Shown: positions 1 through 64,000 of the stretch, piece after piece | How the letters are laid out: each line of letters begins with the position of its first letter | Numbering within the stretch: the first letter of the stretch is position 1 | Origin: Sphyrna mokarran | Lineage: Eukaryota | Reading direction: 5' to 3' | Length of the DNA: 64,000 bases | NCBI GenBank assembly: GCA_024679065.1 | Contig: JAGIQG010000031.1 | Span: 19,778,001-19,842,000 of the forward strand | Position numbers and translations under genes: made by a program | Notes under the pieces: model-generated | Seen by the model: only the letters and a program-made list of their open reading frames with translations | Databases searched by the model: none | What the model was told of the DNA's origin: nothing

Positions 1-1000
1 ACCAGTGGAGTGCCCCAGGGATCTGTTCTAGGACCCTTGCTGTTTGTCATTTTCATAAATGACCTGGATGAGGAAGTGGAGGGATGGGTGAGTAAGTTCG
101 CCGATGACACGAAGGTCGGTGGTGTTGTGGATGGTCTGGAGGGATGTCAGAAGTTGCAGCATGACATCGACAGGATGCAAGACTGGGCGGAGAAGTGGCA
201 GATGGACTTCAACGCGGATAAATGTGTTGTGGTCCATTTTGGCAGATCCAACGGGATGAATGAGTACACTATCAAAGGTAGGAGTCTTAGCTGTGTGGAA
301 GAGCAGAGGGATCTTGGGGTCCGGGTCCATAAGACTCTCAAATCGGCCTCCCAGGTGGAGGATGTGGTTAAGAAAGCTTACGGTGTACTGGCCTTCATTC
401 ATCGAGGGATTGAGTTCAGGAGTCAGGAGGTAATGCTGCAGCTTTATAGGACCCTTGTCAGACCACACTTGGAGTACTGTGCGCAGTTCTGGTCGCCTCA
501 CTATAGGAAGGACGTGGAAGCTATTGAAAGGGTGCAGAGGAGATTTACAAGGATGTTGCCTGGATTGGGAGGCATGCCTTATGAAGACAGGTTGAGGGAG
601 CTGGGACTGTTCTCCCTGGAGAGACGAAGGTTGAGAGGCGACCTGATAGAGGTTTACAAGATGTTGAGAGGAATAGATAGGGTGGACTCTCAGAGACTAT
701 TTCCCAGGGCTGAAATGGTCGCGACGAGAGGGCACAGATTTAAGGTGCAGGGAAGCAAGTACAGAGGGGATGCTAGGGGAAAGTTTTTCACTCAGAGGGT
801 GGTGAGTGAATGGAATCGGCTGCCGTCGGTGGTGGTCGAGGCAAACTTGCTGGGGTCTTTTAAAAGACTTCTGGATGAGTATATGGGATCCAATGGGATT
901 GGGGGTTATAGATAGATCTATGGCTGGGTAGGTTTTGATGTGTTCGGCACAACTTGTGGGCCGAAGGGCCTGTTTGTGCTGTAGTGTTCTATGTTCTATG
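1..1000 (+). mobile_element. CR1-clade LINE 3' end (ORF2 reverse transcriptase C-terminal part 10-915, then 3' UTR and (GTTCTAT)n tail); 5' part lies outside the window
   Basis: Uninterrupted ORF with PQGSVLGP, SKFADD, LVRPHLEYC and ERRRLRGDLIE motifs; 3' end gggccgaagggcctg...gttctatgttctatg. Confidence 0.95.
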
Positions 1001-1009
1001 ATGCCCTGG

Positions 1010-2010
1010 TCTCAAATTGAATGAGCACCCAGAAATTGTCGCTCTCTAATAAACTGTCCCAACAATGCATCCAATGATGTTAAAATGGTTGATTACCTAC
1101 ACACTGACACAGAGCCCATAAAATACCCTTTAGTTAACCCACCAACCATAAATTACCTCACACTCTTAAAATAACCCAATGATTATAAACTAACGCACAG
1201 CCTTTAAAATAACCTACCAATAATAAACTACTTCATTTGCGCGGGTTAGATGTATTTTCTGTGCTAAGTTGCCCCTTAGTGTCCTGGGATGTGTTGGTCA
1301 GAGGGATTAATGGGTTTATGGGGATACGGTTTAGGTGGGAATGTTGTGGCTGCAAACTCAATGGGCCAAATAGCCTTCAACTGCATTGTCGAGTTTCTAT
1401 GAATTACACTTTAACTAACCAACCAACCATACAATATCCCATTGCCTTAACCTAACCCAATGCCACAAACTAACACTCCCCTTAAGTTGATCTACCAACA
1501 TCAACTGCCCTCCTCCCTTAAACTAACATACCAAAATCAACTACCTCTCTACCCTGAAACTAACCCGCTACCCATAAAGTACCCCTTTGTCCTTAAATTA
1601 ACCCAGCGACCATAAACTAATCCAGTACTTTTAAATTAACTTACCAACAATAAGTTACCTCGTTACCCTGAAAATGTTAACCATATAGTAACCATTAATC
1701 CACCATCCATCACCTACTAATTACCTTTAAACTCCCCAAATCTTAAACTAATCCACCAACTCTTCGTTATGTCACAATCTTAAACAATCTTCCAAACTTA
1801 CATTAAACTTAGCAACCAGCCACAAGCTACCCCATACCATTCAATGAAACCATTACCCTCAAACTAATCCACCAACCATGCATTAACCCACTACACAGAA
1901 GCGAAATCACAAACCATTAACTAACTCACTACATTGAAACCGCTCCACTATCCTTGAAGTAACCCACAACCTGTACACTAATCCACTATCATTAATCTAA
2001 CTCAGCACCT
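1010..2010. repeat. Degenerate C/A-rich minisatellite-like tract (units resemble taaactaacccaccaaccataaactacct, ~20/40 bp)
   Basis: Recurrent taaactaac/taaccca/accaac motifs with near-absence of G on the + strand; interrupted by a SINE fragment. Confidence 0.6.
1240..1402 (+). mobile_element. HE1-type SINE, 3' half
   Basis: gctaagttgccccttagtgtcc...caatgggccaaatagcc...ctgcattgt...ttctatg tail resembling the CR1 3' end. Confidence 0.7.
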
Positions 2011-2829
2011 CGGCCCCATCCTCACTGAAATGTAATTGAGTTTGAGATCCAGAAAGGGAGGCGAGTGTATCAAGTTGAGACAGTATTGGATATATCTGTA
2101 GAGACTAAGGGGTGAGTTGTCAGTGAACTGAAGGGCATTATCCTGTTTCGATCTATTTCCTGTCCGTTCACAATATATTTCATGGAATTCTTCAGTGAAA
2201 AGTACTTTTGTTGCACGTTTCGTAGTATTTTTGGTACCTTTCGGTACTTTAATTCTGAAGCCAATTTAAGTTACGTCCAATCATTGTCCCCACATGAGGG
2301 ACAAACTCGATCCAAGCTGACAAGACATTGCAGCCCCTTCTTGGACTTGATCAAACCAGATCCAAGAATGAGACACTTCACCCCTTCCCAGGCTTGATTC
2401 ACTCCTCCATCGTAGCCAAAAGACCCAGATCGCTTTAAAAAATTGAATTAGGCAAAGTCTCGGTTTAATCTTACTGATTTCCCTGACCCTTTACTTCACC
2501 CGAGCCTGGCCAGAAAATCCATAGCAGATGCCAGTACACACCAAGTGCAATGGACTCGCCCCTTCTCCTGCCCCATCATACTTTCACTCTTGTCACCTAA
2601 TCGGGACATGAATCTTTTGAAGGTTTTGAACTTCTGGTAACTTTATAGCGGCACTTTGGCAGTTTATTGACCTTTATGAAATCCTTAGTTCATGTATTTC
2701 TGTAAATTTACTTATACTGGGGAAAAAACTCAGGCTGCCAGTAACATTTACTTGTTCAAGCACAGTGGACAATGTATGGGGACAACAAGCTGTCTTCAGG
2801 CCCTGCCTTCAGACGGAATGATGTTGGCC

Positions 2830-2930
2830 TAGTCACCTGACAAAGGGGTAGAGCCCCGAAAGATAGTGGCGGATTGCTACCAAATAAATCTGTTGGGCTT
2901 TAACCTGATGTTGTGAGATTTCTTACTGTG
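2830..2930 (+). mobile_element. Penelope-like element terminal fragment with degenerate hammerhead core
   Basis: cacctgacaaaggggtagagccccgaaa...ccaaataaatctgttgg...aacctgatgttgtgaga. Confidence 0.55.
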
Positions 2931-3054
2931 TTCAGATTGAAGTTAACTGGCAGATTCAGGGTGCGATTGAACAACAGCGAGTTAGCCGCTTATATTCAGA
3001 CACTCTCACTTCCCCTAATTTTCGATCTGATTCCGTATTGATTGATTACATGAA

Positions 3055-3452
3055 GGGCAACACGATGACACAGTGGTAAGCACAGCTGTCTCACGGCACC
3101 AGGGAGTCAAGTTCAATTCCACCCTTGGATCATCCTGCCTGCATGGGTTTCCTCCGGGTGCTGCGATTTCACTAAAAGATGTGCAGTTTCGGTGGATTGA
3201 CCAAGCTTAATTGTCCCTCAGTGTCCAAAAATGGGTAAATTGGGCAATGGGTTACGGTGACAGGAAGATGGCCCTGGGTGAGATGCTCTTTCGGAGAGTC
3301 AGTGCAGACTTCATGGGTGGGATTTTACCTTCGCATGCCAGTGAGAGCAGAAATTCCACCCAGGATTGTCAGACCCTCGCCTGCGCCAAATCCTTGGCGG
3401 GCGCCACGGTAGAGTTCGAATGGCCTCCTCCTGCATTGCAGGGATTCTGTTC
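3055..3452 (+). mobile_element. HE1-type tRNA-derived SINE with a nested ~100 bp insertion in its tail
   Basis: A/B-box head (cacagtggtaagcac...gttcaattcc), gggtttcctccgggtgct core and CR1-like tail. Confidence 0.8.
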
Positions 3453-4419
3453 TAGATACAGAAAAGATTTGGCTTATTTCACTTCACTTTGAAAGGACAG
3501 GGAGAATTGATGTGTAATTAATTTTGCCGCTTGATTTAAACTCAGAGACTTGCGTTTCGGCGTGTTGATAATTTTTGCTACACCTGCCGGCAAGTGTGTA
3601 CAGATAATGGTAATTTTGTCCTGCCACCGAGTCTTTGTTGTCAAGGAGTAGTTTGTTTGCAAGCAGTAAACTTCCGTATATTTGCAGTGATATTAATGAT
3701 ATTGCCCAAATATATTATCCACTGGTTGTTACATTTCCCTCTTGCATCTTAGGCCAACGAATTTCACAATGCAAATGAAATGTCCAGCAACATCGCACTA
3801 ATATTATGGGTGAGCTGCCATCAAAACAAGAAACTGGAAATCCCCACAGCGCCAGGTGTTTCCTGTGAGGTCAACAGAACACGCAGTGACTGTTCTGAGG
3901 CTCTGCAAACTGTGAGCTGGTTTTCCCGTATTCATGAGAGTCTTTCTTGATTCCAAGCGCCTCCTATAAACCGTGCTACTGGATGAAAACAAGGGACACA
4001 ACAACTCTCTAACTCCCGGTTAAACATAGCGAAAGTTCTATTGCCAGCGAATGTGTCTGTGCGGCTTGCTTCTCACTGAGTGTTCACATGTTGAGCAAGC
4101 TGCTCTAAAAAGTGACGTAACGCATAAATTTTGTGCAATCCGCAGCGCTTCTGACAATCCGGTTCTGACCGCCACTCGACAATGGACAATGAAGAAAAAC
4201 TAGGCTACTCAGTTAGTGGCCCTGGATTATTGGCAATGTTCACAATGGTAACTGGCCTCATCAGCAGCGTCTGATCAACTCTGCCACCATGGGATGGGGC
4301 GTGTTCTCTTGATCTCAACATGATCCTAGTTATCAGCTTCTCCACAGCTCTGTACACATTTGTTCTATTCACCATCAATTGCATATCACTTCTTTATTTA
4401 TTGACCATATTGACTACTT

Positions 4420-6230
4420 TAAAAGGCAAAATACTGTGGATGCAGGAACATCAGCAGACAATGCCGGAACTTCTTAGCAGATCAGGCAATATGTACAGAG
4501 AGATTAATAGTCTAGCAGTCATACCACTAGGCAATGGATCAATTAATAAACTTGGCTAATGGGGACGTGGGTTTCTTTCAAAAAAAAACGCAATCAGGTT
4601 CACTGATGTCCTCTAGGGAAGGAAATCTGCTGTCCTTACCTGATCTGGCCTGCATGTGACTCCAGAGCCATAGCAATGGCCAAATACCCACTCAGTTCAA
4701 AGATACATAGGGATGGGCAATACATGCTGGCCAGCCAGCAACACTGACTGTCCAACAAATGAATAAAACAATAAAAGGAATTCAGGCCATTTTCTGAGAT
4801 TTGGGGAAAATGATCTCCAGGTATTCAAGTCAGAATTTAGGCAAGGGAAGGGGAAAAGGGGGAAAGGGTGAAATAGTAAATAGAAACTCTGTGATAAGTC
4901 TCCTATTCAGAAGTGCATTCCGGCAGCAATAAGATGGACTGAGCGATCAGGACCTCATTCTTTCAAAATCGACTGAATTCCAAAATTAGTGAAACGTCTA
5001 ATCGGAAGATGAAGCGCTGTTCCTCGGCCTTCATCTCAGCTGAATTGTAACAGCGTTGGAGATTGCGAGAGACAGATCGGGATGGGACAGGGACAGAGAA
5101 CGGGATGAAAAACTGACTGAAAGTTAGAACCCCGTTTCAGGGAGGTGCTGAACAAAGCAATGATGGAGAAGTGTGTCAAGACTAGTTGCAGGGAATTGTA
5201 CCTTTGAAATTGTATGAAGGGAAAGCAGAAGTGAGTATGTCGATTAGGAATATGGCACTTCGGTGATTGCGGTGGTAGAATTTGATTCCTTGTATGTGGA
5301 AGCTGGTGGATGTTGGTAAGGAGGGAATCTATATTATAGTCAGCAGAGGAATAGTAAGGTGTTGGACTAGAAATATGTGCAATAGGATAGATATGCTCGA
5401 GGGTCCACAGCAGCCATATTGCAAACGGATTCTAAATTGAGGCAATGGAGAGTAGATCAGAAACATTTGTGTGGAAGGCAGGATTGTCCAAATGGAAGAC
5501 ACAGAGATGCAGAATTGAAGAGAATGGAATAGAATCCGTGGAAGTGTCAGGATGTGAGAAAGTATAACTAAGGGAACTGTAGGAATCAAAGTTCTTGGAG
5601 TATAATTGATTGACATGGTTAATACTGATAGAATGAGTCACTGCTTCAAAGGCCCAGAATCTTTAAATTGCGGGGGTCAGTTGTTATAAAGGGATTCAAT
5701 TTTCTGGAGAGTTGAAGCCTTCCTGCAGCCACAGTAGTGGGAGCAAAGAATATTCCTGAGTGGATTAAGGACATTCCATGAAGGAAAGGGGAAAAAAATC
5801 TAGAAAACATGTTCAAATTAATGGTGTGTTTAAGTCAGGTCAAACAGGCAAAGTTTCAGTAACTGAGATAAAGATCAAAGAAGGTACTGTCCAATTTAGT
5901 CCCTAGATTGCTTTGTATTACAGAAACAAAAAGACAGTGCAGGTGAATATCTGCTTGAAGAGATGGGGGAGGGATGCCATCAGATCTATGAGACATTGAG
6001 ACAAGATCTGGGAAAAGAGGAATGTGCATTAACCATATGAGTTCCAGCAGTCGAGGACTCGGGCCGATTTCCACAGCGGGGGCTGGAAGTAGGGTTGTCG
6101 GGGAGAGTGGTAAACATCTGATAGTATTGGAACAGACAGAGAAAACAAACTGCCATATGTCAAAGGGTAGAGCTCCAAGAGCAGCAGATTGACCACAAAA
6201 CATCAAGCCAACTTGAATGATGGAGTGAAC
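4420..6230 (-). mobile_element. Degenerate Penelope-like retroelement, interrupted by a Deu-SINE fragment
   Basis: Minus-strand ORF 5432-5641 YTFSHPDTSTDSIPFSSILHL resembles the PLE RT thumb motif Y.S.HP..CK.SIPFSQFLRL; terminal aaaatactgtggatgcaggaa motif near 4430. Confidence 0.6.
4590..4770 (+). mobile_element. Deu-type SINE (SacSINE1-like) 3' fragment
   Basis: ggttcactgatgtcctctagggaaggaaatctgctgtccttacc...gggatgggcaatacatgctggcc...aatgaataaaa. Confidence 0.7.
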
Positions 6231-7749
6231 GAATGCTCCAAATCAGACTGACGAGCTGCAAGTGGAAATTGTCACTTGAAGCCACGTAGCTCTTTTAAAT
6301 AAATAGTTTAACGCCAGCTATATTGCGAGCTCACTGGCAAGTCACAGGTCAGTGCCGATAACTAACCAGGGTTCAGAACTTAAGAATACATGACCAGTTA
6401 TAATGTCAAATCCGATTATGCATAATTAACATAAAGCAATCAAGGAAGAGAAATTATCTCCACCCACTCAGTCACTGTAAAGGTTACAACATGAGTAAAG
6501 TCCAGATATTAAAACCAATCACAATCCCCTCAAGCCTGTTTAATTATAATATTCCATTAGCATGAAGACTTAATCATATTAACTGAACTAATTCATCTTT
6601 GTTACAAGTTATCATTAATGTCCTAGTTTGTGCCTGTTATCACTTCCAGTTCCAGATGTCTGATTTAGTGAACTTAGTCAGACTAGAAGCCTTGGCGCTT
6701 AACTGTGCAGACATTTATAAACCCATTTTTCTTTTCTCAGAGCAGCTTATGTGAAATTCAACCTTGTGTGACCATTAACCCTTTCAGAATTCGACAACTA
6801 CATAAAATGTGGAAACTGTTGGGAAAACGATATATGTTAAGGATCTCCAATTTTAACACCGATTCCTAAATACTGAATTGTCGATCATAAAGTTAATTTA
6901 GCAGATTCATCTGAAAAATGCATAAACAATGGAACAGCGATGTGGGGTATTTTCAACTACCCTAATTTAGAATGGGGGTAGTAAAAAGGCAAAGAGGATG
7001 AAGGATTGTTAAATTCTAATGCAATATGTTTGAAGCCCAAAGAGGAATGAAGCAGTGTTCGAGGTAGTTGTAGGGAATGAAATAGGAAAATTGTTTTGGG
7101 GGAAGGAAATAAAAATCAATCAGTTATAATATCAAAGAAATTTGAAAGACACAGAGAAAATTCAAAGAAGTTTTTTTTTGCAGGAAATGAAGCATTTTCA
7201 ATGATTGAAAGATGAGTGATAGTGAAGTTTAAAGTATTGTGTACAGTTCTGAACACTGTACTGTCTCTTCAACCATGGAGAGGGCATGAAGGTGGTTTAG
7301 GAGAAAGTTACCAGGGCCAAAGGAATACTGTTACGTGAGGGGCTTTGTGTTGATCAAGTTGGAGCAGGAAGGTTTAGGGGCAATTCAACAGAGTTATTTA
7401 GAATTATGAGAGACTGTGATAGAGCAAGAAGGTGGAAATGATTTCCTCTCGCAAGTGAATTGGGAAACATAGTTGGTAAATAGAATATAGTCATTAGAAG
7501 AACCAGAAGTAATGATGGAAATCACTTCACACAGAGGGTTACTCAAATTTTCAACGCACGAGCTGAAAGAGCAATGAAATCAGATTCTAGAGGAACATTT
7601 TAAAGGCAATTGAAGGCGTTTTTGGAGAGATCAGTATGTTGGGATCTCGGGAAAAGCTGCGTACATGAGAATACTTCACACAGCTATTTCTAAGAAACTG
7701 AACCAAGCAACCTCCTTCTGTACTTGATTAAATCTGTGATCTGGATGCA

Positions 7750-7915
7750 AGACTGTTGACTCATTTTCATTTCAGACTGTTGAGTCATTAGCCTCTCAGG
7801 ATAAGCTGGTGCTTGGAACCTGGTGCAGCACATTACGCCTGATTTGTTCATTTGACCAGATTGCAGCTGACGGTTTGCACACTATTGGTTACTTAAAAGG
7901 AAACATTGGTTTCTC
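7750..7915 (+). promoter_or_regulatory. Putative proximal promoter of the SRCR gene
   Basis: AP-1 motifs TGACTCA 7757-7763 and TGAGTCA 7781-7787, E-box CAGCTG 7864, inverted CCAAT (ATTGG) 7884 and 7905, Ets-like AGGAAA 7898; all within ~140-290 bp upstream of the ATG. Confidence 0.4.
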
Positions 7916-8046
7916 TACACGCTGGTACAAAGGAGTTAACTCCCAAAACAGTCGGACAGTGAAAAGGTGCTGAAAGACCGCTCGGCATCTCCGAAAAGCA
8001 TTCGGTCAATCTTCAGATGTTATCCCTGTAATTGACAGCCCGAAAG

Positions 8047-8092
8047 ATGTTGTTGCCTCGTCTGATCTTCATTCTGCTGCAGCTTTTAAACT
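8047..8092 (+). CDS. Signal-peptide exon MLLPRLIFILLQLLN
   Basis: aagATGt start, hydrophobic run, strong donor T|gtaagt in phase 1; conserved in the inverted copy. Confidence 0.7.
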
Positions 8093-11000
8093 GTAAGTGA
8101 TTGAAGGTATTCACTTATCTAATAATGCGTAGTGCACAATTGAAATGTGTTCATTTTTGATGCATTGGACATTACTGAAATGTTCGTATAGTTACACATT
8201 CAGCATTCCTGAAGTGTGTGCATTATTGATACATTGACCATTACTAAAATATGTGCATTAATATAATAACAAAATGTTATGAAGAGCAGTCGAACACAGT
8301 CCCTTTTCACCTGCGGGGAAACATTGAACTTGAGCTGACAAGTGAAATCATTTTTGGCGAAACCTTTGAGTTTCGAATATATCTCAACTAACTGCAATAC
8401 TGACAGGCAAGTGTTGTGTCAAAATTAGATTTAAAAACTTAAGCGAATGCAAGTGCCACAGCAGCCCGCTGTGTTTTGTACGCTGTCGCTTTGTGCAGAA
8501 ACAACAGTCCAGAAATGAATTTCTAACCTACTGTTTGAAGCCAGCATTCGAGAGGTCGTGTCCGATTTTTGTTAGACCAGATTGTATTTCAGTTTGGGTA
8601 TACGTTAACTCACTGAGGGCAGACTCCAGGCAGAACTGCACGGACTCCCGACCGATCCGACACAGACGGATCTATAGTAGATATTTCTCAGCATCAGTAT
8701 TGTCTGAACACCATGCGGTACATTTAATCCAAGCATTTGCGCACTTTGTGCAGCCCTGAAGCGTTGCAAAATGGCAGCTAAGCTGGAGGTGCAACTTTTT
8801 ATTCAAAACCGTATTTAATATTTCTATCAAAGCAAATCACTGCCGTTGGTGGAATCTGAAACCAAAAGAGAAAATGCTGGAAAATCTCAGCAACTTCGGC
8901 AGCATCTGCAAGGAAAGGAAAGACTGACGTTTCGACTCCAGATATTCTCTTGCCATCCAGACTCCGCTTGATGACTTCAAAAGTTGTTTAATATAAAATA
9001 CTTCATTTATTTATACATACAGTGCCTTGTGCTAATTTACACTTCCTCAATCGTCCATATTTTCCACATATATATTTATACATTATCATGTGTTGAATTA
9101 CATGGAAACTTATTTTTATCAACTTTCCGCCTTCTCGATATGTCTTATTGAGTTGCTCAGTGCTTTTCCGATTCAGGTCCTCACTCATTCCAATGTGTGC
9201 ACATTGAACCAATGTGTTTGGTTACATTTGTTGATTTTTATATTATAATAATGCTGGTATGCCAAGAGGGACACTTTGTGCCACGGCTTCCTGATACTTT
9301 GTGCAGTTACTGAATATTGGATGCTAAGATCCGAAATATATGGTTTATTTAAAGTATATTATCATCGAGTGCAATTCGGTATTTCCCTCGGTTTGCGATT
9401 GCATCTCCGTTGCTGAATATTGCGATAGAAAGGCCTTCTTGAAGTCAGTCGGCAGGAGGTCTAGCTTGGGCTAGTGTTGTACACTCAGGGAGGTTAACTA
9501 ACAATGCAGGCTCCTGGATCCCTGAAGTAGCCACTTTGAGCTTGTTGGGTCCAACTAGTCTGCTTAGGATTTCGTTTTCTGTCTGCTTGTCTTTGCAAGA
9601 GCAACGGAGGACCAAGTAAAGCAAACCGCAGCAGCATTGGTGTTCAATGTTTTGTTTAAATGTTAAATTGGGAGATTAAAATGCTTGTTAATGAGATATA
9701 AGATGGATCAGAAATGTTAAATTAACACAAGGCAGTGTCTGTATGAAAATGAACAGAATACTACAAACAATATTAAAGGTGATCATATTGAATATCACCA
9801 GTAACTAATCACAAACTCGGAATTAATCTCAGATAGGTTTATCATTCAACACTATTTTATAGCCAAGTGCATCAAATTCAATTAAGACAATCGGTCTTCA
9901 TTTCTGCCACGGACCGTAAAAAACGTGCATTATAGTTGAGGTAATGGAATTTGCCTTTGAGATTTTCGTCATGTTTAGATTTCTTATTGAAAATAATCCC
10001 GCAGCCGCTTCTCTCCATTTCTCTCCAATCGCTTTGCATAGACGAAACAGATTGGAGTTAAAATATCAAGTGGCGCCGAGTTATAGGAAGTGGTCAGTAT
10101 TGGAATAGAGGGTATGGGAGTCAGAAATATTCGGGATATTAGATCAGCAAGGCCATCATTCAACCATGAATGTACCGACTGCCGAATCAACCCGCATTGA
10201 GATTTCTGTCCCCGGAGTTTCGCAGTGCAAGTTCAGTGTGAAGGCACTATCAAAGTATAAATAGTTTGCACAGATTGGAAAAATGTGATAAATATTGTAT
10301 GTATTGACCCGAAAATAACATCGTTTCATTGATTTTAAGTATTAATACAATTGTCCCAGAAGTCCCAAAAGTATTCCATTGCTCAGGTACGATTTGCTGT
10401 ATGTGTCTGCCTTTGACGTCAAATTAACTTTGGATGTCATGCACAGTGTCTTAAGATAATTCGTGCATTTGGTCTCTTAAGATCAAACTCTGTGTTCGTC
10501 GTCTACTGGGAGAGGAAGGGCTCCAATGAAGATTTGAGACAGTGGACCAGCAACACATTACTGAATCATACATCAAACTTGACGGGCCTTATGGTCTATT
10601 CCCGGCCCAGTGTGTGTTATTTCATCTCCTTTCAAATGGTCTATGTTCTGGTCACTTTGTTAACAAATCCTTTTGCCTATTTATCTTCGACTGATTGTGA
10701 CCAGAACAATTTGCATGGGTCCTGTAAAGTTTTTGCTTTACGTTTGGTTATATTCTGACCATGATAACGTTTACTCAGGCACATGCACAGAAATTTGGAG
10801 TTAGATATTTGGAAGTTACTGAAAGCACTATTGATTTGATTTAATTTAATTTAATGTTGGCACATGCATTAATACACAGGAAAAATATGCGCTATACAGA
10901 GAGAACATACCATTTTTATAGTACACAGGGGAGAAGGAAAGGAGAGAGTGCAGTATAATAGAGCATTGCTGTCTCTGGGTGTAGGGAAGGATCTTAATAT

Positions 11001-14000
11001 AAGGTACGTCCATTCAAAAGTGAGATATTTGTCTGGATTCTTCATGTCTGCTGTTTCAATGGCGTATTGAAGGATAATTCTCAAATTGTGAAAAAATAAT
11101 CTGCTTTCTATATCCTGCTCAGCTTCGGAACTTGTTCAGATAAGACATAGCTGATTAATATAAAACAATGATTTCAATTCTTCATGCAGCTAATAATGTG
11201 CTGGAGGAACATGATCTAGTAAACATTATTCACTGCATTTTGTAATTTTAAAATCGCCCTTGTAAAATACAGTTTCCAAGCCATGTAATAGAAAAGAAAG
11301 GATAGAAGATAGCAGGAATCTAACTTCAGGCAGAACGGAAAAGGTGATAAGTCTGAGAAGGGAATTTGTCTCTGAGGATGTTGTACCTAAATGCGCACAA
11401 TATACAGAAAAGGATAAATGAGCTTGTTGCACACTTTGAAATTGGCCGGGATATGTTGTGGATCTCACAGAGACATGGCTGCAAGGGGATCAGGACTCGA
11501 ATCTAAATATCCAAGGATATTGGTCCCATCGAAAAGACAGGCATATATGCAAAGGGGACAGGATGGCTCCGTTGGTAAGGAATGAAATTAAATCAATTGC
11601 AAGAAGCGATATAGGGCCAGAAGGCATAGAATTCTGTGGATGCGATAAAGAATGGCAAAGATAAAAGGATCCTCAAGGGAGTTATGTACGGGCCCTGTCG
11701 TGGTGGTCAATATGGGGCAGAAAATCAATCAAGAGGCAGAAAATGCCTCTTCAAGTTATTTAAGGCAATATTACAATAATCATGAAGGGCTTCAATATGC
11801 AGGTGGGCTGGGAAAATCAGGTAGGCAATGGATCCAAGAAATGGAGTTTGTGAAATGTTTAAGAGATAGATGAATTATTGGAGCAGCTTGTGACAGAGTC
11901 TACCAGGGAACAGGCAATTCTGGATTTGGTGATGTGGAATGGAGCAGACTTGATTAGGGAACTTAAGGTGAAGAAACCCTCAGAGCTGTGACCTCAATAT
12001 GATGGAATTTACCCTGCAGCTTGAGAGGGGGAAGCTGGAATCAGATTGTAGAGTACACAATACAGACAACTACAAGGACATGTGGAGGAGCTGGACAGAC
12101 GTGATTGAAAAAGCAAGCTTGCCGGGAAGACAGTGGATCATTAATTTTGGGGGCTATTCGGGAGGACAACAAAAATTCAGACCAAGGCGGAGGAAAAATA
12201 TAAAGGGGAGAACGAGGCATCCATGGCTAAAGAGTGAAGTCAAGGACAGCATAAAAGCAGACAATTCATACAACGAGGTGGGGATTAGTGGGAAGCCAGG
12301 GGATTGGAAAGTCTTTAAAAGTGAACAGAGGACAACTAAATAAGCAGTAAGATGAGAGAAGATGAGATATGAGTGTAAGCTAGTTAGTAATATAAAAGGA
12401 CATAGGAAGAGTATTTTTTAATATCTAAAAGGTGAGAAAAAGGCAAAAATACACATTGGCCACTGAAAAATTAGATTGGAGAAGTAATAATGCAGGAAAC
12501 AAAGAAATGGCAGAGAGAAACAAAAAGGACAGCATCGACAAGTTGGCTGAAGGATCTGTTTCCATGCTGTAAACCTTTAGGACTCTATGACTCTATCACT
12601 CTATAACTGAATAGTCACCTTCCATCAATTTTCATGATGGAAGATTCCAGTGGGATGACAGAGCACCAGAGAATCGGGGGCATAGGTGAGTGTAGTGGGC
12701 ATCACGAAGGAGAAGGTTCTGGAAGACTGAAAGGTGGATAAATCACCTGGACCTGGTGAACTATACCTCAGGGTGTTAAAATTGATAGGTGAGGAAATTT
12801 TGGAGGGATTGGTGGTGATATTTCAGGAATCACTGGAGGCAGGAAGATCCCAGAGGACTGAAATGATCAATCTGTGGAAATCTTTGCTGCACAAGGCTGT
12901 GGAGGCCACGTCATTGAGAGTTTTTAACCAGAGATAGATAGATCTTGATTAAAAGGAGATCAGGTGTTATGGGAAAAAGGCAAGAGAATGAGAGTGTAAA
13001 ACATATCCGACATGATTGAATGGTGGAGTATACTCAATGGGCCGAATGGCTTAATTCTGCTCTTATGTCTTATTGCCTTATGTAGCTAATTTCCAAATTG
13101 GAATACCAGTATTTCAGATCTCAATCAGCAAGGGAAATTGCGGTCCATGAAATTCCCCATTTTATTCTGCATTAGTTTGCGTCTTCTGAGTTTCCTGTTG
13201 TTTATACTAATATTACCGATTGATTGTTTGCCTTAAGAAGATGTGATTAACTGAAGTGCAACGTTTTAAAATAACTTTCAAATTTTTGCAATTAAGCAGC
13301 AGTGCCAGGAGTGAAATTTGCAGGGTTCTGTAATGTAGCTACTGTAGTCAGGGAAGCAGATTAGTTTGGTGAATGGTACATGCGCGACAGGATATCTGCC
13401 GCAGGATTTACAATCAGCTGTAGTTTAACGAGTTTGACATCTGACGAGGAGATGGTAGAAATCGTGAGTTTTAAGTTTTTAAGTTTATTTCTTAGTATCA
13501 ACAATGGCTTGCATTAACACTGCAAAGAAATTACGATGAAAATCACCTCATCGCCAAACTCCGGTGCACATAGAATTTGGCATGGCTAATGAACTTAATC
13601 AGCACACTTTTGGGACTGTGGGGTAAAACTGGAGGAAACCCACGCAGATATGGGACAGCGTTCAGTCACCGCACAGACAGTGACCCAAGCCAGGAACTGA
13701 ATCCGTGTTCCTGCAGTACCACCATGCCACCCACATTAATTTAACTTCTGTGTATTTGTTTAACATCTATGCATATATCGGTGATTAGGACAAATAAATA
13801 CTTTCAACATTTAACCAAACCAGCGGATCAGACACTATGACATGGGACCTGGGAGAAAATAGATTCGTGCAGATCATTCGTGGTGAAGCAGTAATGCCCG
13901 AGAAAGGAAAATGAATGAAATTTATGTGAGTTAATAAGCCCAGAGGAATGAGCACGAATAGGAATCAGTTTGCAGATGATTGCTTTTCACTTTCATGCCT

Positions 14001-17000
14001 TGGGCAGCCCTAGATACGTAGATAAACTGGATAAAGGTCTGCTCTTGAAACATTGAGTAATTAGAACAGAATGACATGAAAAAAACATAAGAGGAATTCA
14101 TCAGTACAATGAGGGGTTGAAAGGATATAAACAGGAAGCATATGGAGAGAAAACTGAATGGATTGAAGTAGACCCATCCATCTTCACCGATACGTCACTG
14201 ACATGTTGAGATTGTGAACCTTTTTGGGACAAAGAAAGATTATTTCCCCTGGTCTTTCAGTGGGTTGGAGGGGGAATTTCAGGATGCTGGCAGACAGAGT
14301 TTTTTAAAATTCATTTGTGTGACGTGGGTATCGCTGGCTGGGTCAGCATTTATTATCAAATCCTAATCACTTTTCAAGGGCAGTCAAGTCAACGACATTG
14401 CTGTGGCTCTGGAGTTACATATAGGCCATATCGGGTGAGAACGGCATATTCCCTTCCCTGAAGGACATTTTGAAACAGATGAGTGTTTCCTACAGGGGCA
14501 ATGGTTGCATGATCGTACAATATAATTCCAGATTTTATATAATAGAGTTCAAGTTACACCACCTGCCATAGTAGAATTCGAACCTTGGCCCCCAGACCAT
14601 AAGTTACCAGATCAATAGTCTTGTGATAACACCACTAAGCTACCGCCTTGCCTATAAAAACTAACATATTAATTACATGACAGAAGCAAGAACAGAAAGA
14701 GACAAGTAGTTGGGGAATTGAAAGATTAAGTACGTGGCTTGAAGATTGTTATGAGGAAATAGGTTTTGCTTCCTCGACACTGGCAGCTGCATTGCAGAAA
14801 GTAGGTGTTGTACGATTGGGACATCTTTCAACTGACCTGTGTTGGACCTGTGTCCTGATGTGCTGTATAAATAGAGTGGCGACGAGGACTTCCAAAGAAA
14901 AAGTGTGGGCAAGGGATAATGTAAGAGGGCATGTGGTAAATCAGAGGAAAATAACAAGGTAACAGAATGGTGATTTAGTTAACGATTGGGACATGAAGGG
15001 AAAGATAAATCAACTTTATGAGTATCGCAGCAGATGAGGCCGGAAACTGCAGAAATAGTAACAAGATGGAAATATAGAGGGGCTTACAGCACTCAGAAAC
15101 ATGGTAGCATTGATAGATATAATATACTGACTTGACAGTCAGTATAAGAAGGCCGAGGCTTAGATGTATATGTTGAAAAATACGAGATATTTTCAAGTGA
15201 TAGGAAGCGAGGAAAAGGAAATGAAATTACTCTGTAAATAAAAGGACATCATTGTTACAGTAGCTGGAGAGCAAGTATAGAATCTGTTTGAATAGAGATG
15301 ACAAATAGTAACGGTGAAATATCACACGTGGGAGTGGCACAGAGGACCCTGAACTGTGGGTACCAAAGGGTGCACATAAAAATCAATGGAACTCGAATAA
15401 AAAGTGCTGCAATAATCATGAGTGAGTGAAATCTACACGTAGCTTGGGCGAATCATATCATCAAATGTAATCTGGACCATAAATTCATGGAGTGTTTATT
15501 CTAAAAGAAGGAAGCCATATCTGGATTCATGCGCAGAATGTTGGCTTTCTTTGAAATATATATAATAGTTCGGGGAATGTTCACGCATTCGTGGGATGAG
15601 GGGCCTATTGAATGAAGGAAGATTGGATATTTTCGACCCATATCCATTTGAATTTAGAAGAGTGAGATATCTTGAGAGGCTTGGATAGAATAGATATCAG
15701 GAAGATATTCCACTTAGATTCTAACAAGGGGACGCGGTTTAAGAATAAGTCTACGTGTTAAGGTGGAGATTTTCGTCTCAGAGGGTCGTTACTCTACAGA
15801 ATTCACACCCAGAATGCAGTGGCGGCTCTGTTGTTGAATCTAATTAGGATGGATTGAAGCAGATTTTGGATCGGCAAGGCAGTGAAGGGTTGTTAATGGA
15901 ACGGGTTGCAGACAACAAAATGGAGTTGAAACTACAGTCAAAACAGCCAGGGAATTATTGAATGGCGGAGTACGTTCGACAAGCTGAATGGTTTACTCCA
16001 ATATTGCTTTGCATCATCCTAACAGCATTTTGAAATTGCAGCAAACTGCAATCATTAAAGAATGATGATCAAACATCATTAGCATGTTGAAGAATAGGGC
16101 AGGTCAGTGGAGGATAGGTTGCAACAGCGACCTGACTGTAGGGATTAATAAGCGGAATTTTATATCTTCGCCCCAGCAAGACCAGAACCTTTCACCCAGA
16201 TATTTCCAACACTCACCCACTTCGAATCTGTGGCGGGTAAGGTAGTAAAAATTCGGTGAATGATTGCAACCATAGAGAAGGAGTAGCGGTGAATCCATTG
16301 GTCTTGTTGAGTTTGAGAATGTTCGCAATTAACTCACTCCAACAGCTTCCTGTGTGCTCCGTTGTAGAAACTTTCGTTCCGATTTTACAATCTCTTTGAC
16401 CCCGTTTTCTAGAGCGAAAACTGGATAAAGTCAGTCGAGAGACCAATAGCGAGACCCGCGTCCGCCGACGCTCCGGATTCCCCCTTCACCAAGACTCCAA
16501 AATGGCTGCGCCAATACTCATGAGAAGGCGTTTGCATTAATTTCAATTGACTTAATGGACTGCAGGCCCATCTTTACTGGCATTTCCCCCTTTAGCATTG
16601 TGTTCGCCCACCCAGAATTGGCACAAAACTGAAATGTTCCTTAAAAGGCCGATTCCAGAACTCCAGTTAGTAGATACTTAGAGTCCTACGGCTCACTGCT
16701 GAGATCTGTGGACGAGGGGGTGAGTGGGGTCAGCTGCAACTTTGCCTCAGATCAGTGGGGGGGTGGGGAGGAGGGGCGGGGCCTGTCATCGGTCTGGGTG
16801 GTGGGTTTATGGACATAAAAGGGACAGTAATGTTGTGGAATGAGACAATTTCTGTTAGAAGAAGGAGGTGGCATTATCCGGTCCGGAAGGGATGCGGCAG
16901 GGGAGTGTGGTGTATCATGTTCTGTGCATGCGCAATTGGATGCGCCGAAGAGACCTACACCGTTATAGCATTTAACGCCGCACAAAGACTTCTACAGCAA

Positions 17001-20000
17001 GATTCGGAATCGCTGACATTTTTGCAGGCAAAGTACACCTCGCACTTTGAATGAAAATGGTAAAATAGGGCCCTGTGAGTTCCAAGTGGAAAGTTGCTTG
17101 CATTAAACCTTTTTTTTTAAAGTCAACCGTCACCAGTCAAAGTCAGAGCATTTAATTTAAATCATGTTTCCTTCCCTTCATGAAATCAGGATCGAGTTGC
17201 TCCAATTGGAATTCACCAGTGAACGTTGGAGCATAGGCATTAGGAACAGAAATTGGTGATTGAACCCTTGGAACATGCTCCGCCATTCAATCAGATCATG
17301 GCTGATCTTTCCCTGCTCTCAAATCCACCTCCCGACCTGAATCCCATATCTACTTAGCTTTTTTATCAGAGTGGTTACTGAGATTGCCATGGACACTGCA
17401 CCGCCTTTAAAATGTACACATATTTCAATGTCATTGGACAGACTGAGCCGCTAACACAGGGCCGATCACTGGAAGATTACAGAAGGAACAGAAAATCGCC
17501 CACAAGGACAGAAAGTACTCAGGTGTCATTCTGTATATGTGATATCAATTTGATTATATTTTGGCACATTGTCAATGTTGGATTGCTGGAGAAATCGTAT
17601 TTGTGCTTTCTTAATATGGGGAATGTGAAACTGATGTCATCATGTATCCCGATGTCATTTCTTCCATAAAGTATCGGAAATTCATACCCCACATTTGTTA
17701 CATTTGGATTTTTCTTTCATTTCCTGTCTCAGTGGATTATAACTCTGAACTTCTTATTTCAGACAGACCTGGGGACAATCAGACTATCCAACCAGGTAAA
17801 GTCTCTTTATGTTACTCGCTATCCCTGTTATTGCCCCACCTCGTTAAATATGAAGGCTGGTCCACAATCTCAATATCTTTTTGATCATAGATTAACCTGC
17901 TGTCTGGTTATCAATGGTGGGGATTGTGTTGCGTTCACTCTTCTGAATGAGCTTTCATTTCAATTCAGAGTGCTGTTGTCGCCAAACAAGTAGATAAAAA
18001 AAGAGACTCGTTGAAGAACAGAATGTGAAGGATCAGCTTCACTCACACTGCTCCCAATTTCCACCTCATCAATCAGATTGAAGTCGAAATCACACGAATA
18101 TTTTAAACAAGGGCACTCAGAAAAAAATGCCTCTGCTTGTGAGGGAGTCCAGAACTAGGGGTTAGAGTTTGACGATAAGCCTTTTAGGACTGTCCCGGAT
18201 TATCTCTGGGACTTGCGGGAAGCCGCTATTCTGCGTCGGCAAATGGGCTGCGGGACGGCGATCTCCGCACCGGGCAAGGCTCACTCTGGAGAAGGATCTG
18301 GATCAATTCTCCCAAAGAGTATTGAGTGCGACGAGCATGAGGCCTCCTTGTGGGATTGTGCTTGGTTTGACTATGCTCCAAATTCAGACTCCAAAGCTGC
18401 CGGTGTCATCTGCTCAGGTAAAAATCCTACTGCAGTCTCTCATTTCCAATCAGTTTCCCTGAAAAGGCGGAGGTAAAATAACCTTGGATTATTATTAATT
18501 GGGGACGGAACGGTGGCGCAGCCTTTAACACTGTTGTCTCACAGAGCCAGAGACCAGTGTTTGATTCCCGGCTTGGGCCACTGCCCGAGCGGAGACATTT
18601 TTATAGTAAAACAGGCCAGATGAGTAAACTGTTCAATAAATACACACAATCCTCTGGAAATTCCTGGAATCTGACCCATAGTTTTCTTCTGGTCACCATC
18701 ATTCGCAATCTCCTCCCCTTCTTTACTCGATTTAATATTCACTCCGGGTGTTCCCCTCCCCTTCGTTACCAGGTTTAATATTCACTCTGTTTTTTTTGGA
18801 GCGGGTGTGGCGTTTGTGTTTGGACACAGTCTAATGTTCTCATTGATTCCTCTGTCCGGTGAACGGGATGGGAATGTGCGGTGGGAAACTGCGGGTTTAA
18901 TCCACTGTAACGCCTGACATTATTTCTGACATTTTACAGAGGAGCGGATGCTGAGGCTGGTGAATGGGAGCAGTCGGTGCTCTGGGAGAGTGGAGGTTCA
19001 CTACAAGGGTCAGTGGTGGACTGTCCCGGATTATCTGTGGGACTTGCGGGAAGCCGCTGTTGTGTGTCGGCATCTGGGCTGCGGGACGGCGATCTCCGCA
19101 CCGGACAACGTTCACTTTGGAGAAGGATCTGGATCAATTCTACCAAAGAGTATTGGGTGCGGCTGGTATGAGACCACCTTGTGGGATTGTGCTTGGGTTG
19201 ATTATACTCCAAATTCAGACTCCAAAGCTGCCGGTGTCATCTGCTCAGGTAAAAATCCTACTGCAGTCTCTCATTTCCCGTCAGTTTCCTGAAAAGGCGG
19301 AGGTAAAATAATCATGGATTATTATTAATTGGGGACGGGACTGTGGTGTAGCCTTTAACACTGCTGTCTCACAGAGCCACGGACCAGTGTTTGATTCCTG
19401 GCTTCGTGCCGAGAAATTTTAAAGTAAAACAGGCCAGATGAGTAAACTGTTTAATAAATACACACAATCCTCTGGAAATTCCTGGAATCTGACCCATAGT
19501 TTTCTTCTGGTCACCATCATTCGCAATCTCCTCCCCTTCTTTACTCCATTTAATATTCACTCTTTTTTGGAGCGGGTGTGGCGTTTGTGTTTGGACACAG
19601 TCTAATGTTCTCATTGATTCCTCTGTCCGGTGAACGGGATGGGAATGTGCGGTGGGACACTGCGGGTTTAATCCTCTGAAACGCCTGACATTATTTCTGA
19701 CATTTTACAGAGGAGCGGATGCTGAGGCTGGTGAATGGGAGCAGTCTGTGCTCTGGGAGAGTGGAGGTTCACTACAAGGGTCAGTGGTGGACTGTCCCGG
19801 ATTATCTGTGGGACTTGCGGGAAGCCGTTGTTGTGTGTCGGCATCTGGGCTGCGGGCCAGCGATCTCCGCACCGGGCAAGACTCACTTTGGAGAAGGATC
19901 TGGATTAATTCTACCAAAGAGTATTGAGTGCGGTGGGCATGAGGCCTCCTTGTGGGATTGTGCTTGGTTTGATTATTCTCCAAATTCAGACTCCAAAACT

Positions 20001-23000
20001 GCCGGTGTCATCTGCTCAGGTAAAAATCCTACTGCAGTGTCTCATTTCCTGCCAGTTTCCTGAAAAGGCGGAGATAAAATAATCATGGATTATTATTAAT
20101 TGGGGACGGAACGGTGGTGTACCCTTTAACACTGCTGTCTCACAGCGCCAGGGACCAGTGTTTGATTCCCGGCTTGGGCCACTGTCCGAGCGGAGACATT
20201 TTTATAGTAAAACAGTCCAGATGAGTAAACTGTTTAATAAATACACACAATCCTCTGGAAATTCCTGGAATCTGACCCATAGTTTTCTTCTGGTCACCAT
20301 CATTCGCAATCTCCTCCCCTTCTTTACCAGGTTTAATATTCACTCTTTTTTTTGGAGCGGGTGTGGGGGATATGTTTGGACACAGTCTAATATTCTCATT
20401 GATTCCTCTGTCCAGTGAACGGGATGGGAATGTGCGGTGGGACACTGCGGGTTTAATCCACTGTAACGCCTGACATTATTTCTGACATTTTACAGAGGAG
20501 GTGACGCTGAGACTGATGAATAGGAGCAGTCCATGCGCTGGGAGAGTGGAGGTTCACTACATGGGTCAGCAGTGGACTGTAGCGGATTATCTGTGGGACT
20601 TGCGGGAAGCCGCTGTTGTGTGTCGGCATCTGGGCTGCGGGATGGCGATCTCCGCACCGGGCAAGGCTCACTTTGGAGAAGGACTTGGATCAATTCTTCC
20701 TATGAGTATTGAGTGCAGCGGGCATGAGCCCTCCTTGTGGGAATGTGCTAGGTTTGACTATACTCCAAATTCAGACTCCAAAGCTGTCGGTGTCATCTGT
20801 TCAGGTAAAAATCCTACTGCAGTCTCTCATTCACCGCCAGTTTCCTGAAAAGGCGGAGGTAAAATGATCATGGGACATTATATTGGGGCGGGACAGTTGG
20901 GTAAACTTTAGCACTGCTGCCCACAGCACCAGGGACCAGGGTTTGATTCCCGGCTTGGGCTATAGTGCGTGCACAGACATTTTTACGACAAAACAGGCCA
21001 GACGAGTAAACTGTTTAATAAATACACACAATTCCTCTGGAATTCCTGGAATCTGGCCCATAGTTTTCTTCTGGTCACCATCACAACTGACTAAGTCATT
21101 TAGCACAGTCAATACACCTATTCAATGCATCTTTAATTAATTAAGTAATTTTCCACAATTTTCTGTTTGTCAGATTTTGCTGAGTATCTTGGAAATCTGT
21201 TAAAATGTTAGTTTTAAGGTTTGTTATTGGATGTTCATTTTCTGATGCATTATTCTAGAACAGTTTTGTCTCTAGGTGAGGATATGTGGCAGCATCGACC
21301 CACGTATATTATCATTAGAGTATTCAGAAACTCAGCTAATTTTTTGAGAATCCGGAATTGAATCCTGCCTCGGCAGATGGTGGAATTTGAATTAAATACA
21401 AACAGATATATGGAATTAAGAATCTACTGGCGACCATGGAACTATTGTTGATTGTCCGGAAAACCCATCCGATTGACTAATATACCTTCCGGAAGTAAAT
21501 TTGCAGTTCTTACGTGGTCTGGCCTATTTGTGAGATCCCAGAACCACAGCAATATGGTTGGCTCTGAACTGCCCTCGAGTAAGTAACGATGGGCAATAAA
21601 TGCTGGCAAGTCAGCGACTCCCATTTCCAATGAATGAAAAAACCCACAGATTTTAAGGAGTGAAATAATGTCTCGTTGCTTCCATGTGAGTTTTCTCAGC
21701 TGTTTCACCATATGCTCACTGAGTTTTCAGAAACTGATGACTTTGTGTCTCATGAGCAGTTGATAACTTGTTCTCCATTTCTGTGCTGAAGTTAAACGCC
21801 TAAACTTTCCAAAGGAGACAGAAGTCATTTTTGTGACATTTTAATTCCAGCTCATTGTACGGATCCAGGTCACAGTGACCCAGCGGTGAGCACTGGTACC
21901 TCACAGCGCCAGGGATCTGGGTTCGATTCCCGGTTTTGGTCACTTCTGTGTCGAGTTTTCACATTCTCCCACCTCTGGGTAGGATTCCTCCACGGGTTGC
22001 AGTTTCCTCCCATAGTGCAAAAATGTGCTGGTTATTTGGATTGGCTATGCAAAATTGCTCCTTACTGTCAGAGGAGCAGCTAAGGTGAATACATGGGACT
22101 GTGGAGATAGCACCTGGATGGTATTATGATTGGTGCAGATTCGGTGAGCCAAATGGTTTCCTTCTGTACTGTAGGCTTCTAGTACAAGAGTACTTCTTAG
22201 TACAATAGTACTGTGTTGTAGAAACTAGATTTTCAAATAAAACTCAAAAGCTAAATTGGACTATTTTGATCAAAACTTTTAAAACGTATCTGACCAGATA
22301 AAGGTGGCATGGTGGCACAGTGTCTAGCATACTGCCTCACAGCAAGAGGGACCTGGGCTTGGGTCACTGCATATGTAGAATTTCCAAGCTTTCTCTGTGT
22401 CTGCGTGGGTTTCCTCCGGGTGCTCTAGTTTCTCCCACACCTGAAAGATGTACTGGTTAGGTGTATTGGCTGTCCTAAATTCTTCGTCAGTGTCCGCGAA
22501 CAGGACCGGAATGTGGCGAAGAGCGTATTTTCACAGTAACCTCATTGCAGAGTTAATTAACACCTACATGTGTCACAATAAATAAACTTTTAAAAAAAAC
22601 AACAGGCAGAGCGTCCCCTGCCTGGGATATGGTGTGATTGATGAGATGATCGAAAATCTCCTAAACGTTTTATTCGATATAAAGCACTTTATATCCTCAC
22701 CATCTATTGAAATATAATTCTCAGGCAGTGCGAAGGCCAGACTGGTGAATGGAAGCAGTACCTGTGCAGGAAGAGTCGAGCTATATTGGAGTGGAAGCTG
22801 GGCCTCACTTTGCCGAGATAACTCCTCCTGGTTGTTGAACGATGCAGAACATTTTTGTAAGCAGTTGCACTGTGGCTCTGCGGTAGCAGCGCTGCTGAAT
22901 TCTCATTTTGGAGAAGGATTGGGGCCTGTAATCGGACCGCCTGACTGTGGACACCAGCAGGATGTTGGAGTTATCTGTTCAGGTACAAACTCAAAGATTA

Positions 23001-26000
23001 CAGGAACAAATTCATCCGCAAATATGTCTGGACAAATAGAAATAGATGAGATAGGTTTTTATCTTCATAAAGAGGAAGTATTATTCAGGGAGTATTAGCA
23101 AAAGTAGTGGACGGCACAGTGTTGTACGCGTGTACACGTGGACAAGTGTCCCCGATTGTTGATACAGAGACCTTGCTGAACCTCTCTTCGTGCTCTTTCT
23201 GCTCAACGGCAATTGTGCTGCCGTAAATATCATACTGCCTTCAACTAACTGACTCAACACTGATAGGGATTGAAATTGTGATCACCCGCCAAAGGTGGAG
23301 AGAAACGCTGTAGATTGTTGTAGATGCTTTGGAATGGGGATTTTGCCCAAATTTCCAATTGAGGACGCTGGGCTGGGGAGAGGAAGGCAGTGGAGGGTAC
23401 CCTCGGTGACAGCAGATTTTCAATCACTCCAAATTATTGTAGCGAAGTGGTTTCAAAGGCTGTGTCAAGTTTTTGACTCTGTCCAGCAGAAAAACAGAAC
23501 AACGTATGTTTTCGCGACAGATTCAATTAAACTTACAAGCTGTGAAATCTGAGAAATCTGGTAGTTTCCCGTGGGAAAAGAGAGCTGAATGGGAGATTAC
23601 ATTTCAGCCTGTTGTCACAAAGAAGATAGAGACACTTGGTAAAACAGTGTTGTGTGTGTGCCTGTGTGTGCTTTAACAGAGAATTAAACATACCATGAAC
23701 CAAAGTGTTCTTGAATGTTCAAGCTGTTGTGCCTGTGGGAAAGGACATTGCGCAGAGATTCTTCCGAAGTTTACATTGTTGATGACAATTATATTCTCTG
23801 TAGGTGTAGGCTGTTTGAAAATCAGATCCTGTTCAAGGAAGAGTAGTTGAACTCCATTGAATTGAATTGATTTATTGTTATCACATAGATTGGGATAAAG
23901 TGGAAAGGATTTTTGTGCTATACAGACACAACATACCATTCATAGAGTACGTAGGAGAAAAGGAAAAGAAAGGGTGCAGAATATCGTGTTACAGTTATAT
24001 CTGGGGCGTAGAGAACGTTTACCTGAATACACGGTTGGAACTTTCAAAAGTCTGATGACAGCAGGAAAGATGCTGTTTTGGACCGTTCTAAGAAAGAAAT
24101 GTGCACAAAATGTTGCCTCTGAAATTATGATCTGTCAGCTATTTAAATTGTAATTTATAGTTGAAATGGAAAACAACTTGCCAGTAGTTTCATATTCAGG
24201 TAGTGTTGATTTTGGTATGATCGTCACAGTATAAGTTTTAAATGATGAGAGCTTCTTCAACAATTTCTTTCATGATGCTCATTTGGAAGGTTTGTTTCTC
24301 TGCAGTTGTTGGAGTCTAGCGAAAATCAGGGCTGTCCAGGATTGAGAAACGTTGACCAAAACTTTGAGAATGTTAACAATGAGATTCTGGTGGAAGAATT
24401 CAAAATGAGTGCCCCTATGATCATAATGACACAATGGGAGAACATAAAGTTCGTCGAATAAAGGACGATTTGAAATAGAATAGCAACTTGTATCAGGCCT
24501 CAGATTGGAAACTCACCGTGGGACTAGAGAGATAAGTTTGATGAGGCAAATAAATCTGCCTCAGCAGAAAAAGATGGCAAAGGAAAATATCCAGATTCTT
24601 CCCGGGCTAGTAATAAAGTGTGGAGAAGAAACTTGTTTCAAGGAACAGATCTCTTATTTTTCTCACAAATAGAGAAATATGAAGGTAGATTCTTTGAACT
24701 GGAACAACAAGTCTACAGCTTTTGGACAATCACATGGTGTTGCTCAAGTACAACGCAATCAATGCAATAGTACTGTAAAAGTAATACTAGCTTTAATATT
24801 CCTAATGGTCGTAATTGTGACTCTGTTAATTATAGTTATGCAAATAGTGTTAGGCATGATTGTGATCATAAACACTGATGTTTCTTTTGAGCTGTAAAGA
24901 AACCAACTGTGAATCAGTTTTACTTTCAGTTCAGCTATGGAGATTGTAGACATTTTTGGCATTTGTTAATATTCTCATTGTTGTCTTTGTAATTATTCAG
25001 ACCACAAAGATCTCAGACTGGTATCTGGGGATGACCGATGTTCCGGGCGGCTTGAAATACAACAGGGAGTGCAGTGGGGCACGTTGTGTGATGATTACTT
25101 CGGTTTCAGAGAAGCCAATGTGGTTTGTGAGTACCTTAGCTGTGGAGCAGCAATTGCGATACCGGGAGGATCTCACTTCGGAAAGGCAACCAGCCCATTA
25201 TGGAAAAAGAGCTACAAATGCCGGGGTAACGAGTCCAGTCTCTGGGATTGTTCTGTTTCATTCATGGAACGGTTTAGCTGCTCAGATGAAAATGCTGTCA
25301 GTGTTATCTGCTCAGGTGAGTCCTAAAAGTTTATTAACCAGAATACACCAGCTTTTGATATAACCTTTTATATTATTTGGATTTTCAGAAAACACTTAAT
25401 ACGGTGCCACATGGCAGGTTGGTTCGCAAATTAGATGTGTTTGGAATTGATATATACTGAGCAGGATGGATCGAAGTTGGCCAAGAGATTTGCAAAGGAA
25501 AATAGCCAATTGGGGCAATGATGCTGAGTTCCTTCAGAGCGACATTGATAAGTTGGCCAAATGAACAGATCGCTGGCAGACGAATTTCAATGCAGCGAAA
25601 TGTGAGCAAATATATTTTTGTAGTAGAAAGGAGGGGAGCTAAAACTAGCTTTCTGTTACAACTTTAAGAGGAGTACAGGAGCAAAGAGCTCGGGGTTCAA
25701 GTGCACAATTCCCTGAAAATGGTCAGGCAAGTTGAAAGATGAAAGAAGACTTTTCGCATCCTTGGGGTTGTTAATATAGGCATAGAATATTAAAATAAGA
25801 AAATGATGCAAAACGTGACAAATCAGAGCAAATTGGAATATTGTGTTCAGTTCTGGTGCCTTATTTAAGGAAGGAAGTTAAAGCCCTCGAAATAATGCGA
25901 AGAAAATTTACTAGAATGATATTAGGCATTTCAGATAGAAGGGAAAACTGACGAAATTTGGCGTATTCCCTTTGGAGCATTATAAAAGGTGAGGTGTCTA

Positions 26001-29000
26001 AAATATGAACTAATTTGACAGGGCAAAGAAGCATATTTTATCTCCACTAGCTGGTGTGCCAGCCACAGGATGGGGGTGGGGAGGGCGGAGGGGTGGGGTT
26101 GTAGTGGGTGGATAGACACAGTCTCAACATATTTAGCAAGAGAGTTAGGAGTGTGGTGGGGACAAACCAGTTTCCTCAGTTGTTGCGATTTGACATGTGC
26201 TGCCTTGGGGTGTGTAGAAGGCGATTCCACAGGAATCAAACAAAGGCTGGAAAAATATTTGACAGTAATTAATTTGGAGCAACCAGTGGTAGAGGGTTGG
26301 AGAATAGGAGTAACTAGGTCACTCTTTGGGAGCCTGTGGGCCGATTGCCCATTTTCTGTGTGCTACAAAATTCTATAATTCTATGACGCTATGGTTAACC
26401 TTGTCTGCGTTGCGTTTGGCTGCTAATGATTCTCATTCTATCTAGTAATGAAGCAAATCTATATATTGTGGCACATTGTTAACAAATTAATATCTGATCT
26501 TATGGTGATTTTCCCTTTCTGGCTGAATACAAAAATATCAGAATTCAGAAACAGATCGAAACTGCACAATGGGGACCATGTAACACCAGTTATGGGACAT
26601 GGATGGAGCTGACAAGAAAACGTTTTCTTGAGTCCCCAGTTTCTCTTCAATGTGCAATGGTCAGCCACCTCATTAAATGGCTGTAGTCCATGTGATTATT
26701 ATCCGTCGACAGTCTCTGCCGAGGGGAATTGATCAATTTTGATCCTTCAATGACGAACGATCAATGATGCGTTGGGATGATTTGGAATTCCTGGGAAATT
26801 GGAGATGAGTTCCCATTCTCCTCGTCCTTCTGTCAGATGCTTTCGAAGAAGTCTGAGCGAGCTGTTTCACCACATCTCACAGAGTGTATGTGTTATATCG
26901 ACACTGTGTTAGCGATAGAGTGAATGTTTAAAGAATGGCTTTCAAGTGGATTTCTTCATCCTGAGTGGAATCAAATTTACTATGGATATTGAAGATGCAT
27001 CCATTCAAACATGGGGCCTTCCATCACATCTCGGGCTTGTATCAGGGGGGTACAATTTCCAGATAAGGGGCGTAATTTCCCCCTCCCCCCAAAAAAAAAG
27101 TGCACTAATAGCCAGAATAATGGAGAAATCCACATCAGTCTCCCAGGCATATTGCACACAGGAATCATGCAGTACTCATTGAATTTAACAGAGAATGATG
27201 AGTTATGCCCTGGTAGGAAGAACGGCTCTGGACACGCTGGCGATCCCAGTATCAGAGAGCTTGCTCTCAATTTGTAATGATGGCTGATCTTACAGTGCAC
27301 TGGGGGAGCCCTCTCGCACCGCTTCCCCACCATGGACATTAAATCCCCCTTCATTGGCGGCATATTCCCCCACCCCATTCCCCAACACGGCCCACTGGCA
27401 TCAGGACATTGAGGCATTCCAGGTGGGTCCCCCAGCATGATGCTTTATATGTAGCCCATCATGACCTGCGACATGAACGCCCTCCCCAACCCCAAGTCAT
27501 GACCTACTACATGTTCCCTCTTTCGTAGAGTCTCCCCCCACAACATTATAGCCGCCCTACATAGCATCCCCCACCCCCTCTCTGTCATAGCCCATTAGCC
27601 ATTGGCACTGTCCCTGACACACTGGTGGTTCCTAGATGGTACTGCTGGGGTTGTTCAATGGCCACTGCCTGTATGCCCAGTTGCCAATGCCATTGTGCCT
27701 TTTAGACACTGCCAGTGTGCCGAGGACACTCTGTCTGATGGACAATACCGGCCATGACCTTGAGCACCCAGGTCTTCAATGGCCGTTGTGCTTCTCAGCA
27801 TCATCAATGCACCAGGTGTTTGCTAGTTAAGACAAATAGTAACTGACACCAGTGTGACCTCCCGCTGGAGAGATGGGAACACTGCAGGCCTGGGGACAAT
27901 TATATGCTGGAGAAACTAATGAGATTGAAATCAAGTGAATCTCTTGCTGCTCAGCCTTGCGCTTCTCCTTGGGCATGATCCGATTTGTGCAGGGAGAAAC
28001 GCACCGGAAAGATTGCAAACTCTGTACCACCGGACATTGAATTTTAGGCCTGCACAATATTTTTCAGGATTAGCAGTATCATTGGGGAGGTAATCGCCTT
28101 CAGTGCGTCGGCATTTTAAGATGCAGGAAATAAGATACAGTGGCTTATGTTTAATTGTCGTCTCAATATTCTTCACTTTGTAGATGAAAATTGGTTGCTA
28201 AGATTGACTGACGGAGAAAGCCGGTGTGATGGGCGAGTGGAGATTTACTACAATGGAGCCTGGGGCAGAGTGCAGGACAACCTCTGGGACCTGAGCAATG
28301 CTCACGTAGTCTGCAGACAGCTGGGCTGCGGTAACGGGATAGGCGCTTACAGTTCTTCAATGAAAGAGAATCTGACATCAGTTTGGATAACTGATATCCA
28401 GTGTGATGGAAATGAAGCGCATCTCCGGAACTGCAGCTCATTGCTATTCAATTCATCTCTCAGTGACAACACGGGCGTAGGAGTTGTGTGTTCAGGTGAA
28501 AAAAAAAAACGTTCTCTTTTCCAGAGCCAATGTCGGAAAGTTTCTAATTTGCTGGTGTTTTGGCGAATTGATCCTCGTTATTTCAGGATATTGAGAAATA
28601 TGAGTTTCAGTTTTAAGATATGTATTTATGTGAGATAATTTATTTATCAATCACAAGGAAGATTTACATCAACACGCAATGAAGTTAGTGTGAAATTCCC
28701 CGAGTCGCCACACTGCGGCGCCTGTTTGGGTCACTGTCCCCAACTGGCACAACTTTCAGACTGTGGGAGGAAAGAGGGGCACCCGGAGGAAACTCACGCA
28801 GACACGGGGAGGAGATGAAGACTCCACTTAGACAGCAACCCAAGCCGGGATTCGAACACAGGTCCCTGGCGCTTTGAGGCAGCAAAACTGGCCATGGTGC
28901 ACGTTTCTGTCCCGGTAGTGTCGGTCAGCGAGTATAAGAGGCGTTGCTCGGTTGTCCTCGCTGCCGTTCAGGCAACAGTGTTGGGAGAATGTGTTCTCTA

Positions 29001-32000
29001 CCATTGCATGATGGTGATTAGAAATGCGTTTAGACTCTAAGTGGGTGAATCAGGAATGGAATTCCCTTCCCAGGAAGCAGTGGCGGCTGGCTCATTGCAT
29101 TTGTTTAAGGATGAGCTATTCAGGTTGTTGAGAGAGACAATGGCTGTAAAGGGTTTAGGAAAGGGGATTTGGCAAGACATGAAATGGAGTTGAAACTACA
29201 ACCAGAGCAGTCATGATCTGAATGAACAGCAAAGCAGATTTCAGTGGCCGAAGGGCCAATTCACGTTCTCTCCAGATGATAACAGTTATTCAGCTTAGCG
29301 ACAGCGAGGGGCCGGAGTGTAAAGCCAAAGGACAAAGACAGACGGGAACAAGAATGGGGTTTTGAAATTTTAGAGCACTTTTAAAAAAGGCAAAAGTAAA
29401 AAAGAATTGCGTAGAAGTGCAATTGGAAAAAGAACGGAGACAACAAGGAGCAGGTGTTTATCCCTAGAAGGTGGCCATGCAAGGGTGGGGCTTGGAGTAT
29501 TAATGTATTTGAACTTGATGATACTACCAAACCGCAGGAATTGACAAAAGGGCAAATAATGTCGATCAGCGAGCACTGAGGTGTGCCCAGTGCGCCTCGC
29601 TGCCGTTCAGGCAGCAGTGTTTTGGAGTATGTGATCTATACTATCGCAAGTGTCATTGCGCAGCATGTAAACTGAAACCGTCTCGCTGAGACTGAGACTG
29701 TCTAAGCTCCATTGGGCAGAATGTAACTCGAGGCAGATATGTTTGTTTTATGTGTCGACTGATGTCCCATGTAAAAGCAGCTACACATGTAAATATACTG
29801 GAAATTATATCACTTCCAATAGGATGAATAGAATCGGGAAAAGTCAAATGGCAGCACACAATATGCCTAGCAGTCAGCACAAAAATGTGGGGACTGGAAT
29901 CCAGAAACTATGTCGTCAGATGTTGGAATATGTAAAACATTCATGCACTGTGTCTTCATAGTAGAAGTAGAGGCTTTGACATATTGACTCATTAAGATAT
30001 CCACAGGCGCGATATAAAGGCAGATTTCCGTTCTCCTTCAGAGTATTGAATGGGAAGAAAGTGATGAGCTGAAAATCTATCAGAAATATAACTCGTCTGT
30101 ATTACTGTCCAACAGATCACATGCAGATAAGACTGTCTGGTGGTGATAGCCCGTGCTCTGGCCGTGTGGAGATTTATTACAATCAGAGTTGGGGCTCAGT
30201 TTGTGATGATTCCTGGGATTTCATTGACGCTAACGTGGTTTGCAAACAGCTGGGCTGCGGAACTGCATTGGAGATGTCACTTCCTGCTTCTTGTGAATCG
30301 GGCTCAGGCCCAATTTGGTTGGATGATCTAAAGTGTTCCGGGAACGAGTCATTTCTCTGGGAATGCCCCTCAGCATCATGGGGTAACCACGACTGTAGCC
30401 ATAAGGAAGATGTGAGAATTATGTGCTCAGGTAAGGATGCTGTCACTGTGCGGAATTCCTGAGGCTTCACAGGGATGATGTTACACTGAATTACACAGTA
30501 CCCAGGGCACAGAATCCGGCCTTTCCACTCAATTACTCCGTACGGCATTTGTACTGAACACGAGAATCATCCTGCATTACTCCTTTCAACTCTATCTGCT
30601 TATGCTGACTTTCCTTTCCGCCTGTACTCATCCAGTTTCATCTTGAAGACATTGATACTCCCACTCAGCGAGATGATCTGAGTTCCACCATCTCACCAGT
30701 CTCTAGGAAAAGGAACGCATATTCTACATACCTGATTTCATATTTGTCATCCCAAGAATAGACACCACCATTTTCTAAGTCATTAAAGCATCTATATCAC
30801 CAGATCTCTTGGTCCCTTTCGAAAATCCACATAGATTTCAGGTGCATCTTTCTGCCACTCCCGAAATGAATGCACCAAATTTCTTAAGTATGACAATCCC
30901 ATTAGAAATCTGCGTTGATCTTTGGATCTAGTTGTTTTCTGTTACATTTTGGAAATAATTATTGCCAATTAGTGGGCATAACCAGGACACTGTGTACGCC
31001 CAGTTGGCTTGTGATAGAGAGCAATGTCAACAGCGCAGGGTCGTTCCCCGTAACATCTGAGTTTATTCGTGAATCTCGCCCTTACCCTGAGGTGTGGAGA
31101 TCCGCAGTTTAAACAAGCCGTGGTCATCCCGGATTATGGTAAATTTACCATTTTTTGTGAAGATGTAAATCTGGATATTTCTTACTTCTTTGACAGAGCA
31201 CAAGGAATTAAGACTGGTGAACGGAGATCACCGCTGCGAGGGGAGAGTGGAAATCTTCTACAATGGCAGCTGGGGCACAGTGTGTTCGGACATACTTCGG
31301 ACAGAGGATGCTGAAGTGATCTGTAAACAGTTGGAGTGTGGCAGCTTCCAATCAATGTTCTATGATGCTGAGAAGTTCGGAGAGGGATCTGGACCTATCC
31401 GACTCAGTGAGCTGGGGTGTACTTCATTCGAAGCGTTCATTTGGCAGTGTGGGGCAGACTCGCAGGGTGTCAAAGACTGCAGCCACTATGATGATGCGGG
31501 TGTCGTTTGTTCAGGTAACGCACACCAAACCTCTCAATGCGCTGCTATCATTGCAAACATTGCTATCCAATGCACTCAGCGAATGTCTGTTCTTAACAGG
31601 GACGTCGGGGACGAAGGAGCAGCCCCACTGTTCAATGGAAGGCAGTCAAGAACCAGGTAAATGCTGCTATATCGAATACATGTTGCGTTCTCGGTTCCGG
31701 CTAGATCAATAAGAATAATTTATTCTTTTGGACGGATTTAGGTCAGCGTTTGCGCCTGGTGGGAGGAGACACTAACTGCTCTGGGACAGTGGAGATATTG
31801 TACAATAACCGTTGGGGCACGATTTGTGATGATTCCTGGAATCTGGCCGACGCTAATGTTGTGTGCAGGCAGTTGGCTTGCGGCTCCGGTCTGTTGGCAC
31901 AAGGAGGGTCCCCTTTGCCCCGGGGTAACGGTGGTGATATCTGGCTGGGTGAGATCAAATGCACCGGATTTGAATCGTTTCTATCCGACTGTCCCTCCGC

Positions 32001-35000
32001 ATCAGCAGCCCAGTCTGACTGTGACCACAAGGAAGATGCTAGGGTGATTTGTTCCGGTAAGGACTGCTCAGTACGTGGACATGACCAATTTCCAAAAATT
32101 AGGAAATTCATTTGGCTTTTAAAGTAAATCACCAACATTTGAAGTTATTAATGCCTGTCCAATATACCCCACAGGACTGGATTTGTCACCGAATTCTTCT
32201 CAGAACACACCTTCTGGTAATTGGTCTATATAACCTTTCTAGAATTGGTGTTGATGTTACAATTCTTCCCAATGATGCTGCTTTCATTTACAATGATCCA
32301 CTTTTGCTAATTTCTGAATAAGGGTTGATTTCCCATTGATGGCAACATTGAAAGTGTGCAAGGGGACACTATGTCTCTGTTAAATGTTTCTGTATCTTAT
32401 GACGAGCAGATGCCAATCCCATTCCCCTGGTCGTGTGCGTGACCCTCGGAGTGCTGGCAATCCTGGAACTGATCACACTGCTGGCAGTAATATTGAGAAA
32501 GTTCAAAAGAAAAGGTGAGCCTCCAATGTCCAAATAGCATTGAAATATTGATATTGATTTATATCCTGGGGCTGTTGTTTATCACATCTTTCCAAAGAAC
32601 GTCACTTGAAGTAACCCGAAAAAAAACTCTGAACTTCGTTTTGCAATTCTCATCCGCATTGGTAACTGTGAAACTAATTAGAGAATCCACATAGTGCGCA
32701 AGGAGCAATTCTTTTCACTATATACATGTGACAATAATAAATCAAATCAAAATCTTTCACTACCCAGTTTATCTCAGACTCCAGAAAGACTCACTCGTTT
32801 AAATAATGGAAATGAAAGTTTAACGGAACTCTTTCTTAAATATTCTTTTATGTGTTATGTAGCTGTTTTTCTCTCTCATTATCATGAGCCTCATGTCTAG
32901 TCGCGAACACTTTGCACCAGATTCTGTGCAATATTCTTCAGTGACTTGCAGCATTCTCCAGTAATTCTACATCCAAACACAAATATTTCACACATAATCC
33001 AACAACCAATGCACCGTTGATCTACAGGTCACTTTTCCCTTGGAAATCATGGCCTGCTCAGTACCACCTCCTAACTGATGAGACCACCGCAGAGGTCAGT
33101 CAAATTTCTGCCTGGGTCCAATTCAGTTGAATTCCCCACGTGGCCCGTCACGAATGATTTGCTGGGACTCATTTTGTCTGACACTCTGCAGAGGGTCCTA
33201 CCCATACTCCCCCATCCCTCCCCAAACACTTGTTTTGTCTTTTCCGACTTTCTTGCAAATGGGTTCTGTTCTGCTGGAGGTGAACGAACGCTTATTACAA
33301 ACATAAAAATGCACATTCACGGATGCACCGATTCCAGAGCATATCCACATGCAAACTAACTGGCTTTATCTTGGGAATCTCATCACATCTGTGGTTTGTT
33401 TATCAGCCTCGGGCATTTTACTGTTAACCGCCCGTGCAATGCAACAACATGCTGATCACCTTTCCTTTCCTTTAACAGATACTGTCGCTCACCACTTGGC
33501 TTCGCCTTCTGCGTCCGACCAAGGAATTTATGCAGAGATTGAGAATATTGAATCTGACCGCAATTCACGGGGTTCAGGTTTGTATTCTACTTCTCTTTTA
33601 CTCAGTCTTCACAGAATAAGTCTGGCTTCTACGTAAATTCAAATGGTCACATCATTAAATGGGGAAATGGACAGTCCAGTGACTTTCCAGTGTGAAAAAG
33701 CCCCATCATGTGTTTTTTTCTGCCTGTGAAATGATTCATTGGCCTGGGAAGACTCTATATTTGTCAGAGAATGTGTGTTCGAAAAAGTGTGTATATCTCC
33801 ATTTCCAGATATTTCTAGTATCTGAGTTAGTGAACAACAATCTCATCAGTGGATAGCTGTCATGTGTAAACCGCCCATTTCTAATCCAGTATGGAAAAAG
33901 TGCAACAGGCGAGGATTCACGAATGGATCTTGCAGAGAGAATGGACCAGAAGGGATAGAAGAGAAAATCGGGGAGCAACTAGGCAATTTCGAACTTAATG
34001 TAACACACTTAATGATAATAACTCAGAACAGATTGGAGAAGTGCTGAATTTCAGGAACTGATAATGAACTTGAAAATATTTAATGGACCCCTTTCACAAA
34101 CAATGATGCATCTCAACAATAGCTAATAATGCAACAGGTTAAAACAAATGAGAAGCCATGGGTCCAATGAGAACCATGGAGGGAAAAGGGGAAAGTAAAA
34201 GCAGGCAATGCACAATGAAGCAAATAGATGGAAGAGTAGAGGTGGCGGTGGGAGTGGGGTGGGGGGGCGGGGGTGAGGTGGAGCGTGGGGGGCAGTGAGT
34301 AACATGCTTGGATTGTACAGAGATGTTAAGCAATTGATAATTCAATGAGATGACATTTTTAAGGAGCATCTCATAAAATAGCTTAATGTTCTATTCGAAT
34401 GAGAAAAACGATGCTGGAAAGAAATATGATCAATTATTGAAGAATATGATAAAATCATAAAATCCCCGCCATTCAATAATAGGATGGCTGATCTGATTGT
34501 GGCTCTGCCTTTCCCATGCCTGTCACACAACACATTAATTCATTATAGATCCAAAATCTATCTTAAACAGCTAGACAACAGTCAATGAGCCCCTAACCAC
34601 TCTCTGTCAAAGAAAGTTACAAAAACAGAAGATCTTTAGTGAGAGAAGAATCCTCCAAATTTCGAGCTGAAGTGAAGACTCAATAATTTAGAACTGTCCC
34701 ATGAATAAAGAACAAGCAACAAAAGTGAAATAATCAAAGTATTGAAGAATTGTTTCATTATTAATACTCCATAAAATTGTTGGACATAACATTGGAATTT
34801 AGATTGATCTAATTACATGAAATTAATACAAATTCAAATTGTAAACGAATAAAGCAGAGAAGGTACACCTCCTGGTGTGGAAGGAATTCAAACATGTATT
34901 TTAAATAAATCAAAAGAGATACCAAAGGCTCAATGAGAGGTATTTGATAACTGATTGGAAATTAGTAAATTGACCGTGTTCTCGCATATAATTGTTTTTA

Positions 35001-38000
35001 AAACTACATAGAAAAAAAGGAACTGTGGCCTACCCAGCTTAACATTCATGAATCCAGGCGATGCGGGTGGTTAGCGGGAATTAATCGAACAAATGCTGAA
35101 AGAGGAAGAAAAAAACAATGAATGAATAGAAACAAACAAATAATAATACGTAGTCAACCTTCAAAGTACAATGGCTTGCTTAACCAACATCATCAAAATC
35201 CCTGCAGAACTAGCAGGGTAGTATAAATAATGGTGAAAGTGCAATTTATCATAATTTCTGAAAGGTCCTTGATAAGGCACCACAGATTAGGCATCTGGAG
35301 AATGAGAGTTAATTTACAGCACCTGTGGCTTAGGTTGTAGCATTCTAATTTCAATGTCCAAAATTTGGGTTGCAAGTCCTTCTCCAGAAATAAAACATGA
35401 AAACTAAGGCTGTCATTACAATGCAGTGCCAAGGACTTATTCCACAGCCAGATGTTCCAACTTGGAACTAAGCGTGAAAGTGTGAGGATAACGGGTAAAC
35501 CTTTTAGGATTAAGGTGAGGAGAAATTTCTTCATTCACAAATTCATGACCACAAAACGTAGTTCAAGCCAAAACATTGGGTGATTGCAAGAAGAAATTAG
35601 ATGCAGCTCTTGGGGTTAAACAATAGATATGGGGCAATGCGGGATCAGGATATTGAATTTGATGATCATCCATCATCCAAGTGAACGGCAGAGCAGGCTT
35701 GGATAGCCAAGTGTTCTATTCTTGCTTCTATTTTCTATGTTTGGGTGAGACATTAAAGCGAGGACCTTTATGCCTTCTCGTGTGAACAGAAACATCCCAT
35801 GATGCCATCTCACAGGAATGCAGTGAGAAATTCACTGTGTCCTGGGTAATATCACAAAAGCAGGCAACTTGATAATTATCATATTTATTTGTGAGAACTT
35901 ACTGTGTGCAAACAGCTCATGGTTTCTACATTGCAACATCGACTACATCTCAAAAGTACTTAGTTAGGAAATCTCTTCCAGTAATCGTGAGATATATGGA
36001 GTTAGAAGGCAAGAAATCACATGACTAACTAATGGCAAGAAAGGTGAAAGCAGAGAGAAGGAGAAAGATTGGTTGCTTGGAATGGCAGAAAAAGTAAAAT
36101 GATATGTTGCAACAACTAGTCCATAATCATAATTGACTTGAGTCAAAAATGAGATTTTCTAAATTTGTCAAAACCACCAAATTGTGATGGTGATGAGGAG
36201 GGATTTGGAAGAGTTTAGTGAATACTTTAGAGTCCTTTAGAGAAGGACAGAAACAAATTACTAGAAAACATTCATAGAAATGTAGAATTGAAAATTATTG
36301 ATAACTGTAGCAGCTATGAAGGCATATATATATCATGAAGTAAATTAAGGAGATGATATATTATTTGGAATGTAGAATCTTTGCAAGGAACAATACAATT
36401 GTTGGATGTAGATTATTAAAGCTGTTCAAAACCACTGGCAACTATATCTCGAGAATGGGAATTGGAAAGTAAATAACTTGTGCCAAATGTTTTTTTTTAT
36501 ATAGAGATCGCATGTGGTGGAGGCTTTATCTTTCGTTTCAGCATATCATCAAATGGACATAGAAATGCAAGAGATTGTCCAAAATATTACCTGAGTCATG
36601 GGGTTATAATTAGAAGGATTAAATAGGCTGGATCAGTTTCCCGAGAAAAGTGATTCAAGACAAAGGCACTTTCAGTTTCTGTAACTGCTGTTGCCTGATT
36701 GTAGTTTCTGGGAGCTGGGATGGTGATTCTGGGTCAGAGATTATCGTTTACCGTCTGCAAAGTAACTGGATATAGCATACTGCGTTTAAGTTTAATTTTC
36801 ACAAGCACGCTTACTTTCACATTGCAATGAAGTTACTGTGATAATCGTCTGATCGCTACATGCTGGCGCCTGATTGGATACCCTGAGGGAGAATTTGGCA
36901 TGGCAAGTCAATCTAACCAGCACATCTTCGGACTCTGGGGGGGAAAACGGAGGATATCCATGCAAACACGGGGAGAACATGCAAACTCAACACAGCGACC
37001 AAGCTAGGAATCAAACCCGGATTTATGGGGTTATGAGGCAGCAGTGCTAATAACTGTGCCACCATGCACCCCACTGCTCTAATATGCGAGATATTACCAA
37101 TAATAATGAGTTAGAATAGTGATTATTATATCTGTCGAGGACAGGAGCAACATTTATTTTTGCCTTGATTGGGGTGATTTGGGGATTACAGTTTCCTTCT
37201 CTTTGAGCCATTTGTCCGCTTTGTGAATCCCAAAATCATGGCAGGTAATAAATTCTAAGGCATTGTCACAGGCACAGTTAAGGTATTATGCGCTTGTCTC
37301 CTATATTCCAAACAAGCTCTCCAATAACTACGCATTTTTGTCTTTAACAGTTTCCATTAACTCCCTCAATCAGATGGAATATTACACCAATCGTAGTTTG
37401 AGTGACACAGAATCTGGATCAGAAAATCCTGAAGGGAGCTTCTCCGGAATTCAATGTGGGTACAATTTCACTTGCTGCCTTCGTGCTTTTTGAACTTCAT
37501 CCACTTTGGTATAAAACCCACGTCATTCACCACCCTGACTTGGAAAAATAACATCGCTCCTTCACAATCCTGAGACTCTGTCCTTAAAAGCACTGTGGGT
37601 GTACCTACATTGTGTGGGCTCAGCATTTCAATAAGGCGGCTCACCACCACCTTATCAAGGGCAATTGGAGATGGAAAATATACACCAGTAAATGGCCCAG
37701 ACAGCGACTCTCAGATTCCAAGAAAGAATTTTATAAACTTACTTACAAAAAACCAAAATAGAAACTATGAAATAACTCGAGCAAGGGTCCATAGTATTTC
37801 AGAGTAGACTTACCTTCAAAAAGAATGGAAATACTTCTGATTTGAAAGTGAGTAATATCGATAATAGTCGTTGGTACAAAGCAATGAAAATTCCATCTGC
37901 TGTGTCTTCTCGCAGAACTTTCTTTACAGACAGTGAAATGGGTCTAGTTCGAATGGGGAAGTGGAGGCAGGGGGTGGGGTGAGGTTGAATGTGATTTCGA

Positions 38001-41000
38001 AATGAGATTAACCTAACCCAATATGACATGGTCCATTTGTTCCCTATCCCCTGACTTCCACAGTACGCCCTACAGAACCCGAGTAGATTGTTGCATGATA
38101 ATATAATCTTTATAAAAAGTGTTAGAGTTTGGTGTTAGTGAAAGTTCCTATTTCCTCGCAGGTCCAGTTCCAAGTGATTATGACTATGTTGAGACTGAAC
38201 CTGTTGACACTCAGGACGGTCATATATCGCTGGGCAGTGTTCCTGAGGATCACTTCACATTGAGAGATGCTGGCGGTGATCTCTGTACACTCGGTGAGTC
38301 GAACCCCTGACATTCCCACAGCCTTACCATTCTTCTATACACGGGACTGTTTGAATTCGATTCCAATCCGCGGAAAATGTTGTTACTACAGTAAATCTAA
38401 ATGCAACAGCAAAGCTATCCATTTACTCTCTACAAATTGGCATTGCCAATGGTCCGTAGCATTAGAGGATAGTGTTTTTTGCAAAATATTTGATTTACTA
38501 TTGTCACATGTATTGGAGTGCAATGAAAAGTATTGTTTCTTACGTGCTATACAGACAAAACATACCGTTCATAGATTACATATAGGAGAAAGAAAGGAAA
38601 AAATGCAGAACACAACGTAGCTATTTGAGATAGAGTGTCGAGAAAAATCGGTTTCACGTGTGGAAGGTTCTTTCAAAAGTCTGATGGCAGCTATCAAGAA
38701 GATGCTCTTACGTTGGCTGGAACGTGTTCCTGATGAAGAGAACATGTCCAGCGTGCTTGGGGTCCTTGAATATGCTGGTTGCTTTCCCGAAGCAGCGGGA
38801 AGTGTAGATGGAGTCAATGGAACGGAGACTAGTTTGCGTGATGGACTGGGCTGTATTCACAACCCATTATAGTTTTCTGCAGTTTTTTTCAGAACAGGAG
38901 CCATACCAAGCTGTTCAATGAAACACTGGGGACACATACTTCAAAAATAAAATCTACAATCACAAGAACTTCCCCCTCAGGTGGTTGATCAACATTGTTG
39001 AACTCACACAGAGTCCTGAAGGATGATGAGCCTCTTTGACTCTTTATGTCAGAAGCTCATGGGTGTCTTCAACTGATCAGCTGCCCCAGCTATTTTCCTC
39101 TCTTCCAGAGACCATTTATTCAAACGTCCTCCAAAGTTACCACTTTTTTGAGTCTCTGACTTGTCTAATGTTCTTGTTTCTCCCATATTTACCCACACAC
39201 TCTCTTTGAACTGAACTGAATCTTGTCAATGAGAACCACCTTTTAGTCCCACGACATCATTGCTATTAAAACCTTAATGACCCAATTATCCTTCCTCCTC
39301 TCAATGCCGTCTGATATTGCAAACAGTTTCTCCTCCCCTTCTAATTTATTTGCTAATCCTTTAAATCCAAAGTTGAAATATTTCATTACCTAAATTTGAG
39401 GTTAAGATGTTGCAGGATTGTCCCCAGTGTTTCATTGAACAGCTTGCTATGGCTCCTGTTCTGAGCAAAACTGCAGTATTGAATTGCCAGTGGCTGCCGT
39501 AACGGCTGAGTTCTGGAGGTGGAATCAGTGTTCATATGGAGGAGAGAAGCTTTCTTACTGCAGTTCTGCTGTATGACAGTTTTAGCTGGCTACTGAGTTA
39601 CATTACAACAGACCAGTTGCTGTGCTTGGTAACTGTCTGGGCTAAAAGATGGTTTGAGATGACCCTCTAAAAAGGCAACGTCCAAAGTTGTGCATATGCG
39701 GTTGATTGGCTATTGTAAATTGGCCCTTCGTGTCATGGGGTGGGGGTGGGGATGCTCGCAGGTTAAATAACTGGTGGTAGGGGAATAGGACCTGAGTGGG
39801 ATTGTTGTCAATGTAGGGTCGATGGGCCAAATGGCCATTCTCTGCACTGTGGGGACTCTATGATGACTAGATTCCTTCACTGTGACTGAATTAACAGACT
39901 GCCTGCCTGTTCAATAGCCACAACTAGATAAAGAACAAAAATCAAACCTTCTGTCCAATTCAATACTGAGCTGAGTGTAGACCTGAAAAACAAATATTTA
40001 TGTTCTACTTACTGACTGCATCTCTCTCCCTGATAACTTTCTGAGCCCGTGCTCTTTGATTGCAACGTTTGGTGTTATACACTGGACCAAGGGATAATCT
40101 TTCCTCAACTGCACCATTGCCCGATTCCACTCTAACCTCAGCTCAATTTGCTTTGAAACCTTCATCCTTGCCTCTGGAACCTGACAAGCCGATTGCTTTT
40201 GGTTAACCAGAAGTGCGTTAGAACATAGTTCGCACCCTCAACCTAGTTCTCACCTTCAACCTAAGGTTATCAAAGCTCTCCTGCCAATACTACTACTCTC
40301 TCCAACTCCTGCTCACCTATCATTGCTATGTTTTCTAACCTACATTGGATGCCACTATTCATTTTAAAATCCACATTCTTCCTTTCATGTCTCACCAACA
40401 CTCATCCTACTTCCTATAATTTTCTCCAGCCCTGCAGTGTTTCTCTGATTCTTGCTTGTTGAACAGGCCTGATTGTAATCGCTATGTTAGTGCTGGCTGC
40501 GAATTCAGTTTTCATTCTTAAAGTTACAAATCCCATGCTCAGAACGGGCAAACCGAAATGCATTTCTTGCTTGCTCCAAGAACCAAATTCGAAATCCAAT
40601 TGAATCCAATTCAAGGTCCCCACAAGGGAGAATAACAAGATCCAAGCTGGCAAGATGAGGCATTTGACCCCATCTTGGGCCGGACGCTTGATCTTAGCCA
40701 AAACATTTCTTTGACTCGCCATCCCTCTTCCCAGTTATAAATCAAATATTGCTTCAAGATAATCCCATAAAAGCTTGAAATACTGAATTATGTTTGCGGT
40801 GCAGTCGAAATATAAGATAATGTTATTGCCTCAATCCCATCGTTAATCCATTATTTGTTTTTCCCCATAGAATACAGTTCTCATCCCAGTTTACCATTGC
40901 CTCCCATGCCTGGAAATGATGAGGATGTTCACCCTGACACGCTCACAGCTCCGGAGTTTCCGCTGCCAGGGAGCAATTACTCTGTAATAACATCTGCATC

Positions 41001-41010
41001 AAACTACTAA
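8047..41010 (+). CDS. Spliced gene for a CD163/WC1/SCART-like group-B SRCR type I membrane receptor; join(8047-8092,17763-17795,18940-19248,19711-20019,20496-20804,22725-22982,25001-25315,28184-28495,30116-30430,31197-31514,31742-32056,32410-32514,33479-33577,37351-37455,38162-38293,40871-41010), ~1139 aa; an extra small exon 2 is possible
   Basis: All listed exons have canonical GT/AG boundaries in phase 1, internal exon lengths divisible by 3 and no stops; one exon per SRCR domain (group B hallmark); TM exon and Tyr-motif tail follow. Confidence 0.85.
8593..8677 (+). CDS. Possible exon 2 completing the signal peptide (FWVYVNSLRADS...); donor uncertain
   Basis: Acceptor ttgtatttcag| is in frame with exon 1; only a weak phase-1 donor (A|gtagat) was found. 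Confidence 0.3.
8830..8965 (-). mobile_element. Penelope-like terminal fragment (mirror ~58165-58300)
   Basis: gaatctgaaaccaaaagagaaaatgctggaaaatctcagca...cagcatctg...gacgtttcga. Confidence 0.55.
10830..11022 (-). mobile_element. Rex1/Babar-like LINE 3' UTR fragment with (AAATC)n tail (mirror ~56045-56245)
   Basis: Same 3' end as the copies at ~23860, ~38490 and ~45390, the last retaining RT C-terminal sequence. Confidence 0.55.
11370..13082 (+). mobile_element. Old, internally deleted CR1 LINE (endonuclease to 3' end)
   Basis: Frameshifted remnants LYLNAHNI, TETWL, DKSPGPGELY.RVLK and VVIFQESL; tail atgggccgaatggc...ttatgtctta. Confidence 0.85.
13480..13735 (-). mobile_element. HE1-related SINE
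   Basis: Reverse complement of tRNA head, ggaggaaacccacgcaga core and aataaact tail. Confidence 0.75.
14300..14650 (-). mobile_element. Deu-type SINE (SacSINE1-like), near full length
   Basis: attcatt...gtgggtatcgctggctgggtcagcatttatt...cccttccctgaaggacat...ccactaagctaccgcc. Confidence 0.75.
15150..16010 (+). mobile_element. Degenerate CR1 fragments
   Basis: CR1-like endonuclease remnants and 3' end (gaatggcggag...gctgaatgg..tactcc). Confidence 0.55.
16150..17075. repeat. GC-rich interspersed repeat(s), probably non-autonomous DNA transposon/MITE-like
   Basis: Termini gcggaatttta...gtaaaaattcgg and gtaaaatagggccc; CpG-rich relative to the surroundings. Confidence 0.4.
17763..17795 (+). CDS. 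33-nt linker micro-exon (xRPGDNQTIQP)
   Basis: cttcttatttcag|...ccag|gtaaag, phase 1-1; conserved in the inverted copy at 48262-48294. Confidence 0.7.
18188..18417 (+). pseudogene. 5'-truncated SRCR pseudo-exon (tandem unit 0)
   Basis: Lacks the first ~25 codons and the native acceptor; fused to a CR1 remnant at ggact; 230 nt is not frame-preserving. Confidence 0.8.
18940..19248 (+). CDS. SRCR domain 1 exon (6 Cys, lacks C2/C7)
   Basis: ttttacag|...tcag|gtaaaa, 309 nt; LRLVNG..RCSGRVEV...GVICS. Confidence 0.9.
19711..20019 (+). CDS. SRCR domain 2 exon (6 Cys, lacks C2/C7)
   Basis: 309 nt, phase 1-1, paralog of domain 1. Confidence 0.9.
20496..20804 (+). CDS. SRCR domain 3 exon (6 Cys, lacks C2/C7)
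   Basis: 309 nt, phase 1-1, more diverged paralog of domain 1. Confidence 0.9.
21305..21645 (+). mobile_element. Deu-type SINE (SacSINE1-like)
   Basis: ggcagatggtggaatttgaatt...aaaacccatc...gatgggcaataaatgctggc. Confidence 0.7.
21870..22180 (+). mobile_element. HE1-type SINE
   Basis: ctcacagcgccagggatctgggttcgattccc head and CR1-like tail. Confidence 0.75.
22303..22590 (+). mobile_element. HE1-related SINE with aataaataaact tail
   Basis: ggtggcacagtg head; tgcgtgggtttcctccgggtgctc core; ttttcacagtaac...aataaact end. Confidence 0.8.
22725..22982 (+). CDS. SRCR domain 4 exon, short (86 codons), lacking the C5-C6 loop
   Basis: ttctcag|GC AGT GCG AAG...tcag|gtacaa; FGEGLGPVIGPPDCGHQQDVGVICS. 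Confidence 0.85.
23855..24080 (-). mobile_element. Rex1/Babar-like LINE 3' fragment
   Basis: ttgaattgatttattgttatcacat...ttcaaaagtctgatgacagcagg. Confidence 0.6.
25001..25315 (+). CDS. SRCR domain 5 exon (8 Cys)
   Basis: attcag|AC CAC AAA GAT CTC AGA CTG...tcag|gtgagt, 315 nt. Confidence 0.92.
25410..26395 (+). mobile_element. Degenerate CR1 fragment (RT to 3' tail)
   Basis: Remnants of LEYCVQFW; tail tgggccgattgccc...ttctataattctatg. Confidence 0.7.
27065..28052. repeat. C-rich interspersed repeat, putative non-autonomous DNA element
   Basis: Abrupt composition shift; ends gggcgtaattt... and ...tgaattttaggcc. Confidence 0.3.
28184..28495 (+). CDS. SRCR domain 6 exon (6 Cys, lacks C2/C7)
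   Basis: tttgtag|AT GAA AAT TGG...tcag|gtgaaa, 312 nt; WGRVQD replaces WGTVCD. Confidence 0.92.
28640..28902 (-). mobile_element. HE1-related SINE
   Basis: gactgtgggaggaaa...cacccggaggaaac...gggattcgaacacaggtccctggcgct. Confidence 0.8.
30116..30430 (+). CDS. SRCR domain 7 exon (canonical 8 Cys)
   Basis: WGSVCDDSW...GPIWLDDLKC...HDCSHKED; acag|...tcag|gtaagg, 315 nt. Confidence 0.95.
31197..31514 (+). CDS. SRCR domain 8 exon (8 Cys)
   Basis: tgacag|AG CAC AAG...tcag|gtaacg, 318 nt. Confidence 0.95.
31742..32056 (+). CDS. SRCR domain 9 exon (8 Cys, membrane-proximal)
   Basis: tttag|GT CAG CGT TTG...tccg|gtaagg, 315 nt. Confidence 0.93.
32410..32514 (+). CDS. Transmembrane exon DANPIPLVVCVTLGVLAILELITLLAVILRKFKRK
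   Basis: Hand translation (absent from the ORF track); ~23 hydrophobic residues then a basic stop-transfer; cag|...aaag|gtgagc, 105 nt. Confidence 0.88.
33479..33577 (+). CDS. Cytoplasmic exon 1 (DTVAHHLASPSASDQGIYAEIENIESDRNSRGS)
   Basis: cctttaacag|...tcag|gtttgt, 99 nt; YAEI motif. Confidence 0.82.
34990..35745 (+). mobile_element. Degenerate CR1 fragments with interspersed SINE remnants
   Basis: aaaccttttaggattaaggtgaggagaaatttcttca and tail ttcttgcttctattttctatg. Confidence 0.55.
36788..37072 (-). mobile_element. HE1-related SINE
   Basis: cattgcaatgaagttactgtga...gaggcagcagtgctaataactgtgccacc. Confidence 0.78.
37351..37455 (+). CDS. Cytoplasmic exon 2 (VSINSLNQMEYYTNRSLSDTESGSENPEGSFSGIQ)
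   Basis: tctttaacag|...caat|gtgggt, 105 nt, phase 1-1. Confidence 0.75.
38162..38293 (+). CDS. Cytoplasmic exon 3 (CPVPSDYDYVETEPVDTQDG...DLCTL)
   Basis: ttcctcgcag|...ctcg|gtgagt, 132 nt; acidic DYDYVE motif. Confidence 0.8.
38488..38915 (-). mobile_element. Rex1/Babar-like LINE 3' fragment
   Basis: Minus strand reads PSTLPAASGKQPAYSRTP (frameshifted DSIYTSRC..KA.SI.KDP.H); 3' UTR shared with the other copies. Confidence 0.65.
38877..39476. repeat. 58-bp inverted repeat pair (38877-38934 / 39419-39476)
   Basis: Direct reverse-complement comparison gives 3 mismatches. Confidence 0.9.
39670..39865 (+). mobile_element. HE1-type SINE 3' half
   Basis: gtccaaag.tgtgca...gattggctat...gatgggccaaatggcc...ctgcactgtgggga. 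Confidence 0.7.
40110..40470 (+). mobile_element. Ancient L2-like LINE fragment
   Basis: Remnants resembling ETLIHAF...SPITPVL.DLHWLP...FKIL. Confidence 0.45.
40871..41010 (+). CDS. Terminal coding exon EYSSHPSLPLPPMPG...PGSNYSVITSASNY*
   Basis: Strong acceptor ttgtttttccccatag|; phase 1; open to TAA at 41008-41010; contains PxxP and SxYxxI motifs. Confidence 0.72.
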
Positions 41011-41786
41011 CAGTGTTATTTTGTTCGCTGTTCCAGTGTTAGCGATGCAGTGGTGAGACCAGTTTGTAACGTCAGGCGAAATGTTAATAGTAGTGAAAAT
41101 TATGAAAAAAAAGTGAACCCAAATGTAGCTATTTCAAGTGGAATATTCTGAGTCTTTAAGAAAAACTCCATTTGATAAGTCGACATGACGGCTGAAATTG
41201 CTTCAATATGAAAGAAAGCATTTCTTCAGCATTTTTGGCGACCATCTGATATCTGAAAACGCTTTACCGCAAAGAGCTGTTGGATTTGTTGTCACAATTG
41301 CAATTTAAGACACGGTCCAGCCAACATGTATGGAGCAAACTCATACAAACAGCAGATAATCTGTTGTGCAACAATTTTGTTTGAATGATAAATTTTGATC
41401 CGTATTCCAGGGATAACACCACAATAATTTCTCTGTTTTCTAGATAGATGCATTTGCATACAGCAGAGCGGGGAGTTAGGCTCTCAATGCAATGTGTCAT
41501 CTGAAAGAACGGCGCTTTTGCCAATGCAGCACTGTCCTTGTTTTTTCATTCAATCCCTGAGATGGGTGCTGAAGCTGGAGACTCAGTGGTGATATTTGCA
41601 CTGAGCGATAGTTAATAATATCCTCACTTTCAACCCTTTCCTTTCAAGTTTAAAAATCAGTAGGATGTAATAGCCGGAAGTATGTAACAGACTCGTAGAA
41701 AGTATTCTGTCAAATTGCACATTAATGATTCCAACTGTGTGAACCTGCTAAATAGGTTTTTCTGCATATGGACTTCACTTTATCTG

Positions 41787-41792
41787 AATAAA
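41787..41792 (+). terminator. Candidate polyadenylation signal AATAAA
   Basis: Canonical hexamer ~780 nt after the stop codon in an AT-rich 3' region. Confidence 0.45.
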
Positions 41793-42864
41793 TTGAGATG
41801 TTACATTGTCAAATAATTATCAAATAATTCATTTCTCGCCATATTTTATTTGAGATCGTGAGCATTCTATTGAATTAATGGCTGAAAATAGAATTTATTT
41901 CACATCATTCTCTGTTTCTAATATATGCTGCAATGCATGGATGAATCAGCTGTGATCAACGTCAAGAACCAGCGCTTTTCAAGGAGTGGTATTTTTGTAA
42001 CCATTTTACGCTTTCGTGTCCCGCTAAAGGATCAAATCCTGCGATGTGTCAATTAATCGATTTGTCTGTTGTGTCGGTATTGACTGGAACTATTCCCTCG
42101 ATCGCAATAGGTTCGCTGTGTAGGCACTGCTGCAGACAATCGATGATGTACAATGTAGCAGAAGTTTATAGATACACATGGCTGATTAAACACATACGCT
42201 TATCCGTATCAATGTCTTCATTCAATCCAGGCATTTTCATCAATTCCGACATCAATCACAATTCTGTTTTACTGCAGTATTTGAGAGTGTGGACAGAATA
42301 ATCTGATCAGAATTAAAATTGTTTTCGCACTTTAGTATGGGCTTTTTATGACAGTTTTTGGCCATTAGTGTGATTGAGGAGAAGTTTGCACCAAGGACTG
42401 TAGTATCGATCACCTCTGAAATACCAGCATCAACCAGCAGAGGGAGACCATTTTTTTAAACGCTGGAACTTCAGCAAAAGCAAATCTGTTCCTTCTCTTT
42501 CGTTAATTTTAAACAGCACTAGACAACTCACAATGACTTCAACTGACTCAGAAAGAACACTTAGCAGTCCAGAGAAAACTAATTTAAAAGATGCTGAGAC
42601 CTTATCTGGTCTCAGAAAAACATTAATGATTCACAGATTCAGGCACAAAAGCACAAGCAGTGAATGGGAGTCTTCAATGCAGCGCCCCATGTGTCAAATG
42701 GAAGTATTGCAAGTCGCAGGATTTCCATTTGGTGGTCTTCCAGCTATTGGACACTATCCCCCACCCATATATTTCTGGGTAAACACAAAGCAGGAAACCC
42801 GTTGTAACTTCTACCACGCTCTAAAAAGACAGAGGAAATATTAGAGACCAGTAATACTGCCGGG

Positions 42865-43210
42865 AAATGAAAGCAAAATGCTGCAGGTGCTCGAAATCTG
42901 AAATGAAAACAGAATACGGTGGGAAAACTATCCCCAGCAGGCCTGACAGCATTTATGCCGAGAGAAGTAGAGTTAAAGTTTGAAGTCCATATGACTTCTT
43001 GGGAGTTAAAGAGAAGGACAACTGTAATGGTTTGTGGAGCAGGTGAAGAAATGTAAATAGACCAGGGATAGGTGAGAGACAGGAAAGACTGGACAAAGGT
43101 GTTTTGGGCCCAAGGCAAAGGAAACGTTAGTAGCAGTGTTACAGACTAAAGAAGTGCTGATGGTGGCATAAAAATCATGGGTAAATAGCAGAACAAATGT
43201 CAGTGCTCTG
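42865..43210 (-). mobile_element. Penelope-like terminal fragment
   Basis: aaagcaaaatgctgcaggtgctcgaaatctgaaatgaaaacagaa...cagcaggcctgacagcat, followed by a purine-rich tract. Confidence 0.5.
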
Positions 43211-43264
43211 TATATTGACTTTGTATTAGCTCTGTTCCCCTTGCCACAGATGTAAACAATTCAT

Positions 43265-45275
43265 TGAAACATAGAAACCAGATGCTGGTGTAGACCATTT
43301 GGACCTTGAAGCCTGCATCACGATTCAATATGATCAGGGCTGATCATGCAGTTTCAGTAATTCAATGTCACTTCCCCTCCATAGGTCCTGATCTCTTTAG
43401 TTATAAGACCCACGTCCAGCTTCCTCTTGAACATATCGTGTCCCAATAGCCCTTGTCGTAAATATTTCCACAGGATCACAACTCTGAATGAAGAAGTTCT
43501 TCCTCACCTCTGTCCTGAATGGCTTCCCTTTATTCTTAGCCTGTGTCCCTAATTCTGCACTTCCCTAACATCAGGAATTCTTACCACATCTCGCCTATCC
43601 AATCCCATCAGAATTTTATATGTTTTTCTGAGATCCCCTTTTTTAAAAATTCCAGTTAGTAGAAATCCAACCGATGCAGACTCTGTTCATATGTCAGCCT
43701 TGCCATTTCAGGAAGCAATCTGGTGAACCTTTGATTGACTGTCTCAATAGCAATATGACCTTCCTCAGAGACAGAGAACACAACTGTGCAATGCTCAAGG
43801 TGTGGCTTCACTAAATCGATATATAACGCAGCAAGACATCCTTACTGCTATATTCAAATCCTCTTGCTAAGAAGGCCAGCATACAGTTAGCTTTCCTCAC
43901 CATCTGCAGTAGCTGGATGCCAACTTCCACCATAACACCCAGGTCATGTTGCACTTCCCCTTTACTTAAACTGCCATCTTTCAGAAAAAAAATTAAGTCA
44001 ACTTTATTTATTTGTGTCACAAGAATACTTACATTAACACTGAAATGAAGTTACTTTGAAAATCCTCCAGTTAGCACATTCTGGCGCCCGTTCAGGTACA
44101 ATGAAGGAGAATTTAGAATAGTCAACTGTGGGTTGAAACTGGAGCACCGGAGGAAACCCACGCAAACACAGAGATATCGTGCAGACTCCACACAGACAGT
44201 GAACCAAACCGGGAATTGAACCCTGGTGCTGTGAGACAGTAGTGTTAACCACTGTGCCACCAATAATAATCTTCCTTCCTGTTTTTGCCATCAAAGTGGA
44301 GAACCACACATTTATCCAGATGATATAGCACTTGCAAGCATTTGCCCACTCAGCCAGCCTGTCCAAGTCATCCTGCAGCCTCTTAGCATCGTCCTCACCA
44401 AACACATACTGCCACCCAACTTAGTGTCATCTGAAATTTGAGATAATGCATTCAAGTCTTCTATCCAAATTGTTAATATACATTGTGAATAACTGGGGTG
44501 ACAGCACTCAGCACTGTGGTGCCCCGTAGCCACTGCCTGCTACTCTGTAAAGAACCCATTTATTTCCATTCTCTGCTTCCTTTCTGCAAGCTAGTTCTCT
44601 ATTCATGTCAATACATTTCTCCAATAACGTGGGCTTTAATTTTGCTCACTATTCTCTTGTATAGGATTTTGTCAGAAGTCTTTTGAAAGCCCAGATACAC
44701 AACATCCACTGAATAACCTTTGTCCACTCAACTGGTCACATCCTCAAAAAATTCCAGATTTTAAGTACGATTCCATGCTGATATGGACCACATCTGTCAC
44801 TGTTTTTTTTCCCCAAATGCTCAGTTATTATATCCTTAATAATTGACTCCAGCATTTTCCCCAGCACCAATGTTAGTCTAACCAGTATATAATTCCCCAG
44901 TTTCTCACTCTTTCCTTTTTAAAATAGTGGAGTTACATTAGCTATCATCCGGTCCTCTGCAAGTCCGGAGTCTATAGAATACTGGAAAAAGATCATCAGT
45001 GCATCCACTATTTCAAGGTCCAATTCCTGGCTTACTCTTGAATGCAGAGCAGCAGAGCCTAGGATTTATCCCAGCAATTTCACCAATATAATTTCCTGAA
45101 TAATAAGTCCTTCCTTCGGTTCCTCCTTCATGCTAAAGCCTTTGTCCTCTAGTATGTTTGGAAGGTTATCTGTGTCCTCCTCAGTGAAAACAGATCCAAA
45201 TGCTTTGTTCAGCTGGTCTGCCATCTCTTCGTTTCCTATTATGAACTCACCAGATTCTACTTTAAGGGACTGCTG
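43265..45275 (-). mobile_element. Degenerate CR1 LINE with a nested HE1-related SINE (~44000-44262)
   Basis: Minus-strand ORF pieces SDDTKLGG, RLQDDLDRLAEWA, RKANCMLAF and EMADQLN..FGSVFT. Confidence 0.85.
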
Positions 45276-45389
45276 CATTTTTCCAGCAATTTCTTTTTCA
45301 GTAATGTGCAGGCTTGATTTATTCTCCCTCAGACATACGCACTGAAGGGTGAGGGGTGGGGGGCGGGCTTAGTCATACACAGCTAATAC

Positions 45390-45755
45390 ATCCTCACTCA
45401 CATCCATTGACTCCATCTACAATTCCTGCCACTTTGAAAAATCAACCAACATAATCAAGGACTCCATGCACTCCAGACATACTCTCTTCCACCTTCTTGC
45501 ATCGGGGAAATGATACAAAAGACTGAGATCACTTACCAACAAACTCAAGAACAGTTCCTTACATGTTGCCAGTAAACATTTGAATGGACCTACTTTATAT
45601 TAAGTTGATTTTTTTTACAGCCGAACTATGACTATAATTTTATATTGTGCATCATCTCCTTTCCTCCTCTACGATTTAGGTATGCTTTTTCTGTATATCA
45701 TGCAAGAAAGAATACTTCTTACTCTATAAATGTGAAAGATAAATAAAATCAAATC
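45390..45755 (+). mobile_element. Rex1/Babar-like LINE 3' end
   Basis: Reads SIDSIYNS...NIIKDSMHSRHTLFHLLASGK.YKRLRSLTNKLKNS; tail aataaaatcaaatc. Confidence 0.7.
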
Positions 45756-46806
45756 ATATCTAGCAGGAAAAATGTCTTGTGAAAATTCCGGTGCACAGCC
45801 TCGACATTCTAAATGCACAATGCAACGGGACTGTTTGGTTTCAGAAGGCAACAGTGAAAGGGGCACTGGAAGAATATAATTTGCTGATTAGACCAGTTTT
45901 TTCCTGGATACATTGCTTTGGAACATCATATCGTAATCTCACCGTTCATTCATGGGCTCTTGGCGCCCTCGTGTGGCAAAATTCTGAAATAACCGTGCAG
46001 GTGCAGATGCACAACATGTCCAGCACCGAAAACAACCTTTGAATGCTGCTGATCCATGCTTCGCACTGGCTTCCTCCTCCTCATTTAACTCTGACGTCTT
46101 CTCCTTATATTCGTCTCTCTCTCTAATTTTCCTTTACATGCATCAATATTTGCTTCCATTACTCTTTGCAGAAAATAAGTCTGTCTTGCAATGGATTGAT
46201 CAGTGGCAATCTTACACTGACGGGCCCGAATTTCGTATTCCATCCGCACCCTCAAGAGGAAACATCTCCTACATATACCCTTCCATAATCTTTTTGAAAA
46301 ACATCTCTATCAGGTCACCTTTCCTTTCTGTAGGACACACCAACAGAAAATACAATGAAACCATTCCAGAAAGTATTGTGGAAAGAACTTGCAATGCAGA
46401 GAGAGTTATAATACTCAATGCCAAACTCAGTGTCTAAAAGACTCACGTAATTTTACAATAAGGCGGAAGAATACTTATTACCAGGTAGCAGTTATACTAA
46501 TACTAAACTAAACCTTCCTATCTTAAAAGGGAGGAAATCGGAGCACCTGGAAGATATGGATCGATTCCAGGCATTTTCCAGTAGGATTGTGTGTGTTTAT
46601 TAAACGTTTACTCATCTGGCCTGTTTTACTTTAAAATTTCTCGGCACGAGCCAGGAAATCAACCTGTCCTTGGGCTCTGACACGACAGCATGTTAAAAAA
46701 GGCTACACCACAGTCACCGTCCCCAATTAATAATAATCCATGATTATTTTACCTCCGCCTTTTCATGAAACTGACGGGAAATGAGAGACTGCAGTAGGAT
46801 TTTTAC

Positions 46807-47115
46807 CTGAGCAGATGACACCGGCAGCTTTGGAGTCTGAATTTGGAGTATAATCAACCCAAGCACAATCCCACAAGGTGGTCTCATACCAGCCGCACCC
46901 AATACTCTTTGGTAGAATTAATCCAGATCCTTCTCCAAAGTGAGCCTTGCCCGGTGCGGAGATCGCCGTCCCGCAGCCCAGATGCCGACACACAACAGCG
47001 GCTTCCCACATGTCCCACAGATAATCCGGGACAGTCCACCACTGACCCTTGTAGTGAACCTCCACTGTCCCAGAACACCGACTGCTCCCATTCACCAGCC
47101 TCAGCATCCGCTCCT
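46807..47115 (-). CDS. SRCR exon of the inverted copy (6 Cys, lacks C2/C7)
   Basis: 309 nt, intact AG/GT, 7 aa differences from domain 1. Confidence 0.7.
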
Positions 47116-49889
47116 CTGTAAAATGTCAGAAATAATGCCAGACGTTACAGTGGATTAAACCCGCAGTGTCCCACCGCACATTCCCATCCCGTTCAGCGGA
47201 TAGAGGAATCAATGAGAACATTAGACTGTGTCCAAACACAAACGCCACACCCGCTCCAAAAAAAACAGAGTGAATATTAAACCTGGTAACGAAGGGGAGG
47301 GGAAAACACCCGGAGTGAATATTAAATCGAGTAAAGAAGGGGAGGAGATTGCGAATGATGGTGACCAGAAGAAAACTATGGGTCAGATTCCAGGAATTTC
47401 CAGAGGATTGTGTGTATTTATTGAACAGTTTACTCATCTGGCCTGTTTTACTATAAAAATGTCTCTGCTCGGGCAGTGGCCCAAGCGGGGAATCAAACAC
47501 TGGTCTCTGGCTCTGTGAGACAACAGTGTTAAAGGCTGCGCCACCGTCCCGTCCCCAATTAATAACAATCCAAGGTTATTTTACGTCCGCCTTTTCAGGG
47601 AAACTGATTGGAAATGAGAGACTGCAGTAGGATTTTTACCTGAGCAGATGACACCGGCAGCTTTGGAGTCTGAATTTGGAGCATAGTCAAACCAAGCACA
47701 ATCCCACAAGGAGGCCTCATGCTCGTCGCACTCAATACTCTTTGGGAGAATTGATCCAGATCCTTCTCCAGAGTGAGCCTTGCCCGGTGCGGAGATCGCC
47801 GTCCCGCAGCCCATTTGCCGACGCAGAATAGCGGCTTCCCGCAAGTCCCAGAGATAATCCGGGACAGTCCTAAAAGGCTTATCGTCAAACTCTAACCCCT
47901 AGTTCTGGACTCCCTCACAAGCAGAGGCATTTTTTTCTGAGTGCCCTTGTTTAAAATATTCGTGTGATTTCGACTTCAATCTGATTGATGAGGTGGAAAT
48001 TGGGAGCAGTGTGAGTGAAGCTGATCCTTCACATTCTGTTCTTCAACGAGTCTCTTTTTTTATCTACTTGTTTGGCGACAACAGCACTCTGAATTGAAAT
48101 GAAAGCTCATTCAGAAGAGTGAACGCAACACAATCCCCACCATTGATAACCAGACAGCAGGTTAATCTATGATCAAAAAGATAATGAGATTGTGGACCAG
48201 CCTTCATATTTAACGAGGTGGGGCAATAACAGAGATAGCGAGTAACATAAAGAGACTTTACCTGGTTGGATAGTCTGATTGTCCCCAGGTCTGCCTGAAA
48301 CAAGAAGTTCAGAATTATAATCCACTGAGACAGGAAATGAAAGAAAAATCCAAATGTAACAAATGTGGGGTATGAATTTCCGATACTTTATGGAAGAAAT
48401 GACATCGGGATACATGATGACATCAGTTTCACATTCCCCATATTAAGAAAGCACAAATACGATTTCTCCAGCAATCCAACATTGACAATGTGCCAAAATA
48501 TAATCAAATTGATATCACATATACAGAATGACACCTGAGTACTTTCTGTCCTTGTGGGCGATTTTCTGTTCCTTCTGTAATCTTCCAGTGATCGGCCCTG
48601 TGTTAGCGGCTCAGTCTGTCCAATGACATTGAAATATGTGTACATTTTAAAGGCGGTGCAGTGTCCATGGCAATCTCAGTAACCACTCTGATAAAAAAGC
48701 TAAGTAGATATGGGATTCAGGTCGGGAGGTGGATTTGAGAGCAGGGAAAGATCAGCCATGATCTGATTGAATGGCGGAGCATGTTCCAAGGGTTCAATCA
48801 CCAATTTCTGTTCCTAATGCCTATGCTCCAACGTTCACTGGTGAATTCCAATTGGAGCAACTCGATCCTGATTTCATGAAGGGAAGGAAACATGATTTAA
48901 ATTAAATGCTCTGACTTTGACTGGTGACGGTTGACTTTTAAAAAAAGGTTTAATGCAAGCAACTTTCCACTTGGAACTCACAGGGCCCTAATTTACCATT
49001 TTCATTCAAAGTGCGAGGTGCACTTTGCCTGCAAAACTGTCAGCGATTCCGAATCTTGCTGCAGAAGTGTGTGGGCGGGGCTTAATGCGCCCTTTCACGG
49101 TGTAGGTCTATTCGGCGCAACCAATTGCGCATGCACAGAACGTGATAGACTACACTCCCCTGCCGCATCCCTTCCGGACCGGATAATACTATCTCCTTCT
49201 TCTAACAGAAATTGTCTCACCCCACAACATTACTGACCCTTTTATGTCCATGACCCCACCACCAGTCCGATGACAGGCCCCGCCCCCCCCCCCCCCCCCC
49301 CCCCCACTGATCTGAGGCAGAGTGGCAGCCGACCCCACTCACCCCCTCCCCCACAGATCTCAAGCAGTGAGCCGTAGGACTGTAGGTACCTACCAACTGT
49401 AGTACTGGAATCGGACTTTTATTGATCATTTCAGTTTTGTGCCAATTCTGGGTGAGCGGACACAATGCTAAAGGGGGAAATGCCAGTAAAGTTGGGCCTG
49501 CAGAATATTAAGTCAATTGAAATTTCACGAGTATTGGCGCAGCCATTTTGGAGTCTTGGTAAAGGGGGAATCGGGAGCGTAGGTGGACGCGGGTCTCGCT
49601 ACTGGTCTCTCGACTGACTTTATCCAGTTTTCGCTCCATAAAACGGGGTCAAAGAGATTGTAAAATCGGAACGAAAGTTTCTACAACGGGCACTCAGGAA
49701 GCTCTTGGAGTGAGTTAATTGCGAACATTCTCAAACTCAACAAGACCAATGGATTCACCACTATTCCTTTTCCGCTGGTTGCAATCATTCACCGAAATTT
49801 TACTACCTTACCCGCCACAGATTCGAAGTGGGTGTGTGTTGGAAATATCTGGGTGAAAGGTTCTGGTCTTGCTGGGGCGAAGATATAAA

Positions 49890-50869
49890 GTATCTATCTT
49901 TAGTCTGTATATAAAGCATCTTTACCTTCACTTAATCTACTTATTGTAGTAAATTTGAAATGAGTGATTTTAGTGCTGAAAGTTCGATATTAGTGACTTC
50001 CAGATAGTCATGGGCTTTTTCCAAGGATGAGAGTGTCAATTACAAGGAGGCACATGTATAAGGTGAGAGGGGGAAGGTTTAAGGGAGATGTGTGGGGGAA
50101 GTTATCATGGGGGGTGTCTGGAAGGTGTTGGCAGAAGAGATGGCGGAAGCAGGCACATTTAAGAGGCATCTGGATGGGTACATGAATAGGGAGAGAATAG
50201 AGGGATTGAGTAAGAGAAGTTTTTTTTTAGTTAGAACACAATGGGCTTATGGAGTCTTAGCTTTTATTGGTAGGGGGATTGAATTTAGGAGCCGCAGCAT
50301 CATGTTGAAGCTGTACAAAACTCTAGTGCGGCCGCACTTGGAGTATTGTGTGCAGTTCTGGTCGCCACATTATAAGAAAGATGTGGAGGCATTGGAGAGG
50401 GTACAGAGGAGGTTTACTAGGATGTTGCCTGGTATGGAGGGCAGGTCCTATGAAGAGAGGTTGAAGGATTTGAGGTTGTTTTCGTTAGAAAGGAGGCGGC
50501 TAAGGGGGGATCTTATTGAAGCATATAAGATAATTAGAGGTTTGGATAGGGTGGACAGTGATAGCCTTTTTCCTAGGATGGAGAAAGCTAGCACGAGGGG
50601 ACACAGCTTTAAATTAAGGGGTATGAGTTATAGGACGGATATCAGAGGTAGGTTCTTTACTCAAAGAGTGATTAGGGAGTGGAATGCCCTGCCTGCAGCT
50701 GTTGTAGATGCGCCAAGTTTGGTGGCGTTTAAGAGGTTAGTTGATAAGTATATGGATGAGAAGGGAATGGTTTAGTTAGGAGGGGCATTGCTTTTTATTT
50801 TGGTCGGCACAACATCGAAGGCCGAAGGGCCTGTTCTGTGCTGTATTGTTCTATGTTCTATGTTCTATG
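49890..50869 (+). mobile_element. Arm-specific insertion: ~350 bp foreign segment plus a young 5'-truncated CR1 (~50243-50869), probable 4-bp TSD TAAA
   Basis: Absent from the left arm at ~16160; open RT C-terminal frame to 50775; (GTTCTAT)3 tail. Confidence 0.9.
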
Positions 50870-52404
50870 TAAAATTCCGCTTATTAATTCCTACAGTCAG
50901 GTCGCTGTTGCAACCTATCCTCCACTGACCTGCCCTATTCTTCAACATGCTAATGATGTTTGATCATTATTCTTTAATGATTGCAGTTTGCTGCAATTTC
51001 AAAATGCTGTTAGGATGTAGCAAAGGAATATTGGACTTAACAGCAGGAGTAAACCATTCAGCTTGTCGAACCTACTCCGCCATTCAATAAGTCCATGGCT
51101 GTGTTGACTGTAGTTTCTACTCCATTTTGTTGTCTGCAACCCCCTCCATTAACAACCCTTCACTGCCTTGCCGATCCAAAATCGACCTCAATCCATCCTA
51201 ATTAGATTCAATAAGAGAGCCCCCACTGCATTCTGGGTGAGAATTCTGTAAAGTAACGACCCTCTGAGAGGAAAAGAATTCGCTTCATCTCCACCTTAAC
51301 ACGTAGACTTATTCTTAAACCGCACCCCCTTGTTAAAATCTAAGTGGAATATCTTCCTGATATCTAATCTATCCAAGTCTCTCAAGATCATCTCACTCTT
51401 CTAAATTCAAATGGATATGGGTCGAGAATATCCAATTTTCCTTCATTCAATAGGCCGCTCATCCCACGAATGCGTGAACATTCCCCGAACTATTATATAT
51501 TTTTCAAAGAAAGCCAACATTCTGCGCATGAATCCAGATATAGCCTCCTTCTTTTAGAATAAACATTCTATGAACTTATGGTCCAGACTACATTTGCTGA
51601 TATGATTCGCCCAAGCTACGTGCAAATTTCACTCATTCATGATTATTGCAGTACTTTTTTTTCGAGTCCCATTGATTTTTACGTGCGCCCTTTGGTACCC
51701 ACAGTTAATGGTCCTCTGTGCCACTCCCACGTGTGATATTTCACCGTTACTATTTGTCATCTGTATTCAAGCGGATCTACACCTGCTCTCCAGCTACTGT
51801 AACAATGACGTCCTTTTATTTACACAGTGATTTCATTCCCTTTTCATCGCTTCCTATCACTTGAAAATGTCACATACTTTTCAATATATAGGTCTAAGCC
51901 TCGGCCTCCTTATACTGACTCCCAAGTCAGTATACTTATTTCTATCAATGCTACCATGTTTTTGAGTGCTACAAGCCCCTCTGTATTTCCATCTTGTTAC
52001 TATTTCTGCAGTTTCCGGCCTCATCTGCTGCGATACTCATAAACTTGATTTATCTGTCCCTTCGTGTCCCAATTGTTAACTAAATCACCACTCTGTTACC
52101 TTGTTATTTTCCACTGATTTACCACATGCCCTCTTACATTATCCCTTGCCCACACTTTTTCTTTGAAAGTCCTCGTTGCCACTCTATTTATACAACACAC
52201 CAGGACACAGGTCCAACACAGGTCAGTTGAAAGATGTCCCAATCGTACAACACCCACTTTCTGCAATGCAGCTGCCAGTGTCCAGGAAAGGAAATCTATT
52301 TTTTCATAACAATCTTCAAGCCACGTACTTAATCTTTCAATTCCCCAACTACTTGTCTCTTTCTGTTCTTGCTTCTGTCATGTAATTAATATATTAGTTT
52401 TTAT

Positions 52405-52760
52405 AGGCAAGGCGGTAGCTTAGTGGTGTTATCACAAGACTATTGATTCAGAAACTTATGGTCTGGGGGCCAAGGTTCGAATTCTACCTGGCAGGTGGTG
52501 TAATTTGAACTCAATTAAATAAAATCTGGAATTATATTGTACGATCATGCAACCATTGCCCCTGTAGGAAACACTCATCTGTTTCAAAATGTCCTGCAGG
52601 GGAGGAAATATGCCGTTCTCACCCGATATGGCCTATATGTAACTCCAGAGCCACAGCAATGTCGTTGACTTAACTGCCCTTCAAAGGTGATTAGGATTTG
52701 ATAATAAATGCTGACCCAGCCAGCGATACCCACGTCACGCAAATGAATTTTAAAAAACTC
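52405..52760 (+). mobile_element. Deu-type SINE (mirror of 14300-14650)
   Basis: Reverse complement of the left-arm copy. Confidence 0.75.
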
Positions 52761-53324
52761 TGTCTGCCAGCATCCTGAAATTCCCCCTCCAACCCACTGA
52801 AAGACCAGGGGAAATAATCTTTCTTTGTCCCAAAAAGGTTCACAATCTCAACATTTCAGTGACGTATCGGTGAAGATGGATGGATCTACTTCAATCCATT
52901 CAGTTTTCTCTCCATATGCTTCCTGTTTATATCCTTTCAACCCTCATTGTACTGATGAATTCCTCTTATGTTTTTTGATTCTCATTCTGTTCTAATAACT
53001 CAATGTTTCAAGAGCAGACCTTTATCCAGTTTATCTACATATCTAGGGCTGCCCAAGGCATGAAAGTGAAAAGCAATCATCTGCAAGACTGATTCCTATT
53101 CGTGCTCATTCCTCTGGGCTTATTAACTCACATAAATTTCATTCATTTTCCTTTCTCGGGCATACTGCTTCACCACGAATGATCTGCACGAATCAATTTT
53201 CTCCCAGGTCCCTTGTCATAGTGTCTGATCCGCTGGTTTGGTTAAATGTTGAAAGTATTTATTTGTCCCAATCACCGATATATGCATAGATGTTAAACAA
53301 ATACACAGAAGTTAAATTAATGTG

Positions 53325-53600
53325 GGTGGCATGGTGGTACTGAAGGAACACGGATTCAGTTCCTGGCTTGGGTCACTATCTGTGTGGTGACTGAACGCTG
53401 TCCCATATCTGCGTGGGTTTCCTCCAGTTTCACCCCACAGTCCCAAAAGTGTGCTGATTAAGTTCATTAGCCATGCCAAATTCTATGTGCACCGGAACAG
53501 CACCGGAGTTTGGTGATGAGGTGATTTTCATCGTAATTTCTTTGCAGTGTTAATGCAAGCCATTGTTGATACTAAGAAATAAACTTAAAAACTTAAAACT
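53325..53600 (+). mobile_element. HE1-related SINE (mirror of 13480-13735)
   Basis: Reverse complement of the left-arm copy. Confidence 0.75.
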
Positions 53601-53984
53601 CACGATTTCTACCATCTCCTCGTCAGATGACAAACTCTTTAAACTACAGCTGATTGTAAATCCTGCGGCAGGTATCCTGTCGCGCATGTACCATTCACCA
53701 AACTAATCTGCTTCCCTGACTACAGTAGCTGCATTCCAGAACCCTGCAAATTTCACTCCTGGCACCGCTGCTTAATTGCCAAAATTTGAAAGTTATTTTA
53801 AAACGTTGCACTTCAGTTAATCACATCTTCTTAAGGCAAACAACCAATCGGTAATATTAGTATAAGCAACAGGAAACTCAGAGGACGCAAACTAATGCAG
53901 AATAAAATGGGGAATTTCATGGACCGTAATTTCACTTGCTGATTGAGATGTGAAATACTGATATTCTAATTTGGAAATTAGCTA

Positions 53985-55700
53985 CATAAGGCAATAAGAC
54001 ATAAGAGCAGAATTAAGCCATTCGGCCCATTGAGTATGCTCCACCATTCAATCATGTCGGATATGTTTTACATTCTCATTCTCCCGCCTTTTCCCCATAA
54101 CACCTGATCTCCTTATTAATCAAGATCTATCCATCTCTGTTTAAAAACTCTCAATGACGTGGCCTCCACAGCCTTGTGCAGCAAAGATTTCCACAGATTG
54201 ATCATTTCAGTCCTCCGGGATCTTCCTGCCTCCTGTGATTCCTGAAATATCACCACCAATCCCTCCAAAATTTCCTCACCTATCAATGTTAACACCCTGA
54301 GGTATAGTTCACCAGGTCCAGGTGATTTATCCACCATTCAGTCATTCCAGAACCTTCTCCTTCGTGATGCCCACTACACTCACCTATGCCCCTGATTCTC
54401 TGGTGCTCTGTCATCCCACTGGAATCTTCCACCATGAAAATTGATGGAAGGTAACTATTCAGTTATAGAGTGATAGAGCCATAGAGTCCTAAAGGTTTAC
54501 AGCATGGAAACAGATCCTTCAGCCAACTTGTCGATGCTGCCCTTTTTGTTTCTCTCTGCCATTTCTTTGTTTCCTGTATTATTACCTCTCCAATCTAATT
54601 TTTCAGTGGCCAATGTCTGTTTTTGCTTTTTTCTTACCTTTTAGATATTAAAAAAATACTCTTCCTATGTTCTTTTATATTACTGACTAGCTTACACTCA
54701 TATCTCATCTTCTCTCATCTTACTGCTTATTTAGTTGTCCTCTGTTCACTTTTAAAGACTTTCCAATCCCCTGGCTTCCCACTAATCCCCACCTCGTTGT
54801 ATGAACTGTCTCCTTTTATGCTGTCCTTGACTTCACTCTTTAGCCATGGATGCCTCGTTCTCCCCTTTATATTTTTCTTCCATCTTGGTCTGAATTTTTG
54901 TTGTCCTCCCGAATAGTCCCCAAAATTAATGTTTCACTGTCTTCCCTGCAAGCTTGCTTTTTCAATCATGTCTGGCCAGCTCCTCCACATGTCTTTGTAG
55001 TTGCCTGTATTTGACTGTGTTCTCTTCAATCTGATTCCAGCTTCCCCCTCTCAAACTGCAGGGTAATTTCCATCATATTGAGATCACTGCTCTGAGGGTT
55101 TCTTCACCTTAAGTTCCCTAATCAAGTCTGCTCCATTCCGCATCACCAAATCCAGAATTGCCTGTTCCCTGGTAGACTCTGTCACAAGCTGCTCCAATAA
55201 TTCATCTATCTCTTAAACATTTCACAAACTCCATTTCTTGGATCCATTGCCTACCTGATTTTCCCAGCCCTCCTGCATATTGAAGCCTTTCATGATTATT
55301 GTAATATTGCCTTAAATAATATGCATTTTCTGCCTCTTGATTGGTTTTCTGCCCCATATTGACCACCACGACAGAGCCCGTACATAACTCCCATGTGGAT
55401 CTTTGTGTCTTTGCCATTCTTTATCGCTATCCACAGAATTCTATGCCTTCTGATCCTATATCGCTTCTTGCAATTGATTTAATTTCATTCCTTACCAACG
55501 GAGCCATCCTGTCCCCTTTGCATATATGCCTGTCTTTTCGATGGGACCAATATCTTGGATATTGAGATTCCAGACCTGATCCCCTTGCAGCCATGTCTCT
55601 GTGAGATCCACAACATATACCGGCCAATTTCAAAGTGTGCAACAAGCTCACTTATCCTTTTCCGTATATTGTGCGCATTTAGGTACAACATCCTCAGAGA
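53985..55700 (-). mobile_element. Old CR1 (mirror of 11370-13082)
   Basis: Mirrored ORF remnants 54116-54337 and 55485-55691. Confidence 0.85.
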
Positions 55701-58700
55701 TAAATTCCCTTCTCAGACTTATCACCTTTTTTGCTCTGCCTGAAGTTAGATTCCTGCTATCTTCTATACTTTCTTTTCTATTAAATGGCTTGGAAACTCT
55801 ATTTTACAAGGGCGATTTTAAAATTACAAAATGCAGTGAATAATGTTTCCCAGATCATGTTTCTCCAGCACATTATTAGCTGCATGAAGAATTGAAATCA
55901 TTGCTTTATATTAATCAGCTATGTCTTATCTGAACAAGTTCCGAAGCTGAGCAGGATATAGAAAGCAGATTATTTTTTCACGATATGAGAATTATCCTTC
56001 AATACGCCATTGAAACAGCAGACATGAAGAATCCAGACAAATATCTCACTTTTGAATGGACGTACCTTATATTAAGGTCTTTCCCTACACCCAGAGACAG
56101 CAATGCTCTATTATACTGCACTCTCTCCTTTCCTTCTCCCCTGTGTATTATATAAATGGTATGTTCTCTCTGTATAGCGTGCATATTTTTCCTGTGTATT
56201 AATGAATGTGCCAATATTAAATTAAATCAAATCAAATCAATAGTGCTATCAGTAACTTCCAAATACCAAACTCCAAATTCCTATGCATGTGCCTGAGTAA
56301 ACGTTATCGTGGTCAGAATATAGCCAAACGTAAAGCAAAAATTTTACAGGACCCATGCAAATTGTTCTGGTCACAATCAGTCGAAGATAAACATGCAAAA
56401 GGATTTGTTAACAAAGTGACCAGAACATAGACCATTTGAAAGGAGATGAAATAACATACACTGGGCCGGGAATAGACCGTAGGGCCGGCCAAGTTTGCTG
56501 TATGATTCAGTAATGTGTTTGCTGGTCCACTGTCCCAAATCTTCATTGGTGCCCTCCCTCTCCCAATAGACGACGAACACAGAATTTGATCTTAAGAGAC
56601 CAAAAGCACGAATTATCTTAAGACACTGTGCATGACATCCAAAGTTAGTTTGACGTCACAGGCAGACACATACAGCAAATCATACCTGAGCAATGGAATA
56701 CTTTTGGGACATGTCATTGACTCCAATTCCATTAATAATTAAAATCAATGAAACGATATTGTTTTCCAGATCAATACATACAATATTTATCACATTTTTG
56801 CAATCTGTGCAAACTATTTTTACTGTGTTTTACTGTGTTTCAGCCTTCACACTGAACTTGCACTGCGAAACTCCGGGGACCGAAATCTCAATGCGGGTCG
56901 ATTCGGCAGTCGGTCCAGTTGCTCCGTGGTTGAATGATGCTCTTGCTGATCTATTATCCCGAATATTTCCGATTCCCATACCCTCTATTCCAATATTGAC
57001 GACTTCCTATAACTAGGCGCCACTTGATATTTTAACTCCAGCCTGTTTCGTCTCTTCAAAGCGATTGGAGAGAAAAGGAGAGAAGCGGCTGCGGGATTAT
57101 TTTCAATAAGAAATCTAAACATGACGAAAATCTCAAAGGCAAATTCCATTACCTCAACTATAATGCACGTTTTTTACTGTCCGTGGCAGAAATGAAGACC
57201 GATTGTCTTATTTGAATTTGATGCACTTGAATATAAAATAGTATCTAACATGTGTTGAATGATAAATCTAGCTGAGATTAATTCCGAGTTTGTGATTAGT
57301 TAGTGGTGATATTCAAAATGATCACCTTTAATATTGTTTGAAGTATTCGATTCATTTTGATACAGACATTGCCTTGTGTTAATTTAACATTCCTGATCCA
57401 TCTTATATCTGATTAACAAGCATTTTAATCTCCCAATTTAACATTTAAACAAAAATTGAACACCAGTGCTGCTGCGGTTTGCTTTACTTGGTCCTCCGTG
57501 GCTCTTGCAAAGACAAGCAGACAGAAAACGAAATCCTAATTAAACTAGTTGGACCCAACAAGCTCGAAGTGGCGACTTCAGGGATCGAGAAGCCTGCAGT
57601 GTTAGTTAACCTCCGTGAGTGTACAACACTAGCCCAAGCTAGACGTCCTGCCCGACTGAACTCAAGAAGGCCTTTCTATCGCAATATTGTGCAACAAAGA
57701 TGCAATCGCAAACCGAGAGAAATACCGAATGGCACTCGATGATAATATTAATAAATATTTAAATAAATAAATCATATACAAATCATATAAATCACTTTAA
57801 ATAAATCCAATATTCAGTAACTGCACAAAGTATCAGGAAGCCGTGGCAGAAAGTGTCCCTCTTGGCATACCAGGATGTTTTATAATATAAAGATCAACAA
57901 ATGTAACCAAACACATTGGCTCAATGTGCACACATTGGAATGAGTGAGGACCTGAATCGGAAAAGCACTGAGCAACTCAATAAGACATATCGAGAAGGCG
58001 GAAAGTTGATAAAAATAAGTTTCCATGTAATTCAACACGTGATAATGTATAAATATATATGTGGAAAATATGGACGATTGAGGAAGTTTAAATTAGCACA
58101 AGGCACTGTATGTATAAATAAATGAAGTATTATATATTAAACAACTTTTGAAGTCACCAAGCGGAGTCCAGATGACAAAAGAATGTCGGAGTCGAAACGT
58201 CAGTCTTTCCTTTCCTTACAGATGCTGCCGAAGTTGCTGAGATTTTCCAGCATTTTCTCTTTTGGTTTCAGATTCCACCAACGGCAGTGATTTGCTTTGA
58301 TAGAAATATTAAATACGGTTTTGAATAAAAAGTTGCACCTCCAGCTTAGCTGCCATTTTGCAACGCTTCAGGGCTGCACAAAGTGAGCAAATACTTTAAT
58401 TGGATTAAATGTACCGCATGGTATTCAGACAATACTGATGCTGAGAAATATCTACGATAGAACCGTCTGTGTCGGATCGGTCGGGAGTCCGTGCAGTTCT
58501 GCCTGGAGTCTGCACTCAGTGAGTTAACATATACTCAAACTGAAATACAATCTGATCTAATAAAAATCGGACACTACCTCTCGAACGCTGGCTTCAAACT
58601 GTAGGTTAGAATTTCATTTCTGAACTGTTGTTTCTGCACGAAGCGACAGCGTACAAAACACGGCGGGCTGCTGTGGCACTTGCATTTGCTTTCGCTTTTA

Positions 58701-59094
58701 AATCTAATTTTGTCACAACTCTTGCCCGTCAGTATTGCAGTTAGTTGTGAAATATTCGAGACTCAAAAGTTTCTCCAGAAATGATTTCACTTGTCAGCTC
58801 AAGTTCAATGTTTCCCCGTAGGTGAAAAGGGACTGGGTTCGACTGCTCTTCAAAGGTTTGAGCCGAAAGACTGGGCTTAACTCCACTGGGGATGTACCAA
58901 ACTATCGGAGCTGCTCTCGATTGAATGAGCCGCTATTCGGGCGCCCGACTGCCCTCTTAGGTACAAGATTTCGAAGAAGTGCCAGACAGCTTCTTCTCGC
59001 CAATATTAACCGATCAACCAACATCACAAATAAATGAGTCTGGTTATTATCAGACTCATTTGTTCTTGTTTGTTGCACCTTGCTCTACCGAAAG

Positions 59095-59365
59095 TAGCAC
59101 AGTGGTTAGCACTGCTGTCTCACAGTACCAGGCTCACGGGTTCCATACCCGGCTTTGGGTCATTCTGTTGCACGCTCTCCCCCTATCTGCATGATTTTTC
59201 TCCTGGTGCTAAGATTTCCGCCCCCAGTTTAAAAGCTGTGTTGTTAGGTGCAATGGCCATGATAAATTCTCCCTCAGTGTATCTGAATAAATGCTGGAAT
59301 GTGTCGACTGGGATATTTTCACAGTAAACTCATCGCAGTGTTAATGTAAGCCTGCTTGTGCATTA
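59095..59365 (+). mobile_element. HE1-related SINE inside the right-arm-only segment 58853-59898
   Basis: gtagcacagtggttagcactgctgtctcacag head; ttttcacagtaaac...gtgttaatgtaagcct tail. Confidence 0.8.
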
Positions 59366-60076
59366 ATGCAATGTCTCCTTTCCTATTGTGCTAAAATATA
59401 TGCGGTTATTTGAATATTTTCGAGCAACGCGGCGATTTGACATAAACTTCCTTGGCATACCCCGAAGTCTAAAAGGCGATATTAATGCCAGCATTTAGTT
59501 TTTTACAGAAAAGTAAGAGATTTCCCCAATTGCGGTTGATGGAATTTAAATGTGAACCAATCAATCCACAACATATATCAGATGAGGTTCTACAAATTCA
59601 CCAAACTATTTCAATATCAGTCGATCGCAATAAACAGCAGATTATAAAGTAGATGGTTTTCTGTAAAATGGCCCCAAGCACCTGTTGCCGAAGTGACTGC
59701 ACTCGATGTACGACAGACGCAGTTTCAATAAACCAGTTACATTTTTAATTCCAGTCTGCCCTGTGCACCAAAGTCGCAAATGGAACTCGCGTTAGCAACA
59801 TTTTTTGACATCTCATTAAATTACCCACAATAAAATCAAAACCCAAGAAAATATTATTTTCTTTGCAATCCGCTCATTACGTTCTGTTAGTGAAGGCAGT
59901 TATTATATTAATGCACATATTTTAGTAATGTTCAATGTATCAATAATGCACACACTTCAGGAATGCTGAATGTTTAACAATACGAACATTTCAGTAATGT
60001 TCAATGCATCAAAAATGCACACATTTCAATTGTGCACTACGCATTATTAGATAAGTGAATACCTTCAATCACTTAC

Positions 60077-60122
60077 AGTTTAAAAGCTGCAGCAGAATGA
60101 AGATCAGACGAGGCAACAACAT
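60077..60122 (-). CDS. Signal-peptide exon of the inverted copy
   Basis: Identical MLLPRLIFILLQLLN with gtaagt donor. Confidence 0.6.
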
Positions 60123-61939
60123 CTTGCGGGCTGTCAATTACAGGGATAACATATGAAGATTGACCCAATGGTTTTCGGAGATGCCGAGCGGTCTTTCAGC
60201 ACCTTTTCACTGTCCGACTGTTTTGGGAGTTAACTCCTTTGTACCAGCGTGTAGAGAAACCAATGTTTCCTTTTAAGTAACCAATAGTGTGCAAACCGTC
60301 AGCTGCAATCTGGTCAAATGAACAAATGAGGCGTAACGTGCTGCACCAGGTTCCAAGCACCAGCTTATCCTGAGAGGCTAATGACTGTCAACAGTCTGAA
60401 ATGAAAATGAGTCAACGGTCTTGCATCCAGATCACAGATTTAATCAAGTGCAGAAGGAGGTTGCTTGGTTCAGTTTCTTAGAAATAGCTGTGTGAAGTAT
60501 TCTCATGTACGCAGCTTTTCCCGAGATCCCAACATACTGATCTCTCCAAAAACGCCTTCAATTGCTTTTAAAATGTTCCTCTAGAATCTGATTTCATTGC
60601 TCTTTCAGCTCGTGCGTTGAAAATTTGAGTAACCCTCTGTGTGAAGTGATTTCCATCATTACTTCTGGTTCTTCTAATTACTATAATTCTATTTACCAAC
60701 TATGTTTCCCAATTCACTTGCGAGAGGAAATCATTTCCACCTTCTTGCTCTATCACAGTCTCTCATAATTCTAAATAACTCTGTTGAATTGCCCCTAAAC
60801 CTTCCTGCTCCAACTTGATCAACACAAAGCCCCTCACGTGACAGTATTCCTTTGGCCCTGGTAACTTTCTCTTAAACCACCTTCATGCCCTCTCCATGGT
60901 TGAACAGACAGTAGTGTTCAGAACTGTACACAATACTTTAAACTTCACTATCACGCATCTTTCAATCATTGAAAATGCTTCATTTCCTGCAAAAAAAATC
61001 TTCTTTGAATTTTCTCTGTGTCTTTCAAATTTCTTTGATATTATAACTGATTGATTTTTATTTCCTTCCCCCAAAACAATTTTCCTATTTCATTCCCTAC
61101 AACTACCTCGAACACTGCTTCATTCCACTTTGGGCTTCAAAAATATTGCATTAGAATTTAACAATCCTTCATCCTCTTTGCCTTTTTACTACCCCCATTC
61201 TAAATTAGGGTAGTTGAAAATACCCCACATCGCTGTTCCATTGTTTATGCATTTTTCAGATGAATCTGCTAAATTAACTTTATGATCGACAATTCAGTAT
61301 TTAGCAATCGGTGTTAAACTTGGAGATCCTTAACATATATCGTTTTCCCAACAGTTTTCACATTTTATGTAGTTGTTGAATTCTGAAAGGGTTAATGGTC
61401 ACACAAGGTTGAATTTCACATAAGCTGCTCTGAGAAAAGAAAAATGGGTTTATAAATGTCTGCACAGTTAAGCACCAAGGCTTCTAGTCTGACTAAGCTC
61501 ACTAAATCAGACATCTGGAACTGGAAGTCATAACAGGCACAAACTAGGACATTAATGATAACTTGTAACAAAGATGAATTAGTTCAGTTAATATGATTAA
61601 GTCTTCATGCTAATGGAATATTATAATTAAACAGGCTTGAGGGGATTGTGATTGGTTTTAATATCTGGACTTTACTCATGTTGTAACCTTTACAGTGACT
61701 GAGTGGGTGGAGATAATTTCTCTTCCTTGATTGCTTTATGTTAATTATGCATAATCGGATTTGACATTATGACTGCTCATGTATTCTTAAGTTCTGAACC
61801 CTGGTTAGTTATCGGCACTGACCTGTGACTTGCCAGTGAGCTCGCAATATAGCTGGCGTTAAACTATTTATTTAAAAGAGCTACGTGGCTTCAAGTGACA
61901 ATTTCCACTTGCAGCTCGTCAGTCTGATTTGGAGCATTC

Positions 61940-63750
61940 GTTCACTCCATCATTCAAGTTGGCTTGATGTTTTGTGGTCAATCTGCTGCTCTTGGAGCTC
62001 TACCCTTTGACATATGGCAGTTTGTTTTCTCTGTCTGTTCCAATACTATCAGATGTTTACCACTCTACCCGACAACCCTACTTCCAGCCCCCGCTGTGGA
62101 AATCGGCCCGAGTCCTCGACTGCTGGAACTCATATGGTTAATGCACATTCCTCTTTCCCCAGATCTTGTCTCAATGTCTCATAGATCTGATGGCATCCCT
62201 CCCCCATCTCTTCAAGCAGATATTCACCTGCACTGTCTTTTTGTTTCTGTAATACAAAGCAATCTAGGGACTAAATTGGACAGTACCTTCTTTGATCTTT
62301 ATCTTAGTTACTGAAACTTTGCCTGTTTGACCTGACATAAACACACCATTAATTTGAACATGTCTTCTAGATTTTTTTCCCCTTTCCTTCATGGAATGTC
62401 CTTAATCCACTCAGGAATATTCTTTGCTCCCACTACTGTGGCTGCAGGAAGGCTTCAACTCTCCAGAAAATTGAATCCCTTTATAACAACTGACCCCCGC
62501 AATTTATAGATTCTGGGCCTTTGAAACAGTGACTCATTCTAATCAATATTAACCATGTCAATCAATTATACTCCAAGAACTTTGATTCCTACAGTTCCCT
62601 TAGTTATACTTTCTCACATCGTGACACTTCCACGGATTCTATTCCATTCTCTTCAATTCTGCATCTCTGTGTCTTCCATTTGGACAATCCTGCCTTCCAC
62701 ACAAATGTTTGTGATCTACTTTCCATTGCCTCAATTTAGAATCCGTTTGCAATATGGCTGCTGTGGACCCTCGAGCATATCTATCCTATTGCACATATTT
62801 CTAGTCCAACACCTTACTATTCCTCTGCTGACTGTAATATAGATTCCCTCCTTACCAACATCCACCAGCTTCCACATACAAGGAATCAAATTCTACCACC
62901 GCAATCACCGAAGTGCCATATTCCTAATCGACATACTCACTTCTGCTTTCCCTTCATACAATTTCAAAGGTACAATTCCCTGCAACTAGTCTTGACACAC
63001 TTCTCCATCATTGCTCTGTTCAGCACCTCCCTGAAAAGGGGTTCTAACTTTCAGTCAGTTTTTCATCCCGTTCTCTGTCCCTGTCCCATCCCGATCTGTC
63101 TCTCGCAATCTCCAACGCTGTTACAATTCAGCTGAGATGAAGGCCGAGGAACAGCGTTTCATCTTCCGATTAGGCGTTTCACTAATTTTGGAATTTAGTC
63201 GATTTTGAAAGAATGAGGTCCTGATTGCTCAGTCCATCTTATTGCTGCCGGAATGCACTTCGGAATAGGAGACTTATCACAGAGTTTCTATTTACTATTT
63301 CACCCTTTCCCCCTTTCCCCCTTCTCTTGCCTAAATTCTGACTTGAATACCTGGAGGTCATTTTCCCCAAATCTCAGAAAATGGCCTGAATTCCTTTTAT
63401 TGTTTTATTCATTTGTTGGACAATCAGTGTTGCTGGCTGGCCAGCATGTATTGCCCATCCCTATGTATCTTTGAACTGAGTGGGTATTTGGCCATTGCTA
63501 TGGCTCTGGAGTCACATGTAGGCCAGACCAGGTAAAGACAGCAGATTTCCTTCCTTAGAGGACATCAGTGAACCTGATTGCGTTTTTTTTTGAAAGAAAC
63601 CCACGTCCCCATTAGCCAAGTTTATTAATTGATCCATTGCCTAGTGGTATGACTGCTAGACTATTAATCTCTCTGTACATTTTGCCTGATCTGCTAAGAA
63701 GTTCCGGCATTGTCTGCTGATGTTCCTGCATCCACAGTATTTTGCCTTTT
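61940..63750 (+). mobile_element. Penelope-like remnant plus Deu-SINE fragment (mirror of 4420-6230)
   Basis: Reverse complement of the left-arm copy. Confidence 0.6.
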
Positions 63751-64000
63751 AAACTAGTCAATATGGTCAATAAATAAAGAAGTGATATGCAATTGATGGT
63801 GAATAGAACAAATGTGTACAGAGCTGTGGAGAAGCTGATAACTAGGATCATGTTGAGATCAAGAGAACACGCCCCATCCCATGGTGGCAGAGTTGATCAG
63901 ACGCTGCTGATGAGGCCAGTTACCATTGTGAACATTGCCAATAATCCAGGGCCACTAACTGAGTAGCCTAGTTTTTCTTCATTGTCCATTGCCGAGTGGT

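Follow-up and report, generated by a model that had tools for sequence, protein, structure and literature searches.

On the plus strand of the 64,000-nt window, the whole stretch of shark DNA analysed here, lies a gene that, judged from its exon model, is an intact 18-exon elasmobranch receptor of the CD163/WC1 type. All 18 exons are open, and together they encode a predicted signal peptide, nine SRCR domains (S1 to S9), one transmembrane segment and a cytoplasmic tail with tyrosines (Table 1). Pfam PF00530 scores above its cut-off in all nine SRCR exons, and each domain corresponds to a single phase-1 exon; one exon per SRCR domain is a feature of the group B SRCR/CD163 family. Domains of that family have 100–110 aa and 6–8 cysteines; those of the shark gene measure 102–105 aa with 6–9 cysteines, except for S4 (85 aa), and S1–S3 have six cysteines each, lacking the second and the seventh. 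The probable signal exon ranked first among 153 ATG-to-phase-1-GT candidates in positions 1–17760. Its predicted N-terminus gives a loose alignment with the beginning of Narcine bancroftii P0104 and is missing from the Mustelus asterias model. A further tail micro-exon is possible, as a gap of three residues appears against the Mustelus protein P0128. Pairwise pN/pS among the N-terminal domains was 0.9–2.5 in all six pairs, none of them significant for positive selection (P 0.16–0.73).

Table 1. Features of the receptor locus and of its inverted partial copy, in window coordinates.
Feature	Position	Strand	Remarks
Left arm, visible part	4172..19498	+	Upstream region, signal exon, 9.7-kb intron 1, linker exon, pseudo-exon, SRCR1, 250 bp of next intron
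Right arm, inverted copy	46555..63999	-	Runs off the window at 64000
Spacer, 27.1 kb	19499..46554		Single-copy in the assembly; SRCR2 to 3' end of gene plus about 4.7 kb of flank
Inverted block 1	4172-8270 / 63999-59899		98.4% identity
Inverted block 2	8280-16165 / 58852-50867		93.8% identity
Inverted block 3	16159-19498 / 49889-46555		95.7% identity
Probable signal-peptide exon	8047..8092	+	ATG, 15 codons, phase-1 consensus donor
CpG-rich patch	16335..16950		NRF1-, ETS-, YY1- and SP1-like motifs; minus-strand donor
Linker mini-exon, 33 nt	17763..17795	+	9/10 residues identical in Mustelus P0128
5'-truncated SRCR pseudo-exon, 230 nt	18188..18417	+	Possible cryptic acceptor; splicing-in would shift the frame
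SRCR exons S1, S2, S3	18940-19248, 19711-20019, 20496-20804	+	Tandem, 309 nt each, period about 775 bp
SRCR exons S4, S5, S6	22725-22982, 25001-25315, 28184-28495	+	S4 short
SRCR exons S7, S8, S9	30116-30430, 31197-31514, 31742-32056	+	
Linker exon between S8 and S9	31600-31656	+	
Stalk exon	32175-32216	+	
Transmembrane exon	32410-32514	+	
Tail exons	33479-33577, 37351-37455, 38162-38293, 40871 to stop	+	Stop codon 41008-41010
AATAAA 3' of the gene	41787	+	
Right-arm terminus and junction, noisy	46555..46716	-	15 indel events (14 of 1 bp) and 6 substitutions vs left arm
Right-arm SRCR1 exon	46807..47115	-	Open frame, splice sites intact, 8 nucleotide changes
Right-arm pseudo-exon	47640..47869	-	Identical to left-arm one
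Right-arm linker exon	48262..48294	-	One change, Tyr to Cys at exon-spanning codon
984-bp right-arm-only insert	49890..50873	+	LINE 3' end: reverse-transcriptase C-terminal fragment and microsatellite tail
1037-bp right-arm-only segment	58860..59896		Near the divergence step from 1.4% to 5%
Right-arm signal exon	60077..60122	-	46/46 bases as in left arm; donor intact

The closest relatives found are elasmobranch proteins named 'DMBT1-like'. Mustelus P0128 is 76% identical to the receptor over 839 columns and matches the linker, S5–S9 (82–92% identity), the stalk, the transmembrane exon and three tail exons one by one; it has one N-terminal domain where our locus has three in tandem plus a pseudo-exon, and its model is without S4. 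Pristiophorus P0109 has the same domain order, the short S4 included, and in a 49-row tree each of S4–S8 pairs with its P0109 counterpart on a starred branch, whereas Narcine P0104 carries six tandem 6-Cys N-terminal domains against three here. In the same tree, which holds no WC1 sequence, S1–S3 group with sawshark and ray N-terminal domains (98/97) and, when the membrane-proximal cassette of five domains is compared with mammalian CD163-type proteins, S5 with elephant M160 domains 8/9 (97/95), S7 with domain 10 (85/73) and S9 with domain 12 (94/90); S6 and S8 do not join M160 domains 9 and 11. The ray and sawshark proteins stem from a homolog search with SRCR1, which was crowded by long multi-SRCR proteins and whose best identity was 58% among the 120 of 217 matches listed. 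A full-library search with the first tail exon gave five weak matches over short stretches, which were set aside. In another search, with a tail exon, none of five candidates scored; this is uninformative, P0128 being 77% identical over that exon. Top PDB matches were to CD163/M130, in a ranking that favours multi-domain chains. [quoted passage not shown] The tail motif Y-(Q/E)-(D/C/E)-(I/L) given there for WC1/CD163c occurs exactly at none of the eight tail tyrosines; the nearest, YAEI, differs at +1. Neither 'shark' nor 'fish' occurs as a word in that source, and a literature search over titles and abstract openings, with most subscription journals outside its scope, found no description of such shark receptors.

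Self-BLAST of the window revealed three collinear inverted blocks, each with E=0.0, so that the 5' half of the gene is mirrored behind its 3' end. This bears out the first-pass annotation, which had described an inverted duplication of more than 15 kb around a spacer of about 27 kb holding the rest of the gene: by our exon model the gene from SRCR2 through the stop codon lies in the spacer. The inner arm ends also agree, but the outer end it had placed at 4171/64000 is merely the window edge. Over 4172–19290 the arms differ by 538 substitutions and 46 indels, distributed unevenly, with 1.36% divergence at 4172–7993, 5.09% at 7994–17073 and 1.13% at 17074–19290. Between these differences lie perfect-identity runs of 624, 598, 290, 241 and 237 bp, the two longest of which were matched in none of 10000 permutations. 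Two segments of 1037 and 984 bp are private to the right arm. No target-site duplication was seen at the 1037-bp segment, so that it probably reflects a deletion from the left arm rather than an insertion. The LINE fragment in the 984-bp insert is 71% identical to the reverse-transcriptase ORF at 1–915. Given the mosaic divergence and the two private segments, the arms are different sequences and not one read folded back on itself. The window contains no N bases, and an Rfam scan of it gave no matches.

The signal exon, linker and single SRCR exon said to be kept in the copy are indeed there, all with intact splice sites. No disabling change occurs across its 388 coding bases, which favours a copy that belongs to a complete second version of the gene, although weakly at such divergence. 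Seven of the eight changes in right-arm SRCR1 are replacements and one is silent, and four of the eight match the state in S2 and/or S3. A tblastn search of the window detected no second copy of S4–S9, the transmembrane or the tail exons on the minus strand; likewise, no downstream minus-strand exon that could complete the copy matched an SRCR domain, transmembrane segment or tail, and three acceptor-like sites there yield short frames only.

Both arms also retain a CpG-rich patch, at about 10% divergence in the right one. If the promoter motifs reported earlier are the cluster at 16.5–16.9 kb, which we define by consensus motif patterns, they are conserved as claimed but do not lie upstream of the start codon: the cluster sits within intron 1, some 8.5 kb 3' of the signal-exon candidate. 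No above-threshold signal-exon candidate occurs between the cluster and the linker exon, and we reject it for now as the receptor promoter. A non-coding or alternative start at this site is possible, and the patch is a candidate antisense or relic promoter.

As assembled, the copy stops at 46555, in agreement with the truncation proposed earlier; that the truncation is genuine is doubtful, owing to a burst of private one-base indels between 46716 and 46555. Across the first 250 bp of the SRCR1 intron the right-arm end differs from the left arm by 14 indels and 7 substitutions, an excess of indels over the remainder of the arms with Poisson P 1e-13 and Fisher P 1.4e-10; the stretch was chosen post hoc, and significance holds after correction for 76 windows. 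One-base indels number 0–3 in 73 of 74 windows of 200 bp and 8 in the terminal one (two of the 76 windows, which contain the ~1-kb inserts, were left out of this count). Among the other five copies of SRCR1-type introns, the ten pairwise comparisons show 0–7 indels, and all five comparisons with the terminal copy show 14–17. The 21 events over ~165 bp amount to ~13%, which would fit the error level of an unpolished long read; raw long reads have errors above 10% (PMC7545148, in excerpt). Away from the junction the assembly appears clean, which speaks against a mis-join: the frame is unbroken in each of the 18 receptor exons and in two LINE ORFs of 304 and 230 aa. The junction shows a few bases of imperfect microhomology, and a search of the rest of the window for a source of the 400 bp beyond it found none, with top scores of 57.5 and 72 compared with 48.5–65.5 in ten shuffles. 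By eye, the spacer side opens in sequence resembling a SINE remnant.

We consider it probable (about 0.65) that the gene has a second version, either a paralogue or a divergent allele, and that the right arm represents its intact 5' half, which the assembler joined here after the remainder had been collapsed. The 3' part of the copy would then be absent from the assembly rather than deleted from the genome. Inward of 17.1 kb both versions would be ~99% identical, so that noisy long reads could have merged into one copy; this is plausible because the inner segment diverges by 1.13%, below the ~2% down to which assemblers separate repeats, according to the excerpted part of PMC7545148. The leftover end of the second version, present on one or very few reads, would have been joined without a gap to the flank at 46555, and we infer that the indel burst is read error. 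Excerpts of PMC9516828 describe false duplications that arise at heterozygous/homozygous boundaries and are sometimes joined by unsupported gap filling, and for similar reasons bovine WC1 genes entered the annotation as partial genes or as a concatemer produced by mis-assembly (PMC3511184, in part). On the other side, false duplications are usually separated by gaps (PMC9516828, excerpted), and our window is without N; a real junction could sit on a single raw gap-filling read, and the junction microhomology would be compatible with a real rearrangement as well. The half-depth test suggested for an artefact overlooks collapsed inner arms, for which depth would double over the spacer and not be halved over the arms.

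A paralogue is our tentative choice for the second version, short of even odds. The other form of the mis-join, a haplotig in which the allele of the other chromosome was placed inverted by scaffolding or gap filling and each chromosome has one gene, is rather doubtful. The blocks of 1.1–1.4% could be allelic, the junction noise fits, and heterotype false duplications are the main type and lie mostly on the same scaffold in long-read assemblies (PMC9516828, excerpted). However, 5.09% over 9 kb is high for alleles, as are the LINE insert confined to one arm and the indel of 1 kb, and an old or paralogue-derived intron 1 would be required; in the same excerpts false duplicates lie only ~1.5–1.8-fold above background heterozygosity in three species, and the accessible part of PMC9826928 describes low heterozygosity for several shark genomes. 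A pure fold-back of one palindromic molecule would account for the inverted orientation and the noisy junction, but such artefacts have identical arms and almost no spacer, and the 538 substitutions, the two ~1-kb segments and the 27-kb spacer largely refute it, leaving it scarcely credible. Alternatively, the layout could be real, with a tail-to-tail inverted duplicate of the 5' half that serves as a germline conversion donor and occasionally permits homologous inversion of the spacer; we regard this as possible but unlikely. It takes the sequence as assembled, agrees with the mosaic divergence and the long perfect runs, and has precedents in a human inversion between repeats 7 kb long, which average 94% identity and include a nearly perfect patch of 782 bp (PMC3961182, excerpt), and in 411 human gene–pseudogene pairs in such orientation (PMC12632684, excerpt). 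Yet it leaves the indel burst unexplained: extra mutations at real replicative junctions are sparser, with 7 events within 4 Mb (PMC9609164, as excerpted) against 21 in 165 bp here. In a real layout, read-through into the intron followed by polyadenylation there may let the copy encode a secreted protein of 143 residues with one SRCR domain: the frame meets a stop codon after 14 intron codons, and an AATAAA lies at 46601; the left-arm tandem units carry the same stop and AATAAA, which are thus not special to the copy. A fully functional arrangement, in which the open-frame copy donates its seven replacement changes to the ligand-binding first domain, and supplies a secreted single-domain decoy, while recurrent inversion of the 27-kb spacer joins the one gene body to either promoter, is improbable.

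The first-pass annotation had further proposed that the arms can exchange sequence by conversion, that crossover between them would invert the spacer as an allele switch, and that convergent transcription could yield antisense or double-stranded RNA. Past exchange with a related copy is supported by the mosaic and the two longest perfect runs; that it took place between these two arms is not established. Inversion by crossover is allowed by the geometry and in principle: as assembled, inverted homologous copies lie in cis, although joined by an unpolished-looking stretch, and share hundreds of bases of near-perfect identity, as crossover needs. The switch itself is unsupported, because it requires a real cis arrangement while the junction resembles an unpolished single read, and it is probably not real and of little effect if real. 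As 96.4% of the visible arm, both long perfect runs included, lies upstream of SRCR1, a crossover would mostly exchange a 98.6%-identical upstream region and the identical signal exon. Sequence 3' of the crossover stays with the gene body, so that most flips would be near-silent, swapping upstream DNA, the signal exon and no more than a single residue of the linker; a change in SRCR1 could come from just ~3.6% of the visible arm. That a somatic inversion, programmed or specific to lymphocytes, selects which 5' half drives the receptor is very improbable. It would suit the geometry, the two intact 5' halves and an immune receptor family, but besides the small effect and the doubtful junction, a scan of the window, restricted to the RAG consensus, gave matches at chance level, 2 with a 12-spacer (0.86 expected) and 1 with a 23-spacer (1.00 expected), none near the arm ends. 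No recombinase domain was found by Pfam in 13 reading frames chosen from 91; such an enzyme could be encoded elsewhere. The idea of double-stranded RNA is weak, since the two transcripts are same-sense and cannot pair with each other, and antisense overlap would need ~4.7 kb of read-through past five minus-strand AATAAA (motif matches only).

If the mis-join is correct, the SRCR receptor locus is under- or mis-assembled here, and there is probably another version of the gene that is full-length and differs in its first domain. The underlying biology would be ordinary turnover of a multigene family, with tandem duplication of N-terminal SRCR exons and sequence exchange by germline conversion or unequal crossover, and a second version would be in keeping with a small family of WC1-like receptors in sharks that expands and exchanges its N-terminal domains. 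Were the layout real, it would be a shark case of the known class of inversions between a gene and its partial copy, of note only if receptor expression changes through the flip or through the secreted form. Somatic lymphocyte inversion, the boldest and a highly unlikely form, would mean that expression of a WC1-like co-receptor varies from clone to clone at the base of the jawed vertebrates.

Inversions between genes and pseudogenes are a known human class (PMC12632684, excerpted), and in HsInv0030 (CTRB1/CTRB2) the inversion exchanges the first exon and promoter between two genes (PMC4576756, in excerpt). IDS/IDS2, SORD/SORD2P, CTRB1/CTRB2 and AQP12A/B (HsInv0241) likewise have inverted homologous copies in cis; there, layout and both orientations are validated, whereas the shark locus is known from the sequence of one assembly, and a shark flip would put an intact 5' half on the sole gene body and not break a gene. 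CD177/CD177P1 combines an immune receptor with a partial minus-strand copy 10 kb away that acts as germline conversion donor; CD177P1 comprises the 3' half (exons 4–9) and donates a stop codon (PMC4882059, in part), in contrast to the open-frame 5' half in the shark. Avian IGH inverted duplications are also proposed as conversion donors in an immune locus, but that locus has many V pseudogenes and its conversion is somatic, in B cells (bioRxiv 10.64898/2026.09.05.749481, excerpted), compared to one 5' copy of a non-rearranging receptor here. With false duplications and collapsed repeats (PMC9516828, PMC7545148 and WC1-2 in PMC3511184, all in excerpt) the shark locus shares a partial gene copy on the same scaffold, an end where the copies become near-identical and, as the indels suggest, errors at the join; it differs from false duplications in having no N gap and a middle block unusually divergent for alleles.

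The junction at 46555, where the inner end of the right, inverted arm meets the spacer, is the key result of this analysis. Down to 46717 the right arm tracks the SRCR1 exon and intron of the left arm without a single indel, but from 46716 to its end there are six substitutions and 15 indel events, 14 of them single-base. Counted across the initial 250 bp of the SRCR1 intron, 14 indels stand beside 7 substitutions, whereas the arms elsewhere show 46 indels and 538 substitutions (Poisson P 1e-13; Fisher P 1.4e-10). One-base indels numbered 0–3 in 73 of 74 200-bp windows (76 made, two dropped for 1-kb inserts) and eight in the terminal one. Likewise, pairwise comparison of the remaining five copies of this intron type gives 0–7 indels (ten pairs), whereas all five pairs with the terminal copy show 14–17. 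This mixed error of ∼13%, compared on the right-arm side of the junction, is at raw-long-read level, since the input read error reported in PMC7545148 exceeds 10%, with repeats resolved down to ∼2% divergence; the segment adjoining the break is only 1.13% divergent. At the real replicative junctions covered in PMC9609164, extra mutations occur at a far lower density (7 within 4 Mb). We infer that one or very few reads underlie the junction.

Self-BLAST of the window recovered three blocks collinear in both arms, so that the inverted duplication of more than 15 kb proposed in the first-pass annotation is present as sequence, around a spacer of 27.1 kb. The arm length of 15.3 kb is a minimum, since the outer end is the window edge. 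Between 4172 and 19290, 538 substitutions and 46 indel events separate the two arms, and the right arm carries two private segments (1037 and 984 bp, the latter a LINE 3′ end). The mosaic of divergence, together with perfect runs of 624 and 598 bp that were equalled in none of 10,000 permutations, indicates distinct sequences partly homogenised in the past, by exchange between the two or with additional copies. Extra bases lie on the right-arm side at 33 of the 46 indels (P 0.005), and among the 15 indels of ≥5 bp in 8272–16524 the right arm is the longer one in 13 (P 0.007), an unexplained asymmetry. As annotated before, the copy retains the signal exon, linker and one SRCR exon, all with unbroken reading frames and splice sites; no later exon for it was found on the minus strand of the window. 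Four of its eight SRCR1 changes match the state in S2 and/or S3, which at sequence level points to exchange among the tandem SRCR exons.

Features of the receptor locus and of the two arms (window positions)
Feature	Gene or left side	Right side	Observation
Gene, to stop codon	8047 to 41008-41010		18 phase-1 exons
Signal exon	8047-8092		identical in right arm
Linker exon			one change in right arm
SRCR pseudo-exon	18188-18417		5′ quarter replaced by LINE-like DNA; identical in both arms
SRCR1 exon (S1)	18940-19248		8 changes in right arm: 7 replacement, 1 silent
Tandem exons S1-S3	18940-20804		positive selection: no pair significant
SRCR4	22725-22982		∼18 residues short, no fifth and sixth Cys
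AATAAA in tandem-unit introns	18635, 19453, 20236, 21017	46601	
Inverted block 1	4172-8270	63999-59899	98.4% identity
Inverted block 2	8280-16165	58852-50867	93.8% identity
Inverted block 3	16159-19498	49889-46555	95.7% identity
Outer segment	4172-7993		1.36% arm divergence
Middle segment	7994-17073		5.09% arm divergence
Inner segment	17074-19290		1.13% arm divergence
CpG-rich patch, intron 1	16335-16950	49100-49720	housekeeping-type motifs
Young LINE reverse-transcriptase 3′ fragments	1-915	50083-50775	ORFs of 304 and 230 codons; 71% protein identity to each other
C-rich tract, degenerate telomere-like hexamers	1040-2020		GC skew -0.45; 19 motif matches/kb (elsewhere <8 in almost every kb); perhaps an ancient interstitial telomeric or subtelomeric repeat

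The truncation of the copy is thus probably an assembly join. The receptor gene would exist in two versions, kept separate by the assembler where they differ by ∼5% and merged into one from 17.1 kb inward, where they converge, the loose end of the second version then being joined at 46555; we give this reading a probability of about 0.65. For the origin of the second version, a paralogue, itself a tentative assignment, is favoured over an allele, which we regard as rather improbable, because 5% over 9 kb and a private LINE are high for alleles. In PMC9516828 false duplicates were only 1.5–1.8-fold more heterozygous than background, and PMC9826928 describes low heterozygosity for several sharks. 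The same kind of error is on record for the WC1 family, as PMC3511184 reports genes left partial by gaps as well as a mis-assembled concatemer. Against a noisy-read junction, the window contains no N, its remaining sequence is clean, and a single gap-filling read could still bear a genuine junction; nevertheless, a true truncated inverted copy behind the gene appears unlikely. Paralogue, allele and true truncated copy each predict their own arm/spacer read-depth ratio. The leads worth pursuing are a shark CD163/WC1-like receptor and its likely hidden second full-length version.

The gene encodes an uninterrupted 1172-residue protein comprising a signal peptide, linker, nine SRCR domains (all exceeding the Pfam cut-off), stalk, transmembrane segment and an eight-tyrosine tail; the signal exon, predicted from sequence, was the top of 153 candidates. 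The Mustelus asterias protein P0128 is 76% identical over 839 columns, with one-by-one exon matches for the linker, S5–S9, stalk, transmembrane and three tail exons. A sawshark protein (Pristiophorus P0109) has the same domain order and the same short SRCR4, indicating that this shortness is old and not damage, and a ray protein (Narcine bancroftii P0104) carries six tandem N-terminal domains of the 6-Cys type found at the receptor's N-terminus. From these matches, the source of the sequence is very likely a shark. In architecture the receptor resembles the CD163/WC1 family, and its place in the broad group-B/CD163 family is supported by the size of its domains, their Cys pattern and the topology. 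This support does not extend to WC1/SCART proper: none of the eight tail tyrosines matches the tail motif as given in PMC2906472, and only three of the five cassette domains fall in register with those of elephant M160.

Differences among S1–S3 are mostly replacements (e.g., 16 of 18 between S1 and S2). Each tandem SRCR unit has an in-frame stop shortly past its donor and an intronic AATAAA, so that short secreted isoforms with one to three SRCR domains are possible. A cryptic acceptor in the pseudo-exon would yield a 230-nt frame-shifting exon. The NRF1/ETS/YY1/SP1 motif cluster at 16.5–16.9 kb sits within intron 1; the CpG-rich patch there diverges by 9.9% between the arms, more than any other 500-bp window ahead of the junction, preserves a minus-strand consensus donor in both arms, and may represent the first exon of an antisense transcript or of an unrelated one, or else a relic.

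The first-pass annotation also proposed that crossover between the arms would invert the spacer and swap promoter and N-terminal domain. Such an allele switch is unsupported and would be near-silent, and RAG-type signals in the window occur at chance level only. Crossover at any point swaps only the sequence 5′ of it, and in the visible arm the stretch preceding the ATG accounts for 25.3%, the signal exon for 0.3%, intron 1 for 63.1%, the linker together with intron 2 for 7.7%, SRCR1 for 2.0% and what follows it for 1.6%. Both long perfect runs also lie 5′ of SRCR1. If the layout is real, the usual inversion would thus supply the gene body with upstream sequence 98.6% identical to its own and with an unchanged signal exon, altering at most one linker residue. 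The suggested dsRNA is a weak idea: both transcripts are of one sense and so unable to pair, and for antisense overlap transcription would have to continue for ∼4.7 kb and cross five minus-strand AATAAA matches. If the truncated copy is real, intron read-through would more directly yield a secreted single-SRCR protein of 143 residues, the signals for which are also present in the left-arm units.

There is precedent for inversion between a gene and a paralogue or partial copy lying in opposite orientation. Examples described in PMC4576756 are the IDS/IDS2 inversion and that of CTRB1/CTRB2, in which these two genes swap first exon and promoter; PMC3961182 reports an AQP12A/B inversion and another with a 94%-identical repeat pair, and according to PMC12632684 411 human gene-pseudogene pairs share this orientation. 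Among immune loci, CD177P1 is a minus-strand partial copy acting as germline converter of a receptor (PMC4882059), and avian IGH uses inverted donors for somatic conversion (bioRxiv 10.64898/2026.09.05.749481).

Follow-up and report, generated by a model that had tools for sequence, protein, structure and literature searches.

The locus analysed here raises the question of whether a shark genome carries an intact receptor gene of the WC1/CD163c type and, if so, what the receptor does. All positions below refer to a window of 64,000 nt from Sphyrna mokarran (JAGIQG010000031.1:19,778,001-19,842,000, forward strand). The initial annotation had claimed a complete gene running from signal peptide to tail, and splicing and translating its join confirmed this in outline, with an ATG at 8047, a signal, a linker, nine SRCR domains, a transmembrane (TM) helix, a tail and a stop ending at 41010. 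The 18 exons yield 1172 amino acids in a reading frame that is open throughout with zero internal stops, and every intron is of the GT-AG kind and lies in phase 1. The product is arranged as a putative signal peptide, linker, nine SRCR domains with a spacer between D8 and D9, stalk, membrane helix and 164-aa tail, encoded as follows:

8047..8092, + strand: exon 1, start codon and putative signal peptide (46 nt; ATG, hydrophobic 15 aa, GT donor)
17763..17795, + strand: exon 2, 11-aa linker (33 nt; AG/GT flanks)
18940..19248, + strand: SRCR D1, 6 Cys, a/h-class distal (Cys count, alignment, tree, Pfam)
19711..20019, + strand: SRCR D2, recent D1 repeat (85% identity to D1)
20496..20804, + strand: SRCR D3, D1-type repeat (domain trees)
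22725..22982, + strand: SRCR D4, short form, 86 aa (alignment, structure model, tree)
25001..25315, + strand: SRCR D5, 8 Cys, b/c class, c by position (domain trees)
28184..28495, + strand: SRCR D6, 6 Cys, n type (tree clade)
30116..30430, + strand: SRCR D7, 9 Cys, d by position (Cys count, position; D7 does not resolve with tetrapod d in the trees)
31197..31514, + strand: SRCR D8, 8 Cys, e type (tree, with e domains)
31600..31656, + strand: spacer exon, e to d' (57 nt, 19 aa; matched in P0147)
31742..32056, + strand: SRCR D9, 8 Cys, d' type (d' clade in both trees)
32175..32216, + strand: stalk exon, Ser/Pro/Thr-rich (42 nt, 14 aa; matched in P0147)
32410..32514, + strand: transmembrane exon, Pro...Cys-x-x-Leu-Gly signature and Glu (WC1-type signature)
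33479..33577, + strand: tail exon 1, motif IYAEI (most relatives have YEEI)
37351..37455, + strand: tail exon 2, motif EYYT (alignment to related tails)
38162..38293, + strand: tail exon 3, motif DYDYVE (relatives have YDD-V/A-E)
40871..41010, + strand: tail exon 4, Pro-rich, stop codon (ends at 41010)

Each SRCR domain occupies one exon, and 9/9 of these score above the Pfam SRCR cut-off. They have 6-8 Cys, as group B domains do, except for D7 with its ninth Cys, and D4 is without C5 and C6; the cysteine counts given earlier (6,6,6,6*,8,6,8,8,8) accordingly needed changing at D7, from 8 to 9. The earlier statement that there are no interdomain exons overlooked the 57-nt D8-D9 spacer and the 42-nt stalk, although it stands insofar as no WC1-type exon (~30 aa) follows the c-type domain. 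Spacers of 15-28 aa occupy the same e/d' site in WC1 and in turtle, bird and shark relatives, and a linker like that of exon 2 also precedes the first SRCR domain in hornshark P0087. Two additional exon candidates were discarded, a tail exon near 33029 with an in-frame stop and a small exon at 27147-27212, where P0147 has no insert. A possible disulfide linking the spacer to the ninth Cys of D7 was likewise dropped, as P0147 has the D7 Cys and not the one in the spacer and the D7 Cys is absent in five sister genes. P0147, a partial NCBI entry from the smooth-hound Mustelus asterias, aligns with the window product over 884 residues at 83% identity, starting in the middle of D3 and reaching the C-terminus. 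On this sequence evidence the gene model is genuine and unbroken, with cross-species junction support covering mid-D3 to the C-terminus, and P0147 is likely the orthologue of the window gene.

In order to assign the domains to known types, we used domain trees built on 104 columns. D6 belongs to the n clade (100/99) together with turtle, buzzard, coelacanth and lungfish domains and domain 4 of the SCART1-like glider P0203 (an automated name), and like the diagnostic n domain of CD163c-alpha/SCART it is without C2 and C7. D8 joins the e domains (98/87) and D9 the d' domains (99/91 and 98/90 in two trees), so that e and d' lie next to the membrane helix as is typical of the CD163 family. D5 falls in the b/c clade (100/99) in one tree and closer to b (97/80) in the other, and D7 keeps the full acidic cation site. 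With n, e and d' placed by trees, D5 by class and D7 by position, the five proximal domains can be read as c-n-d-e-d', the cassette reported for CD163c-alpha and chicken hybrids (PMC2906472). The domain order had been described as non-standard; given this fit (D5 being b or c and D7 resting on position), it is largely standard. The WC1 order a-b-c-d-e-d-b-c-d-e-d' with an interdomain exon after c is not present, and no window domain groups with the k domain of CD163A/CD163L1 in either domain tree.

In the distal part, D1 has 6 Cys, being without C2 and C7, and D1/D3 fall within an a/h/i/j/k clade that forms a polytomy (95/93). A clade of D1-D3 with the WC1 'a' domain is not rejected (p-AU 0.47), and D1-D4 do not join domain 1 of the glider protein, the single m/l reference candidate and one on a long branch (1.89). 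Most acidic cation-site residues are lost from D1-D3 of the window. D4 is short by 21 residues in the alignment, C5 and C6 included; its predicted model has a pLDDT of 92 and a TM score of 0.91 to SRCR folds, and it groups with hornshark and chimaera domains (95/94). As judged from alignment, predicted fold and tree, D4 is a shortened SRCR domain common to other chondrichthyans.

The membrane exon carries a Pro...Cys-x-x-Leu-Gly signature of the WC1 type, which WC1-type entries also have, together with a Glu located ten residues past the Cys. This acidic residue is present in sharks and rays and absent from the chimaera and bony vertebrates examined. The cytoplasmic domain is encoded by the TM exon and four tail exons, and departs from the two-exon arrangement of bovine CD163c-alpha. 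Its predicted length of ~160 aa was close to the actual 164, and the description 'Tyr-rich' amounts to 8 Tyr. Three tail tyrosine motifs have counterparts, in the same order, in WC1-type tails of turtle and deer. The last motif is ITIM-like; an inhibitory reading was dropped, as its Tyr is missing from both P0147 and one copy of the cluster. The first motif is YAEI at the aligned place in both the window and P0147, which falls outside the consensus Y-(Q/E)-(D/C/E)-(I/L) of WC1/CD163c-alpha tails (PMC2906472), while sister genes carry YEEI or YEEV and nearly all satisfy it. Against a WC1-type tail profile the window scores a weak 9.2 bits, where the best of 500 shuffles reaches 8.9, horse CD163L1 9.4 and a bat CD163A tail 1.8.

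These data bear on family identity. In the per-domain phylogeny no window domain groups with DMBT1, and constraining the shark n domains to DMBT1 is rejected (p-AU 0.023). No window domain joined the snake SSC5D-named entry, the sole SSC5D row in a quick tree, and the window product has a TM helix. CD5 and CD6 rows were left out of the trees; nine domains speak against the three-SRCR type of CD5/CD6. Single domains score about equally on DMBT1 and CD163 structures. Taken together, domain trees, AU test and WC1-type membrane and tail features indicate that the gene product almost certainly belongs to the CD163/WC1/SCART family. The initial annotation had called it a WC1/SCART counterpart, which is right at the level of the family; strictly speaking it belongs to neither WC1 nor SCART, given its YAEI tail motif and ambiguous domain 'a' placement. 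The same annotation foresaw a DMBT1-like or CD163-like label, and the closest database relative is named DMBT1-like. The evolution of CD163 and haptoglobin is reportedly the subject of Redmond et al. 2018, going by its title.

The gene sits in a local tandem cluster of at least 5 near-identical copies, which differ by ~0-6% from one another outside the distal exons and are identical or near-identical in exon 1. The cluster further contains half copies, an inverted stretch and a gap of 100 N. Within the window two further features were found:

46555..64000, - strand: inverted partial duplicate of window 4172-19498 (93.8-98.4% identity)
18188..18417, + strand: 5'-truncated dead SRCR exon remnant, 230 nt (frame shift if spliced in; presumed skipped)

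The inverted duplicate contains signal (60122-60077) and linker (48294-48262) exons, the remnant and one D1-type exon (47115-46807). The remnant, upstream of D1, retains a usable acceptor and recurs in 4/5 plus-strand 5' copies as well as in the inverted copy. Remnant, inverted duplicate and tandem cluster had all gone unremarked. The flanking ORFs yielded only a tachykinin-receptor gene ~57 kb beyond the cluster and another GPCR-like ORF ahead of it; a family search of the genome (G000) for the synteny markers PF00121 and PF05025 gave no match, short exons being the probable cause.

Counted genome-wide, there are 68 matches to tail exon 2, 68 sister n exons plus 5 of the window's subfamily, and 90 distal exons. 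The related genes number ~70, with ~65 sister genes lying outside the local cluster. D1-type distal domains vary between copies in sequence and in number (1-3). Variation was analysed mostly in the sister family rather than in the window's gene. In sister genes the distal domain has an identity of 0.84 and a dN/dS of 0.89, compared with 0.96 and 0.18 for n and 0.88 and 0.42 for d', with dS similar to that of the distal domain. A multigene array is combined with a distal domain that is the most variable, as in bovine WC1 (PMC3511184). Mean entropy at the six positions that correspond to cation sites 2 and 3 of SALSA, the known SRCR cation site (PMC7043408), is 1.86 versus 0.45 for the domain. 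The contrast is not clean in the window's own cluster (dN/dS 0.95 distal, 0.95 D6, 1.24 D8; five sequences each), and loop-wise pN/pS values of 1.06-1.52 come from loops picked post hoc and hence are not counted. Since whole-domain dN/dS is <1, relaxed constraint or gene conversion could also account for the pattern. Given ~70 genes that differ at the predicted ligand site of their most distal domain, sharks probably possess an extensive and little-described set of putative microbe-sensing immune receptors labelled DMBT1-like in databases.

Building on the anatomy, the types of domain, the size of the family, the way it varies and the conserved tail tyrosines established here, we propose, with a probability of about 0.5, that the product, a type I membrane receptor, combines pattern sensing with a co-receptor role on lymphocytes of the shark, gamma-delta-type T cells being the likeliest. 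D1-D3, variable in number and sequence, would bind ligands of microbial or stress origin, each copy with its own preference, and the more conserved D4-D9 rod would keep them off the membrane. Upon co-clustering with the antigen receptor, Src-family kinases may phosphorylate YAEI/YEEI and the two later motifs, which would recruit SH2 proteins and strengthen the response as is known of WC1 function in cattle (PMC8356672). The elasmobranch membrane Glu may stabilise a helix-helix contact, with itself or with a basic-residue partner. In cod, a tcrg/tcrd cell cluster is marked by a CD163-like gene (PMC9276791). A bolder version, quite unlikely in our judgement, is that sharks and rays possess a ~70-gene germline WC1-like repertoire with a hypervariable distal site, clonally expressed on T cells, in which the acidic residue docks on a basic residue of an antigen or activating receptor and makes one chain sensor, co-receptor and adaptor.

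Family membership leaves the cell type unfixed, because bovine CD163A is also widely expressed (PMC2906472). It is possible, though not probable, that the product is a CD163-like myeloid scavenger and pattern receptor that binds microbes or debris on macrophages or granulocytes and signals or internalises without an antigen receptor. CD163A, a monocyte/macrophage receptor in human, has b-c-d-e-d' in common with it (PMC2906472), the D1-D3 clade also includes CD163A h/i/j/k, and a large variable family would be equally apt for innate cells; however, the k-type domain is absent, an n domain and a long multi-Tyr tail unlike that of bat CD163A are present, and the cod gene marked T cells. A CD5/CD6-like receptor tuning alpha-beta T, B or NK-like cells through host ligands in preference to microbes appears rather unlikely. 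CD5 and CD6 are indeed group B SRCR receptors on immune cells (PMC2906472) and the acidic cation-site loss in D1-D3 could suit a protein ligand, but cassette, membrane helix and tail are of WC1/SCART type (in trees without CD5/CD6), and ~90 variable distal exons suit diverse foreign ligands better than a single host ligand.

Two other explanations concern the gene itself. Half copies, the inversion, the gap and the dead exon with its usable acceptor before D1 would fit an unstable array in which this copy is silent, decaying or duplicated in the assembly only; this is very unlikely given 18 exons without stop or frameshift, the differences of ~0-6% between copies outside the distal exons and the 83% identical counterpart in another shark. 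That the product is an epithelial agglutinin of DMBT1/SSC5D type, as the names of the nearest entries and the similar structure scores would have it, is extremely improbable, as P0147 has neither CUB nor ZP domains, a TM helix and signalling-type tail exist, and the trees and AU test for D6 keep the window domains from DMBT1.

On the proposed co-receptor reading, the family size and the predicted variation of the binding face offer a test of whether T-cell recognition has relied on diversified SRCR co-receptors since ancient times, and the family, so far concealed under DMBT1-like names, yields candidate surface markers by which subsets of shark lymphocytes might be told apart. Cartilaginous fish are now seen to have the cassette of WC1/SCART type as well as the membrane signature and tyrosine tail, which would date the receptor type to the jawed-vertebrate ancestor, much earlier than the examples from birds and mammals in PMC2906472. 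The elasmobranch-only acidic residue is a concrete difference from all bony-vertebrate relatives examined.

Among known systems, P0147 ('DMBT1-like, partial') shares the short D4, spacer, stalk, TM Glu and YAEI tail with the window gene; it is partial at the N-terminus and has neither the Cys in the spacer nor the final two tyrosines of the tail. The sauropsid WC1-CD163c-alpha hybrids (chicken CD163_1 and CD163_8, PMC2906472; turtle P0094; buzzard P0113) have in common with it an a/h-class distal domain, a probable c-n-d-e-spacer-d' series, the TM signature, the three Tyr motifs of a long tail and a multigene family. The shark differs in its three tandem distal repeats, the short D4 replacing b, the TM Glu, YAEI for YEEI, and ~70 genes versus at least 18 in chicken. 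Bovine and ovine WC1 are similar in having a variable distal domain with 6 Cys, a spacer between e and d', the TM signature, a Tyr tail spread over several exons and a gene array, whereas the shark gene lacks their duplicated domain order and exon after c, has n, and is ambiguous for 'a'. CD163A (M130) and CD163L1 (M160) share b/c, e and d' types and, for CD163A, nine group B SRCR domains, and differ in having k, no n and no long multi-Tyr tail. CD163c-alpha, SCART1 and SCART2 match it in the n domain, probably in the c-n-d-e-d' cassette, and in being a membrane receptor with a Tyr motif; in contrast to these one or two genes, the shark has a large family with no recognised m or l domain and a tail spread over four exons, as opposed to two in bovine CD163c-alpha.

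Six-frame scans and self-searches of the window located nine complete SRCR exons on the + strand within 18940–32056, the number of domains proposed in the initial annotation, as well as a truncated remnant and, on the − strand, two further copies. Exon borders of the gene at 8047–41010 (+) were fixed by AG/GT and phase. Because relatives have a spacer ahead of their final domain and a stalk behind it, two small exons were added by comparison with them:

31600–31656, + strand, spacer exon before the last SRCR domain
32175–32216, + strand, stalk exon after the last SRCR domain

Once both were included, the spliced and translated model comprised 18 exons and 1172 aa with no internal stops, ending in the anticipated Tyr-rich cytoplasmic tail of ∼160 residues (164 aa including 8 Tyr). 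The initial annotation had noted no interdomain PST exons; the spacer separates the last two SRCR domains. Cysteine counts from D1 (N-terminal) to D9 are 6, 6, 6, 6, 8, 6, 9, 8 and 8, as first reported for eight domains, with D7 having nine rather than eight. This unpaired ninth Cys of D7 (30116–30430) also occurs in several other elasmobranch entries, and in sister genes outside the window's cluster (L045–L079, five of them read) it is located in the last domain and not in D7; it could possibly form a dimer link. The residue at the signal/linker junction (8090–8092 joined to 17763) is Tyr in the window and Cys in sister genes and hornshark. P0147, a partial Mustelus asterias entry, is 83% identical to the window protein across 884 residues that begin in the middle of D3 and reach the C-terminus, both small exons included; this support is another annotation of another shark rather than RNA, with the signal, linker, D1 and D2 outside its span. 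The entry is named DMBT1-like, one of the two labels, the other being CD163-like, that automated annotation had been expected to give.

For phylogeny, domains were cut from database protein matches and lettered by position in bat CD163A and in sheep and deer WC1 entries, following excerpts of PMC2906472. We built a quick tree from the window and 24 of 120 proteins, with 217 domains in all, and careful trees of 85 and 90 rows without repeats (the latter also without one long coelacanth row), all on 104 columns. D6 is of the n type: in the 90-row tree its partners are 6-Cys domains located ahead of d-e-d' in turtle, buzzard, coelacanth, lungfish, chimaera and a glider entry that is SCART1-like (100/99). 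In the same tree D8 falls with e domains (98/87), D9 with d' domains (98/90), D1 and D3 within a clade of a, h, i, j and k domains (95/93), and D5 inside the b/c clade (100/99), being nearer b in the 85-row tree and c by position. D7 and D4 form chondrichthyan clades that have no firm place. No window domain grouped with DMBT1 in the quick or careful trees, and constraining shark n domains with DMBT1, a group named after the tree was seen, was rejected (p-AU 0.023); a single clade of D1/D3 with WC1 a was neither rejected nor shown (p-AU 0.47). By these placements the order reads x-x-x-short-(c)-n-(d)-e-d', bracketed letters being assigned by position. Rather than non-standard, as it had been called, this is close to the order of chicken hybrids, which have an N-terminal a plus c-n-d-e-d' (PMC2906472, in excerpt). 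The n, e and d' groupings and the rejected constraint thus bear out the choice of CD163/WC1/SCART over DMBT1: the gene is a CD163-family member by test, and filing it as WC1 or SCART proper should be avoided.

In the domain alignment D4 lacks 21 residues, C5 and C6 among them, and the same short end is seen in P0147 and in hornshark, sevengill, sawshark and catshark entries. D4 forms a clade with two chimaera domains (95/94, 90-row tree), lineages whose split is dated to ∼420 Mya in excerpts of PMC6238376. Its predicted structure, built on 15 SRCR rows whose full-length members may bias it toward the SRCR fold, has a pLDDT of 92 and matched SRCR structures at TM 0.91. The short exon occurs five times in the genome, in the window's cluster only.

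The window tail aligns with WC1-type tails of turtle and deer in three motifs, which follow one another in the same order. Scored against a profile of 12 bony-vertebrate tails, it gave 9.2 bits, reached by 0 of 500 shuffles (best 8.9), while four other elasmobranch tails scored 10.9–26.1 bits (the skate input extended beyond its tail); bat CD163A, elephant CD163L1 and horse CD163L1 gave 1.8, 6.1 and 9.4 bits. Homology to WC1-type tails is therefore evident when the shark relatives are considered, and weak from the window tail on its own. The first window motif, YAEI, lies outside the published consensus; in FAK, for instance, YAEI can serve as a ligand for SH2 domains of the Src family. The membrane helix has the Pro...Cys-x-x-Leu-Gly signature common to WC1-type entries and a Glu ten residues after the Cys. 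Of 40 paralog stretches, 32 yielded a helix, and 31 of these helices have the Glu; five of the remaining eight stretches come from more distant SRCR genes. Among database entries, which are not independent, an acidic helix residue is present in 14/16 from elasmobranchs (exceptions P0077 and the hornshark entry P0087), 0/2 from chimaera and 0/55 others (4 from entries without a species name). Charged transmembrane residues pair receptors with adaptors, for example CD3 and DAP12; here adaptor pairing and self-association are equally possible.

The window spans G000:C894:19778001–19842000, and the surrounding 404 kb contain four signal-to-stop copies, one with a single distal domain, as well as a 5' half that runs into a 100-N gap, a 3' half and two inverted pieces:

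window 46555–64000, − strand, inverted 5' piece matching window 4172–19498 at 93.8–98.4% identity
contig C894:19856123–19859770, inverted, tail piece

Together the inverted pieces resemble one inverted block of a tandem array, which may be either a real inversion or a misassembly. All exons mapped in cluster copies have AG/GT flanks and an open frame (the stalk exon was checked in the window only). Window 1–912 is a LINE-like open frame matching reverse transcriptase (PF00078). A 346-aa open frame resembling a seven-helix receptor (L011, G000:C894:19591550–19592587, +) lies 11 kb ahead of the first cluster copy, and ∼57 kb beyond the cluster is a tachykinin receptor first coding exon (L039:679–1110, −, G000:C894:19932679–19933110), best matched by substance-P and neuromedin-K receptors.

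Of 86 candidates for tail exon 2 across the whole genome, 68 were matches, 6 of them at 91–100% and 62 at 53–69%. The sister n exon has at least 68 close matches (∼60 whole and stop-free) and the sister distal exon at least 90, both lower bounds because 150 were scored of 736 and 731 candidates. Nearly all lie on C894:1–5 Mb and contigs C1005 and C738; small contigs carry a few, which could be haplotype duplicates. In the five sister genes that were read from end to end, one to three distal domains precede b-c-n-d-e-d', a membrane helix and a tail; the b or n exon is broken in three of these genes. More distant SRCR exon clusters lie at C882:3.76–4.0 Mb (n-like exons at 51–56%), C1104:127.8–129.6 Mb, C1038, C1:144.1 Mb and C794:41.5 Mb, and the family-type helix was not found in five sampled stretches of these. 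In five database entries (P0011, P0019, P0035, P0041, P0045) helix and tail occur mid-sequence before further SRCR domains, probably reflecting adjacent genes that automated annotation merged into one.

Variation in the sister family was measured on 29 distinct distal exons, taken from the 30 top-ranking of 90 loci, on 29 n exons from the 30 top-ranking of 68, and on 32 d' exons from 35 stretches. Mean identity in these samples was 0.84, 0.96 and 0.88, and Nei-Gojobori dN/dS was 0.89, 0.18 and 0.42, respectively, with dS of 0.11–0.14. Among 14 distal exons of the window's cluster mean identity is 0.81, versus 0.93–0.98 for D4–D9; pN/pS was noisy. The cation ligands of SALSA SRCR8 are D1019, D1020, D1058, D1059, N1081 and E1086 (PMC7043408, in excerpt), and we located these six positions in the shark domains by spacing. 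In the sister distal domain their mean entropy was 1.86 versus 0.45 for the domain (p 0.00000, 100,000 draws), in a test chosen after variable columns were seen, the positions themselves coming from that source; the same test gave no excess in n (p 0.17) or d' (p 0.78). All six acidic cation-site residues are kept in D7 and one in D1–D3, so the ligand of D1–D3 is probably bound otherwise than by the usual cation bridge.

We infer, with a probability of about 0.5, that the window receptor would work like WC1, as pattern receptor plus TCR co-receptor. In cod, a CD163-like gene marks a putative gamma-delta cluster (PMC9276791, in excerpt). That the gene instead encodes a myeloid scavenger is a minority reading, and a tuning receptor on other lymphocytes is rather unlikely. 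The window model is open throughout, and we regard a silent copy as quite improbable. A DMBT1-type agglutinin, the kind of protein after which P0147 is named, is scarcely credible beside trees that place no window domain with DMBT1.

The literature on shark or cartilaginous-fish WC1, CD163, M130 and SRCR that we searched (mostly open-access papers, main texts) contained no description of this family, and in PMC6238376 and PMC9207270 CD163 was found in reference lists only; an earlier mention is possible, and proteins of the family are already public in databases under other names. As for the WC1-like reading, excerpts of PMC8356672 describe WC1 as a hybrid that acts both as pattern receptor and as TCR co-receptor and depends on its tail tyrosines for co-stimulation, and excerpts of PMC3511184 give the distal domain as its most variable; the anatomy of the window gene and the pattern of variation in the family match WC1.

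What the first reader, a model, noticed from the sequence alone, without database searches (positions are those of the whole stretch)
18940..20804. Young tandem SRCR array with a strong excess of amino-acid-changing substitutions
Manual codon comparison: domain 1 versus 2 differ at 18 nt, 16 non-synonymous and 2 synonymous (15 aa). Domain 1 versus the inverted copy differ at 8 nt, 7 non-synonymous. No stop arises and all 6 Cys are kept. Changes cluster in AP(DNV/GKT/GKA)H and SI(GCGWYETT/ECGGHEAS). Inference: diversifying selection on membrane-distal ligand-binding domains, analogous to the variable a1 domain of WC1 but achieved by intragenic exon amplification.
Basis: partly seen in the sequence, partly recalled or inferred. 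Interest (0 to 1): 0.78.

Follow-up and report, generated by a model that had tools for sequence, protein, structure and literature searches.

The report
Shark WC1-like receptor, reshuffled tip domains
Three repeated outer domains of a shark immune-receptor gene differ no more than neutral drift and sequence swapping predict, but the gene belongs to a large WC1-like family whose other members show strong selection on the ligand-binding surface.

Summary
The counts are exact (16N/2S; 7N/1S; no stop; six Cys), but the excess is not real. Neutrality predicts 13.6 of 18 (p=0.14). Across all 14 full-length copies, omega is 1.05, and variant density is equal at N, S and intron sites (0.40/0.39/0.43). 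Site-model signals are borderline, and 7 of 35 no-positive-selection simulations with gene conversion reach them. The exons are the outer domains of an intact predicted 9-SRCR, transmembrane, tyrosine-tail gene of the CD163c-alpha/WC1 type in a cartilaginous fish. The array predates four whole-gene duplications, is reshuffled by conversion, and has a constrained core. One hint survives: clustered changes at codons 70-79 of first-position domains (nominal p 0.006). The stronger result lies elsewhere in this genome. A sister family of about 65 genes shows clear diversifying selection in the same N-terminal domain type (27 exons; 2dL=187, omega2=5.8; control domain none). Its 13 selected sites include 5 of 6 positions that bind ligand-bridging cations in DMBT1. 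The window's copies are not enriched for change at those sites.

The parts
8047..8092 (+). predicted signal-peptide exon (46 nt, phase 1)
   Evidence: hydrophobic ATG exon with GT donor, 6 copies in the cluster; splicing inferred, no RNA
17763..17795 (+). predicted 33-nt short exon
   Evidence: AG/GT, in frame, 6 copies
18187..18417 (+). U0, truncated SRCR pseudo-exon (first 78 nt lost with upstream intron)
   Evidence: junction shared by 5 copies; two stops in one copy, third Cys lost in this copy
18940..19248 (+). U1, 6-Cys SRCR exon, predicted outermost domain
19711..20019 (+). U2, 6-Cys SRCR exon
20496..20804 (+). U3, 6-Cys SRCR exon
22725..22982 (+). S4, short SRCR exon lacking the C5-C6 segment; same form in sawshark, Heptranchias, Stegostoma
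25001..25315 (+). S5, 8-Cys SRCR exon (b/c clade)
28184..28495 (+). S6, 6-Cys SRCR exon (n-like, lacks C2/C7)
30116..30430 (+). S7, SRCR exon (d-like)
31197..31514 (+). S8, SRCR exon (e-like)
31742..32056 (+). S9, SRCR exon (d'-like)
32410..32514 (+). transmembrane exon
33479..33577 (+). cytoplasmic exon 1 (IYAEI motif)
37351..37455 (+). cytoplasmic exon 2
38162..38293 (+). cytoplasmic exon 3 (DYDYV motif)
40871..40987 (+). last coding exon with stop
46555..63999 (-). inverted duplicate of the gene's 5' part (leader, short exon, U0, U1), broken off in the intron after U1

Best explanation
The array encodes the outer domains of an intact type I membrane scavenger receptor of the CD163c-alpha/WC1/SCART kind. 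Shown from DNA: a single-U form (gene B), an amplification to four units, a deletion that disabled unit 0, whole-gene duplications, and exchange of tracts between units and genes. Purifying selection holds the cysteines and core, while the other positions change at about the neutral rate, so the mean omega is near 1. The 16:2 count is one high draw among six pairs. Inferred, not shown: the receptor is expressed on leukocytes, binds microbial or host ligands through these domains, gains avidity or breadth from having three of them, and signals through tail tyrosines. The family-wide diversification of the ligand face acts in the sister clusters; this subfamily has largely fixed those positions except codons 69-70.
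For: Omega 1.05-1.06, not different from 1 (p 0.75-0.80). Distinct variants per site: N 89.5/225.9, S 31.5/80.1, intron 95/219. Recombination signal p 0.0005 and visible mosaics. 7 of 35 null simulations reach the observed LRT of 5.75. No stop or Cys loss among 121 variants, about 1e-5 under neutrality. N variants depleted in the conserved third of columns (ratio 0.58, p 0.04; rho 0.29, p 0.003). No enrichment at 12 independently defined hot sites (0.356 vs 0.402, p 0.63; 1 of 15 U1/U2 differences, 1.8 expected). The higher divergence of U than of S4-S9 between genes E and A extends over flanking non-coding DNA (4.7-7.4% vs 0-2.1%). Gene model open with canonical splice sites in all copies examined; domain tree.
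Against: A mean omega of 1 with a constrained core implies values above 1 somewhere: the variable third gives 1.34 (p 0.15). M8 vs M8a stays at p 0.015-0.06 on all trees. Codons 70-79 of position-1 domains hold 9.5 N changes (nominal p 0.006; 3 of 18 scans at or below 0.05). S4-S9 give a lower ratio (0.57, p 0.006 below 1), although the U vs S contrast is not significant (p 0.11). The null simulations use segment trees fitted to the data and may overstate conversion. One genome only, no alleles.
Confidence: 0.6

Rival explanations
1. Diversifying selection acts on a subset of U codons (mainly 69-79 in the outermost domain), masked by the constrained core and too weak to show with 14 close copies.
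For: M8 vs M8a p 0.015-0.06; position-1 cluster at codons 70-79, nominal p 0.005-0.006; codon 69, a ligand-site position, is the most variable codon (4.5 N); a 96%-conserved Gly is Trp in 5 of 14 copies; strong selection on the same domain type in the sister family.
Against: Null simulations reach the signal in 7 of 35 runs; position-1 N/S ratio 1.30, p 0.29; no enrichment at the family's hot sites; the cluster p is about 0.1 after 18 tests, and conversion tracts also cluster changes.
Confidence: 0.3
2. The U exons are redundant copies in neutral decay.
For: Mean omega 1.05; N density equals intron density; no transcript evidence was obtained.
Against: No stop or Cys loss in 121 variants and no indel in 14 exons, while flanking introns carry indels and U0 copies carry stops and a Cys loss; core depleted of N changes; confident SRCR model (pLDDT 89.5, TM 0.89).
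Confidence: 0.05
3. Some paralogues are assembly duplicates or haplotype mixes, so the mosaics and copy counts are partly artificial.
For: C1 and D1 differ at 1 of 306 nt; a 100-N gap lies between genes C and D; identical family copies sit on small contigs; no reads could be laid.
Against: Most copies differ by 3.6-17% and share derived junctions; the window's three units differ by 6-11%; dropping genes does not change the ratios (0.96-1.07 for 9-13 copies).
Confidence: 0.05

Closest known systems
CD163c-alpha / SCART1 (m-l-b-c-n-d-e-d') and the hybrid chicken CD163 genes (a ... c-n-d-e-d'), PMC2906472
   Same: Membrane-proximal cassette with a 6-Cys domain lacking C2/C7 fourth from the membrane; TM; tyrosine tail; multigene cluster.
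   Different: Short S4 domain in place of one b/c domain; 1-4 six-Cys N-terminal domains; tail motif YAEI instead of Y-(Q/E)-(D/C/E)-(I/L); no mammalian CD163c-alpha sequence was available for the tree.
Ruminant WC1 (SCARI) gamma-delta T-cell co-receptors, PMC2681482, PMC5949365
   Same: One exon per SRCR; multigene array; outermost domain most variable; 4 cytoplasmic exons. A muntjac protein that I read as WC1 (identification recalled; the source calls it hypothetical) has nine tandem 6-Cys N-terminal domains.
   Different: Shark N-terminal domains do not group with the muntjac domains (unresolved), so the C2/C7 loss may be convergent; no repeated five-domain cassette; expression unknown. PMC2681482 reports no domain-exon rearrangement among bovine WC1 genes, whereas these copies are mosaics.
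DMBT1/SALSA
   Same: Near-identical tandem SRCR exons in one gene; same fold (TM 0.89); database relatives are mostly labelled DMBT1-like.
   Different: TM and tyrosine tail; no CUB/ZP exon seen in the gene model; acidic cation site largely lost in U (1 of 6 residues kept); rat DMBT1-labelled domains form a separate clade.
Predicted elasmobranch proteins P0107 (sawshark), P0211 (Heptranchias), P0155 (Stegostoma), P0172 (skate), P0188 (Pristis)
   Same: Same domain order, including the short S4; 55-74% identity per domain to P0107 and P0211.
   Different: One, two or three to four N-terminal domains, amplified independently; the window's U sits on a long stem (0.34).

Membership tests
Group B SRCR superfamily | 100-110 aa SRCR domains with 6-8 Cys, one exon each | tested here: met
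   Pfam PF00530 above cut-off for all 9 domains and U0; exon bounds; fold match. S4 is shorter (86 codons).
CD163 family (CD163c-alpha/WC1/SCART branch) | proximal cassette b-c-(n)-d-e-d' | tested here: met
   S6 with turtle and teleost 6-Cys domains 99/96, S8 with e-position domains 100/99, S5 in the b/c clade 100/98, S9 95/50 and S7 80/71 (weak). Letters assigned by position and Cys pattern from PMC2906472 text; S4 is shark-specific.
CD163 family (CD163c-alpha/WC1/SCART branch) | domain n lacks C2 and C7 | tested here: met
   S6 has six Cys, without C2/C7; PMC2906472 passage on bovine CD163c-alpha domain 5
CD163 family (CD163c-alpha/WC1/SCART branch) | type I TM plus multi-exon tyrosine tail | tested here: met
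   TM exon and 4 cytoplasmic exons, open in all copies; predicted only
CD163 family (CD163c-alpha/WC1/SCART branch) | tail motif Y-(Q/E)-(D/C/E)-(I/L) | tested here: inconclusive
   window subfamily has YAEI, one mismatch; sister genes and the Stegostoma protein have YEEI at the same place; motif from PMC2906472 section 10
WC1 proper | N-terminal domain in the WC1 'a' clade | tested here: inconclusive
   shark N-terminal domains form their own group (94/83); muntjac 6-Cys domains group with turtle domains (93/61); backbone open; no named WC1 sequence was returned
WC1 proper | a-[b-c-d-e-d]-[b-c-d-e-d'] organisation | tested here: not met
   one cassette, and it contains an n-like domain
WC1 proper | expression on gamma-delta T cells, TCR co-signalling, pathogen binding | not testable with these tools
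   needs cells and assays
WC1-like variable N-terminal domain | outermost domain under diversifying selection | tested here: inconclusive
   not shown for the window's subfamily; met for the sister family
DMBT1/SALSA | secreted, with CUB and ZP domains (recalled), and an intact dual cation site | tested here: not met
   TM and tail follow S9; U has D,Y,K,S,P,K at the six site positions of PMC7043408

The most novel reading that the evidence does not exclude
Cartilaginous fish carry a WC1-like germline receptor repertoire of some 60 or more genes in which the canonical calcium-bridging acidic site of the outermost SRCR domain has become a hypervariable surface for direct ligand recognition, used as a co-receptor on T cells. 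The window's subfamily is a divergent branch that diversifies by in-gene amplification and by conversion, with the truncated U0 exon as a silent donor (the N56-V57 tract of U1 matches U0 in three other genes).
Probability: 0.35. Interest if true: 0.72.

Novelty: new member of a known kind. Interest (0 to 1): 0.42.

Why it matters
As stated, the finding is ordinary: a 16:2 count among close paralogues is within neutral expectation. The context matters more. It places the CD163c-alpha/WC1 cassette in cartilaginous fish, as a family several times larger than the 13-16 bovine WC1 genes. Positive selection there falls on the SRCR face whose role in ligand binding was shown by mutagenesis in DMBT1. 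That gives testable residues and a candidate marker or co-receptor for shark lymphocyte subsets. Paper searches listed no study of such a family in sharks, but the library lacks most subscription journals and only listings were seen.

Tried and rejected
Sequencing runs: none was listed for RNA, so no reads were laid; this is no evidence on expression. Single-sequence structure prediction failed (pLDDT 33); the alignment-based model worked but gives no coordinates, so burial was judged by column conservation and secondary structure only. A candidate 40-nt exon at 17483-17522 was rejected because it would give a stop directly after the leader exon. U0 as a coding exon was rejected: its cryptic acceptor gives 230 nt and a frameshift (my reading). 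Three protein searches returned no protein named WC1, SCART or CD163c-alpha, so orthology to domain 'a' stays open. The Sawyer-type tract test gave 7 of 171 pairs at p<=0.01, uncorrected, so single tracts are suggestive only; the U0-to-U1 tract rests on two shared bases. Earlier scan notes: nothing found. Searches for papers on multiple a-domains in sheep or goat WC1 gave nothing usable. Supplements and figures were not seen; the WC1 VR1/VR2 positions (PMC3511184 Fig. 1, PMC5949365 Fig. S1) could not be compared with the shark sites.
Full report
OBSERVATION. The window holds three 309-nt, phase-1 SRCR exons at 18940-19248 (U1), 19711-20019 (U2) and 20496-20804 (U3). A truncated fourth unit (U0, 18187-18417) lies before them, and an inverted copy of U0-U1 lies at 46807-47870. 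About three quarters of sites are non-synonymous, so neutrality predicts 13.6 of 18 (p 0.14; 0.067 with kappa 4) and 6.0 of 8 (p 0.38). None of the 6 pairs is significant, and pairs with U3 give omega 0.97-1.31 at kappa 1. The introns between units differ by 4.6-5.8%, the exons U1/U2 by 5.9%.

THE GENE. Exon-by-exon reading gives an open frame of 1,105 codons from U1 to the stop: nine SRCR exons, a TM exon and four cytoplasmic exons with tyrosine motifs. A 46-nt hydrophobic leader exon lies at 8047-8092 and a 33-nt exon at 17763-17795. Splicing is inferred; there is no RNA evidence. The same domain order, including a short S4 that lacks the C5-C6 segment, occurs in predicted sawshark, Heptranchias, Stegostoma and Pristis proteins. 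Identity per domain to the first two is 55-74%, so the source is a cartilaginous fish (inference). In a tree of 116 domains, S6 joins turtle and teleost 6-Cys domains (99/96), S8 the e-position domains (100/99) and S5 the b/c clade (100/98); S7 and S9 are weakly placed; DMBT1/SSC-type mammalian domains stand apart. This matches the CD163c-alpha cassette and the hybrid chicken genes of PMC2906472 (passages and sections 9 and 10 read). The tail motif is YAEI, one residue off that paper's consensus; sister genes have YEEI. The shark N-terminal domains do not group with the muntjac 6-Cys domains that I take for WC1 (identification recalled), so I file the gene under the CD163c-alpha/WC1 branch, not under WC1.

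HISTORY OF THE ARRAY. In 440 kb around the window there are four genes with U0-U3 (A, C, D and the window's E; C ends after S5, before an assembly gap), one gene with a single U (B), the inverted 5' fragment (F) and two 3' fragments. U0 arose by a deletion joining upstream intron to codon 27; the junction is the same in the three copies printed and B shows the undeleted state. So amplification preceded the gene duplications. The units are mosaics: informative sites are far more compatible with their neighbours than expected (p 0.0005).

SELECTION IN THE ARRAY (14 of 14 full-length U exons; the 5 U0 copies left out). One-ratio omega is 1.05-1.06, not different from 1. A tree-free count of distinct variants gives N 89.5/225.9, S 31.5/80.1 and intron 95/219; subsets of 9-13 copies give ratios of 0.96-1.07 at kappa 2.15. 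Site models on one tree are borderline: M2a vs M1a p 0.053-0.059, M8 vs M7 0.027-0.029, M8 vs M8a 0.015-0.018 (my own codon-model code). With separate trees per segment they give 0.07 and 0.17, and 0.02 and 0.06. In simulations without positive selection but with segment trees, 7 of 35 reach the observed statistic. The exons are not decaying: no stop or Cys change among 121 variants (about 1e-5 under neutrality), while one U0 copy has two stops and two have lost a Cys. N changes avoid columns conserved in 1,251 aligned SRCR domains (ratio 0.58, p 0.04) and reach 1.34 (p 0.15) in the variable third. S4-S9 give 0.57; the U vs S contrast is not significant (p 0.11), and the greater U divergence between genes E and A is shared by flanking non-coding DNA. 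Scans over all 14 copies (p 0.19-0.35) and over the window's own copies (p 0.57-0.96) show nothing.

THE SISTER FAMILY. The genome holds many related genes on contigs C894 (1-5.3 Mb), C1005 and C738. A TM-exon search gave 71 of 71 candidates at E<=10, 5 of them in this cluster. An S7-type search gave 67 full matches at 76% or more outside the cluster among 120 listed. An N-terminal-type search gave about 90 at 71% or more among 150 scored. Some are identical copies on small contigs. Four regions read in full show one to three 6-Cys N-terminal exons before the same cassette. I tested 27 of 40 extracted N-terminal exons (dropped: 5 with insertions, 5 partial, 1 with a stop, 2 duplicates) and 31 of 37 extracted S7-type exons (6 partial S9 matches dropped). 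Both sets are the best-scoring hits to one query, not gene-matched, and the control tree is shorter (2.0 vs 5.2). N-terminal exons: M2a vs M1a 2dL 187, omega2 5.8 at 14% of sites; control: 0.67, omega 0.43. With segment trees 2dL is 105, and 0 of 41 null simulations exceed 26.4. The 13 sites with posterior above 0.9 form three patches. By motif, spacing and alignment to a rat DMBT1-labelled domain, they include 5 of the 6 positions that bind the surface cations in DMBT1 SRCR8 (D1020, D1058, D1059, N1081, E1086; not D1019); hypergeometric p 9e-5. The buried structural site (D1023, D1026) is not selected (residues from passages of PMC7043408). In the window's subfamily, the 12 alignable hot sites are no more variable than the rest (0.356 vs 0.402), only 1 of the 15 U1/U2 differences falls on them, and codons 30, 31, 90 and 95 are invariant; codons 69-70 are the exception.

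HOW IT LIKELY WORKS. Shown: gene anatomy, constraint on the fold, conversion among units, and selection on the ligand face in the sister family. Inferred from WC1 and DMBT1 biology (passages of PMC2681482, PMC3511184, PMC5949365, PMC12235456): a leukocyte pattern-recognition co-receptor whose outer domains bind ligands and whose tail tyrosines signal. Loss of the acidic cation residues suggests direct rather than calcium-bridged contact. A CD163-like transcript marks a cod T-cell subset (passages of PMC9276791), which makes T-cell expression plausible but shows nothing for sharks.

VERDICT. Counts right; excess not supported for this array (diversifying selection here about 0.3). The gene is a new member of a known kind. 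In-gene amplification of the outer domain recurs in skate, Narcine, Heptranchias and muntjac proteins. The worthwhile lead is the large sister family. Paper searches (listings only) showed no study of it, which does not show that none exists.

Noticed in passing
G000 C894:1.0-5.3 Mb, C1005:0.06-4.6 Mb, C738:56.9-58.2 Mb (L069-L148): About 65 genes of the same receptor type with about 90 six-Cys N-terminal SRCR exons under strong positive selection at the canonical ligand face; some copies carry stops.
   Followed up: partly
window 4172-19498 and 46555-63999: Large inverted duplication (94-98% identical), with 1.6 kb near-identical around U0; the arm continues past the window end.
   Followed up: partly
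window 22725-22982: S4 lacks the whole C5-C6 segment; the same short domain is in sawshark, Heptranchias, Stegostoma and Pristis proteins, so it is old and kept.
   Followed up: partly
window 1-25000 vs 25000-46500: Gene E is a chimera: its 3' half is 0-2% from gene A, its far 5' part under 1% from gene D.
   Followed up: partly
window 28-1011 and 50083-50775: Two related open frames (70% alike in DNA) that read like LINE reverse-transcriptase ends (recalled; no Pfam hit for the second); the second sits in a 1-kb insert of the inverted arm.
   Followed up: no
window 16440-16540: CpG-rich stretch inside the predicted first intron, conserved in gene B; promoter-like by eye, untested.
   Followed up: no
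P0206: Muntjac 'hypothetical protein' with nine tandem six-Cys SRCR domains before three cassette domains; reads as WC1 with an amplified outer domain (recalled).
   Followed up: partly
G000:C894:19729255-19729354: 100-N assembly gap between genes C and D; gene C ends there after S5.
   Followed up: no
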